Below are positions 1 to 64,000 of a DNA stretch of 64,000 nt, piece by piece. The translations under genes and the position numbers were made by a program. This DNA is from Perkinsus chesapeaki ATCC PRA-425. Its lineage: Eukaryota > Protista > Perkinsozoa. The stretch is taken from NCBI GenBank assembly GCA_013115145.1, contig JAAPAO010000110.1, positions 1-64,000 on the forward strand, in the 5' to 3' direction. Positions within the stretch are counted from its first letter, which is position 1, and the number at the start of each line of letters is the position of its first letter. The notes beneath the pieces were generated by a model, which saw only the letters and a program-made list of their open reading frames with translations, had not been told where the DNA came from and did not search any database.

Positions 1-427
1 TAGCCTAGCGGTTTCTTCTACACAAAAAGATATCTTGGCGAGCGAGAACGGCGGTGAGCCTTCGCACGCCACATGCGAAAATATTCGCGACGCCGAAAAT
101 TGAATGCGCGTGTAATTATAATCGATTCCCTAAGAATCGAACCTGTGCCTACTGGATGAAAGTCTACTTCCCTAACCTACTGATCTACAGCATTTAGCAT
201 TTGGCAAATGTGATATCCGCGTCGCCCGCTACCTTCATTCGAGCACTGAATCAGCAACTCACATGTGATAGTTCCGCTAGCCCGTCGATCACCCTTTGAC
301 AAAACGAGCTCTACAACCCATCATTCTTCACGCAGCTAAAGCACCGGCTTTGATTTAGAAAACGGATTTATCGATCGAGCCGTGTGTTTTGAACATGAAA
401 GCCGCCACGCTTCGTTTAACAGTTTAC

Positions 428-3400
428 ATGTCTTTCGTGGATGATAATGCGGCAACCTATGAGAGTCTCGTGTCCGGTAACTCTGTTTTATTTTCGATTG
501 GACTATTGATTGCCTTTATTTCGGGGTACTCTTAGTCAACCTCAACAGAATCTTGTTAGGTGCTACCTCAGATACCTTGTGAACACCGGGAAGGTTAGAC
601 ATATATCAGAATCGACAGCGAGTGTTATAATTGGCTTTACGATCGGCATAGTAAGGATCACCGTCCCCTCCAGAGAGTCCCGAATATATACTAGAAGTCT
701 TTGTAAAATTTTGGAGTGCATCGCGGTGGCGAACTAACGCGATTCAAAAGCAATGTCGACCAAGCGAATCATGGATGGCTTTATCATCAAAAAATAACAC
801 ATGCTCCTCCTTCAGATAATGAGATTACTAGGGACAGGTGACCGGCAGGCGATGCTAAGCATTAGCGCTGAGCTGTTCTATTTTGTAAGCTGATATCTCC
901 TATGGAGCATTACCAGCTCGTACAGGCACTTTTACCACCTATAATATTCGAGGCTAGTTTCTCTCTTAACATGGAAATGTTCATGAATAATCTAACTTCT
1001 ATTCTAACATTTGCGTTCATCGGTAATAACAAGTACCGAACAGGACATACCAACCCAGTCACACAGGCACAACTATATCAGCCTACGTTACCTCTACTTT
1101 ACTATGGACCTTCTCAACGACCTGGCTAATAGGGCTCAAAAACACCGAAAGTCTGCAGGGCTACTGTATGGCATTCGGCGCCTCAATTTCAAGTACCGCC
1201 CAGCTGCACTCGGGCATTATCGTGTACCCCCAGGCACGGACCCAGTCGCAGTGTTGGCTCTCATGGGAGGCACGAAGTATCGTCCTAATAGGACTTTGCA
1301 TTCCCTAGTATTCGGTGAAAGCGTGCTTAATGACGCAGTGGCTATCGTGCTGTTTGTCAGCCATCAACGTGAGACCGCCTATTTGCCTATTTATGCATTC
1401 ATCTCTTTGTCCATCAGAAGCGTATTTTAGCGGCGCCGCTGACGGAGGAAAGTCGATGAATCCGCTCTTTCACTTCTTAATAGGTAAATATCGAAAGGTC
1501 CCCGGATCCATCCCTGGCTAGAACATTAATATTATCTTCGATCTAGTATGGTTGATATATATACCTATATTAATAAGTTGTACTGGATAGCCTCATCATC
1601 ATAATGTGATTCAGAATGATAATCATAACTTTTAAAACATCGATTGTTTCAACACACCCACCGCACACATGACTTATTTTCCGGGAAAATAAGTTCCAGT
1701 TAAGTTCCAGTTAAGTTTACTTATTTTCCATGAAGGAAAAATTTTCCCCGTCCCGTTAATCCATCGCCTCCTATCTCGCCTACTTGCCCCCAACTCTCAA
1801 CCTTTCAGTTACTCTTGGGTCGATAATATTCGGCGTAATGAGCGGTGCGTTGGTCAGTGCTACATACCGCAAATCGTAAGATTCATGAACTCTTATTGAT
1901 GACTATATTTCCCACAGGTCAGTATGGAAGTTCCCAAAATATGAAATAGGTGGCATGTTCCTCTCCATCTACATCACTTTCTCTCTATCAGAGCTACTCG
2001 GTCTCAGTGGCATTATGGCGATATTCTTCTTCGGATTGGTGAGTCCTACCATATTAGCGTTCGTTACTACTTTATTCCCCTACAGCTGTTGGTTAGAACA
2101 TTTTGACTGAACTCCCGGTAGCGTTTTCAAGTGTAGTCGATTTAGGCTTTAACGCCGACGGATTGCATGCAGCACCGCCTCGTCCCATATCAGATGCTCG
2201 CTCGGTACAATCTACACAACTTATCTCAACCCTCTCAAGTAGCCTCCAAGCTGGTGTTTAAGACCCTTGCATTCTTCTCTGAGAGTCTGGTAACATCTCC
2301 TGCTGTTGATATGCCTTTGAATGAACCCTTCTTAGGTGTTCCTCTATTTGGGTATTGTTGCGTGTATGTCCATTGGTGAGTATCGATGGAACGTTGGATT
2401 GATAGTATTCACTCTTGCATTGATAGTAAGTTTCTCGTTTGATAATAGTATCCTACATCCTGCTTAACATCATCATTCAGAAGGCTCTAGTAGGGTTATA
2501 CTATTACCAATGTATTGCTACTACTTAGTAGTATTATTAACCGCCAGAGGATAGGCAAAGTCTGCCGGCCTTCGTCACGCAATACTCAGTTTCCTTTCCT
2601 GGAAAAGAATGGTATTTCGAAATATCATATCATGGTTTGGTGAGCTGTAGTAGTACTAAAAGCTCTCTCGCCCCGAAGACCATACCATACTTCCGATAGA
2701 TCCACATCGCAGTAGCGTCATATTAATTAGGTATTCGCCAGAGCTTGTAATGTATACCCGTTGTCATGGTTATTAAACCATTTAACCCGGTACCAGCCCA
2801 TCACCATTAACACCCAGATCGTAAGTATCGTTCACCATAGTCCTCACTTACCATCTTCAATAGGTTCTTTGGTTGGCTGGTATACGTGGGGCGATAGCAT
2901 TCGTATTGATGTTGAGAATGCCAACACGACTTGGTGATGAAACCCGAGATGTGTTGGTCACGACAACGATATCGGTAAACTCTTTTCTTCCTCATCATCT
3001 AGTTGCCAGCCGGCCAATCCGCTCGTTATATTGTTTAACACTCTTCACTGACCATGCAGTCATCTGGTATCCGGCAAAATTCCGGAGGAGATGGGATATA
3101 AAATGTTTTCCTATTCCCGAAAGTTTATGGCTCCGAATTCACATTTGCCCTCGTCCCATCCAAGATGGTATTTGCGTTCAGATAATTGTTGTGACAACCC
3201 TCCTAGGTGGCCCACTCGTTGAGCATATAGCAGTTACACTTGGAGAGCTACGCCCAACACAGCCATCAGAAGACCGACTAAAGCAGAATCTGCATTCGGA
3301 TATGGTACGACAGTGACCTCAAGCATTAGACCATTACCAGCTTCAGGCGAGTGGCATTGGTCGAGCAGGATATTTGCCAACTGAGCTCAGTGAGAGGCTC

Positions 3401-3631
3401 AACGATGCCCTCGAATACGTTGATAGAAAATACATACAACAATACTTAGGCGGACCGCCACCACCACAGCACGGTGAGAATACAAGTCATCTCGCTGGTA
3501 TCATGTCGGGTGTTGGATCAGAGCCAACAGAGCGGTTGATTGAGGAGCCTTTGGATATCGGTATTGATACCTATTATCGAGATAATGATGCCAAACGATT
3601 GATGATTGCTCGATCAGTTGTCTTTGAGTAA
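428..3631 (+). CDS. Na+/H+ exchanger (CPA1/NHE family), multi-exon
   Basis: Spliced exons give NHE signatures HISESTASVIIG, LLPPIIFEASFSL, TDPVAVLALMG and SLVFGESVLNDAVAIVLF. ATG at 428, many short GT-AG introns, last exon stop at 3631. Confidence 0.9.
1491..1525 (+). pseudogene. tRNA 3'-half fragment (Val-like) at the 5' end of NHE intron 1484-1808
   Basis: tcgaa-aggtc-cccgg-atccatc-cctgg-ctagaac-a has exact 5/7/5/7/1 T-arm, acceptor and discriminator spacing; the T-loop has 2 substitutions. Intron supported by in-frame join FLI|VTLGSIIFG. Confidence 0.6.
1672..1753. repeat. Intronic palindrome/direct-repeat cluster
   Basis: acttattttcc-g-ggaaaataagt (11-bp arms, 1-nt spacer, 1672-1694), tandem taagttccag copies, a second acttattttcc, and ggaaaa-a-ttttcc. 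Confidence 0.7.
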
Positions 3632-3802
3632 TGATATTATTAATGTATGCCTTTCCAGTAATATCTATCGAGTTAGTATTCATCGGCATTCACTGGCAGC
3701 CCTAACTTGGACATCTTGGAGTGATTAATTTAATTATACCACATTTCCGTCAAATCATAGATCATTAACAACTCTACATAACAATACATGCTAATAATAC
3801 TA

Positions 3803-5870
3803 CTAAAACCGTCCAATACGTTGGCACTGTTTAATCGTTCGTGCTAAAACGTCACGTTCTTCAAATGAAAAGGAATCAAGTGGTGCTTGCAAAGACTCAT
3901 CATAGGTCTGCCTTATAATAGCGAAACCTGGATGAAGGGTCAATCCTGAGGAAGTATAATATATACATAACTTATAGTATGGAAATATCTGCCGGCCCAA
4001 AACCCTTCGACGAATCACCATGGAAAATACACACTTTAGCTCTCAGAAGTGGGAATTTGATGAAGGCTATCCTCTTATTAATGCATTCAAAAATTTTAGA
4101 GCAGTATCCACTCGAAACGCACTGTGTAGATAATAAGATACTTCACCAACCACGACGCCGAGACATCTCACCTGTAGTCCCGAATCCTCCATTCACACAA
4201 GTCGGGCAAGTAAAGCTAGTCGCATCTGGTGACACACCTGCACACTTCTGGTGATACCATTTATCACAAACGTCACAGGTGATCCAGGCATCAGTGTCGG
4301 TATAGAGGGTAGTAACGACGTTACAAATCTCACACATATCAGTATACACCTGCAACGAAAGATACGCACGAAACGGTCGAGGTCGAGGTCGAGTTCCCAC
4401 CGTGGAGAAGTGTCGGCAACACTCCACTATATAGAAGAAGCGCATCTGCAAGGTGTTTCGGATATATCCTTCAACCGGGGGTGCCAGGACAGGATTCTCG
4501 CAGGCTTGTGGCAGCAGAGGAGCGTTAGGCAGGCGGTCTGGGAACTCGAAGATGTCGGTACATCGCTGATTGTGGGTGGCCCAATATTCCTGATAAAAGG
4601 GATAAAGAGCAACAACACAATCGGTAGGGGGTAGTACCAAAGTCCGCCGGTCACCAACCCATGGTCGAGGCCTGGTCCGGTCAAGGCTCAAATTGTGGAC
4701 AAGACACTGAGCGCGAACACGCCAATCAAAGGCCGCTTCAATTATGGTGATGACTCGGTACTCTACGGAGACAGCCAAAGGCAAGCGATCAATCTTGATC
4801 AACGCCTCCTGAGGTGAGGTCCCAAGTTCGATTCGCGGCACGGGCATTTCTTACGAGTAAATCATCGATAGTAACCATCACCAACGGCTTTGTCTCAGCG
4901 CCCTCATCCTCATTGCCTTGCTGCCCCTCTGAGACTTCCGTACTGAGATGGAGCTCCCAGGGTTCGAACTCGCGCAGATCACTAGCCGATACTCGACCTG
5001 AACCAGAATCCCCGAAGCTATCTGGGAGTCGCCTACCTTCACCGCTTGGCGGACGGAGAACTCGAAGCTTCCTCAATATCGTTCTAACACTTCTCATCGT
5101 ACTTCCCACCACCTTCCTCAACTCCCCAATTTCTGGCACCTTCAACCTTAATCGTCTGCTCCATGCTAGAAGGGATATGCAATCAGGAACTGACGCAAAA
5201 TTTGACAATCGGATCTCCAGCGAGCAGCAAGCCACCTGTAGGCTTCGGACTTTGCAGCCTCGCCATCAGCGCACTTTTCTCCGCTCTGCGTTGGTCGGGC
5301 GTTAGAGTACTAAGTACCTGAACGGCAGCAATAACGTGCGCACGCGTGCAGCCATACCGACCCTCCGACGTTTTCTTATTTCCATTTCGACAGGCGGCTC
5401 CACTCTGGAGACTCTAGGAGCATCCCAGGGGGCCAAATCGAGTATTCTCATCGACAATGGTAAAGACTCCGACGGACCTTCCGTCGCCAGTAGCTCTAGA
5501 GCCTTGCTTTTCTTAGAGGGCTTCTTAGGAGGGTAATAAAGCGGTAGGGGGTAGGCATAGTCGGGCACACCGTCGATACCAGGCTGCAGCCGTCCTTGTA
5601 TCAGAGCATCACGGATCGCCAAGTCGATAACATTATCGATCGCTTGATCGATTTCAACATTTTCCTCCACACTATCGCTTGTTACCTTCAAACAGTGGTT
5701 CACCTGATAGCACACAGCGACCTTGATTTTAGAATTTCGCAAAGCGTCTCGGAAAGCAGTACCGATCCATCCGAAACACCACGCGGATATCCCCACTCAA
5801 CGCTACGAGACTCCTCCTCGAGTAGACTTGCTCCAGATTTCGACAACTGCAATCTATGCTCAATCATATG
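3803..5870 (-). CDS. PHD-finger-containing protein (C-terminal exons; probably continuous with upstream minus-strand exons)
   Basis: CEICNVV...WITCDVCDKWYHQKCAGVSPDATSFTCPTC is a C4HC3 PHD finger. Exons join in frame across GT-AG introns, e.g. DDLL|EALIK. Confidence 0.72.
4816..4846 (+). pseudogene. tRNA 3'-half fragment, antisense within 46-nt intron 4809-4854 of the PHD gene
   Basis: gaggtc-ccaag-ttcgatt-cgcgg-cacgggc-a followed by tttc. The minus-strand intron GTAAG...CTCAG is phase 0 and joins two ORFs from the supplied track in frame. Confidence 0.8.
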
Positions 5871-5899
5871 ATTATAAGAAGATAGTGATTATTCAGTTG

Positions 5900-8800
5900 G
5901 TAAGGCGATGAAACAAAGTAATTTCGAGACTGTCCCTGCCGCCCTCCAAAACCGCCCCTCAAGTTGATGCTGTCATACCGCTCCGCTAATTTTCGTCTGC
6001 CACCAGCTCACCTGCAATTCAAGCACAGTTGCCTCCTCAACAGCTCGTTCTAGTTCAGACAGCAGGTGCCCATCACACGTAAAGGCAGCATGTCTGAGCT
6101 CCTCCGGGCATTCTCCAGGACCGTCAGCGAAGCTCTCCTCGGACTAAAACAATACCAACTCCGAGCGCCATCACTCCACCCCAACCTACCCCCGGCGATT
6201 TCAACATTCGTGACGGTGCGTCGACCGAATGGCAAATCTGCCTTGCTCTCTCGAGCGTGCAGTTGGAGTCGGTCAAGGCCTCAGAGAGCTTCGTGTTATC
6301 CGATCGTGCCCGCAGCTCGCGAGACAGCCACTTGTCCGCTCCAGTATAAACAAACAGCTTCTTAGAGGCCGCCAGCAAACTCTGTAGATTCGCTTCAACT
6401 GGATCAATCGGTGCACCTAACCAGTGGATCATTGAAATGACGCGGGTTCGATCCCCGGTCGCACCATTTTCGGCAGTTCCTATCGGTGTTGTTGCTGCTG
6501 CTGTGCCACCACCGCCCGTGATCCTTCTAGTGTAGCTATCCAGTATCGTTTCCATTGACTTCTTCCAATTCTCCTTGGCATCACTAATCTGTCTCGATAA
6601 TGTCCGCCATTCCTCCGCCGATTGAATGAGCTCTCGAGATTTAGTGAACTCCTCATTCTCCATCGACGCCGCCCGTATCACTTCTTCAGCACTTTGCAAT
6701 GACAACCTCCTAATAACAAAGCCGATATAATACAATCTATGTCTAAGACATATACTACACTGCTATTCTCTTTCAGTATAGCATAATAATGTTAATATCA
6801 CTGCGGAATTGAGAGCCCACAGGGTGACCCAGAAAATGCCATTTTTTTATTTTTGTAGTAAGATGAAAATAAAACTGGTCAATTTATTGAAGTTCAGAAG
6901 CTCTCGAGATCGGATTCAGAATAGTAATAGTGACCAGCCGCACTAAAGCCGATTTCTCCCGAGTTGTGAAGTTATCGTCGAATTATAGGGCCACCTGAGG
7001 CTCTCAATCACCATACCACCGACCACCGAGTGACTTCCCACTGTAACATTATCACATCAGACGAAACATTGAATCCTAGACTGTCCCCATAAAAAGTTAT
7101 TTGATTTACGTCAATAACAGATGCCTCCAAACGCTCCATCCCCACTCACTTTTTCCTAGACCGTCGGCTCTGATAGAACGACAGCCATTGGTCAGCCTCT
7201 CCAGCAGCTTTCAGGAAGCTCTCTTCGACCGCCACCTCCACATCAAAGCTGTCCAATCGTCCCATCAATTTCCGCAACGCTCCCAACGAAAACTCCGTGG
7301 CGGTTGACTCAGAAGATCCAGCAGGAGCAGCTGCTGCCTCCTCCTTCTTAACCAAAAGCTCGCTGACCTCCTGTTGCCATCCTTGGGCTGCCTCCTCAGC
7401 GGCAATCGCACCAGAGATGAACCCGACCTAAACGAGTGCACATCACTGCAGCGTCGTCGTCGCCGAGGGATATAAAGCCTTTAAGATGTATGCTTGGAAC
7501 AGCTTACCTGCATTAGGAAATCTCTCGTAACGAAATCCTTCAGGACCGGATCTTCATCAAGTTCTCGAACGTACTGTGATACCTGTTATATACAAATACA
7601 ACCGACAGATATTGATAGAGTGCCAGAAGGACTTGATCTAATTTCTTTCTAGTGCGTCACTCCTTCGACCAGGCAGACGGGTGCCCTACGTATCGGACAC
7701 CTATACTGTTGCAGGCCCATTGTGATGGGCGGCGGCGATGGTAGATATAATTAAACCAACAACGACCTCAAGATTAACGAATACAGTCGCGTAGAAGTGT
7801 TGTGAATACCATGAATGCTTTCCTATTTCTTCAAAGTAAATAATTCAGTAATTCAGCACCCTCTCTGCGAGTCCTGTTATCTTTGCTACATCTCCTGGAC
7901 ATATACTAGCAGGCAAGTAGTCTCGCAGTAACGTCCAGAGGAGCAGCAAACGGCAAATACTCCTACACCTTACTTCGCTCATTATGGGTTTATTAGTCCC
8001 CTCAATCCTATTCTCCTTTTCATCCCAATGAAACAGCTCTCGGGCACGCCGCTGCCATTCCAGCAAGGCGTTCACTAGGGCTCTCAATGAGCTGAGGGAC
8101 CAATAAATTCTCACGCGCCCCAAAATCATCGCTTCTTACCTTTCGAATGCAGTAACACGCGATTTGGAGGCATCGACCGCTCCCAGGAGCTCCAGCAGTT
8201 GACCGAAAAGCGATGGCTCGGCCTCCTCCTCGGCCTTCCTTTTTTTAGCGTCTTCCTTCTCATCCTTCTTCTCCTCGCTAACGTTCTCCTCTCCTTTCAC
8301 ACCGTCCTGCTCTATCGCCGCCACACGGCACTTCACCATGCGTTGAACAAGCCGCAAGGTCCTCCTTTCAAGCTCGGAATTCTCGGCAATTATACCATCA
8401 ACCTTGGTGATCAGCTCTGGCTCTCGTACCAGAGAACGATCAATGCGCTCAACAACTGCACTTAGTCGCTTCCACGACGCTATTTCAATAGGAACTTTTA
8501 CTCTGAGAGAAACGTCCATGCAAGGATTCGAACCCACGACCTATGCCTGCCTACCTAAGCATGTTACTGCTCGACGACTCCAGCTGTCCAAGGGCCGCAA
8601 TGAGATCCCACTCCCCAGCCCACGTCGATCTTCGCACTATATAGGGTGGGTAGTCCTCATCCAGGGAGGCACTCGCGGACTCCTCCCTCTCCTGGACAAC
8701 GTTGCCCTGCCCATCCCTAGAATTCTTTATATTCCACCTCTCCTGGCAAGTCGGTAACGATTCTATCAATAAGGTGCACGCCTGAGGCAGTAAGGTAGAT

Positions 8801-10549
8801 ATATGGAAATGGCTCAAAGTTTGGTCACAAGTTCCACATCAAAACCAATTTGTTGAGAAAATGTCGGTATGAGCTTTCTGTAGCAAACCATCGAGGATAT
8901 CAATTATTCTATTCACTACTTTTCTACGTTTTATCAGCTACTAATTACCAAATATATTAGTAAATCTATGAAGACCTATCCAATGCTTGAGAGTCCCAAC
9001 ACATCCAGAGTAACGAAAATCCAAAGACTTCAACATGTGACAAGTTACCTTTTCAATCTCCAACAGAGCTCTATCGAACTCGCTGGCCTGCTGTGGTATC
9101 GTCTGCGCCGAGGAGATATCGACCAAACGCGGAGAGTCGGAGCCCTCCTCGGCCCTCTGGAGTATCTTCAATCTGCTTGGATAGCTCTCACTGAGCTTTC
9201 TCAATACAGAGGAGTTCATAGGCATCTGAAATAAATAAATAAAAACGCCTGTGGGAATCGAACCCGGGTCGCCTCCATGATAAACTTACATTGCTAACCT
9301 CCTTACGTACATCCCACGCCCATACTTCTTCCCTCATAGCAGTAAGCAGATCCTCCAGCGGCTCCCTTGCCCTCGTTCCCGCAATACCAGTCCGAAGGTA
9401 GTCCATAAAAAAGAAGGACAAAGCTCTCAGCCCTCCGCTCGGCCTCGGGAACTGACAAAGGCAACTTGCACCATTCAAGCGTCGGGAAGGTCTCACCGTA
9501 GCCGCCTCGCTGTCCGTCAACTCCTTCACTCTGGACTCCCATTTATCCACTTCCCCACCTATCTGACGTATCTTTTCATATAGCAAATCATCCCTCAACC
9601 TCAGCTCCCCACCGCTAGCTCTGAGCTCCAGAAATATCTTACAGCTCGGAAGATTCTCCAGATTTTCCCGAATTTCTTTATCATAAAGAGCAACTTGCCA
9701 TCGCAATTCTTCCATAAGATTCTCGACAAATGCCGGTCCGCTCGTCGATCGATTTCCCCCTGCCTTCGGGCTCACCAAAGCCGGCCCCTGCTCATCAATC
9801 GAAAGCCTGTCACACGCCACACATATCTTTCTAGTGTAACCAATCTCCCATGCCTCCATGGCGGCCTCGGCATGCCTACCCCACTGCTCTCCATCCTCAA
9901 CAGCAACTTTGACTTCACCCAGTATCTTCGACAAGTCCACCGCCTTTGCTATTCCACTTTGCCTTATCTCCTCAAGTAGCAATCGTCCCTCCACAGGAGC
10001 CCTCCTCCTTCCCTGCTCTAGCATCTCTCTACATCTCCTTTCCCATCCCATCCCCCTCCTCAATAGTGACTCCACCTTATGACATACCTCAGGCACCGAC
10101 ACCCTCGGCAGCTCACCGTGCTCTCGCCATAGCTCTCTGAGCCCGCTTGTCGTCAGAGGCCCTCCTACCTCCTCGAGGCCCTCCATGGCCGTCTTCCCCC
10201 CAAGCTGGGCTTGATCGACAGCTATCGCCCTGAGCGCTTTATCAAGCCATCCCCTACCAGCCTCCTGAGCTTTTTCAAGAACCTTCACAATCTCATTATC
10301 CGCTTCATCCCGGAAGCCCTTTGAGTCCAAGTCTTCCAAGAGGCTCTCTACGACATGCAAAGAGATATGACTCTTCTTGCCTCCCAACTTCGACCGTGCT
10401 TTCTGGGACCATTCACCACTCGTGGAGGAGGGAAAGGACTTCTCCTCTCTCCTTGGTGGATTGCCGCTTTCAGCAGCAGCAGCAGCAAGGCACCTTGACC
10501 ATGGATAACAACAAGCAACAATAGGAGAACTTTCACAATAACGACGCAC
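5900..10549 (-). CDS. Large multi-exon helical/charged protein (middle part of a putative ELM2-PHD chromatin protein)
   Basis: Chain of minus-strand ORFs (9188-10549, 8941-9225, 8551-8817, 8136-8537, 7146-7355, 6124-6735) linked by in-frame GT-AG introns, e.g. KEVSN|MPMNSS and NMLR|VKVP. No diagnostic motif recognised. Confidence 0.55.
6439..6466 (+). pseudogene. tRNA 3'-end fragment, antisense within probable 48-nt intron 6417-6464
   Basis: gac-gcggg-ttcgatc-cccgg-tcgcacc-a-tttt. Candidate minus-strand intron GTGCGACC...GGTTAG is 48 nt and in frame, so the reading frame alone does not prove splicing. Confidence 0.65.
8513..8547 (-). pseudogene. tRNA 3'-half fragment, sense within 52-nt intron 8503-8554
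   Basis: ggcat-aggtc-gtggg-ttcgaat-ccttg-catggac-g-tttct. Intron GTAGG...CTCAG is phase 2 and restores NMLRVKVP. Confidence 0.75.
9246..9279 (-). pseudogene. tRNA 3'-half fragment (Gly-like), sense within 64-nt intron 9226-9289
   Basis: catggaggcgac-ccggg-ttcgatt-cccacaggcg-ttttt, about 3 nt shorter than canonical. Intron GTAAG...TTCAG is phase 0 and joins SN|MPMN. Confidence 0.72.
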
Positions 10550-10850
10550 CCGTTCAAAGCTAAATGTTCGACGCCAAGAATACGCTTATCCCCACAATAT
10601 GCTAATTTCAAAGAAAAATTACAGAAAATCGCAGCGAGATATAGACGGAATATTTTGTAGAGTTGGCTCAAGATATCCCCTCATCACATGCATCCTAAGC
10701 AAAGCCTACTTCAATGCAACTTCCGGTATAATCTGCAAGGCCTGTCCTTCCTTAACAAGCTCCTCCATCCTTTCCTCACTCCCCTGAGCCACTCGTGCTT
10801 CAAACCTCTCAGCTGGCAGTATCAAACGATGCAATGCGACAACCTGACTA

Positions 10851-11525
10851 TTATAATATCTTGCACCTTACCATCGCACTTACCTCTGAATGAAGTCCGT
10901 CATATACTTTCTCCAAAACCCTCCCTTCATACCACAACGCTGATGCCTCCGCCAGCCCCACCCGCTTCCCTCCACTCACAATCATACCCACAACTTGCCG
11001 CCATCTCTCCAGCTCCTCAAGGCCTCTACCAACCCCTCGGACCTCTTCAACTGCCCATTGGTTCCTTCGTAAATTTCTACCATTGAGGACGTTACTAATT
11101 CTAGTGCTCTCTTCGAACCAATCCTCTCCTTGTCTCTCCTTAATCGCCATCTCGCCCCCAGTCTTCCGAGCCTCCAACGCGTCCATAACAGCATCAATGT
11201 CAGCCTGCAAGAACGGGCCCGCCGACCCTTCAATGAAAAGAGCATCGCAAAGGCCAGCGGCCAAGTCGGTCAATTCAGGCGTCCGATTCTCCTCATCAGC
11301 TCTCTTAATCTCCTTCCTATCAGCCGCCAGCTTGGCCTTCTCCCTAGGTGGTAGCACTAACGGCACCACCGCCTGGTAGTTGGCCCCAACTCTACAGGAG
11401 TTCTGTGAGCTCCTGTACTGTAGAAATCTCATATTGTGGCTACTCTGCCCAGCATGCTCTGCCGCCTCTATCGAAGTTGTTGATGATGATGAGGTGGATG
11501 ATGAGGTTGCTGTTGTGGTGGCCAT
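10851..11525 (-). CDS. ELM2-like domain exon (probable 5' end of the large minus-strand gene)
   Basis: MATTTATSSS start at 11525; CRVGANYQAVVP resembles the ELM2 motif (IRVGxxYQAxIP); the exon ends at a GTAAG donor. Confidence 0.55.
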   Translation of the reverse strand: MATTTATSSSTSSSSTTSIEAAEHAGQSSHNMRFLQYRSSQNSCRVGANYQAVVPLVLPPREKAKLAADRKEIKRADEENRTPELTDLAAGLCDALFIEGSAGPFLQADIDAVMDALEARKTGGEMAIKERQGEDWFEESTRISNVLNGRNLRRNQWAVEEVRGVGRGLEELERWRQVVGMIVSGGKRVGLAEASALWYEGRVLEKVYDGLHSEVSAMVRCKIL

Positions 11526-11944
11526 GGTAAGGGGTAACCCTATAGTGACATCAATAGAATTAACGCATCCACAAATCACTTACTACACAGTATGACCCAA
11601 AGCATTCTCTACGGTGAAGGGTAGGTCCACGAAAAGAGACCACAAGATACTAAAGCCGCCCCGTTGCATCGACTACTCAACTTTATAATGTTAACTCCGC
11701 CAGTTTCATTAATGACGCTACGATTAATACTATTTTCCTAGTAGCGAAATGAAATGGTATGGAACCCATACCGACTTCTCAAATAAAATACATTTTCAAC
11801 TGACGTGGACCCTAAAAAAACTATGCAGTCCAACATTTCCGTTACCCATAAACCTTCAGCCATACGAATAGGCTGAGTACCCCCCCCAAGGGTGCTAGTA
11901 AACCCAAGTGATAGTACAGCCACTAACACAATCCCTATCAGAGA

Positions 11945-13201
11945 TCACGTTAAATTGCAGAGTAATCGCCTCAACCAATCATCAGAGCCGCTCTCGTCAG
12001 CCAACATTAACGCTGATGCCACTCGGCCCAAGTCAATATGCCTTAAGTTAATCCTATCAGCATCCTCCAACAACCTCCCCGTTTCCATACCGCTCCTTTC
12101 TCCAATCGCCTTGAATACCTCCTCTACCCTCTCCAGCCTGTCTCCTGCTACCTTAGCCACCATTACCCATAGTCTCCCCACCGCAGGTAGCCTGCCCACT
12201 ATCGTCCTTATCAACGCTGCAGTCACAGATCCCCTCCAGAACACCATCGGGGGGACCGGCAATACCGGAGCCTCTGCCTGCTGTCGATCCAAGAAAACTA
12301 GTAGTGCCTTCGTGTGTGGCTCGGGACTCGTATACCTTATCACGACAATATCAATGAACCGCACAGGCCCTCCTCTTCGACAAATTCGCACCAGAGCCTC
12401 GAGATCCGTATGCCTCGGAAGGTAGAGGACAACTCTATTGAACGGACACGTTGCACTAGTCGCCCAATCTGTCAGCTGACAACTCGCTGGGTCATACACC
12501 TCAGTAGAATAACACTTCTTCCCTCCCCATGGTGGTGACAGGAACATCACCGACTTCTCATTCCTCGGCTTGCACGCACGCACATCACCCTCCACATATC
12601 TTATCCTGCCATCCCCCACACCATACACCCCAGCATTATGCTTGGCAATGTCCAACCTTTGCCGACTGATATCACAAGCCACGACAGATCCTCCTTTCCT
12701 TCCCCGATTCAGCGCGAACTGTACCACATTTCCCCCCACTCCCGCGCAGCCGTCCACCACTTCCGTCCCCGGATACCGTCGATAAATCTCATCAGCAGTG
12801 AAACGTGCGATGTTTTCCGGGGTCACCTCGAACCAGGCGGCCTCATCCATCTCGATCCCCTCATCGAACCGACTCCAAATAATATACCGCCGCTTCCAAT
12901 CTTCTCTCGAAATCCCTTCCGGTCGGCTCGCCTTTGCTTCACCAGCTGCTCGCCTAGGCCGTCCACACGTACGGGGATCGAACTCCTTCGGCGTTAACAT
13001 CACTAAGGTATCATCAACAACAACATAACGATGCTGATCGCCGTAGAGGACACCTTCTTCAATATAACCTAAAGCTGTCCTGGTCGATGAGCGCCCAACC
13101 ATACGATGTGATCTGATTGGTAAAGAGGAATGTACCATACATAAAATGAAGCTACATGAACAGGACTGGACAAGGAGTTCAAACCGCGATATGAAAAACA
13201 T
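11945..13201 (-). CDS. TGS1: Trimethylguanosine synthase-like RNA cap methyltransferase, intronless
   Basis: SRFDEGIEMDEAAWFEVTPENIA, VVDGCAGVGGNVVQFA (SAM motif I), DISRQRLDIAKHNAGVYGV and FLSPPWGG. The true start may be the Met at about 13102. Confidence 0.92.
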   Translation of the reverse strand: MFFISRFELLVQSCSCSFILCMVHSSLPIRSHRMVGRSSTRTALGYIEEGVLYGDQHRYVVVDDTLVMLTPKEFDPRTCGRPRRAAGEAKASRPEGISREDWKRRYIIWSRFDEGIEMDEAAWFEVTPENIARFTADEIYRRYPGTEVVDGCAGVGGNVVQFALNRGRKGGSVVACDISRQRLDIAKHNAGVYGVGDGRIRYVEGDVRACKPRNEKSVMFLSPPWGGKKCYSTEVYDPASCQLTDWATSATCPFNRVVLYLPRHTDLEALVRICRRGGPVRFIDIVVIRYTSPEPHTKALLVFLDRQQAEAPVLPVPPMVFWRGSVTAALIRTIVGRLPAVGRLWVMVAKVAGDRLERVEEVFKAIGERSGMETGRLLEDADRINLRHIDLGRVASALMLADESGSDDWLRRLLCNLT

Positions 13202-16200
13202 AATCTCACATCGTCAATTACGCCTCCAATGGATGCTGAGGTATTATAGTATATGAGATATACTGTTGAAGATGATCAGACATCATTATACTACCACCAG
13301 GCCTTCTCGAAGAAGGGCCTATTGATGTGAGAGTATTTGTGTTGAGAGTATTTCCCTATCATACAGTAGAAATGACTGGTACCATTTCTATCAGCTGGAT
13401 GGGTATGACACCATACGAGGAGCTTGCCATTTTTTCAATGCACCACCCTCCATCACCTACCCCCCCATATTGGTATTACTATTAATTATAGAATATATAA
13501 TAACAATGCCAAATATGACCTTTCCTCACAAGAGTATATCTTAATAACACTATATAATGATAGACCTGCGGCCGTCGAAGAATTCATATCAAACCTCACG
13601 TATCCTCTATCAATTCCTATCCTTCCTAAGATCATCGCTTGTACATTCACTGGCGACTTACTCGCTTATACACATCATCATAATGTTAATTAATTTATAA
13701 TAAGCCCGGCGGTTCAACTTCGTCACCGAAGAAGAAGAAGAAGCACCACAAATGACCCAGAAACGTCTCGCAGACGATTCTAATTTTCCACGGCGGCGGA
13801 GCGAAGCAAATAGTACACCACATCCACTTGGCCACTTTTGTCCCCCTTAATGGCCATCCATACCAATGCTTACCCATTGGATCTATTATAACCGACAGAA
13901 ATCCTTATAATAGGGCATTATTACAGTGGATATAATACTTATTACTATTATTACTACTATTATACCTATTATAAGGCATTATTATAACATTTTTCTATTA
14001 TAAGACCCTCATAGTACTCCAACAAAATAATAAAATTAGCACACCTACGTTGCCTACCCTTCACCAGCAATCACCGTCATAACAGTACTAAACCATTTTA
14101 ACCAACCAACCATTTCGACCCGTTTAAAGTTCCCACAATAATATTTCTCAATCCGGTATGTATAGGACTATAACGCAACAACAACACCAACTGTGATGTT
14201 ATCTTGATAAGACGTAATACTACTAAGTAGATATGTGTACGTTGTTATTAGCAGACTGATGACACAGGTTCAATTCCCACCCCCTCCAATTTGAATAACA
14301 TTTGAATCTTCCACCGAGGAGGCATCATCCATCTCTTGTATACCATAACCACTCTCCTCAGATGAATCACAAACCACATAACCCTCCACGATGCCCTAAA
14401 ATGACCACCAAACCCTGTAAGCCTTTCGCACTGCTAACATCCTTTCAATCGCAATAATAATATTAATTGCTATCAATGGTAATACTTTCAACGTTTTCCG
14501 AGTGTTGCTCTGTAAAGCAGCAAGAGAGAATGCAAAGATCTTCCTTCAACGCCCAGTTGCATTTCACCAAAAATACCTCCACCGGAACTATAATTATAAT
14601 AACCGATTCCGCGTGTTGAAGAGGTTAGTATTGGCTTTGTAGTGGTATCGAAATAGCGAGTGGGAGGCTTAAGATACTACTAAGGTGGGGCAACTATACA
14701 TTATAAAAATATGACATAATAATGTATCACTAACACACGGGATTGTCTCACGCTCCACCTTCCCCTCTGGCCCACCTCATCGACATCCCCTCGGAGTAAT
14801 GGTTGATGAGCTGCCACTTTATTAAACCATTTCATATCAGATGCCGCCAATTGACCAATAACATGGTCGCGTATGGCAAACTGAACGAGGATGAGGCTAC
14901 TAGTAAATATATTATATAAATGCTAATATTACTACACTCTCAAGGATAAAAAGTCATTGATTATATTATATACAATTTTCCATCACGACCAACTTAGTTC
15001 GTAAATTACCTCCTCTTCTCTTTAACGATATTATTATCTCCCCCTTCTCAACCTACGTTACGTTCCTATCTGCTATACTAGGAAAAGTTTTATTATGTAT
15101 CACGCTTCAGCAAACAATTCAGAGGGAAGCCTCAATTTAATTTTCCCGCTCCTTCCCTCCCCAAGGGCACCTAATGTGAGGAAGTACCATGGCTGGCTAC
15201 ATCTGCAGTCGAGCTTGAGGAGTTACGGGAATTACCAAACACCCAAAGACACGCTTATTGACCCCAAGTCCCATATAAATTGGTGAGGAGACCCAGCTCA
15301 CTCACAAGTCCAAAACGGTTGAGGAAGCCGCCGACCAACTATTCCCGCACTTGTCCGAATACTGGCTATGATCTCCCCCAGATACATTTACTTACCCGTA
15401 TAGCTTGGATAGTTCCACAAATCTGCCCTCGTATCCGCACACTCCGGAAGCCCCACTCTATCTCATTCCAGCTCAATCCAGTGAATCCGTCATCATCACT
15501 CGGTAACCACATAAATCGAGGCTCTTCTCCCTGAACATAAATTGTTTAACCGTGTAAGTGGACCATCCGCTACATACACACTTAACCCGATCGCAGGGGT
15601 GTGTCTGAAGACCGTATCAAACCAATGTGAACTAGTCACGAAGGCCTACGGAATCTACTACTGCCATCTCTGAAATTCAGAACACTACCAGTTACCGGTA
15701 GTACTCAGGATGTATACAATAGTTCCCTAATAACACCATGAAGTGATAATACAACTAACTCGCACAATAGAGACGGTATCAAGTAAGTTGCACGGTAATG
15801 AGCAGTAAGGTTAATATCTCAATAGTGCCCCCCCAGTATCCACTACCTCTGCGCTGGGATCCTCCATTCTCAAAATAAACTGTAAGCCATCATGCATATG
15901 AAAGTACATATCCTCCCTATACAGTCTGCTATACCCCTAATAACAACAATAATAATACTTCTCATACCGCTCTCTCCGCAACTTACCTCGAAATCGGTGC
16001 CGACTCTCTCTGACATCTGTATAACATACAGGGGTGAATACTCAAGCCAGATATGTTCCGAGTCGATGTCTCCTTTATATGGCCGCAAAAACCTCAGCTT
16101 TGGATCCTCGTCTAAACCACGTCTTCCCAGCGAAGGCGACGAAAACCCGAAACCCGAAAACCCGAATGACCTTATTCCTCCACCTCACCTTGGCATCGAA

Positions 16201-17151
16201 GCAGCTCTATCACAGTCTCGTTCACCAACGGTGACCCCTCTCCAACAAGGGGCTCGACAGATACAATCTACCACTAGAAATACTACACCACAGCAGGAAC
16301 GTCTCACCGTAAATGCCAGAGTAGGCCGATCAGATCTCCTAGGCCGGAAACGACTGGTAATACCGTTGCGGTCGATCTTGAGGAAATGCGTCACGGGAGA
16401 GAGCAGGTCGACCTGACCAGAAAGATTCCTTTTATCAACCTCAATCTATTACTACCTCAATAACAACCCTAAGTCCATTGAAATCCACAGGAGTGTCGCT
16501 CGCATCGAATTGCCCACTGTGAATGACCGCTGCCACCAGATCACTGTCCGCAGTATAAGATACTTGCGTCTAAGATAATAGAATGTACTAGCTCCCGCCA
16601 GGCCAACCTACACTGTCCAGATCCTTCCCAGGCACTGTGATATACCTATCCTTCGCCCGAGGCGATGATGGCCCAGTAGCACGCTGTTTCTGAGGAGAGA
16701 GCGGTATGAGAACCTCACATACGTACCCTTCCCATCATAAATACCCGACGAATGCCACTAGTTTTAAAGACGAGCAGCACGACACTGCACATCAGCGCAA
16801 CCGATCATACAAATAAAATGCACTCAGCAGTACTAAGAATCCCTGTACTAATCCACTACATATATTCTGAATTCTCATCGACGACCAAAGCCAAGTTGTC
16901 TCCTCCTAATAGGACACCGCCCAGTAGACCTTATAAAAAGTAATACGGCCGATTTTGAGAATCCTATCTACGCCACCTTCCCTTGTATATGTTATCTCCC
17001 TCTGGCAACAACGAACCCCCTATAGCTCACCTTGGTGCTCGAGAGCAGTCTCGACCTCCGAGACGAGTTACAGCAACACCAGAGCCTTTGTGCCCTCAAC
17101 AACGGGTTGTGTGCTAATAGATCACCAGATGTAATACGGACATCTATTGCC

Positions 17152-17251
17152 NNNNNNNNNNNNNNNNNNNNNNNNNNNNNNNNNNNNNNNNNNNNNNNNN
17201 NNNNNNNNNNNNNNNNNNNNNNNNNNNNNNNNNNNNNNNNNNNNNNNNNNN
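17152..17251. other. Assembly gap (100 N)
   Basis: Run of 100 n immediately adjacent to a minisatellite. Confidence 1.
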
Positions 17252-17255
17252 TAAA

Positions 17256-17493
17256 TGATACACACCTATATACTGTAATAAAGCCTATATGATACACACC
17301 TATATACTGTAATAAAGCCTATATAATACACACCTATACACTGTAATAAAGCCTATATGATACACACCTATATACTGTAATAAAGCCTAAATGATACACA
17401 CCTATATACTGTAATAAAGCCTATATGATACACACCTATATACTGTAATAAAGCCTATATGATACACACCTATATACTGTAATAAACCCTATA
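17256..17493. repeat. 34-bp minisatellite, 7 copies (may extend into the gap)
   Basis: Unit tgatacacacctatatactgtaataaagcctata with 0-2 substitutions per copy. Confidence 0.95.
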
Positions 17494-18838
17494 TTAAGAA
17501 CCCCTCGTATACATCTGTCTTCTAGACCCTATATTGAGGTGCGTTACTAAGTGTAAAGAATATCTCAAATCTTGAACAATCCCCCTATACCGATAGTTGG
17601 TTATAAGCACTGCAGATGACATTAAAACACAGTCGAACATAATGTTATAACATACCCACGAATTTGGGACTTTGATTCCTCCCATATTCCCAGTCGCTCT
17701 AGTAGCTCGCCTGCAATTAGCCTCTGTAAGGGAAAATCAAATATAAAAGTCGAGGCACTCCGAGGCACAAATCGCCCGCCTTAATCGGATCTATATATCC
17801 CATATAGAAGAACCCTTCCTTCCCTCCTTCCTATAGTACCCTTCCAACGTCATCCCTAGTAATCGGTAGCCCTCTACAGATAGGTTGATATATCATAGCC
17901 TTAGTAATCACTGCTGGATGATCCGACCGTCGACGACGCTTGCTCTTGGGCTCAGTATAGCGCACTGGCTCTGTGGATTCAGCTTCACTTGAACTGGTCT
18001 GAAGGGGAACAATTCATACCATATTTCCGCCAACTCTCAAGCTCAGTATATTCGGCAGAACCGAGAAGTTCCCATTAGGTCCGTGTCTATATCATATTCC
18101 ACAGGTCCATTGTAAACCTCTATTTGCGAGTAGAGCAGCCGACATTTGTGTCTCTTTTAACGTTAAAAATACACCACAGACAAGCCTCAGTTTCCTAATT
18201 CCTTTATTCCCTAAGCGAACTCCCCTTCATTCTCCCATTAATTATTTCATACCATATTTCCTTCATATTATTACCTCACTACTAGCTGGTGGAGGTGAGC
18301 TAGCATCCCTACCAAGCATCTCTTCATCTGATGAGTTCTCAGGTGACGACACCTATGCCAGAACTCATACCGACATTTCCTATTCATTACCTCTGCTGAC
18401 CTATACCGCATATTCAATAACTCAATGGTTTTAATCACTAACACCGGCGCGCGCCACGAAACAGCACCCGCCCAGCGCGGCCTTCATTTTGCGCTCTTCT
18501 ACTTGCTGCCTTGTCAACAACCATATTAAAGGACATTCAATGCTCCAACAGACCTCATTATATCCCTTAAGGTCGGAGCTAGCGATCAACAGCTGACTCC
18601 ATGGGAAAACTCCTACTTCCGATGTCCATTGAATGTTTTTGAAAACGAAGGGAAGAACGAAGGGAATGCTGTCTGACTGGGAGGGCGAGTGAAGGGATTC
18701 AGAGACCTAAGGAGATGACCAATATGTAAATTACCGTAGATTCCAATGCCCATTCCTCGGGTATCTTAAGTTGCACCGTGCACGATCCACACGTGCTCAG
18801 GAACACAAGCTCTCTACGATATCCTTGACCAGTTTCTT

Positions 18839-19920
18839 ATGATTCCCTTTCGACCCTTTATTCGGTCATCAGACCTTCTACGTAGTACAAGCAGTATCCT
18901 AAGTCGACGGTGCCATAGTACACCAGCCTTCCGAGGATTCTCATCAGAGGCAATTACCAAAAAGGAAGGGGATAATAATAAAGGGGAACCGCAGAGTAAA
19001 TGGAAGGCTCCTCTGGCATTTGGTAATAATCTGACGGAAATACGGTATGATTCGGTAAAAATACCACCTATTCGGCCGCTTTAAATCAGTGTTGGAATAT
19101 CTGTTACCATTCCTCAGCTCAGCCACTTAACATCACTCATGCGAAGGGGCAGATATCGTCCTAAATTATGTGCAATTTTCACTGAAGTCTTCACTTCCTG
19201 CAGTATGCCTATTTTCCCTCTCTGTCCTCAAATGTGGCCCAACTACTAGACGAGCCTATTTCAAAGTGCAGCAGTATTTCAGTATTTCAAAGTCTACATG
19301 CACCTTTTTCGCTATTAATTTGATCAGGTGCTGCATTAGGCCTTGGTCTTGCCGGTCTGATAGCCTACGACCCTCAAGTGCTGGATCAAATCAAACAGGC
19401 TATGTCCAACGACCATCTAGAGAACCCTGGTGACAAGGCATTTACCACATTAGAAAAGAAGGATCGAGACGAACTCAAATTCGTTGGAAAAATGATACCC
19501 AAAATGGGCGAGGAGCAATTCGATACGACTGATAATATTATACTAGTGGTGGGTTTAGCGGGAAAACCGCTCCAATGCCTTCTTCTTTCTTCTTATCGAT
19601 CTCACTCTCAGACGTTCAATAGCGAACAACAGCGCCGGGAGAATCTTTTGCAGCTCGGCAGTTTCATCCGAGACCTTCGGGATATTGCGATAGCCAAAAG
19701 AGTCGCAGAAAAAGCAAGCAATTTGGAAAATGTAATAATGTCGCAAGTCGTTGATGCAGTATTGGACCAGACACACTTTTACTATGCCATAGCGCCAGGA
19801 GCGTCTAAGGATGATAAGCTGGATTTAATATTGTATAAAGGGCAGAGAAGGCAGAAGGTTACCATAGGAGGGTCGGAGAGAGCCGACTCGGAGAAGGCTG
19901 TGGATGAGATGGAAAAGTAA
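18839..19920 (+). CDS. Hypothetical protein with mitochondrial-type presequence, multi-exon
   Basis: R/S-rich, nearly acid-free N-terminus MIPFRPFIRSSDLLRSTSSILSRRCHSTPAFRGFSS; terminal exon ORF 19378-19920. Confidence 0.55.
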
Positions 19921-20195
19921 TAATATATAGGGGAAGGGTTTATACAACTTTATCTGGTTTGAAAACAAAAGTAACCAACTTTCATTTGATACTGAAGAGC
20001 GTATTGGAATGTTTATTATTGTTAATTATCTAATATAACCGGTTTTACCACAATAAACACAGTGAGTGGCTGTAACAGTAATTAATTGAATATTAAAGCA
20101 TATATTGAAACTTGGTTATTAATAGTATGTATAGTCTTGAATTCTCCATAGTCTTTATTACTGGTGCCAACGGGGAGTCACTTTTGGGTTTTGAT

Positions 20196-20700
20196 TTATT
20201 TGTGAAGTTCCGGAATCTTGCTTGAGATGAAGTCGATGCTGTTAGGTTCTTCGAGCCAATGTGTCGACCGTTGGAGGATCTGCCAAAGTATCCGGAGGAA
20301 ACACCAGTTGAGGAGGTTAGCGCTCTCAATTTCTATGACAGAGTTATTGCAGCAGCTAGACCGGAAATGGCCATTTTGCTGCAAATGTAGTAGGGGATCT
20401 GAGCTATTTTGTATCTTGCACGGTTGAAGGTAGGATATTTCAGGTATGAGGATACATGTTTCCTATGCTTCCTTATGAGACCGTTTATCAATCAACTCGA
20501 GGATACCTTCCGTCGCGCTCATCTGCCCATCACCATAAAGCGCCTCAACATCGAAAAGAATGACTTTCCTCTCGGGTAGGTCATGGGCCGGAATGCGCCT
20601 CGCGCAAAGTGTCATCCAGATGCCCTGTCGCCAGAGGCACCCCAACCTTCGTACTCTATCGTGGATACTCTCCCAAACCTGAAAAGCTGGTAGTAGTCTG
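20196..20700 (-). CDS. Possible GBP/atlastin-like GTPase fragment
   Basis: GIWMTLC...KVILFDVEALYGD loosely resembles the GBP-family GIWMW...VLLDTEG segment; no P-loop located. Confidence 0.25.
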
Positions 20701-22824
20701 GTTGGGGAGGCTCGAATGTGATGGGATCTCCTCAGGCTGAGTTCAGACCGCGGGACATAGTTGATAGGATAAGGACTGACTTACTGCATGAGCATCCTGG
20801 TATAACATTATCGGAACATTTACTTAAGAAATGGGAGGGTATGGTTAACCAGGTCTCACAGAGGTAGGGAAGGAATAACTAGAAAAATAATAGCAATATT
20901 TTTGCGCGGCAAAAAGCACGTTGGGGAAAATCCAAACGGCCTGTAAAGAGGAGGATGTGCTCTTTCCACAAAGCCGCGTTGTTGGCCAAGTATTATTAGT
21001 ATTGAGAGAGTATCCTATCTGACTATCTGAAGGCAGAAATCAGCCAGGATAAGGGCCATTCATCGGGCTTTTGTTATTTCTCATACCGTACTTTCCACAA
21101 ATATCAAAGAGCTATCCCTACCTACAGTGGAGATGAGTTCTACCTTTCACACGATTAGGTTCCAGCTCCTGTCACAACTTATAATGTGGAATACCGAACT
21201 AGAGAAGTCTCAAATGGTGTTGGCTGGCGTCAGCAGTTCCTCTCCAGAAGCTGTACGTCTCTATAACGCGGATGTGTAATGTTAAGGTTAGGTTAAAGCG
21301 ATCGACAAGTACTTGGTCATGGCTAGCTCTGGCGATGATAAGGAGCTTTTCACCACTGTGGTATGGTAGAATGTTAGGCTGTTTGAGGGAAGTGTGGTAT
21401 GAGCAGGTATCGGAAATAATGACGGCTGATATGCAGCGAACAGATCTTCTGGACGAGAATATCAAATACCTCAACAAGGAGGTAAAGAGCTTCTACAGCA
21501 CTTCGTTGGTAGGCCACTTGGATGATAGGTGATGAACGCCGAAATGGACGCGCTAGTGATGGCCGAAATGATGGCAGAAAATGTTATTCAACTCGAGGAG
21601 GAAAAAGGGAAGGCCTCTGAACGAATTGCCTAGTTTCTGTCACTGCTGCTGGTTTTGGGTTGCTGAAGTCTTCCTGTGTGGAGAGAATGGCCACATTGGC
21701 AAGCCGTACAACAACGATTAAAGCTACAGTCGAGTGCTAAAACGTGCATACAACTAAGCCTTTGGCAAATTAAGGTGCAGCAGACAGTTATCGGCATAAT
21801 CTGGCGCGGCCTTAGACATCCAGGTCATCACGGAAGAGGAAAGTGCCGCAGCTCTACATTTAGATAATGTGAATCACAACGATCGCAACTCACTGAATGC
21901 AACTCAAGCCGACGTGTCGTTCGCATTTTGTATGATCACAGTGCAACAGCAGTTATTGGCTGCTGCTGTTCATACCGGCCATCGCTTGGACCTTCATCTC
22001 CATGTGTAATGTTCTCTATGATACCAATGGTATAATACCATATTTGCATGTTTATAATTGCATTACTGGGGAGACTTAGTGTTGGAATCGTCTCCATGTA
22101 ACGGTAGTACTACGTCTAGCGTTAAGAACTCGAAACGGATAAAGCAGTGAGACTTTTCCCCTATTCATTTGTTGTTTCTATCAGAAGACATTATTTAGTT
22201 ATAAATCGATATGACATGGACAAAGACCTCATAATATGATAACAAGTAGTAGTAGTAGTGGAGTGTTATACCATAACTTCTTTGCTGGTGGTGCTTGAAC
22301 TAATGGTGGTGGTGACACTTATTGCCGGGGGAATGGCCTCCGTTGGAGCTCCTTTGCTGCGACTCTGAGTCAAACACTACTAGTATGAATAAGAATATAA
22401 AATATAATTGCGAACGTTTGCCTATATGGACATCCTTCCCCGGGAAAATGGTTTTACCAACGCGCTTGATAGGAACGGAATCTAGACCAGCTACATGTTG
22501 AAGCATGCACAAGCGCACCAATACCACTAGCGATTTGGGGACTAAGCCACTTACATGCAGGAGAGGTTAATGAGAACACTACTACCGATTGTACAGACTT
22601 TAGAGTAAATTTAGTAAATTCAACTTACTGCGCACTAGATTTCTTCTGAAGAATCTCCTCCCCTCCCCCTCACCAAAGCCTGTGCATGTTTGATAGCTTC
22701 ATAGAAGTCCTGAAGATGCAGAAGTTGAGCATATGTGATGGGTAAAGAATCCGACTCTGATACATGAAGGGATGTCGATGACCTGATTGCAATGGAAATT
22801 TCGAATTCATTCACTTAATTATAT

Positions 22825-24544
22825 TTACACTTTCCTGGCAGCCTCAGCCCAGTAGTCTGTATCCAATGGGGTTCCATGAGGAGTTGCCAAGGCACTTCCC
22901 TCATCCACGTTGTAGTTCCCAAGGGTCTGCTGCCCATGCGGTATAAACTCAGGAGCATCTTTGGAGAGCTTCCGAGTGGAGCGTGAACCTTCTGCCGACT
23001 TGGCGGAGCCTCTACGGCCCGACTGAAGCCCATTGATCATGACGTTCACTTGTAAGGCTTCTTTTGTATACCTTGCCGCCGCTGCGCTCTTCCACAGGAA
23101 CAACACTAACTTTCTTCTCTTCTTTTTTTTCAGTCGGTTTATCTTCCTTTTGTACAGCTTCTTCTTTCTCCTTCGGTGAGGAGGCTTCGGTGGCCTGTTG
23201 AGTTCCCGCAATCTTGCCTCTGAAATTCACACCAACGTCCGCGTTATAGTTGCACGCATGCACAAGACGACGCGTCAGTGCAGATTACGCTGCAATTAGA
23301 CGTTCGAGCGCCTTTGGGCCTCCGGGGAAGTGGCGGTACTTGGTAACTGAGAAAAGGAAGGTAGAGGAAAGGCCTAGAATGCAGAATAACAGCGGCGGGA
23401 TTCGAACCCGCGCCCTTTCGGACTAGCGCCTGAAGCTAGCGCCTTAGACCACTCGGCCAAACTGTCGCTGGAATTGTTGATCATATCTTACCCAGGACGT
23501 TGGTTGGAATGAACTTTCCACCTTTCAGAGATAGCTCGAAGGTTACTTCATCATCTGCTGTCGGATACCTGCCCACCAGTACCTCACGTCGCTGAACCTG
23601 AGCTCACCAGAACTCCTTTCCACCAGAATCTTTGAAGGAATCTTTTGTGATTTCAAGATCACCCTTAACCTCGTTTGAAGATACCATCCCTCGACCTCTC
23701 TTCACCCAATACCTATTCCGCCAGATAACAACTCGCCTATAATAAGGCAATCACCATTGAACCTTTCCACAATAGCGGTAATTCTCCCCACTAGAGGACT
23801 TCCCAGCGACCGAAGAGCTCGCGGTTGTGCCGGATACCGCTTGTGAGTCTTTCTTAACATCACCCTCGGCAGACTTTTCTTTAGTAGGAGAGTTCGCTGC
23901 TGTTGTCGGGGCCGTGTTCTCTCCTGCCTTTTTGGCCTTGCCACCGCCCCCGCTGCTCGGCTTGGTGGGAGGTTTATGAGTTTTACTAACAGTTGGCATG
24001 TGAAGTGGGCTACTTAGTAAATAACACTTCCTCATCAACCATCCTTCATTGACACACTCCAACGCTACTGCACTGAGGATGGACAATCCGGTATATGCGA
24101 TACCATGGCACTCTTCAGAGGAAGTCACCAGTGGGTATTTCTGTCATCTCTTGCTCGATTTCAAGCACCTATCAAACTCTATCCCCCGGTATCGGCGACC
24201 CTCACTGTTTCGTTCACTTCTTCTTTCATCACTGACGGCTCATAAAGCTCCACACCTCCGCCCGATCCCCTGCTCTCTTTCTCTTCGGAAAATAGGTATC
24301 TAACCCCCTATCAGTCCCCAGCTTCCACAATCATCCACCTTGGATCACCTCCAAGCAGTATATCCTGCTGAGGCTGCAAGACTGAGTGCAGCGAGGCTCA
24401 CAGAGCCTCCCGTCATAACACCTACTTGATGATAACACTACAACCCAACGAAGGGCTGTCCCTACCGGAAGCCACAGTAGCTGCTGCCGCACCACAGCCC
24501 ACTGTACAAGCCCCTGCTGCAGCTGTCAAGAGAAGCTCGGCCAT
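22825..24544 (-). CDS. Hypothetical protein with C-terminal PAM2 (PABP-interacting) motif, multi-exon
   Basis: ATG at 24544 (MAELLLTAAAG), exons join in frame, and RKLSKDAPEFIP matches PAM2 (LSxxAxEFxP). Confidence 0.62.
23387..23466 (-). tRNA. tRNA-Leu(CAG), 80 nt, inside 118-nt intron 23374-23491
   Basis: GACAGTT-TG-GCCGAGTGGTCTAAGGC-G-CTAGC-TTCAGGC-GCTAG-TCCGAAAGGGC-GCGGG-TTCGAAT-CCCGC-CGCTGTT-A. A- and B-boxes intact, long variable arm; acceptor stem has a G1-U72 wobble and a U7:C66 mismatch. Confidence 0.88.
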
Positions 24545-24588
24545 GGAAAATGGCAAATACTAAATACTACACCGTATTACCAGTGGTA

Positions 24589-24633
24589 ATTCGAAACTCA
24601 CTCGTGGTAATTTACCACAAGTGAGTTTCGAAT
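24589..24633. repeat. Near-perfect palindrome, 22-bp arms, 1-nt spacer
   Basis: attcgaaactcactcgtggtaa-t-ttaccacaagtgagtttcgaat (1 mismatch), 45 bp upstream of the ATG at 24544. Confidence 0.9.
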
Positions 24634-25027
24634 GCCCGAGGTGGAGATGAATGTATACGGATTCTAACCGGATTGGACTAACCCTACCACAAGAACTGAA
24701 GCCAATAACAGCGTGCCGCACTTGAGACCTCCCCAGCAGTTAGTTCCCGAAATCTGGACATGTCCCATCACGGGGGAGGATGAGGAAGGTTCCAGCCACA
24801 TAGATATCAAACGGGAGGGACAGCGCGGAAACAGAATTCACACCATTTGCTGATTAACGATTATTGGTGGCGCAACAACCGGCTCAGAGCCGCAAACAAG
24901 TCCTGACTGGACGAGAACGGTTGAATATCAAAAGTCTTCAGAATAATCTATGATCCTTCCCTGGGAAGAATGGGCAAGGAATTGTTGAGTATAAAGCTAA
25001 GACGGTCTTAGACTCTCGGTAAGACTC

Positions 25028-25633
25028 TTAATAAAGACGAGATACATCCTTCTTTTGCAGACGGAATACGCGAATGGTGCCTTCAATTGTGCTTAAGATA
25101 TCAAGTGCTCCACCATCAGCATTGATTTGATGAGAGGCCCTGTCTAAAGGAGATGCATATTGCATAAGAAGAGGCCTAATATGGTCAGGATGTATCCCCA
25201 GCCCTAGTAGAATTCCAACTGTACCGGTCACGAACGGAACAGCAAATGAGGTACCACTCTTTCTGTAATACCAACCATTGTACTTGACAATAACATCGGT
25301 ACCAAAAGCAGCTATGTGTACTTGAGGGCCATAGTTGCTCCATGCTTCGAGGACATAGTCATTATCCCCAGAGAGCGCTCCGAGACAAATGATATTAGAC
25401 AGCCACTTAGCCACACATGTGTACCGTTGAGAATCATATTCACCATAATTGCCAGCCCCAGCAACTACAATGATATTCTTCCGTGCCATCTCTTCAAAAG
25501 CTCTACGATAGCCGTCAGACGGATTGCGCCATGAAATTGATAAAGAGACAACCTCCACACTAATATCCATTGCGAGATCAAGCCCCTCAAAGTCATGAAG
25601 TGACGACGTCGCCGTACGGTCCGATGGTGTCAC
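25028..25633 (-). CDS. Subtilisin-like (S8) protease, C-terminal half only; possibly truncated or a pseudogene
   Basis: IIVVAGAGN (oxyanion Asn), WSNYGPQVHIAAFG and SGTSFAVPFVTG (catalytic Ser). No Asp or His catalytic motifs found upstream, where the sequence is T/S/P-rich. Confidence 0.8.
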   Translation of the reverse strand: MTPSDRTATSSLHDFEGLDLAMDISVEVVSLSISWRNPSDGYRRAFEEMARKNIIVVAGAGNYGEYDSQRYTCVAKWLSNIICLGALSGDNDYVLEAWSNYGPQVHIAAFGTDVIVKYNGWYYRKSGTSFAVPFVTGTVGILLGLGIHPDHIRPLLMQYASPLDRASHQINADGGALDILSTIEGTIRVFRLQKKDVSRLY

Positions 25634-27051
25634 CGGACCGTTGGGCGTGATAGAACCAGGTGGAGTAGGAGTAGTAGTTGTAGACTACAACTTGTAGTTG
25701 TTGTAGTAGGACGAGGAATAGTACCTACATAATAGAGACGATAATGGTCGTACAAGGCTCTAAGGCTAGCTGCAGCTGCTGCGCCTGGGCCACCGCCACC
25801 AGCAATGACGCTGGTAGTGGTGGGAGGCGCCAAGGCCTCTTCCCCGGTCTGGGGTTGAGACCATTGGAACAATGGTGATAGTGATACGATAATACATAAA
25901 CTAAAAAAACTAATAAAAATAACTTACAGCTTATACTAATAATAATAAATGCTGTACAATGAATTATGTGAAGACGTGATGTTTCTGACAACTAGCGTTC
26001 TAGCTTGAACTACCGTTACGCTGAGCTACGATCGATCGACACAAATTTCTTAGCTTGGCTAGCGTCGCCAAGTGAACTGTCAATCGAATTCAGTTTGTAT
26101 TTAGTTTAGAATTTACCCATAAATGTCCTACTACTATTAACTACCACTACTATTCGCGTACCTGTTTCACCCTGTAGTTCACACTATTGGAGTTGTTGTT
26201 GTTATTATTGTTCTTGTTGTCGTTGTTGCGTTGTTAAAGTCGTTAATTAGTAAAATGGCCTGATCGAGGACACACCACGAGCACTTACCGCGTTATTCTT
26301 ACCTTTGGCTCTTTTATCCCAGTCTTCTCCGGGGTCACATCCCGGGCCGCTTGCTTCCTCCGAGTTACCAGTGGTGGGCGGTACCCTGCATTTGAACCGT
26401 GTTACTCTTGGGAGGCTTATCCCAGGACTGTCAGAGTCCCTTCAGTTACGCTGCACTTTTCGCACGGCCATGCGACAGGTCTACCGTGATCCCACCAATC
26501 CGAAGCTTGGAGCTGTGACAGGAGGAGGTGATTGTGATAGGATCCGTACGCTTGGATTTCGTGTTTCGGCTTCTTCACAATACCTCGTTAATACCCGTAC
26601 GCTGTCTACAAGAAGTGCTTTAGCACTCTAAAGTCATGGTCCATGGTGAGGGGTGGGTAGTATACGTATTGTAGATGCATTACTACTGTCGTAGGAGAGT
26701 AAGGTAAGTTAGTATGGTTCTTCTATTATTTACTATAAAACCGAGCCCCGAAGGAAAGGTGTGAGGAGTAGGACCTGTATTGATCGAAATTCGAGGCCGT
26801 TGATTTTACGGAAATCGCAAGGCCATTTCTGACATTAAAACTTCATATGGAAATTTCCATGGAAATCGTTCCACAGAGGAAACTGTTTTTCTGCTCCGCC
26901 GGCGAGCAGCGGTGTTCCACCCTGCTCAGTATCCGCTCGATATCATAGAGTGAGCCTGATCTCATCGCCTGTCGAGTCTACAACGGTAAGTGCCGGCAAT
27001 AAACCACTATCAGAGGTCCACTGATATAAGCCAACACTTACCGTTATAGGC

Positions 27052-27122
27052 TTCGTATAGGCTATATGGTTCCTGTATCCTGATGTACTATAAAGATACG
27101 AAAACAATATAGCCTATACGAA
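27052..27122. repeat. Inverted repeat hairpin (16-bp perfect outer arms)
   Basis: ttcgtataggctatat (27052-27067) and atatagcctatacgaa (27107-27122), with further interior pairing. Confidence 0.85.
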
Positions 27123-27176
27123 TGCTTCTGTGTTTTCCAGCTGGGGACGAATAAGGGCCGCTATGAGACCGACTCG

Positions 27177-27266
27177 GCCAAAATGTTGGTTGGACTCGGT
27201 CTGACCGAGTCCAATCAACATTTTGGCGGCGCACAGAGTTTGTGCTACAAACTTTGTACCACAAAC
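27177..27266. repeat. Two adjacent snap-back palindromes (25-bp and 14-bp arms, 1-nt spacers)
   Basis: gccaaaatgttggttggactcggtc-t-gaccgagtccaatcaacattttggc (27177-27227) and gtttgtgctacaaa-c-tttgtaccacaaac (27238-27266), one mismatch each. Confidence 0.9.
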
Positions 27267-29378
27267 CGTGCGGCACAATGGTGCCCAGTTATCCTCATCA
27301 CACATCGCTCTTCGCCAGGACACGAGTCTCCGTGGCATATAATGAAGAGAATAAGCAGACTCTAGCCACTCTTTGATAGAGCGGTAGGTCCCCCAACCGA
27401 CGATTACGCGAATAGACCTATGGGGGGAACCCAAGGGATGGGCGTCATGGTACTTTTATTCAATGAAACGCTTTTCATATGTCACGGGTGCTATTTCGAT
27501 CGATTGACCATTTGGTTGCTGGCAAGCAAGTTGTTAGTCCTTATTTGCGGAATTTGAGTTGTTAAAGCCCGCCAGTGTCCATCCCAAAGATCCTGCACGT
27601 TCTAACATTACACAGGAGAAGTTCGTTACCTGTTTGTCATTTTTCTCGAAATTTCTTCAATTATGTTAAATTCCCGTTGGTTGCATTTTATGGCCCAATT
27701 TTCATTTTTGACAACCCTGGATCGAATGATAACATATATTAATAGAAATATCACCTACGATTATTAAGGCTCAATAACTAAGTTTATCTATTAATAATTA
27801 TAATAATGAACAGCTCCCACGTAAAAGTAACCCTCCAAGGGCAAACTTATTTTGTGGTAGCTGGAAGGCCCGCCTGCTCTCTACTAAAACTGCAATTCAG
27901 TTCACACCTATCCGAGCGCCGACTTGAAGACCGCATCTTACCCCGAGTTACCATTCAGCAACCAATACGATACAACACAAGTCACAATAGTCAGCACAGC
28001 GACAAGTACATGATTTAAAAGCCTTTAGTAGGAGGCAGACAGATCAGCCCGGTCCAGTATGAGACTCACACTTCCACAGCCCACCATGGTGATTCCGGGC
28101 ATATCCATGATATTGGTGTCTGGACAAAAAAAGATCAAGCGTATCTCATCCGACAGATTACCTTTTATATTCATCAAAAATGAATCCATGTCGCTCAAAC
28201 GGTCGAGGCTTCGCGTCCTCCGAAGTCCCCTGTTGATGTGGTGGGACATCGACCTCCTCTACAGGTTGCTTTGTATGGACTGCTCCAAGCCCCACTGAAT
28301 CAACGCCCCACTCCAAGTAACGCCACTTAGCCTCCTCCCACCTTCCCTATTGAATTGCTCCTCACCACAGAGCTGCGATGGTCTCCAATGACCAGTTCTC
28401 ACGTCCAACGCCCCTGTCCACGGTAACACTTTAGTCAAGCCCGCAGGATCACTACAACCCGAACGATGTGATATTTCCTACCACAGTTCCTACAAATCAA
28501 AGCCACCAGTGGCCTCCTTCTGTTCCTCACTCAACTTAGTCGCCTCAACCAGCGCCCGCCCAGCCTTGCTCTTAGTGTCTGCTACTGTCGGTCCAATTGT
28601 TGTCCTCTTGTAGTGGACTGAGCTGTCGTTCGGGCGCGCCATGGAGAAATTCCAGACATCATCCCTCTGAAAACTCATCGACATGCGGTGAACTCGGTAT
28701 GGTACATCACATTTGGTTTGCCCAAAGCAAGTGAAGTCGAGTTGATGTGACCGTCAGCAGATGTGCCTCCAGAAGGACACGCTACATGCGGGGTAGTGTT
28801 CAGACTATTAAGCTTGCCGCCACGATACCTGCACGGGATCTGTGGTGGATATTAGTATCACTATATAGAACTGTTGATAATATGTGCTCTAGAGTAGAAA
28901 TGAAACATGCGCTGGACTAACAATTAGAGGAGGCGGCGGCCCTACACAATATGCCTGTGTGTAGCTACTGCATACGTGTTAATTATTGTCAGTGACGGTT
29001 AGAGACGAGCACCACAATTAACCCTGATTGCTGCTGCTGCATTGACACCACTGTCTCGGCATTATATAGTACAATTCCACTGCAGCCTACCACATACTAA
29101 TAAAACACTATGGTACTTTCCTACTATTGCCCGCCACCCGTCATCACCCGAGGTTCAAGGCCCGCAAGATATACCCATATTTCCTCCTACCAATATCGAA
29201 AGTACCCCTTCCATCGACCCGTGCCCTACTACCCCTGATCCAACAGCACTATACCATCCCGACCAGTGCCGTCTGCCGAGAAGGAATTACTAATCGCACG
29301 GATTCCATACATAATAAGGAAACCCTACCCTTTCAGCCACCTTCCGTTGAACACAACACCAGAAGGACATACCGAAAC

Positions 29379-30677
29379 TTAGGCCCACATTCGACGAAGG
29401 TCATCTTCATCATCGTAACGTCCGTAGTCACCAGCATCCTTGATTACCTTCCATGACGGAGGCTCCACAGTATCCTCCGGCGTAGCCCGCCCGCAGATCT
29501 AAAATAGAGAGGGCAGTCAATAGGAGCAGCTTAGTGCCTACATTCGTTAATAGGAAATCTGCCGTTATTTTAGCAAGCGGGATTTTCTCAACATCAGTTC
29601 CCTTTGCAAAACAGACAATGCCAGGGATGTCCTCATCCAGTCTAGTAAGCAGGCCACCACCAACAATACGCTTTCTATCGATGCTTGGTAACTGTCAAGA
29701 ATGCTCGAAACGAGGAATGATAAACTGTATTACCCCAAATGAATCCTGACTTCTGAATGCCCGAAGTGGAGTGCCTTCTACCAAATCGTGATCGTCCTGG
29801 ACGTGACTGCTCATGCTTGAAACTGCGACAACTTTTCCGAAGTCCGAGTCTGCTATCCAGCGGGATAAGGCTCGGCCAAAAAGACGCTTTTTCTTGTACG
29901 AGGTACGCAGTTGTAGGACCTAGAGAACCGCTACACTACACGCCGGAAGCAGACTTTCATTACAGACTCGAACTAACTATATATTCCAGAAATCTATCAC
30001 GCGAACGTGATCCAGAAGCAAGATTAAATGTTAGGGCTGGAGGGAATGCATCCTCGGCCACTGATGGCTCTGGAAACATATTTCCCACCAAAGTTACATC
30101 CAATTTATGCATAACAAGTGCTTATTGAGGGACACATTTTCGCGGGACTAGGTGGATCCTTCAATGTAATTTCCTTTTTCGCGCGATGGATTTCTGTAAG
30201 GAGATCGTTTTTCAAGTTCAGTGCGAAAAGAAATGACGCTTGACATTTGATGAAAACACTTTAACGGAGAGGGTGAAACCGAATCCAGTTGGTTCATCCA
30301 CCGAGCGTAGCTTAACAAAACCTTCGCCTTTTTACCAAGCAATCGCTCTCCGCCCCAGCGTAAAGCTCCATTCCAGTAGTAACAGTGTTCCCATCATCCA
30401 AGGTCTGCACTAGAGGATCGATATAAGGAGAAGTGAAGACACCAATACGGTGAAGCTGATAGGGGGATCACATGCAGGATCAGTCGAGGCCAGTTGCCAT
30501 TACATTCATGGACTCGATTAGATAGTCACAAGCCAGCCCTTCAATCGATGCAAAACTGCCGCATGCGACTATCAGATTTTTCCCTTTCAACGAGAAGTCA
30601 TTTAGTTGCCAGTAATCCAAGTCGTTTGCCGTTGACGACTCTGGCACGCGTACTACAGTGCCTTGAGAGGGGCTCAT
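29379..30677 (-). CDS. PSMG2: Proteasome assembly chaperone 2 (PAC2)-like, multi-exon
   Basis: Exons KNLIVACGSFASIEGLACDYLIES, LHRIGVFTSPYIDPLV, VLQLRTSYKKKRLFGRALSRWIADSDFGKVVAVSS, IVGGGLLTRL and VEPPSWK are collinear with PAC2 family features. Confidence 0.68.
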
Positions 30678-31505
30678 GTTTGTGAACAACTGATAATGTT
30701 GAAAATATGCCACATACGGTTGCATCCTAGGATTCTAGTAAAAACGTTTCAGAAGAACGCTCTTGGAAATCCTTTTCGGAAATTGAACTTCCCATCTGAG
30801 GGATCATCAAGCTGATATTAAGGCATTTTGGTACACTTATACAATTAACCACGCAAGCGTGTTGAAGTCCAACAACACTCGTGACGATACTGCCATAGAT
30901 AATAATAATGTTTCGGAATCACCAATGCCAGTTTTAAGGTACGGCAATAGTCCTTTTTCAATAGCTCTGCTAATAGTGACCTTTCTTTTGATGGTTCATC
31001 ACTATTGTTATCTTGCTCAATCTTGTATATTCTCAACGGTGCGGCGTATGACTGTCCCTCTAAATTAGAGGCTCCAGTAAAATCCTAATACTTGTTACTG
31101 CACAATCGTAACACAACAATGTAGTAATAGCGCTCATTTATGTCGATATGCGTTCATAAGCGGTCTACCTTTTTGAGACGCACAATTACCCCTATTTTTA
31201 TACCAACAACAACTACTCCCTATGCGAGAGCAACAAAACGCTCTCTACCTTTGATTGACAGTTTTATATGCATTTTTGGGCACTGTATAGCCGCCCCTCG
31301 TCGGGGCAATTTTACGACAAGAAGGCAGAATTCTCTACCATGCCCGGATGCCGAATAGTTTCCGAAGCTATTCGCCAGACGCGTGCAGTGAAATATCCCA
31401 ATAAAAGACCCTCCTGGCCTTGCCAGGATGGCAAATCTAAATTCATCTTTTTTAGTAAACAAAAGGGCAGCAGTTGATGGATAGGAAACTATGGTTAGCA
31501 ATGAT

Positions 31506-34406
31506 TTACGTTCCTTCAAAGTACTTGAGTCCATTGATATCGCCAACTAGCAAATAGTTAGATATCAGGGGTCCCGGAGCTGGACACAGAAGCTGTAACA
31601 CAGCATTGCTAGCATTCTTGTCACCACCACCGCTGCCGCCTAGCATCAATCCAGCATCACCATAGGTTACTGACCGGACCCAAACGAGGCCGGCCATATT
31701 TCCAGTAAATACCTGAATCGCGAAGACTGTACGTTAAAGACATTGTGTAGCTGTAGGCGCCATAGTTCCGATCAAATGAGCTACAGTCGACAGAAGGTTA
31801 TTTCCGGCGGCCAGGTTAGTAGGTAGCCGACCAGCACCAGGGCCGGACTGGCTAGACCAGCTAGTTGACCATTGACGAAAAGTTGAACTCCAGTTAAGGT
31901 TAACGACAGCAGGTCAAGCCCACAGATATTTGTACTAGTTTCAATACTAAGCTTTGAACGAGAATGACTTGACCCCCTTACTGCCCCCCCCCCACAATCA
32001 GCGCTTTTGAAGCTCTGACCATTACTTACATCTTCAAGCTTGGGCGCGACTATAACGGCCAACAACGAATCCTTCAGCTCGGCCGGATCGCCCTTCCACA
32101 ATTCTACTCCCGGAGGAGTGGTCTGTGTTGTGAGCTTGCATAGAGTTACACTCCTCAACGGAACAGTGACATTATGTGGATTGAGTTCACGCAAAGCTCC
32201 GAAGAAGTAATCCCGAACCTGATCGACAACAAGCAGATCGCTAACAACTTAACAAGATCGACCTACCCTATTAGTATTCAGCCACTGCATCCTTGCCGCA
32301 TCTGTCGGCACCACTCCACCAGACTTCGGCAATGGCACAACCTCGACCTTTGGTTCCTTATTTCCCTCATCATCAGGAGACTCTAATCCATCCAAATATA
32401 TCATACTGGCGACAGGATCGTTGGCTAGCTTATTCGTATCAGATCTCAGCCGAGCAGCGTCACCTGAAACGATGACGAACAAGATGGAGATTCCCGAGTG
32501 TTAACAAGAGTAACCTCAATAACAGCTATACGCCGACTACAACTCGTAATTCACCACTCAAAGTGCTATAGGGATCAATGGGATATGTCATTTCATTTTC
32601 GTGAAATTAGTACGTTCGTAACTGGCGAATCGGCAGCAATTTGCTGGCAGGGGAAGATAACCAGTACCACTGTGCATATTTTCATACTCTTCTCAAGCTT
32701 TAGCCCCAGTCCTTATCATCTGCGACGAAATGCAGATGCGTCAATGCTAGTGACCGCTAATCGCCCAGTACGGCGTACGAATTAAAAAAAGAATCCCTTC
32801 GGAAAATCGAGATTTCCTCTCGAGCTCCTCTAACCCTACCTGCGGCATCATCCCCATAATATGAAGCCAGGTCTTGATACAGCTCGTTGTCATCAAGTAC
32901 AAGTACGATATCTACTTCGTAAGCCGATATTATAGTCTTTAATAGCTCTGTCGATGGCTCCGCTGGTGCATTTATAATGAGACCCGATCTAGCAATATTC
33001 CTGAAGGTAACCAATAACTATGCAACATCACCAGGAGTGCCACGAACTTCCCAAATATTATTCTCATAACTTCATTGTGTCATGGCTGAGGAGTCAGCAC
33101 GTCCCCGAGCTAGCATAATGCTACCGCGTGTTTATTAAGTTAGGGCCCCTGTATAATCCAGCTAGTAGCATTTGGCTCAAAACTGTTGCAGAGTTCATAC
33201 CATTCGAACGGAGTAACACTACTTCAGGTCTCTTTTTATCTCTATCTGTATCAGCTAGGATGAAATCACTTTGATATTTTCTACTTATTTCCCGTAAAGT
33301 TACGAAGTCGAAATAATTTAATTAAATTCTTCACGAGATTTTCAGTCCTCGACAACCATGTTGCAACTGGAATGAGCTCCTCCTCCTTCTCCTTCTCACT
33401 TTGGTCCTCCGCTCATCTTCTCTATCCCCGATCCTGTACTAGGCTGTACTGCAGCATGCTTCAGCCTCGACTTCACCGTCTCAGCCAGCACTTTACACCA
33501 CCAAGTATACACTTGGGGATTGTCAGTCCAATGCTTGTAGCCGTAAAAATACCTCAATAGGCAACCATACAAACCACACCCTCTCATGGCAAGCCTACCA
33601 CAAGCTCCGGCCTAAACGATTTGACAACTGATCCATAGTTCCACCAGCCTGAACTGCCTCGAATGAGTTAAGATCTTTCGGAGGTTGACTGATCTTATAA
33701 GTAGCCGTCGGCTCTCTATCAAATTCATAACAACTACTATCCAGTATAGTAGCATTAATCGTTCCCGGCAAGTGTGGCAGCTCTCTAAAACTTCCCGTAC
33801 ACCGCGGATCTAGCTCCACAAAGATCGGTCGCCGATGCTTCCGAAGAGCAAAGTTCGCCAACATATAAGCCAAAGTCGACTTGCCACTCGCAGCCGACCC
33901 GCAAACCAGCACTCTAGGTGGCGGACACATTGCCGTACCAAGCTCGGTAGCCCTCTTCCGTCTCTGTTCAATTATCGATGCCACACTAAAGTAATGTGGC
34001 ATCGTAGCGTTGGTCGCATCGTATTCCTGTACTGTGGAGCCACGTAGCTCTACACAGCAACCGTGCCATGTATACACAGCCAGTTGAGAGCCAGCTGAAG
34101 ACAAGACCGTCCCGATCGGGGTAAGCTTATTATTACGTCTTATAACATATTCGTTTCCCAATACAAGCTCCTTGCCGAATATCTCAGCACTGGCGAAGGT
34201 ATCAGGCACCTTTGAGTGTGCCTTCAAGACAACAGCGCCCTCTTTAGTTGCTCCAGGATCCGTACTCGGCAGAGGAGCCAGAACCTAACCAAAGTACTGA
34301 GACGCCGTAGACCTTCGAAGCGCGAATTTCCATTAATCCTTATAACGCTGCTCTCAAAGGTTTTAGAGATTCCCAACGAAAAGCAATTTCCAATCACATT
34401 TTTCAT
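31506..34406 (-). CDS. CLP1: Clp1 RNA 5'-kinase / cleavage factor subunit, multi-exon
   Basis: SAEIFGKEL, LAVYTWHGC, P-loop VLVCGSAASGKST, PIFVELDP, VVPLPKSGGVV and C-terminal LLCPAPGPLISNYLLVGDI. Start is approximate. Confidence 0.9.
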
Positions 34407-34837
34407 CACAACCGACAACCCACTATCAAAATCTCTCGCGCAGGATATTCTCAGGATTCTCCCCAGATGACCACACCGCCCTCGACTGCCCTTGCCCCCA
34501 GCTAGCCCCTTACTACCAGTCGTAGCTCCGTGCCTGGTCGAAGCTCCTTAGTCCTTTGCAAGCCGATCATTTGTAGATTCTCCTGTTGTATAGATGAACC
34601 CACATGTGTCGGACCGCTAATAGAGCCGCCCTCAGCACCATATCCTCCAGTCGTTGCTGCTTGATGCTGTAGATTAGCCTAAAACCAATACAGATTTTCC
34701 AAGCCTCCGGCCACCCTCATTCGAGCCCTACAATTCCCTCACCGAATACATACAATATAAAAACTATTTAGTCCATAGAAAATCGAAAGGAGCCATGTAA
34801 ATTCTCGCAAAATTCCCTTTCCTATAATTGCATATTT

Positions 34838-35594
34838 TCAACCACCGTAGCCTACCTGAAGCACATGAGGCTGAGTTATCTTATTAGCTCCACCCAGATG
34901 CTTATCGTAATGCGATCCTCCTCCTTTATTCTGGTAATGAAACACGCTAGCATTTGGATCTGGTTGCTGTGGTGATGGTTGAGGCGGCATCATTCGGTCG
35001 TAGGGACCAGCATTGCCCTGATGGCTGTGATCGGGCATGTGGGGTTTGACGTGCTGCTCTCTTGTTGGCGGGGTTGGATGCGAGCCGGTAGTTGGAGGAT
35101 AACCCTTACCAAAGCCTTTACCTATAATATAGGATTGATGTAATAATAAAAACTATATATAACAATATATATAATATATAAATGTAATGATATAAAAATA
35201 ATATATAAATGTAATGATATGAAAATAATATATAAATGTAATGATATAAAAATAATATATAAATGTAATGATAAAAAAATAATATATAAATGTAATGATA
35301 AAAAAATAATATATAAATGTAATGATATGAAAATAATATATAATAGCCTATCCCCTAATGGTCCCCATGAATAGTACCTTTCCCGGGCCATCCCTTCCCC
35401 TTCCCATAAAATCCCTTCCCCATCGCCATCATAGCAGCAAATGCGGCTGGTGGTGGCTGAGGTGCTTGCTGCATATTCCGAAACTGATGGAGGGCCGGCT
35501 CCTCGCCCTGTGGTGGCCACGCTCCTCCTCCTCCTCTTTGGCCATCACGGTTGTTGTTGCCAGTTGGTGGCCCCCCTGGGGATTGAGGCCACAT
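34838..35594 (-). CDS. Pro/Gln/Gly-rich low-complexity protein exons with GKG repeats
   Basis: The exon ending GKGWPGK joins (phase 1) to GKGFGKGYPP... across the minisatellite-bearing intron; may be the 3' end of the upstream minus-strand gene. Confidence 0.5.
35171..35344. repeat. 27-bp AT-rich intronic minisatellite, about 6.4 copies
   Basis: Unit ataatatataaatgtaatgatataaaa with minor variants. Confidence 0.95.
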
Positions 35595-35801
35595 ACTGGA
35601 AACAAAAGCTACAATTCAGCTCCAAGCAAGACTCATTCCCTTTAAAGATGTCCAAGTAGACTTCACTACAACCAAACAGACACGTTAAAATGAGGCATGA
35701 TAGTTGATAATAAAAATTAGAGAATTCACTTCACCACCGAGTTGTCGGTCATGCCCGCTTGGCCTTCGTTTGACGCGGCCACATAGCATACCTAGCAAGG
35801 A

Positions 35802-37211
35802 TCATTGGAACTCGACAGTGCTGACAAAGCCATACATATCCATTCCGCAGGTAACAACACCTAGAGCACCGACGAAGGAATCGTGGGTCTCGAACCAACC
35901 TAAAATGAATCTTTCGACCTCAACCTGGTAGAGCCCTATACCGCTGTTATGGAGGCCCTGGACTGCCAATAGAAGACTTTTGACGGCGAGCTGTAATTGG
36001 GCTGATTCCTGCTCAGCATTATGGCCAATCTCCCCTTGCAAGGCCACCTGCCAACGCATTAATAAACAACATATAACTGATGTCCTTCTCAATGTTGGAG
36101 CATCTTGACCGATGTAATCGAACTACTTTGTCGCAGATTTTCTTCATTTTGCGGGATAATTATTTACCATCCCCAACTAGTTGATCAACTCAGTGGCGGT
36201 GAGATATACGGTGTATATTATACACAAAGATCGAGCGGACTTCGGTATCACGATATTATCCACACTTACTTCTTGACGATATTTCTTATAAGCCATTGCA
36301 AAGTTGACAAGATGCATCAATGTGAAGAACTTCATACACAGCTTGAGGGTATCAGCAGGCTTACTGTCACGTCTGACCTACCAACACCTCGCCTATCGCC
36401 CCAAAACTGTCCAATACTCCTCACCAATCCAAGCTTCTGAAGCCATAGGACCCGGTCAGTCAACAGGAAGGCCACCAGTAGAGTTTTGCTGGCCACGCCA
36501 AGAGTCCTGTCGAACTCGGACTTCTTTTTGAATTCGCTTGGAATTGTCGGTATGACCGCAAGCTCCTTGAACCACCTGCAAGGAAGGGTATCTTTGGCGT
36601 ATCTTTTATAGTGCGGTAACCTGAAGGTGCGTCTACTGTCGCCCAGCAATCCTTGTACTAGTTTAATCTGCTTGTACAGCTCCTTACTGGCGGGGTCACT
36701 AGACTCGAGCAAGATACCACCGCACATGCGAGCAAAGTATCTTAGGGGTATCTTAGGTTGAAGCGCGAATTCTGCCTTACTGAGCTCCTCTGAGTAACTT
36801 GTCTTTAACCTCAAGTCTAGCAAGTTGGCTATTAACCACAGCCAATGACACAGGCACCAATTCCAGCTGGGAACCATCTGCTTGGGAAGCCATTAGAGAT
36901 TTCACCGTACACAAATCACTGCAGAGAAGTTTCAAAGAGACTGTCTTTTTAAGGAATGCAATAATAATATAATAATATGAAATAGTTTATGGGATGAGGA
37001 GTGCTTCAAAGAGAAAGACCAATATTTAATATAGAAGCAGAAGGCTTTCACGTAAATCATCTTTGTAACTAGAGCAATAGTGAAGATCTCACCCCGTACA
37101 GAGTTGATAGACTTCATGGAACCAATTTTGAAGCTCAGCTGTCCGCGTTATTTTAAGCGGAGACTTCCCTTTCAACAAGCATCGGATAGGTAAATCTTGC
37201 ATGACTTGCAT
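35802..37211 (-). CDS. Hypothetical protein, weakly kinase-like; head-to-head with WDR82
   Basis: Minus-strand ORFs 37089-37277, 36332-36877 and 35802-36092; AVQGLHNSGIGLYQVEVERFIL loosely recalls the kinase catalytic-loop region without HRD. Confidence 0.35.
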
Positions 37212-37269
37212 AACAAGCAATTCCTCAACGCTTCCTTCATCTGCCGTTCGAAGAGTTACGGGACACTCT

Positions 37270-40200
37270 ATGTACAAAAGTAGCAGTCAACAATCACAGA
37301 AAGCTGGTGGGAAGGCCTCTGCTACCGCTCCGGCGCCAATAGGGTTATCCGACGAGATATTGTCGAATATGGCCGTGGGTAAGGTGTTCAAAGATGCTAC
37401 GAAAAGGGTAAGATACCAATAATTTGAGGGAAATATGGTATGAAAAGTCAGGTGAATAGCATAGATTTCACCTCTGATGGAAGATATCTCATTGCTAGTA
37501 GCGACGATGAAAGTGTCAGTATCTACGACACGGAAAAAGGTACTTCAGACTTGCCGGTTTTCGCCCTTTTTATCCGCCTGCAGGTTCCAGACATAAGATG
37601 CTTTATTCTCGCAAATATGGTTGTGATAATATACAGTTTGTACATAGTGGAACTAACTCTGCCCTTTGCTCCAGTCGAGTGGATTTTGATCGTAAGCATT
37701 GGTGTTATTTTTGACCTATAAAGCATCTTTTTGTATTCGACCTTGAACGTATCTTTCTCAGATTCCTTGAGGTATTGGGATCTCTATGAGAATAAATTCC
37801 TCCGCTACTTCAAGGGACACACCGGTCCCGTATCTTCGCTGAAAGTCCACCCGTAAGCCGACGGTCGAATGGAATATTGACATTTAAATGATATTGATCT
37901 TTACTTATATTTCGAGATGTACGCATTGAAGGTACGAAGACCAATTCTTGTCTACTTCGCTGAGCACAGCAAGTGGTGGCGATTCTACGTGCCTTATGTG
38001 GGACCTACGAAAGGAGAAGCCTGTGGCGAGGGTATATAGTCAGGAACAGATCACCAAAGGTAGTAAAAGGTTGATGGGGTAGAAACGGCACTTTACACTG
38101 TAAATAACATCACGCGTAAATTGGAGGCACAGTTCTCGCTAGGAAATTCTCTAGCAGTCTATTCCGTTAATCTATAAATCTGATTGAGCTCTGATAGTTC
38201 TGAGATTACCTTGGCAATATGCATACCTGCTGGATATCTAACGGATTCGAGACTGTTAACTATGACTCTGACAAGAATACAGTATTGAAGTACATCTGGG
38301 GATGCCATTCTTGATTAGAGAGTCATCATACCAGGTCGAAATTCGACCCACGGATACGCTTAGTCCAAACTAGTTGACCAGTTGAGAAAAATATTGATGT
38401 TGACCTGCTATTATTTTTCAGGGAGCTCTACCGCTAATCTTGGCGGTCCTTGTGCAACCTATGATACCCAAGGCCTGGTGTTCGCAGTATCAAGCTCGAC
38501 ACCAACTGGTGATGGTAGGAAGCCGATTGCTAAAGTGCATATGTTTGATAATCGTCAATTTGAAAGGGTAGTATCCTGGGGAGTTCGAATCGGTGAGTGT
38601 GTGGTAATCAGAAGCTCCTATTGCCTGAACCACTTTGACATGGTCATGGAGGGTTGGTAAAATAACTCCACTGCGGTTTTATTGAAAAGCTAATGCTTCA
38701 TAGAGCGTTTTTAAAGTACTGACTATATACGATGCCCTGGCATCATGACTCTAGTATGTCGATAGTTCGGTCAATCTAGGAAACCCCCCAGTGGTATATA
38801 GCCCATTTGGCTCGCCCGAATCTGATACACTGATGCGTTATCCACATTTAACTTCCTTGATGGGCGGTAACGCTCTACCTTATGTACAAGTTTTGCTCCG
38901 TGAGGTAACGCGTTCATTCCGTCGACCTACTAAGAAATCAAAATTAACGTCTGATAAACGAGACTCATTATCAGTCGCAAGTTGCGACTCGCAGCTTGCG
39001 ACCTGAATGAGGAAAACCTCGTTTTCTCAGCTCTCGACTCCTCAGCCAGTTCTTTGCTTGTTTCTTCCGTCTGGCAAGCGGTGGAAGAGTTATCCGGCCT
39101 CGCTAGAGAGCCGAAGCTTTTAATAGATGTATGCGATATCCGAGTTTCACGCACAAATCGGGTATTATGAAAAGGAAAAAATAGGGCACATCTTCAGGAA
39201 TTTCTAAGAACGGAACATCAAAATACGAGTCGAAGCCCTTGGCAGGCACTCCGCAATGGAGCCTCCATTGTTACCCAATAGATGGGAGACAAAGCGGAGC
39301 GCCGGCTGCGGAGCGTAGCTGGGCTACGGTACGCGAGGTTGCGGCGAGAGACATCTGCTGAAAGCCGGCTTCGTTCATATGATGCGATGGCATTTTTTCT
39401 CGAAATTATCACTTGTTGTGTGAGCCTTCTCGCACCGTCCCAACGTCCCGGCCGTTCAAGAGTCTTGAACGTCTTGGATCAAGACTCGAATGTCGAGTTA
39501 TTTCGTCGCAGAGTAACGGCATCTCTACAATGCTTTGTCATGGTGGCTGGGTGCACTGCTGGTGGCTCAGACGAAGAGGTGCTCGCTCTACTATTCCCGG
39601 ATGTGAGAAGACTTAATACATTGACGCGAATGCATTACGCCACGAGCAATTGTCTGAATCGTATAGTGGGATGCAATACGATCGTATAGTAGTCCATACC
39701 GGACTACACGAACTCATGCCTGTGGATCAACAGTGGGAGATAGAGGCGCGGCCGGATAAAAAGCTACTACAGCATACATAACGACACGTGGGTACCTCTG
39801 TCGGACACAATCTTCGAACCCCTCGCGGGGGAATGGCCGATTTCAGCATGGCAAACAGTACTTTCGATTGTGTCACATTGGACCAGGGAAAGGCAACGTA
39901 CTAAAGTGACACAAGTACGCTGGCTTCAGTGTATATTACCAAATTGAATGGCCGCGCAAGTCGCCCGACTTGAACCCTATTGACTACGGCGTTCGGTTCA
40001 TGCTAAAAGTTGGTCAGAGAAGCGCGCTCCAACGTAAAGATCGAAGATTGAAAGCTAGTCGTCCCTCTGTGCTTCGTGGACATGAAATTTCCGTCATTTG
40101 ATGTATCCAAACTAACCGCTTATGACTTCACATCTCCGGAAAGGTCTCAACGACTCCCTTCTCTCTTCGCAGAGCTCTCTGCCTATCTGGCCCAAAACTG

Positions 40201-41262
40201 CTCTTCGGTACACCCAGATTAACAACACGTGGTATACAGAATGTGTGGGAACGCATCAAGTTTCATCGATTAAAATGATGCTGAGGAGCACATGTACAGC
40301 ATAGCGACTCGTTATCGGCGAGGATGGATGAAAAGGTGTATCAGAGCCTGTTGAGGTCATCTTTTTCCCATGTCAACTCTCATGTCTCAACTCTTGCTAA
40401 TGATGGTGTTCTTGGTACCGTTGGGCGCAATGCCTCAGCAGTGCTGAGTCAGGACGCCTCATCACACCACTAGGTGTCACACCTGGTGGGTAACAAAAAT
40501 GTCAGCAATTCAGCCTATTTGGCAATAAGTGTTTTCATATCGCATAGTATTAGAACTATATTTCTAATAGGAGGGAGCCGCTCTCATTAAGGTAGCATGT
40601 TGTTTTTGTAGGGTGAATTCGAGGCATTCGACTTGTCTACGTTCACACAAGGCTCTCCTTTAAGGTCCATGTTGTTCTCACCATGTGGAAAGTAATACAG
40701 TCCGCGCCATTGCTCGCCCAACTATTCTCAGGTATCTTCTATGCTCTACTGCAGCAGGCGATCTCTTTGCAATTGATTCCTTTTCGGGGCGTCTGCGAGC
40801 TGCTTATAAATTTGACAGTGTCCATCTGCAGTCCGGCTCGCAGACCTTCAAGAGCCTTCCCGAAAGGGACGGATTAAGGCCTACTTTTTCTCCTGATGCT
40901 CGGTGGGTGTCAGTAGCGTTCCTGGTCTCGAGCGTATTAAGTTTAGATATGTCCTTTGTGGTGTTCCGGGCGGCAGCATATATATCTGGCCAATATTGAG
41001 CAAGGCAGCGCAGGAGCAAGCCATGAGCGAGGACCCAGCGAACGTCCAAGCTTGCGAGCCTAAGCCAGTTGGAATACTAAAGGGGCACTCTGGATATCCT
41101 AGATGTGTTAAGTTCTCGCCAACGAGATCTCTGATAGCATCCGCGGCCGCAGCGGTTGCTTTATGGATACCTAAGCAGTTTACGGCGCCAATAGGGACAC
41201 AGACGGATCCAGTGGCGATAGCTAAGCAACAGGTTATAAGGGACACAGGATATGCGTGTTAA
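37270..41262 (+). CDS. WDR82: WD40 protein WDR82/Swd2, multi-exon with a 2044-nt intron (38568-40611)
   Basis: VNSIDFTSDGRYLIASSDDESVSIYD, LYENKFLRYFKGHTGPVSSLKVHP, MWDLRKEKPV, FER|GEFEAFDL and GILKGHSGYPRCVKFSP. Confidence 0.88.
39282..40060 (+). mobile_element. Degenerate Tc1/mariner (ITm) transposase relic within the WDR82 intron
   Basis: FVMVAGC (39534-39554, cf. VMVWGC) and IEWPRKSPDLNPIDYGV (39943-39993, cf. WPxxSPDLNPI[E/D]), broken by stops and frameshifts; no terminal inverted repeats found. Confidence 0.7.
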
Positions 41263-41317
41263 CGTATGAGAAGGCAGCTTAGTCTGACCTCGCCGGGACC
41301 GGGAGGTCAATTGAATT

Positions 41318-41371
41318 GCCTAGTAAACTAGCCGTAGAGTTGACCCAATTGAACGGCTAGTTTACTAGGCT
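41318..41371. repeat. Intergenic inverted repeat downstream of WDR82
   Basis: gcctagtaaactagccgt ... acggctagttttactaggc (18-bp arms, one bulge, 17-nt loop). Confidence 0.8.
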
Positions 41372-41669
41372 TATAGGGAACTGTGGGGAAAAGAGCAATA
41401 CAAAAAAATATTTCCCCTAAAGAGAATGCAGAACTCCTTTATTTCGCGTCGAGCAGTTCTCGGTTACGACTGGAATTCATTCTTAGTGTTTCGACTAGCG
41501 ATCGAAGCGATCCTCTTTCAGGTCACTCTGGGCTATTAACCATGGTCAGCCTAAACCCGATAACGTTTTCTGTAACCATTTCTTCTATAATCGTATTTTA
41601 ATATTACTTCGCTTTGAGTTTCCAGTCTCTCAGTAGCTTTGTCTCCAGCAGTGCACTGTGCCATTCTTC

Positions 41670-42580
41670 ATGCCGTATTCTGTCCTGGTAGCCGGCACCC
41701 CTGGTGTAGGCAAGTCGACGTTCTCGAGGGAACTTGCGGCGGCTATTGGAGACTGCCGCGTTATAGAGCTCGGCAAGACTAGTAATAAATACATTGAGCA
41801 CGCATGAAGCTAATATACGTTTTAGTTGCGGCTGAGCATTTGTATAGTGAGTGGGATGATGAGCATAATTGTAGCATATTTGATGAGGAGGCAGTTGAGC
41901 AGCATCTTGGGAATCTCGGAGTTTTCGGCAAGGAGAATGTCGTTGTGGATTTCCATTCACCCGACTTCCTGCCTTCAGAATGGTACTAACAGGATGGATT
42001 AGGGAGCAAGTGGTGACATATTACAGCACAGTTCGCAAGGTGTTGCTGACATCGTGGGCATATCGTGCTCTCCTATATATAGAGACTACTCGCGAGTTTG
42101 ATGTGAAATATGTTACTAATGAAAGAATGAATAACCGTCGTAGTCGCATTACTTCGGAACTTCGGTATGCCTTTATATTTTGCAAGTCGTTACTTGTAGC
42201 ATCGGGTCAGTTTTAATCCCGTATCACCGTTTAGTTTGGGAGTGTTGTTTCGGTTATGGTGTCAACTGTCAGGTTCGACGTGGTGGTAGTTTTGCGGTGT
42301 TCAACGGAGGCATTGTGGTCTCGATTGGAGCAACGCCATTACACCGAGGAGAAAATAAAGGAGAACGTGGAGTGTGAGATTTTCCAGACGGTAAGGTCCG
42401 GTTGGTTGAGGTGATTGGTTCCTATTCTAAGGACTCGAGTTCGATCCCTGCGTTCAGATTCTTGACGATTGTCGAGAGCACTTCGGGAATGAGAAGGTGT
42501 TGGAGCTGCAGAGCGTTTCTATCGACGACATAGCTAAGAATGTACAAAGCGTCCTGGCCAAGCTAGGCAAGGCACAATGA
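41670..42580 (+). CDS. AK6: Adenylate kinase 6 (Fap7/hCINAP-like), multi-exon
   Basis: VLVAGTPGVGKST P-loop, VVDFHSPDFLPSEW, FDVVVVLRCS and ENVECEIFQT|ILDDCREHF. Confidence 0.88.
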
Positions 42581-42711
42581 ACATTACCATCTATTACTGT
42601 TCCTTTGCTAAATACGTACCTTCATATGGGCCTTGAGTTGACCTAATTTGTATCTTGCATCCATGAACCTGAGATTCTCGGCAGTTTCTATTGTTCCCGT
42701 TTCGATATCTT

Positions 42712-45510
42712 ATGTCAAGTCCTGTGGAGTCGGCGGTCCCCTCGACTGCACCAAATTCATTGCCGCAGGAGTCAGTGAATGGCAGTTCTCATCGGCGACG
42801 GGCATATTGGGGCAAAGGGAAGGGTCGGCGGAGCGAAGCGATTCGTGTTTCGCAAAATAGTGATGATGGCACGCCGCAGCATGAAGAAGCTCGAGGCAAG
42901 GGCCGTAGAGGGTATTGGGGAAAGGGAAAAGGGGGCAGTGGAAAAGCTCGGCCGACTGAGGTCGAGTCGAGCTCCTCTGCTCCAGAGGGTGGCGAGGGGA
43001 GAAAGGAAAGGTCAAAAGGCCGACGGAGGAATAAGAAGGATGTTACTGTGGTGGACAACAATGGTGCTGATGGAGAGGTTGGGTCGGTGCCTGGTGGTAA
43101 GAAAGCAGCTGGTAAGGGTCATGTGGAGTGGGCTAAGCAGAATCGATACAAGGGACGGAGACGAGGCGTCAGCTTCAACCCGACAGGGAGCGAACTGGTC
43201 GATACCCTTTTGTACCAATTGGAAGGCAAAGGCAGTTACGATTGTATGATTTGCATGACGAAGATCGGCCGACGTGCCAAGGTGTGGCAATGTCGTGAGG
43301 GTTGTTGGGCGATATTTCACGCCAAATGTATAGAGCAATGGGCTGCCTCGGCTCACAGTGAATTTGCCACTTTTCGTTGTCCAGGGTGCCAGAAGGAGCA
43401 TACGGACGCGAGGCCGATCAGTTGCTACTGTGAGGGTGGCATCGCTATGTTTGATTCCCATAGTTGCGGTCAACAGTGCCAGCGAAAGAGAGCGTGCGGT
43501 CATGCGTGTAGATTCATGTGTCATCCAGGGCCGTGCCCACCCTGTGAAGAGGTAGTTGGCGAAGTGGCCTGCCATTGTGGCAAGGAGGTCAGAAAGGATG
43601 TGAAGTGCCATGAGAATCTGGAGGGTTGGAGCTGCGGTGAAGTCTGTGGTAGGCTGATGCCGTGTGGAGTTCACCATTGCACTAGGACCTGCCACGCCGG
43701 GGAGTGTGGTGGCTGCGAGGTCGTGTTGAAGGATGTGACCTGCTATTGCGGCAAGCACCGGTCCGATGAGATAAAATGTGACCGACTCTCTCTGGGCTCA
43801 TGGACATGTGGTGATGTTTGTGACAAGTTGCTGGCTTGTGGTAACCATCACTGCACCCTCCCTTGTCATGCTGGACCATGCCCGAGCTGTCCCTTGGACC
43901 CGAGAGCTATCGGAGCCACTCGGTGTGCGTGTGGTAAAACGGCCGCGGTTACCGGTGCTGAACCGAGGAGGAGCTGTGTTGACCCTCTTCCGACTTGCGG
44001 CAAGATTTGCGCCAAGCCGCTGCCATGCGGGCATCTCTGTCCTAAGAAATGTCACAACGGTCCGTGCGATGATGAGAAGTGCGAGGAGATGGTAGAGCTC
44101 ACTTGTGTTTGCGGAAAGACGAGACGGCTGATGCCGTGCTGGGAGGCAACGACGATGACGGGACCGATGAAGTGCCATAAAAAATGCAATGCTTTGAAGT
44201 CCTGCGGAAAGCACCGGTGCAACGTGGTCTGCTGCCCCGGCGGACCAGATGCACATTTCTGCACTCAAGTGTGTGGCAAGCTCCTGAACTGTGGTAAGCA
44301 TCATTGCGATTACCCCTGCCATCTCGGTAAGTGTCGGCCATGCGCCCATGTCAGCTACGAGACCCAGTACTGCTACTGTGGGCACGCCTCTCGGGATCCA
44401 CCGATCCCTTGTGGAACTCCCCCGCCCTACTGTGACCGGCCATGCTCGAGGCCGCGGTCCTGTGGTCATCCCTGCCCACTGAAATGCCACTACGGTCCAT
44501 GTCCTTTATGCACTGTACTCGTCGACAAGGAGTGTGGTGGCGGCCACGGAGCGATCAGGAGGGTGCCGTGTCACGTCACAAACGTGAGCTGCGGCTCTCC
44601 TTGTGGCAAAATGCTGCCCTGCGGTCGACATTGGTGTCAACGAACTTGCCATGGTGGGCCGTGTCTGGCTGAGGGCAAGAGTTGCGAACAGAAGTGTTTC
44701 AAACCTCGACCGTCCTGCGGGCATCCCTGCAACGAGGTCTGTCATGACGGACCGTGCCCAAATACGAAATGCAAGGCCACGGTGACTGTATCCTGTCCGT
44801 GTGGGAGGCGAAGGGAGTTGCGGCCATGTGGTCTCCTGCCGAGTGACGTGGACAACGCTCCTGAGGAGCTAGAGTGTACAAAGGAATGTGAGGATGAGAT
44901 GCGGCAGGCTCAACTGAGGCTCGCATTTGCCTTTGGTGACAACACTGGCTCCGACGAGCACTACTCTGGCGATCTGGTCAGCTTGGCGGAAAAGAACGCT
45001 GAATGGCTAGCCGGCATGGAGAAGCACTTGACAACGGCGGTGGTCCAGAGGCCGGTGTCGATGACCTTACCTCCGATCAAGGACCGTGAGCGCATACAAC
45101 TCCTACTGGACTATGCCCAGCAGAACTACAGACTAGAGTGCATTGCAGATGCAGATGGTGTTGTTACTTTACACTGGGTGACGGGTGCTCGGAGACCACA
45201 TCCAACACTTAGCGAGGTTATTGCAATGGAGCCCCCCTCGACTAGGTTGCCTTATACGATTGACTTTGATCCACAAGCCTGCCCAAGGATTGTAGTTGAA
45301 ACTGGCTCTGGAGCTGCTAGCTTACGAGGAGAAGTGTATAAGAGACTGAGGGATTGGCTTGGTCAGTTCAGATGCCGACGAGATGGTCGAAATTTATTGA
45401 TTGAATTCACGTCTGAAAAGGCAGCTCGAGAGGCTTTTAGACACTTGAAGACGACACTTGACAGCTCTGTCATCAGCCCACTGGAACACGCATATCTCGA
45501 AAACGCCTAA
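42712..45510 (+). CDS. NFX1: NF-X1-type zinc-finger protein, intronless
   Basis: RING-like CMICMTKIGRRAKVWQC...CWAIFHAKCIEQWA...FRCPGCQ followed by many CGxHxCxxxCHxGPCxxC repeats; uninterrupted 2.8-kb ORF. Confidence 0.94.
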   Translation: MSSPVESAVPSTAPNSLPQESVNGSSHRRRAYWGKGKGRRSEAIRVSQNSDDGTPQHEEARGKGRRGYWGKGKGGSGKARPTEVESSSSAPEGGEGRKERSKGRRRNKKDVTVVDNNGADGEVGSVPGGKKAAGKGHVEWAKQNRYKGRRRGVSFNPTGSELVDTLLYQLEGKGSYDCMICMTKIGRRAKVWQCREGCWAIFHAKCIEQWAASAHSEFATFRCPGCQKEHTDARPISCYCEGGIAMFDSHSCGQQCQRKRACGHACRFMCHPGPCPPCEEVVGEVACHCGKEVRKDVKCHENLEGWSCGEVCGRLMPCGVHHCTRTCHAGECGGCEVVLKDVTCYCGKHRSDEIKCDRLSLGSWTCGDVCDKLLACGNHHCTLPCHAGPCPSCPLDPRAIGATRCACGKTAAVTGAEPRRSCVDPLPTCGKICAKPLPCGHLCPKKCHNGPCDDEKCEEMVELTCVCGKTRRLMPCWEATTMTGPMKCHKKCNALKSCGKHRCNVVCCPGGPDAHFCTQVCGKLLNCGKHHCDYPCHLGKCRPCAHVSYETQYCYCGHASRDPPIPCGTPPPYCDRPCSRPRSCGHPCPLKCHYGPCPLCTVLVDKECGGGHGAIRRVPCHVTNVSCGSPCGKMLPCGRHWCQRTCHGGPCLAEGKSCEQKCFKPRPSCGHPCNEVCHDGPCPNTKCKATVTVSCPCGRRRELRPCGLLPSDVDNAPEELECTKECEDEMRQAQLRLAFAFGDNTGSDEHYSGDLVSLAEKNAEWLAGMEKHLTTAVVQRPVSMTLPPIKDRERIQLLLDYAQQNYRLECIADADGVVTLHWVTGARRPHPTLSEVIAMEPPSTRLPYTIDFDPQACPRIVVETGSGAASLRGEVYKRLRDWLGQFRCRRDGRNLLIEFTSEKAAREAFRHLKTTLDSSVISPLEHAYLENA

Positions 45511-45529
45511 ATCGAGCAACAGTGTGTTT

Positions 45530-47404
45530 ATGGCCAAAAGGGGAGAGTTCCCACTAGTATCGTCATCCTCTTTACTGTTGCATTATTGATTCTCTTATCC
45601 ATTTATTTTGGGTTAGCATCCTCTCTACCTTCACTAGCAGCCTTATTTATTCTGTTACTCGGTTCCTCCTTGTTCGAGGGTAATAATCGATGGCCTCATC
45701 ACCCCCGTACTATGATGGCCCTACTGCGGCAGAGTCGTCCAAGACGAAGTCTCTCTGGGGAAGATTCCTTCATCGCGTTAAAGTCTTTAACAAAGCTCGA
45801 ATGGATTACGTGCGTCTAGCATGGCCCACTGAATGGGCAGTCTTCAAGAAAGGTGCCTGGTAAGATATCTTAGCTTCATCCTTGCACTTTGAAGAATGCT
45901 CTATCAGGTGGGGTATCCTATTCTTTATTATAACCTTATTAATCCACAACTGGGTTCATAACTGCGTTTACATGTTGGCAGGCCAATACGGAGTGTAAAC
46001 CTAACCCTCCCCGATCCCATCGCCAGCCGTTTCCTCAGATACGGTCCGTATGGTCGCCCTGGCAACCCTGTAGTCGACCTTCTCTTCGAGCTCTTCGGTC
46101 CTGGTCCTGCCGAATGGAATGTAGGCCCTTGTCACATCACTATGCGTATCTTTGCTTTCAGCCTGCTCCTGGAGACATCATCCTATATTTCACCATCTTA
46201 ATGGGCGTCGGCTACGCCCTACGACCATTGCTCTTCCCTTTTCCATACAGTAAGCCATCCCTCAGCTCAAAGTGAACAATGCCTAAAACGATAAAATTTA
46301 ACATAAATGCATCACCAACTTATTTGTCATGAATTCCAGAAAGTCTAGATTCCTCACTATTGAAAAGTCGAAAACAAATTCGTCATATTGAAGAATCAAT
46401 TTTGGAAAAAGCTACGAAAGAAGCTTTCTGTAATCTCTGAACAGGGTTCATATGAACCCCTTGGGTCGCCCAAGTGTGATGATCAATAAAAACTCAACAG
46501 CAAATTTCAATCGCTTTGTCGCACTGCATCAATCCTGAGGTTTTGTCGAGTATATTGTATAGTTCCTCGGACTGGGAAGCTCTGAGGACGACTTGTCTGG
46601 GCCATTGTATCCTTTTTAGGGGCTATGAATATCTTATGGAGATGGGCAATGGTCGCGAGTTTGGCAACGTATGCCCGACTCGCTTCTTTCATATTCACGG
46701 TGCGTTACAGATCCACACAAGTGCGCACTATGAAGAATATCTTTTAGATTCTTCCTGGTCCCGCGGACCACTGTTCTGAGGCCAATTTCGATCCGCCTAC
46801 TACGGCGAGTGAAATTTTCGCTCGAATATTTGTATCCGGTGGATGCAGCGATCTAATATTCTCAGGACACATGCTGTACGTTATTACAGTGACATGCGCC
46901 TTATGTAAGTCTCTCTACCGAAAGGTCCCTGGTTCGATCCCCGGCAACGGCATCTTTTTCTCAGTTCGCTACGCTCAAAACTGGTTCATTAAGTATTTCG
47001 CACTCGTTCTTAACATACTACAAGGAATTCTCATCATCGCGTCACGGCGTCACAATACTGTCGACGTGGTAAGGCTTGACCATATCCTTTTGTCACTTCA
47101 TTTCTATCAGGTGGTTGCCGCTTATGCCGTGCCTTGCATTTGGTGCACCTTCGCCTACTTTGTAAGCTCGCATCACCACGTGGCATTTATCAAGTATTGC
47201 CAGGTACCCAACGACTTTGAGGTTGAAGTGCCACCAGAGATCACTGGCCAGGACACAGGCAACTCGGGGACCGATGCCGGAACGATGAGCGAATGCTCAG
47301 AGCCTATCACTGATCTCAATCCTAGTAGCCATACCCGTGCTAGTGGTTCTACAACTGTTACCGATATCGAACTTGGTCACCCGGTGGCCACTTCTACGGC
47401 GTAG
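45530..47404 (+). CDS. Sphingomyelin/IPC synthase-like (PAP2 superfamily) paralog 1
   Basis: LIHNWVHN, GGCSDLIFSGH and RRHNTVDV motifs; start approximate. Confidence 0.85.
46918..46952 (+). pseudogene. tRNA 3'-half fragment (Phe/Val-like), sense, in 60-nt intron 46905-46964
   Basis: ccgaa-aggtc-cctgg-ttcgatc-cccgg-caacggc-a-tcttttt-ctcag; the phase-1 intron restores TCAL-F-RYAQNW. Confidence 0.85.
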
Positions 47405-48963
47405 TGGTAGGGGTGTAAAAAACACCCCCAGATTTGTTGCAACCGTCTTGTGTTGCTCTGAGCCCTCGAGTAGGGTTGCTTATCCTATTCCAGACAGTAT
47501 GCCTGAATACCATTTCGTCCGGGCCAAAGTATGACGTTGCCGATTGTGCTGTTAATACGTCAATATCAATTGGTCCGTGACTTGTGTCTTATACAATCGT
47601 GATACTTATTGTTCCTTCCAAAACCGTTTCACCGCGGGATACCTCACTTCGTTCCCACGTTACTCTTTCTGGCTTGAGTTTATCAATTACCGACTCCAGT
47701 TGAATGGTTCTTGCGCTTCGATAAACTTGTACCGGAATTGGCGTAATTGATTAACTTATTCGAGACTAAGTGAAGCATCAAGGCTTGACTCTACACCAGA
47801 AAGGCAAATGTGGGGGGGGCTGTGACGCCGATTGATAACGCGTCACAGAAATGCGCCATAATATTATGATGATATTGTAAGCGGAACTCGTGAAGCGCTT
47901 CGCTCCGCCGAGCCCGACTTATGTTCTTTGTGCCAGCTTGTCCCATTTAGGCCTTCTTATATCGAATCTTTCTCACATATCTTTAGCTGAGCTATGTAAG
48001 CTTAGTACGCTATAGTATATACGTCAAAGTAGACATAAGTATAGTTGCTTAATAGTTATTTCATAGTTATTCATAGTTCTTTTTAGAGTCCTAAGTGTAG
48101 GTTCTCTAGTTCTAAGTATTGGTTAAGTTCCTTTGTTGGTTGCATTACTAACTAAGGCCTTATCTGGTATTATTTAAGAAGTTATTGAGTTATATCAGTT
48201 GGCGCGTGATTGGTTCACACGCCCAAACTCCTTTTTATAAGGCTTATTAATATATTCTTGTGGTTGGTTGTACCGAGACCGTCCACAATATTTTGTAGTG
48301 CTTATGACCAACACAAAAGGAGACATTTTCACTTCTCACTTGTTTCGCTTTTCTAACTCCATTTCGGGCGTGCGCTTGACAGGCGCGAGATTGAAGGAAG
48401 ATCTTCAATTGAAGAAGAATCTTGGCCCGATAACTGTCCGTTGAATAAGATTTAGGATCTTTCCTAATACGAACTTGTCTGTCCTCTCTTCCGGCCCATA
48501 ACAATATTTCCTAATTCGTTCTTTACGTCATTCTGTCACTTCTTGTTCACCTTGTATAATAATTATATATTATTATAATATATGATTACCATCTCACTAG
48601 GAGCCACCTTCACGGAACTGCAGAAGTCTCTATGGCAACTGCGAACAAACTCAATTCGGCCTCGATGCTGAAATGTGGAGAACCTCTCTTTTTAGCTCCT
48701 TTATACCGCGTTGCTTACAAGTTGCTGAAAACTAATAAAATCGCCCGGGTTACCTGGAGCGAAGTTACGGCAACTGTTGTTACAGGCAACCGCAGTTGTT
48801 ACAACTGCGAGTAGACGGAGTAATCAATTGCTTCAATTTTGGACGTCTGAAAGTACCTCGTAAAATAACTTGGATTGTAAAGTGAAATCGATTGAAGCAC
48901 CAAGCTAGCAAGCACAGAGCTCGAACGCAGACAGCAGTTTAACACGCTCTTGTTTTTGAACCA

Positions 48964-51181
48964 ATGGCAGCAGCTGGCAGCACCACTTTACGGTTATTTT
49001 TTAAAGGGAGATGGAAGTATATTAAAGAGGCATGGCCGGTTGAATTGGCAGTCCTCAAAAAGGGATGGTATGGCGGACTGTGGGGTACTTGTTGAAGACA
49101 ATTGTTCCTTCAGGCCTTACATGGTTGGTGGTTTAATATCACTTCTTATTCATAATTGGGTTCATAACATGGCTTACTATTACGCTGGAAAATACCATGT
49201 GTAAGTGGGAATGTGCTCAGGACGACTCGGGCAAACGACGAGGCACGTCAATTTTGGATGGACACTTATCGAGGCTACCCATCATCCATCTTTATTATTT
49301 ACCCTTTTTATCGTTCTCAACTGAACGTAGACTCAATTAGACTATCTCTCCCCGATAGGTACGGACCCTACAAAGGGCCCAACAATCCAATCCATGATTT
49401 TGGTTTCGAATGGTTCGGGACAGCTTTCGTCGGTTGGTCGGTAAGGTCCATTGTTACCCTACCTGTTCGATGTCTTGCTCCAGATGCCTCCTGGTGACAT
49501 CGTACTCTATATTACTCTTATTATCGGCATCACCTTTGCAGTCCGCCCCTTGTTCTTTGCCTTTCCAACACGTAAGCCCCATGGTTTGGATATTTAAATG
49601 CAGCGTCGAATAGGTACTATGAATATTTTATGGAGAGTATTAACTATGAGCATCTTCACTGTGACGGGCCGGTGTATCTCATTCATCTTCACAGTAGGCT
49701 TCAATCCGACCTTGTGGGAATCTTTCGGACGTTTTTCTTCTCAGTTGCTACCGAGCTCGGCCGAGCATTGTTCTGAAGAGGATTTTGATCCTCCCAAAAA
49801 TTGGGGGGCTATATTTACCCATTTGTCGGTGTCAGGAGGATGCAGTGACCTCATATATTCAGGGCATATGATGTACGCATTGCTCTGCACATGTGCTTTA
49901 TGTAATACCACCGGATGAGGGCGGCGGCGGAGGGGAAATATCCAATAGGAAATTCACAAACAGGAGGGCATGCTCTTTGGTGCTGGGGTTGTGGAAAGTG
50001 ATGTGGATAGGAGTAATATATATGTTCGATATAAGTTTTATTGCATTCAAGCATAATACTTTATTATTATAGTAAGAAAACCTTTCATATCATATTGGTT
50101 ATTGATAAGTATGATATAAAAAAGCTCTCTTATATATGCTTCAAGTTTGATAATAGTTGTATTACTATTTTCTCCAACCAAAAGCCGAGTCCGTCAAATC
50201 TGGCGTTGATGTGTTTTCCTGCATTTTCCTCAATAGCTCGTTCTGTGTCAGTTCGATATGCCCAGAATTGGTACATTAAAATAATATCGCTGTTATTGAA
50301 CATCCTTCAAGGCTTTGTAATTGTCGCCTCAAGAGCACATTACAGTGTCGATGTGGTAAGTAGTTCGAGGCCACTATCAATTTTGTGATCATTTCTTGTC
50401 AGATAGTAGCAGCTTACACCATACCAGCGTTCTGGTGCACATTTGCCTATTTCGTAAGTTGCACTGAGGGGGTCTGTAATTTCAGCGTTCGACGGTGGAG
50501 ACATGCGCTCTGGCGGAATAATATCGGAGCTGTCAAGAGAAATTACTTAAATTGATTGGGGGAATTTCGTGGAGGTCATATTGGTCGGGCATAATATGAA
50601 AAACATAGTCAAGCGTTTTCAGCGGACTTACATCTCGAAACACCTGCGTCACAGATTTAGTGAGTAAATACTTTTCTTATCGCGTGCGAAGTCGCTGTAC
50701 TTTGAGAAATTGATAGATTCTAGAAGAAGTTACATGTTCAAGAAGGATACACGGCGGCTTCTTTGGTTTACCTATTCCATGGGCGTACCTTTTATATTCG
50801 ATTTCTACTCACATTTAGTCGGCAGAATCTATCCTAGAAGTATCTACGAGTGAATATTTGGGAGTTTCAGCTTGGTAAATTGCGACAGTTCAGTTTGTCA
50901 AATATCTTTTGTTGAGCGCTCACCATTTTGTTGGGACGTCCCATTCCGTGCAATACTTGACCATTTTGGTATTCCCTATTTGTCAGGTCCCTGAGGATAT
51001 CGGTCCGAATACGGTACCGCTCCCAAAAACGTCGGGGGATTTAGGCGGAGCGCCAGCCGTCTTGTCCGATTCACCTGCTGAGAACGCGATTGATCTCGAG
51101 CTTGGACCTATTGGAGTCACCGCATCTTCATCGTCATCGGTTCTCCAGGATAGGGAACAAGAGGTCAACGGAAGAGCGTGA
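48964..51181 (+). CDS. Sphingomyelin/IPC synthase-like paralog 2
   Basis: MAAAGSTT start, LIHNWVHNMAYYYAGKY, GGCSDLIYSGH and RAHYSVDV; same intron positions as paralog 1. Confidence 0.87.
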
Positions 51182-52159
51182 CTCAGCCACGAGCTAGCTC
51201 CCGTCCGCTGCAGCTAAAGGCTGCTGTCCATGGTTGTTGTTATTATTATAATAAAGGAGAGTTTCATACTACTTGTTCCTTCATAACCATCTTCCCCGGC
51301 AACCGTCATCGGTGGTGATGCGGTGTACATACCATAAGTTATTATTATTATTTTGGCTTGAAGGATTCTTATTTACTATCACTCAATGTAGATACGTTGT
51401 CGTAACATTGTCTATTATCACACTGTTGATCATTTTGGGTTTTAGTGGCTCAGATGGTATAAGTGTGCGCATGCGTGCAGATTATTTGTGTCGAGGGACA
51501 GCTTTGCAGTATCATTGCGATTGTATTTTATGTCAATGTTATCGTCAACTGATGATTCTCCGGCGCAGGTCCAGCAGTCTACACTAGAGGTTCAAGCGGC
51601 AGAAGGCGGACTTGAGAACACTGGTAAGCTGCTGGGGGCTCTTAGCATACAACAATAGGCAATTTGCCCATTATATATCTCTATTCCTGATGTATGGTCA
51701 TATTTCTATTCAAGGGTAATATTGTTCATAATATAAGTATAATAACGACCAATTTGAGCACACGTCCACGAGAATGTGTGCCTTTCTGCTGCACATGTGT
51801 GCATAATAAGTAACTTTTATTATCGCTAGGTAAGTCTGTAGAGGTATTTCCATCAGACTTGCTTCTCATATTGACAAAACAACGTTTTCTTCACTTTCAA
51901 TTACTGTGTAGTTATTGTACACTCCTGCCGTAGGGTAGATGTTGATAAATGTCACTCGTTCAATCGGAGCTGTTAGCGACACTTCTCTCTCGTATCTATT
52001 CGTACTGCAAGCTCCTTGCAAGCTTAATTCTCGTTTTGCTCAGCCACTTCTAAAGTTGTCGATAAATGCGAAGTCAGTGGGCTAGCAGCAGCAGGAGCGT
52101 CGTCACAGGAATGTGGCCTCCGCTCCCCCCGCCACCGCCGCCGACCATTTCTTGTGCGA

Positions 52160-53746
52160 ATGAAATCGTCTATACGTGCTAGAATCGACTACGTCAAAGA
52201 GATATGGCCGTTAGAATGGCTCGTGTTGAAAAAAGGAGCATGGTGAGATAACCGTATCATTGCAGTGGAATTGGCTTGCACGACATCGCGGCCGCTAGAG
52301 CACCCGTAAAACCTCTCTCAGCTGCTTGAGGCTCATCGGGTGTGTTTGGTCATATGAAAAAAGTTTTCCCTTTCCCGCGATGAGAGTCGTTATTTCTCGA
52401 ATCTCCAGACATCTCCCCTTCGTAAGGTGCTTTTCCGTAACAAACTGAAGTGTCCATACTATACAAGTCATGCTACACATTCTTTCTTTTCCTTCACGGC
52501 GATTCCGAGGTCCTTCTAGAGAGATATTTGTGAATAATAAAATGCAGTTGAGGAATGTATATTCTCCTGCTTCAGGTGGGGGATCCTACTGTTTGTCGTT
52601 ACATTGATCGTCCACAACTGGGTGCATAATATGGCTTATTACTACGCTGGAAAATATGAAGTGTAAGGAGTCTAGCGGAGCGAAGCTCTAAATTATTATT
52701 ACCTTGCAGTTACGGTCCATACAATGGTCCAAAGAATTCAATACACGACTTCTTCTTCGAATGGTTCGGGACAGGCCTTGTCGATACTGCTGTAGGTGGG
52801 CGCAGGTTCGATCCCTGCACACTGCATTTTTCCAGGTTGCCCCCGGTGATGTAACTAATTATTTCAGTCTACTATTCGGTATTTGCTACGTTCTTCGCCC
52901 TTTACTCTTTCCCTTTCCGCACAGTAATATTTAATATTGCTTCGCTCCGCTGTACTATTGTTCCTAGGGGCAATGAACATGCTTTGGCGGTGGGGCGTGG
53001 TCGCCAGTCTGGCCACCTATGCTCGATTGCTTACTTTCATGGTCACTGTAAGAATTTGCTGTTAGCTCGGAGTTTCACGCCTCATCTTTCAGCTACTTCC
53101 CGGTTCGGCACAGCACTGTTCCGAGGAAGAGTTCAATCCACCAGCAAACTGGGGTGTCATTCTAACCAGGCTCTTCACCTCGGGAGGCTGCAGTGATCTT
53201 ATTTTCTCTGGTCATATGATGTATACCATTATCGTCACTTGTGGAATATGTAATTAAAATGCCTCTACTGGGGTTTGAACCTGTGCCCTTTCAGGTCGCT
53301 ATAGCCGTAATGTTTACATTAAGGTTTTTCTTATCTTACTCACTATATTACAAGGCTTCCTTATCATAGCCTCACGCTCTCATTATAGCGTCGACGTCGT
53401 AAGTTGGTCTAACAACTATCCAAGAAGTATCTTTCCTCCTTAGGTTGTCGCTGCATACGCGGTGCCCTGCATGTGGATCGCCTTCGCGCATTACGTAAGT
53501 GTGATGTGCTGAATACTCTCACATACGTCTCAGGTCCCCAATGACTTCCGAGTCGAAGATTCGGAATCAATCTCCTCTCCTGACGAATCTGGTCGCGAGG
53601 AGGAGGAGGGTGATAGCGCCCTGCCGTCTCCAGGTTCAGTCAGCAATCGCCCACATAGTAAAATATCTTCCGAGAGCACCAGGACCTCTCCCGGAGGGCG
53701 TGACTTGGAGCTCGGCGAGTCCCCGCCGACCGGAGCTAGATCTTGA
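52160..53746 (+). CDS. Sphingomyelin/IPC synthase-like paralog 3
   Basis: IVHNWVHNMAYYYAGKY, GGCSDLIFSGH and RLHYSVDV; start approximate. Confidence 0.87.
52798..52826 (+). pseudogene. tRNA 3'-end fragment (Leu/Ser-like), sense, in 44-nt intron 52792-52835
   Basis: gggc-gcagg-ttcgatc-cctgc-acactgc-a-ttttt-ccag with a perfect 5-bp T-stem; the phase-0 intron joins VDTA|VAPGD. Confidence 0.85.
53260..53293 (-). pseudogene. tRNA 3'-half fragment (Leu-like variable arm), antisense, in 45-nt intron 53250-53294
   Basis: (c)tgaaagggc-acagg-ttcaaac-cccag-tagaggc-a-tttt; the phase-1 intron restores TCGI-C-RYSRN. Confidence 0.7.
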
Positions 53747-54531
53747 AGATGATATTTGTTGAGTCAGACAATGCATTCTGACTGTCTTCGGGTGTGGTTT
53801 TGTTGTTGTTATTATTACCTACATTTTGCTCCAGTAGCGCGCACGCGCTGAGTGCCATTACTCCACAACATATTAATTGTGGGTGTTCTTATTATTCTCC
53901 GGTGAGAATCAATTGTAAGATTTATGATGATTTTACTACTAACTAACCACTCCATGTCTTACCGGGTTTGCCTAATCATACTGCCTATCCTCATGGCTGC
54001 TCATCATCATACCTAAAACGACACGAATCTAAAAGAAAGTGTGAATCTAATCTTCCAAGTGTCTGGTAATGACTTCTTAATGATATTATCGCAACGTGTG
54101 ATCCTATTGATTCACTTAAGTAAGGTTACTGTTGCGTTTAATATGGTGGTGCTTCCAGAGCTTCGACTACGAGTTGTTATGGAGGAATCAATTTCCTTTG
54201 TTGATGGTCGAACTTGGTGTAAGTTACTTCACCTGTAGAACACAACTGGTCAGTAGTCCATATAACGGTTATCAAGGTGTTAACAACCCTCTGTGTGCAA
54301 ATGAGGATTAGGGAAGTTCTGAAGCGATGCTTGTATATATCAACACTTAGCCAAAAGCTCGGGAATGTATTTATTGATTATAAAACTGTATATTATCATA
54401 ATATACAGTATTAATAATAAGAAGTGGTATAATAGTAATAATAGCAGTATATATAATAATATTATTACTGTTGTCATAACAACAGTAATGGGAAATGTTA
54501 TCTTCCTCGATCAGTGTAGATAACAACTAGG

Positions 54532-55669
54532 TCACATAAAGGTCGAATAGTTCCCCACACTGCTCCTGGCTAATATATAGAAGAGTGATGCCTCATCCCA
54601 AGGATGAAGGTCCGTAACAAAGGTCTTCTGGTGGTCGAGCATGACGCCACGCAAACCGTATTGAGTGACCAATCTAAGCTTGTCAATGGCACGGGTTTGA
54701 GAGAAGAAATAATAACCATTATCCTCGTTGAAGAGAACCGAGCCATTACCTTTGGGATCAGCGTGAAAATCGTAAATCATGCTGGAGTAGCCCAGGTCTG
54801 CGGTGACGTATGTAGCCCTTGCAAGTAGTGGTATCTGCGATAACAAGGATGGGTTAGGGAATACCTCGAATAGCAGTGGTTGAGCGCTTACGGCTAGGAT
54901 CATGCTCTCGGGTTTTGCACCGGCTAGAATGGCATTCTCAATAACTTCCTCGACGAACTCATCAGTGTTGAAGATAGCAGCCATCAAGTCATTCCCGACT
55001 TCGGGCCACAATCCAACAAAATTGATATCTGCGGTTGCAGCAAGGCCGCTCTTCTTTACGACATACCAGTCTGTCGGGGCGAAACTGCCATGCAACGACC
55101 ACGTAGTGTAATAAGCCGCGACTTTGGTACTTACTACACGGCAGCTGTCAGGTCAAGGTCCTTAATGGCCCGGATGACCTCCAGCACGTCCCTGTCATCA
55201 GATCTCCCCTGCACGTTTATCATGAAGCCATCCACCGGGTACTTCTTGAGAAAGTCGGTGGAGCTCTCGAGGAAAACGGTCTTGTTAAATGTTTTGCCTT
55301 CGAGTTCAACCGAACACAGTATCGTCCCGTTTCCGTCCGCAACTCGTCGATTTAGAATCTAAATCGACGAGATCTAAATTTTAGATCTCTGAAGCCGGAC
55401 TCATTCCATTCAGGGTAACGCGGGAAGTCCTGCTCGATTTTACTGTTACTAATGATATAACCACCGAGCACGAAGCTCCTTGCACCGATATCGATGAGTT
55501 TGTCAAAGTAAAAGTCCCAAGCATAGCTTTGCTCTTTTGGGCAAAGATTCTTGTTGAAGCAGAAAGGGCCTTCCTTGACCGCCCACGGGTATCGGACCAT
55601 CTTGTAGAACTCGCTGGTAGTAGCGTGAGCAAGGACGACAAGTGAGGGGACGTGTAAAACACTCCACAT
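54532..55669 (-). pseudogene. GH18 chitinase-like gene copy 1, frameshifted by a 29-nt templated insertion
   Basis: Signal-peptide-like start; the corrected frame reads FLESSTDFLKKYPVDGFMINVQ and YFFSQTRAIDKLRLVTQYGLRGVML (GH18-like, lacks DxDxE); insertion at 55343-55388. Confidence 0.75.
55343..55388. repeat. Overlapping snap-back palindromes (14-bp and 9-bp arms, 1-nt spacers)
   Basis: ctcgtcgatttaga-a-tctaaatcgacgag and agatctaaa-t-tttagatct, both perfect. Confidence 0.92.
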
Positions 55670-56747
55670 ATGCCTGATATAGCAGCACTCAAGTTAAAGA
55701 CCCGCGTACTAGATCATCTCGAATCTACCCCTAGCACTACTGTATACTTCTCAAGAATATGTTTCGCGGACGAGGACGTAAATCCTGGGCAATTTCAATC
55801 ATGGAATTGCTTATTCGTGAAACTGATTTCCACTACCAACAAATTGGCCCTATTTGGTCTACTGATCTCCATATCCACGAAATGAATTCCCAAAAGGTAT
55901 ATATCTGTAAATCGCCACTGAGGGCAAACTCAATGACGGAGTGGTATAGACTAGGCAGAGTAGCGGTTACTGACACTGTCACAGTGACTCCTGGATCTTC
56001 TCATCACGTCACGCCATCCTGTCACGGGATCGAGCATATTAGTTAAGTACACCAATGATTGATATATTATCTTGTACGTCCGTTAATCAATTAGCGAAGT
56101 GCCACCCCTCCATGGAGCCTGCCTGAGAACGCCGGCTCGGTCCAATCCTTGGATTTCGGACATTTTGCCGAGAGCTGGTCAATGCCCCTCTGCAATACAA
56201 CAGTAATTAGCCGCGGAGCTTTCGAGATCAATAGTTATTCCTCTGCGAACGACCACAGTGGAACTCGTGAATTAACGGCACCGTGTGAGGGCAACCAAGG
56301 GCCCGATGTTCTGTGAAACCGGGCGGTCCTCGTTCCACGTTGATCTTATGATAAACCTGACCCAAGCTTACCTATTTACACAACTCAAGTCGATGTTAAC
56401 AAAAAAAAAGCGCTGAAGGATACTCCAATTTGAGAAGTCCTCGACGAATAATAAGGATAAGTGTAAATATCGGGAACAAAGCTTGATCAGGGCCAGGTCG
56501 TAATGATACGGCTGCGACTGAGTAAACAAAAAACCGCCAGCTTCCGCCGCTCCTTCAGACTGAGTGAACTATCATGCACCACCACATGAGGCTATTGGCT
56601 GATACCAATCCATCCGCTGCATAACATGCATGCAGGTAACGTCAAGCATGGAAGTACTGTGTAGAGGCACTTCCTTATTACAGTATGGTATAGAGATAGA
56701 ACTAGAGATAGCTTGCCAGCCTCAGCCAACGCTCGATAACGCCTGCC

Positions 56748-57866
56748 TTATGACCGCATTGCCTTGTGGATAACGTTGGAATCTGATCTCGGTGTCGACT
56801 TACCGTAGGTAGCCAAAGCGTAAAAGAGTGAGGATTCACCCCAAGGCAAGAGATCCTGGGCTAAGACATCCCCCTGTGCAAGCATGATGCCACGTAGCCC
56901 ATATTGTTTCACCAGTCTGAACTTATCAACCGCACGGGTTTGCGAAAAGAAATAATAACCCTTCCCGGGGCGAAATATAACCGAACCATTACCCATCAGC
57001 GTGAAGGTCATAAACCATATCGGAGTAACCCGCGACTGATGTAGGGAAATATGTAGGTTCTGCGAGGAGTGGTATCTACGAAGCATCACCATCGGTTCTA
57101 GGTTATCGAATGAGCACTCACCGTCAAGATCATCTTCCTGCGTTTAGTACCGGCTAGAGTGGCATTCTTGATAGCTTCCTCGGCGAATCCATCCGTGTTG
57201 AAAGTAGTAATCATGCTAGCATCAGGCAACAAGTATACGAAGCTTAGATCTGCGGTTCCAGCTAGGCCGCTCTTCTGGGCGATATACCAGTAAATCGAGG
57301 AGAAACTGCCACCGAATAATCCAGCGCTGTGAGGCTGAGCTGGAGGGAGCCTACCTTAATGCCGCCATTAGTTTGAGCTCCTTAATAGCCCGGATGAGTT
57401 CGAGCACGATCTCTGTATTGTTTCCGGTCTCCTTCCACGGGGTTATCACAAAACCGTCCACGGGGTACTTCTTGAGGAAGTCTCGAACGCTCTTTAAGAA
57501 TACGGTCTTGTTGAATACTTCATCGTAAACTTCACCAAGGGAGCTCAGGATCGTCCCATTTCTTTCCTTTACTCGCTTTCTCAAGTCACGGAAACCAGTC
57601 CTGTTCCACTCGGGGTAAAAGATAACATCTTTAACGATTGTACTATTTGCAATTACATAACCACCGAGCACAAAGTTCTCTGAACCGATTTCGAGAAGCT
57701 TACGAAAGTAGGCTTTCCAAGTGTATTTAGGCCAATTCGGACAAAGTGTTTCGTTCCGACATTGTGGTCTCTCTTTGATAACCCAGGGATATTGGACGCC
57801 TTTATAGAACATTTCGTTGGAACGAATAGGAATGTAGAGTAGGAGGATGCATAGAGCAGTCCACAT
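56748..57866 (-). pseudogene. GH18 chitinase-like gene copy 2, multiply frameshifted
   Basis: FLKSVRDFLKKYPVDGFVITPW and YFFSQTRAVDKFRLVKQYGLRGIML; alignment to copy 1 needs at least 2 frameshifts and passes an in-frame TAG. Confidence 0.72.
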
Positions 57867-59158
57867 AGGATTAGGTCAGCAGGCCAACGAAACTGAAGTA
57901 ACCCAACTTATGCAGGGGCGTCTTTATAGATCCTATGGTTGAGGGCGAGTCCATCTAGCACATGGAGCAGGAAGCAGCGGAGGGTGTCACCAACACGGAC
58001 GTGTCGGCTCACCCCGTATACTCAATCGATACCTTCTCTAGAGTCGCAACGCTTCCTGTGAGCAGTCAAGTTGTCTTAAACCGTTGTCAGTCAGTTGTTG
58101 AGTCAGTGTTGTTGTATTCCGTCGTTTGCATGTGAATCGGTCTGCTTCAAACTGGTCTCCATGTTATCTGGTACCGTAGATGGCGCCAGGAGCTGCACAC
58201 TTCGCCCGATATCACCGCATGTCTAGAAACTTGCCAAGGACAGAGGGGAATGCATTCATTGGACGTGGAAGTATCTCACGCAACGGTTCCTCTCCCGTGC
58301 GCTCAACGTATTCTGATTCGTTTCTAAAGTTATTGGATACCCATCCGCCATGCCGTATGGGGCGGCTCTAGTGGAGCCTTCATAACTCTACGGGAGTACT
58401 ACTGTCCAAATATCTGGTGCGAGAACTGAAATACCTTTTGAGCCTCAGAATCGGAGGTTGTACTGTTGCCTTCGTTCCTGCTGGCTAGTTCTCGATCGCT
58501 CTGGCCACCCATACGAGGGTGTCGGTAGTGTCTAGTAATGTCTCTGCAGTGACATCATCGCAGCGTGTGATTTGCTTGTGGATCACAATATGTAGTTATA
58601 TCGATTGGTTTATGTATGGTCATTGTTGTGTTAAATATATTGGATTGGAGTCATTATACGTCACTTAGTTAATTCGGGTTGTGTTGGTTTTTCCACACTT
58701 TACTCGACTCCGGTTATAAATCACAACTGATCAATCGTCCACATAACGGTAACCAAGTTGCTAACCCTTAGTCCCCAAATGACGGGTAAAAAATAGTCTG
58801 AAGAGGATAAGGCTCGATACATTCAAACTTAACTGGTCACTGATATTGTGATACCAATAGTTAATATGTTTAATGATATCATTACAAAGCAGCCGAGTTA
58901 CTCATAACTGTTAGCCCCTTTGACCAAGGCCATTCCGTCGGCCAGGGCGGGCTCCTCTTGAACACTAGTCCATCGGTGCGCACACAACACCTCGCATCTC
59001 GGGATTAGCAAGATATTATCATCCTTGGGGGGCACATTTTAGGCTGGATGTCTCCCTGGTGGTATTATCGCGTAGATCGCGTTTTAACACTACTTTGAGA
59101 ACACAATACATGTGGAATAACAGAAACGAAGACAAATCACACTCTTCCAACACATGAT

Positions 59159-60630
59159 TCAAAAACTTTTCGGTCCTCCACAGATGTAGTCGAAGTTACA
59201 CTGACAATAGCAACCATCACAACAGGGCAAACGGCGAGGAATCCTCACCCATTGGAGCTCCAGTCCCTGACAGATTCGACCAATAGTAAATTGTCTATCT
59301 GCAGACGTCTGAACCCTCGGACGACTTGGGCAACCTGAGGGGCATAAATCGACAAATTCGGGTCGTTTCGACTTCACATCCGCCGCATTTGAAACTGTAG
59401 GGATCTTGTTTCCTTCGTGGTCTGTACCAGGATCCCCTCCAAGAACATGGGACACTCTCTGTGCTATTGCAGAGAACAGATCAGCATCACGATGGTCGAC
59501 CAAAACAAACGTATCGACGACGGAGCGAAGCTCTTCCATCGTGTCCAAGTTGTTAATCTAATAACTTATCAACAACGATAAGTTATTGAAAGCTCACCTG
59601 TGCCCTCGCCTTCTGTGCCACACGATGGCACAACTTCGAGTCGGCTGAGCCATGCCGGGCCAGTGACCGAATAAATGCCAAGGACTCCGCTAGTGAAACG
59701 TCTCCTAGTAACCTGAGCAGACGACGGTTGCTGGCACTTAAAGATTAGTGAATGCCCCATTCTCTTAAGATACCCCAAGTCGGCACAGAATCAGCCTCTA
59801 TAGGCTGACGGGCGCCAAAAGGAAATTCAAAACCTTTTTTAGTTTTTTCGACACTAACTATTACTAAGAGCCTATCACTGAGATGCAACTATCATGTAAG
59901 TTTCAATACAATTTCGTGGCGAGTGACTCTTTTATGTCTACCTGTGCGAATGTCTTGCCATCTGCGCAAACACACCTCTGTGGGCGCCTCCTCCTCCTCC
60001 CTGTTGTTGTTGACCTTCCCCTATGCTCGACACCAGTCTTCGAGAGAGAACATCTGCCATGATGACCAATGACAAGCCACACTTATAGTTAGGAAGCTGT
60101 TCAGGCAGGACTTGACCAATCCTTTCGAACACCAGCGACACTGATAAAGAAATATCGACGTACTCCTTCAACATGTTCTCACTTAATTGGATCGTTTTCT
60201 CTTCTTTCTGGCCAGTAGTGACTATTGCTTTATTTTCGTTGGTAGTTCCAGCCCGCCTTCCATACCGGCAAAGGTTCTCCAACTTAAACCAATGCTCATC
60301 AATCGCTCTAGCAATTATCGCGGAGGATCTCTCGTCTAGTATTGCCGCTGAAGAGGCAACTCGACGACAGAAGACTTCCCAGAATGCGGTGGGCCGGGCT
60401 GCTGCTGGATGAACTAGACAGTCCGTTGCAGTGTGCCTGAACAAGTGACGTTTGAAAGGCAAGCTCCTCTGTGATGGGTAATTTTCAGCACCGAATATCC
60501 CGCGATTGAGTAGCCTGAAGGGCCTTTTAGAGCTTCGTTGCTGCCCTGTACTGTAATTGACCTCTGTTAAGTGGCTGATGACGACAATCCTACTGGCAAG
60601 CATCATGCTACTTATCCTTCTAGGATCCAA
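59159..60630 (-). CDS. Hypothetical protein, multi-exon
   Basis: 230-aa ORF 59938-60630 plus downstream minus-strand ORFs; no motif recognised. Confidence 0.4.
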
Positions 60631-61363
60631 GGATGGTATCCTAGGTTGATCCTAGGATCAACCATTACTGGCAGGCATCGATGACAGTGTCACTGTCACA
60701 TTTGGGGAGTATCCAATTTTAGGAAAGAATATTTAAAATTACTCTTGTAGAAAATTTATTTTATGAAGGACCATTTCGGGAAGACCGGAGGAGGCCCGAT
60801 CGATGCCAAACCATCTAATCTCGATTTCCACAATCTCCACGGATTCCTTTCCAGCACTTCCCGCCAAACCCGACAAAAACTCCTCCACCGTGCCCGGATT
60901 CCATAGCGATTTGACAGTAGTTGTTACAGGTACTAATGTGCCCGTTCTCTCACCGTAATAGAGTCTTATCCGCCATCGAGAGCACCTCTCTTCCATACAT
61001 TCGATGATGCTCTGGCTTACGTGCCTTACTGACCTTCCATGGCCGATTCCAACGCCATGGCGAGTCTTGTGACAATAGACGCCTTGAACGCCTCAGAAGA
61101 CCACCACCACTACTACAGTAGGAAGAGGAGGAGGCCATGAAGCCGAAAAAAGTAACTACTACGCCGATGAAGACGGACCGTGCAGCCAGCAGCGTCCGCT
61201 TACCATTGTGGTATCAGTTCGATCTACAACACTGTGCTCGACTCCACTGTACCCCAAATTCATAGCTCATAAACTCTGATCGATTGAGCTCTTCTAAACA
61301 ATAGAAACGGTTTCTAGATTCATTTCGGAAAGGAGACAGCAGGTAATTGTGTCACTTAGGAAT

Positions 61364-62182
61364 TTACTTCTCCTTCTTCTCTTCAGCTTTCTCCGCAGTA
61401 GGCTCCGACTCACCAGCCTTCTCCTCCTCTTCTTCCTTGGCCTTCTTTTGCTCAGCCTCTATACGTTGGGCTTCATCCACTGTCCAGGTTGCTACTGCCT
61501 AATAAAGAAGTGTCATCTAGTGTAATTAATTATTCTTTATTACGACTAAGCCAATGAGCAGAAGAATAAATCCAATGACAAGGTTGAAGGGGAGCTCCCA
61601 TTTGGGGAGGAACCAGAGGTAGACGAGGCATATCTGATAAGACAAGATAACATTGTAACACAGATAACCGACCAATCCTTTATAATACTTCATAATAGCG
61701 ATACACCCTTTAGGCGAACTGGACACTCGGAAGATCTCGTGAGCCCAGATCGGCCCCTATCCACTGTAGAATTGTATTATCACTGACGTGGATGATGAAA
61801 GGCGCGAACCAAGGTAGACTGTTAAGGCCACCATTCAGATACGATATTGATTGAAATTTTACGCCTCGAAATAGCTGCTTCGGAGTAACCAAGTGATACC
61901 CTTCCCTATTACACAGATAAGAGCTCCTACTATTCGACGGATAAACTTGAGGAGGTCCTCAGCCCCGTTGATGCCCAATACCTAACGAAAGCGAATGGGC
62001 AGGATTACGGACAGTATAAGGCGAACCTCGTCCAAAAGGTCTCCCAAACTCATCGATTTCTCTTCCTTTTTCTCGACAGCTCCATCGTCAGCCTTGGTCT
62101 CCTCCTCCACCACAGCTTCCTTCTTGGGCTCCTCCTCCTTGGCGGCGGTTGAGGAAGCCTTTGCGGTCTTCTTGATAGACAT
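61364..62182 (-). CDS. Hypothetical membrane protein with charged termini, multi-exon
   Basis: E/K-rich N- and C-terminal exons flanking a hydrophobic exon (VYLWFLPKWELPFNLVIGFILLLIG). Confidence 0.4.
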
Positions 62183-63420
62183 TACTTACGTTAGGAACAA
62201 AAACGTACTGATAATAAGGAGTTCCCGTAGCTTACTGCACGAGATGATCTCGAGATTATTTCAATTTGTATCATGAAGCTTTATAATACGGTTTTAAAAG
62301 TATTATTTATGCCATATTTTGGAGGAAACCTTTGAAAGTTTTTTTGAGTTTCACGAATCGAATGCATCCTGAGTAACACAACTCCCCGATCATCAACAGC
62401 CAAGACTACTGTTTTCATGCTCAATCGAACATGAGGCTGGTGTCTGCCCGGAACCTGTCTAGTTGACTGCGGCTGGCAACTAAGTTGGGCATTCTAGGGT
62501 TCTGTGCTACTGTATACCTGCAATAAAAGCCGCCCCTTAGAATCGAACGAAAGACATTTAATTGCGATCACGGCGCTCTCCCAGCTGAGCTAAAGTTACT
62601 ACGTCTGTTCGGGATGGTAATAATGCCCGCCGTATTCTCTATTCGATAAACTCCAGCGCCCCAACTGGCTGTAGGCCAGCATCGGATGAACGTCATTCGC
62701 CGTAGACCAGTGGCCGTATCTAAGGTCGAAGCATGCATCACTCGCATCCACTCAACGTAGCCTACTCGTTCCCTTCCCCATAGTGGTGCTTCGGATACCC
62801 TTGTTCTCGACCACCCAGGAGCTCTCCTGCGGCAGGGCCCGGGATGGTGAGCTCCCACCCTAAACTTCGCTCATGTCATTCAGTATGGGCCATGAGTAAT
62901 ACCTCCAATAGTCATCCGAGGCTTCCCTACAACCCGGGCTGCGTCTCGCCTCCTGGCTGAGCTGGCTATGCTTCCAGATCTTGATGAGGCCGGCATTGAG
63001 CTGGAGCGACTACGATTGGTTCGGCCTGAATAAGGACAAGAGTGCGAGAGAATTGATTGTTGTCCACTGCTGACGCATGCTTCATTGGGTAGAACGGGTA
63101 TCGAATAGAGGCAAACCGCCGGAAAAATAGAAAATATGCGTTGATTTCTTACCGCTGCTTGGACACTGATTGGCTAGTCTAGCAGAGGGGGTTGGTGATG
63201 GTGCAAAAGGGACAATTCTACGCTCATAGACCTCCGGCATGTGGCTTGCTGGTATCCTATGCATTAAGGAAATGGGAAAAGATCCAAGTTGGTAAGAACT
63301 GCAGAGATTTGCATTTATTCTCGGCAGATGGAACAGAGTGTCAAGCTGAGCAAAAACGAAGACGGTCGATACGCTGCATAGTTACTTCACTCAGCTATGA
63401 ACCGTAGAGACTTTTTCAGT

Positions 63421-63493
63421 GGTCTCGTGGCCTAATGGATAAGGCGTTGGTCTTCGGAACCAAAGATTGTGGGTTCGAGTCCCACCGAGATCG
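63421..63493 (+). tRNA. tRNA-Arg(TCG), 73 nt
   Basis: GGTCTCG-TG-GCCTAATGGATAAGGC-G-TTGGT-CTTCGGA-ACCAA-AGATT-GTGGG-TTCGAGT-CCCAC-CGAGATC-G followed by a TTTTT terminator; complete cloverleaf. Confidence 0.97.
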
Positions 63494-63707
63494 TTTTTAT
63501 CAGCGAGATATTTAAATCCTGTCACAGGTTACTTGTGGTGAAGGGTTGAGTCGTAAAAAGATCTCTTGACCCGCAGTATCATCATGGTCAACAAGGAGCA
63601 ACGAACTACGTAGACCCAACGCAAGCACCTATTGTTCGATAACACCCTTCGGCAGATAATAGGATTAAAACATGCTCTCAAAAATCGGAGTATTCAGATT
63701 TTAAGCT

Positions 63708-63998
63708 TCACATCTTCCCTTCTACTATTTGTTGGATAAGAGAAAGTAAACAGGTGGGGACAAGACACAACGAGACAATGAACAATGATTTTGACAAGTA
63801 GTATCGGAAGTCTCTTTCCCTTCCGTCATAAGCGACCATTCGGCAATAGAGATAAGTCGGCATAATAAAGGCCACCGTATTGGAGCCTACAATACCGACA
63901 AAACTGAAGGTTACCCCTAAAGACCGGACAAGTATAGCCGTACCAACCGAAAAGACTTGACATAAAATCGATACAACAGCGGCGCCAACACCAGAGTC
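63708..63998 (-). CDS. Amino-acid transporter (AAAP/SLC38-like) C-terminal part, runs off the window
   Basis: LGVTFSFVGIVGSNTVAFIMPTYLYCRM followed by a final hydrophobic helix and TGA at 63708. Confidence 0.6.
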   Translation of the reverse strand, partial: DSGVGAAVVSILCQVFSVGTAILVRSLGVTFSFVGIVGSNTVAFIMPTYLYCRMVAYDGRERDFRYYLSKSLFIVSLCLVPTCLLSLIQQIVEGKM

Positions 63999-64000
63999 GT

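Follow-up and report, generated by a model that had tools for sequence, protein, structure and literature searches.

The window analysed here, a 64,000-nt stretch of contig JAAPAO010000110.1 (positions 1-64000) from Perkinsus chesapeaki, which parasitises clams and oysters, holds a Na/H exchanger gene, a KDM5-like (PLU-1/PHD) gene, an NF-X1 exon and three tandem PAP2 paralogues (C, D and E). An initial annotation had reported that eight introns of these genes contain the 3' end of a tRNA gene. They are listed here with the tRNA-derived piece (relic) found in each and with the lengths of the flanking open frames; introns with B-box remnants follow.

1484..1808, + strand: 325-nt intron of the Na/H exchanger gene; weak sense relic 1496-1531 directly after the 5' splice site; frames of 58 and 22 codons
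4809..4854, - strand: 46-nt intron of the KDM5-like gene; antisense relic on the + strand, 4817-4852; frames of 137 and 221 codons
6417..6464, - strand: 48-nt intron of the KDM5-like gene; antisense relic on the + strand, 6437-6472; frames of 99 and 96 codons
8503..8554, - strand: 52-nt intron of the KDM5-like gene; sense relic 8507-8542 on the - strand; frames of 94 and 121 codons
9226..9289, - strand: 64-nt intron of the KDM5-like gene; sense relic 9237-9272 on the - strand, with a shortened acceptor strand; frames of 432 and 94 codons
46905..46964, + strand: 60-nt intron 5 of PAP2 paralogue C; sense relic 46923-46958; frames of 52 and 145 codons
52792..52835, + strand: 44-nt intron 2 of PAP2 paralogue D; sense relic 52797-52832; frames of 44 and 32 codons
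53250..53294, + strand: 45-nt intron 5 of PAP2 paralogue D; antisense relic on the - strand, 53254-53289; frames of 61 and 48 codons
42391..42457, + strand: 67-nt intron adjoining the NF-X1 exon; B-box remnant GAGTTCGATCCCTG ending after the T stem
49694..49744, + strand: intron 4 of PAP2 paralogue E; degenerate B-box remnant GGCTTCAATCC
50356-50402 and 49441-49483: introns 6 and 2 of PAP2 paralogue E; similar remnants

All eight intervals are real GT..AG introns by tests for the U2 type: on the host strand each starts with GT and ends with AG (8/8), and removal joins long open frames. Splicing is seen directly at 53250-53294, which is skipped by an RNA contig from two small RNA sets; this is the one of the eight introns that these sets cover. 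RNA contigs also skip the paralogous or remnant introns 49441-49483, 49694-49744 and 50356-50402, and paralogue E is spliced in RNA at 49902-50251 and 49441-49483, the positions of introns 46905 and 52792. The P. marinus and P. olseni orthologues likewise have introns at these two positions. An intron lies at the same place as 1484 in P. marinus (contig L002, again a long one), as 9226 in contig L001, as 46905 in P. olseni (contig L004) and paralogues D and E, and as 52792 and 53250 in L002 and the paralogues. For 4809, whose length is not a multiple of 3, and for 8503, intron status follows from frame logic alone. The interval 6417-6464 is in frame and stop-free, so that frame logic is no proof there and its status rests on the alignment with homologue P0002, which lacks some 16-17 residues at this point; removing the interval improves the alignment. 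An assembly gap (17152-17251) lies at least 7.8 kb from each of these introns, and its flanks are collinear with P. marinus (window 16591-16734 and 17834-18013 match L002 8044-8130 and 7663-7824); continuity or frame across it has no bearing on the intron finding.

The pieces copy tRNA-gene DNA over its 3' third, made up of the variable loop, the T arm with the B box, the 3' strand of the acceptor stem, the discriminator and a T-run. The B-box motif GGTTCRANYC occurs 11 times in the window, against 1.72 expected and a maximum of six among 100 shuffles. A covariance model (R2) trained on the 3' ends of three real tRNAs and on four relics from other species, and on none of the claimed fragments, recovered seven of the eight pieces and two real tRNA genes at E <=0.02, and nothing else in the window. 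The window-wide E-values were 1.3e-7 (46923), 3.8e-7 (52797), 2e-4 (4817), 2.4e-4 (9237), 2.7e-3 (6437), 0.011 (53254) and 0.019 (8507); the annotated observation is confirmed. The eighth piece (1496) reached 0.12 under R2 and 0.047 under a further model, R1, its T loop being degraded to GGATCCATCC; here the intron stands, with its counterpart in P. marinus, and the tRNA likeness is weak. By comparison of gene spans with product lengths, introns take up about 40% of the annotated stretch; all seven model matches lie in introns, none of them longer than 64 nt. The remnant at 42391..42457 (R1 E=0.12) was missing from the initial annotation; that at 49694..49744 was found by motif alone and falls under the covariance-model threshold.

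Seven pieces keep the spacing of a tRNA gene end (T loop, 4 nt, 7-nt acceptor strand, discriminator, T-run), the exception being 9237 with its shortened acceptor strand. The annotated account needs correcting for the 6417 relic, whose positions 72-73 and T-run fall in the upstream exon. Every clear module retains its 3' end and T-run and is truncated 5' at about positions 38-49, and several 5' splice sites lead directly into the variable loop, as GTAGGTC. Both orientations occur, three of the eight pieces being antisense, as annotated. In an alignment of the pieces none of the eight carries CCA and all acceptor strands differ, again in agreement with the annotation; the lack of CCA together with the T-run terminator shows that the content comes from tRNA genes rather than from mature tRNA. 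ARAGORN and Rfam found no complete cloverleaf with A and B boxes among the eight, positions 1 to about 38 being missing. T-stem pairing has mostly decayed (mean 3.5 of 5 pairs), a correction to the earlier account; the 52792 relic is perfect, with 5/5 pairs and a run of five Ts.

Three further tRNA sequences lie in the window:

23387-23466, - strand: intact tRNA-Leu(CAG), sense within a 145-nt intron (23347..23491, - strand); ARAGORN and Rfam, 49 bits
62518..62602, - strand: dead tRNA of full tRNA length, with a perfect D arm, broken acceptor and anticodon stems, a T arm and a T-run
63420..63494, + strand: intact tRNA-Arg(TCG); ARAGORN and Rfam

P. marinus has the same nested tRNA-Leu (L002 5950-6029), its anticodon stem differing by a compensatory change. 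The dead tRNA precedes a start codon by about 330 nt (the next exon begins with ATG) and lies outside any proven intron; it is called by neither ARAGORN nor Rfam, belongs to the R1 training set and scores E=0.62 under R2. The acceptor strands of the two intact tRNAs match none of the relic acceptor strands, a comparison confined to the tRNAs of the window. An A-box scan of the window gave 13 hits against 7.1 expected, none adjoining a 3' piece. The statement that A boxes and 5' halves are absent holds for the eight pieces and needs correcting for other introns, where A-box-like 5' pieces occur (three at most, all weak, against about ten 3' modules, the A box being harder to detect). Split or permuted tRNA genes, which would call for a matching 5' half nearby and a bulge-helix-bulge junction, were considered and rejected, as no A-box hit adjoins a 3' piece and the host introns contain no complementary partner for the relic acceptor strands.

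Comparison between species bears on the age of introns and pieces. Intron positions are common to the three tandem PAP2 paralogues, P. marinus, P. olseni and a fourth contig, often without a piece. All three paralogues and P. marinus have intron 2, which carries a module in D alone: the orthologous intron of P. marinus (L002 1220-1275, 56 nt) and paralogous intron 2 of C (41 nt) hold no relic. At the 9226 position, L001 has the intron without the module. These comparisons show the introns to be older than the tRNA pieces they contain. The proposal that the pieces create introns finds no support, since every comparable claimed intron has its position in paralogues or other Perkinsus species. 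Two pieces are confined to P. marinus, species-specific pieces occur in both lineages, and of the seven pieces that could be compared, four lack a counterpart in a second species. tRNA 3' pieces are present in three Perkinsus species and have been gained or lost between them. Introns with a module measure 44-64 nt, those without 39-48 nt, and in 52792 the interior has been replaced, not lengthened, relative to its module-free counterparts.

For three pieces, the orthologous intron of a second species holds a counterpart that agrees in orientation and register, against about 0.6 such cases expected from independent matches. The interiors of orthologous introns are identical at 0.41-0.53, compared with 0.43-0.52 after shuffling, and the exceptions hold a conserved island. 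For intron 5 of paralogue C, the island between P. chesapeaki and P. olseni reads AGGTCCC.GGTTCGA.CCCC (18/20), and the P. olseni relic (L004 5702-5738) scores E=1.1e-7 under R1, which had not seen that relic. Intron 5 of paralogue D shares GGTTYGAACC (9/10) and AAAATGC (7/7) with P. marinus, whose relic (antisense, L002 1703-1738) is in the same register as that at 53250; the two acceptor strands are unrelated, yet both relics end in GCA and a T-run. In the NF-X1 intron, P. chesapeaki and P. olseni share GTTCRATCCCTG (11/12); the P. olseni intron retains GTTCAATCCCTG, an acceptor-like strand and a T-rich tail, whereas the P. chesapeaki relic has lost its acceptor strand by deletion and kept the B box. 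In these three pairs, a small sample, only the B-box core is unchanged (once also the T-run), while change elsewhere in the intron has reached saturation and T-stem pairs have not been preserved. The initial interpretation is borne out in part, its suggestion that B boxes are kept being supported.

With a probability of roughly 0.45, we interpret the pieces as eroded relics of intron-nested tRNA genes in which the B box persists, probably as a binding site for TFIIIC. Only five tRNA types account for more than 500 copies in P. marinus (PMC3706591). tRNA genes would be unusually numerous in Perkinsus and would nest in introns, where a dying copy would be trimmed by a strong pressure holding introns near 45 nt. 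The 3' module would survive because its B box may still be bound as DNA, most likely by TFIIIC, in the manner of ETC sites. Its ends would suit an intron either way: in sense copies the T-run could act as polypyrimidine tract, a part that in antisense copies could fall to the strand complementary to the purine-rich variable loop and T stem. That the B box is kept is supported by its core being the conserved island in three orthologous pairs whose interiors are otherwise at the level of shuffled sequence. The reading as a whole is favoured by the recovery of the pieces with R2, the greater age of the introns, the islands of all three shared pieces, the P. olseni relic found by R1, the NF-X1 deletion, the nested tRNA-Leu, the dead tRNA and the A-box-like 5' pieces. 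Against it, 3' modules far outnumber 5' pieces, and among the introns examined no partly eroded nested tRNA gene was caught. As four of seven comparable pieces are unshared, no constraint can be both strong and universal.

Isolated B boxes with neither an A box nor a functional tRNA, conserved between species and independent of orientation, are known from the ETC sites and chromosome-organising clamps of yeasts. The Perkinsus pieces resemble these in having the B-box consensus without A box or tRNA and, in three pairs, diverged flanks, and they probably share the mode of action, TFIIIC binding to DNA without Pol III transcription, as predicted here from sequence. ETC sites, however, are few and mostly intergenic, whereas the B boxes described here occur in about one-fifth of short introns and retain, from the parent tRNA gene, its acceptor strand and terminator. 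Intronic nesting of functional tRNA genes, in either orientation, is widespread in nematodes and has been seen in many eukaryotes, and the window holds an intact one in its 145-nt intron, kept in P. marinus; the eight pieces differ in not being genes, in lacking the 5' two-thirds and in lying in introns of 44-64 nt, shorter than a tRNA.

Ready-made 3' pieces may instead have been captured directly into existing introns, with no whole gene ever there, either by templated break repair or template switching onto a tRNA gene (with microhomology linking the T-run to the polypyrimidine tract, and AGGT to the 5' splice site) or through a 5'-truncated retro-copy of a primary pre-tRNA. We hold this to be rather unlikely overall, although the perfect 52792 piece in an old 44-nt intron fits capture or overwriting better than slow decay, its counterparts in P. 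marinus and paralogue C being module-free. The small length difference between introns with and without modules, the uniform retention of 3' end and T-run with a 5' cut, the splice sites running into the variable loop and the single-species pieces in both lineages point the same way, and the 6417 tRNA end extends 6 nt into conserved exon sequence, as expected of a microhomology junction. Templated or filler-DNA insertion at repaired breaks would likewise swap an intron interior with little change in length, but its junction signatures were not seen here, and repeated use of the same 36-nt part of tRNA genes is not a known feature of it. Target-site duplications and filler signatures were looked for and none was visible; moreover, the three pieces shared in orientation and register exceed the number expected independently, the NF-X1 pair represents erosion of a longer relic by deletion, and A-box-like 5' pieces occur in other introns.

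Unlikely to a slightly greater degree, in our judgement, is that the pieces arose by erosion or capture and are functionless, the B box appearing conserved because relics are recognised by it, possibly with ectopic gene conversion from many tRNA genes resetting the core to the tRNA consensus. The conserved positions are common to most tRNAs, and repeated overwriting from tRNA genes would mimic the pattern without function. In keeping with this, the non-orthologous relics at 46923 in the window and at L002 14074 have cores identical at 21/22 positions, the orthologous relics of intron 5 in paralogue D end alike despite unrelated acceptor strands, and most comparable relics are unshared. The orthologous relics were, however, found through intron position rather than through the motif, and their cores, about 90% identical, stand between flanks that are wholly randomised. 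Conversion tracts of about 20 nt would also be unusually short, and conversion should at times restore the T-stem pairing that has decayed in most relics.

A role at the RNA level is improbable. GUUCNANYC is the recognition motif of T-loop enzymes, and the modules lie within transcribed, spliced RNA, where a T-arm-like hairpin could aid the splicing of ultra-short introns or be a target of tRNA-modifying or -processing enzymes. The decayed T-stem pairing, not maintained in orthologous pairs, argues against this, as do the three antisense pieces, whose RNA bears the complement, and a hairpin-based scan of the window without enrichment (19 hits, 18 expected).

A mobile introner-like family or a tRNA-derived SINE that creates introns on insertion would account for short pieces in both orientations, in many genes and filling whole introns, and is very improbable given that intron positions are common to module-free orthologues and paralogues. 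Introners (Micromonas, Aureococcus, dinoflagellates, fungi) also form whole introns from short sequences in many unrelated genes, but are near-identical copies that create their introns, whereas the Perkinsus introns predate contents that differ from one another. tRNA-derived SINEs and MITEs similarly scatter tRNA-gene DNA through genes, often in introns and in both orientations; the pieces described here, each only about 36 nt and from many parent tRNAs, have no family consensus, A box, unrelated body, tail, terminal repeats or detectable duplications, so that the initial judgement against a single SINE family was sound.

We found no paper describing relics of tRNA-gene tails in introns. A tentative extension, possible though far from assured, is that Perkinsus has thousands of intragenic B-box sites, in about every fifth short intron, that are actively maintained by selection or by ongoing overwriting. 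Under selection, the B boxes would be putative landing sites for TFIIIC (or condensin/cohesin) that organise chromatin or couple to transcription or splicing; under overwriting, a continuing process would rewrite intron interiors from tRNA genes. If true, either version would be an undescribed way for Pol III promoter DNA to shape spliceosomal introns.

Eight intervals had been proposed in the initial annotation as introns that carry tRNA pieces, and we name them by their first position (C, D and E are tandem PAP2 paralogues):

1484-1808, Na/H-exchanger gene
4809-4854, KDM5-like gene
6417-6464, KDM5-like gene (probable intron)
8503-8554, KDM5-like gene
9226-9289, KDM5-like gene
46905-46964, intron 5 of PAP2 gene C
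52792-52835, intron 2 of PAP2 gene D
53250-53294, intron 5 of PAP2 gene D

Read on the host strand, each of the eight runs from GT to AG and connects long open frames, and the lengths of five are not multiples of three, so that their removal is needed to keep the frame. RNA contigs from the same organism skip 53250-53294 and also the paralogue E introns matching 46905 and 52792. Window positions 27270-55510 (28,241 nt) are identical to the same coordinates of the P. chesapeaki record JAAPAO010000110.1 (GCA_013115145.1), so that the window forms the first 64 kb of this contig. For comparison we used P. marinus GG680729.1 (L002), which is syntenic with several parts of the window, a P. olseni contig (L004) collinear with 41.8-49.9 kb, and a 3.9-kb contig of a relative (L001) spanning part of the KDM5-like gene; protein identity among the compared Perkinsus loci is 55-80%. 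Introns occupy the same position in orthologues of 1484, 52792 and 53250 (P. marinus), 9226 (L001) and 46905 (P. olseni). No orthologue of introns 4809, 6417 and 8503 was found in a search with a 420-aa exon, which returned one short contig only. By frame logic, 4809 and 8503 are predicted introns; 6417-6464 keeps the frame and contains no stops, and since a distant homologue is about 16-17 residues shorter at this place and its alignment improves once the interval is removed, 6417 is a probable intron. The proposed intron status thus stands, for 6417 as probable only. Intron comparisons use curated introns; codon-usage and homology-guided gene finders were too noisy for a full census. All claimed introns are at least 7.8 kb away from the assembly gap at 17152-17251, and the gap leaves the finding unaffected; its flanks have the same order and orientation as in P. 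marinus.

Two side observations concern the KDM5-like gene (4143-11579). A candidate intron of about 45 nt (9452-9496, minus strand) lies inside a long exon frame where L001 has a 185-nt intron (2709-2893). The gene itself sits between TGS1 and the Na/H exchanger in P. chesapeaki and is missing from the P. marinus interval (L002 11170-11970), which indicates a rearrangement or insertion.

The pieces share one layout, running from variable loop through T arm, 7-nt acceptor strand and discriminator to a T-run. They lack CCA, and the acceptor strand differs in each, in agreement with the earlier view that they are not one repeat or SINE family. The B-box/T-loop decamer GGTTCRANYC occurs 11 times in the window (1.72 expected). 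To avoid circularity, a covariance model (R2) was trained without the claimed pieces, on four relics from P. marinus or P. olseni plus the 3' ends of three real tRNA genes. Its top matches window-wide were two real tRNAs followed by the claimed pieces, so that the tRNA-derived content was recovered for seven pieces at E≤0.019 (1.3e-7, 3.8e-7, 2e-4, 2.4e-4, 2.7e-3, 0.011 and 0.019) and more weakly for 1484 (0.12). All seven significant matches fall inside introns of 44-64 nt; a comparison of gene spans with product lengths puts the intron share of the annotated stretch at about 40%. Further matches lie at 46650 (E=0.038), 14259 (E=0.061) and a dead tRNA at 62.5 kb (E=0.62), the first of which was rejected as a chance match in coding sequence. 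T-stem pairing is largely decayed, with 3.5 of 5 pairs left on average, and a hairpin-only T-arm scan of the window gave no enrichment, so the signal is one of sequence, not of fold. Rfam reported two full tRNAs only in the whole window and nothing in 62480-62640 or 29900-30100, as its tRNA model does not cope with broken stems and partial length. Judged by sequence, the pieces are best read as copies of genes or primary transcripts from many tRNAs. A 6/7 match between the acceptor strands at window 52797 and P. marinus 1703 is not significant among about 90 relic pairs and was kept as a lead only.

Further states of tRNA genes occur in the window:

42391-42457, NF-X1 intron: B-box remnant, truncated after the T stem
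introns 2, 4 and 6 of paralogue E: degenerate remnants, spliced in RNA
23347-23491, 145-nt intron: intact tRNA-Leu(CAG), sense to the host
62518-62602: dead tRNA of full tRNA length; its D arm is perfect, its A and B boxes are correctly spaced, its stems are broken
13824-13834, 25403-25413 and 29928-29938, all minus strand: A-box/D-arm-like 5' pieces in three probable introns

The P. marinus locus holds the same nested tRNA-Leu, whose anticodon stem shows a compensatory change. The A-box motif is weakly enriched (13 versus 7.1 expected); two of the three 5' pieces resemble the 5' part of class II tRNAs, and the one at 29.9 kb abuts the 3' splice site and is preceded by a B-box-like remnant. 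No coding frames flank the tRNA-Arg at 63.4 kb. The dead tRNA was rejected as an intermediate of intron filling, as the ATG exon lies about 330 nt downstream and an 85-nt splice joins no frames; RNA contigs end before it. Its T-run is followed by ATTGCAG/GT (62508-62520, minus strand), about 330 nt upstream of the start codon, which may mark the end of an intron in the 5' UTR or an acceptor site for a spliced leader. Clear relics, three in P. marinus L002 (21 kb) and one in P. olseni L004 (8 kb), have about the density of the window.

A B-box-like GGTTCAATTCCCAC with a T-rich tail (14259-14294, plus strand; L002 9837-9872, minus strand) sits, in antisense orientation, within the final coding codons of a minus-strand gene and is about 90% conserved in P. 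marinus. The B-box match at 14267 was for these reasons rejected as an intron relic; for this stretch, an exonised relic and a coincidence of coding sequence are both possible.

The introns predate their contents. All intron positions are common to PAP2 genes C, E and D and the P. marinus orthologue of D, and the perfect intron-2 module is found only in D (52792, 44 nt), with no trace in intron 2 of P. marinus (56 nt) or of paralogue C (41 nt). Aligned between P. chesapeaki and P. marinus, the intron-2 interior of D reaches an identity of 0.41, the level of shuffled sequence; intron interiors are saturated throughout (0.41-0.53 versus 0.43-0.52 in shuffled controls). At the position of 9226, L001 has a 45-nt intron without relic; conversely, the P. 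marinus Na/H-exchanger modules (L002 14074-14109 and 12163-12198) are missing from the orthologous P. chesapeaki introns. Modules are therefore present in one species and missing in the other in both directions, as the suggested comparison with congeners could reveal. The idea that tRNA pieces create introns is contradicted, since paralogues and orthologues often have the same positions without a module; the modules have been gained or lost on a speciation time scale. The intron-5 relics in both C and D, in opposite orientation, are compatible with chance at about 20% occupancy and were set aside as evidence.

A second repeated element, the 12-mer GCTTCGCTCCGC, occurs seven times in the window (0.19 expected) and three times in P. 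marinus L002:

window, minus strand: 52675-52686, 13796-13807, 42828-42839, 39308, 59520
window, plus strand: 52939-52950, 47897-47908
L002: 1100-1111 (minus strand), 1377-1388 (plus strand)

Introns 1 and 3 of PAP2 gene D carry it as an inverted pair, each copy being the sole island of its intron conserved between P. chesapeaki and P. marinus; intron-intron pairing and a protein-binding site are possible roles. The stretch 47880-48260 is a high-copy repeat (word depth 880-4700 in the organism's own DNA run, baseline 108).

In three cases, orthologous introns of two species carry relics in equal orientation and register. In intron 5 of gene C, 18/20 positions agree with P. olseni between the variable loop and the beginning of the 3' T-stem strand, whereas neither the acceptor strand nor the remainder can be aligned; the P. 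olseni copy scores E=1.1e-7 with a model not trained on it. Intron 5 of gene D matches P. marinus at 9/10 positions of GGTTYGAACC and 7/7 of the adjoining AAAATGC, with 2/9 in the 9 nt between. The NF-X1 intron matches P. olseni at 11/12 positions of GTTCRATCCCTG, with an acceptor-like strand and T-rich tail that are present in P. olseni and deleted in P. chesapeaki. Three such cases were seen, and about 0.6 coincidences are expected among six strong comparable cases (p about 0.02, our own estimate, assuming about one-fifth of short introns occupied and two orientations). The suggested retention of B boxes is thus supported by a conserved core in three intron pairs amid saturated interiors, and some pieces are old with only the promoter core kept. 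No constraint on stem pairing was seen in the relics and both orientations occur, which points to a DNA-level role of the B box rather than an RNA fold.

Our leading reading, to which we give a probability of roughly 45%, is that intron-nested tRNA genes erode and leave the B box as a predicted protein-binding site, most plausibly for TFIIIC; the TFIIIC-bound ETC sites of yeast are the proposed parallel. In sense modules the terminator T-run, 9-12 nt from the AG, would double as the polypyrimidine tract, and in antisense modules the complement of the purine-rich variable loop and T stem would take this part, with the A-run abutting the 5' splice site. It is less probable that templated repair or truncated retro-copying writes 3' pieces directly into introns that already exist, although this would better fit the perfect 52792 module in an old intron of unchanged length, the near absence of 5' halves and the 6417 piece that runs on into the exon. 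Somewhat more doubtful still is a lack of any function, by which the core would look conserved as the part common to all tRNAs, and gene conversion may reset it.

Our literature search turned up no account of intron content derived from tRNA, whether in Perkinsus or elsewhere. Kojima and Jurka (PMC3706591) describe tRNA-targeting Dada transposons in P. marinus, together with over 500 copies of five tRNA types, which shows an unusually large tRNA-gene pool. The present results add evidence for module turnover and for the precedence of introns. Intron interiors are usually regarded as free-drifting filler. In this parasite, defined 36-nt DNA of Pol III genes fills a sizeable share of ultra-short introns, and its promoter element survives longer than all other intron sequence across species. 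P. marinus is culturable and transfectable. If the pieces are written by repair or retro-copying, the turnover of intron sequence would have a new source that can be dated; if TFIIIC binds the relics, the intragenic ETC-like network of Perkinsus would be by far the densest known, and the genus would offer a simple model for the role of such sites.
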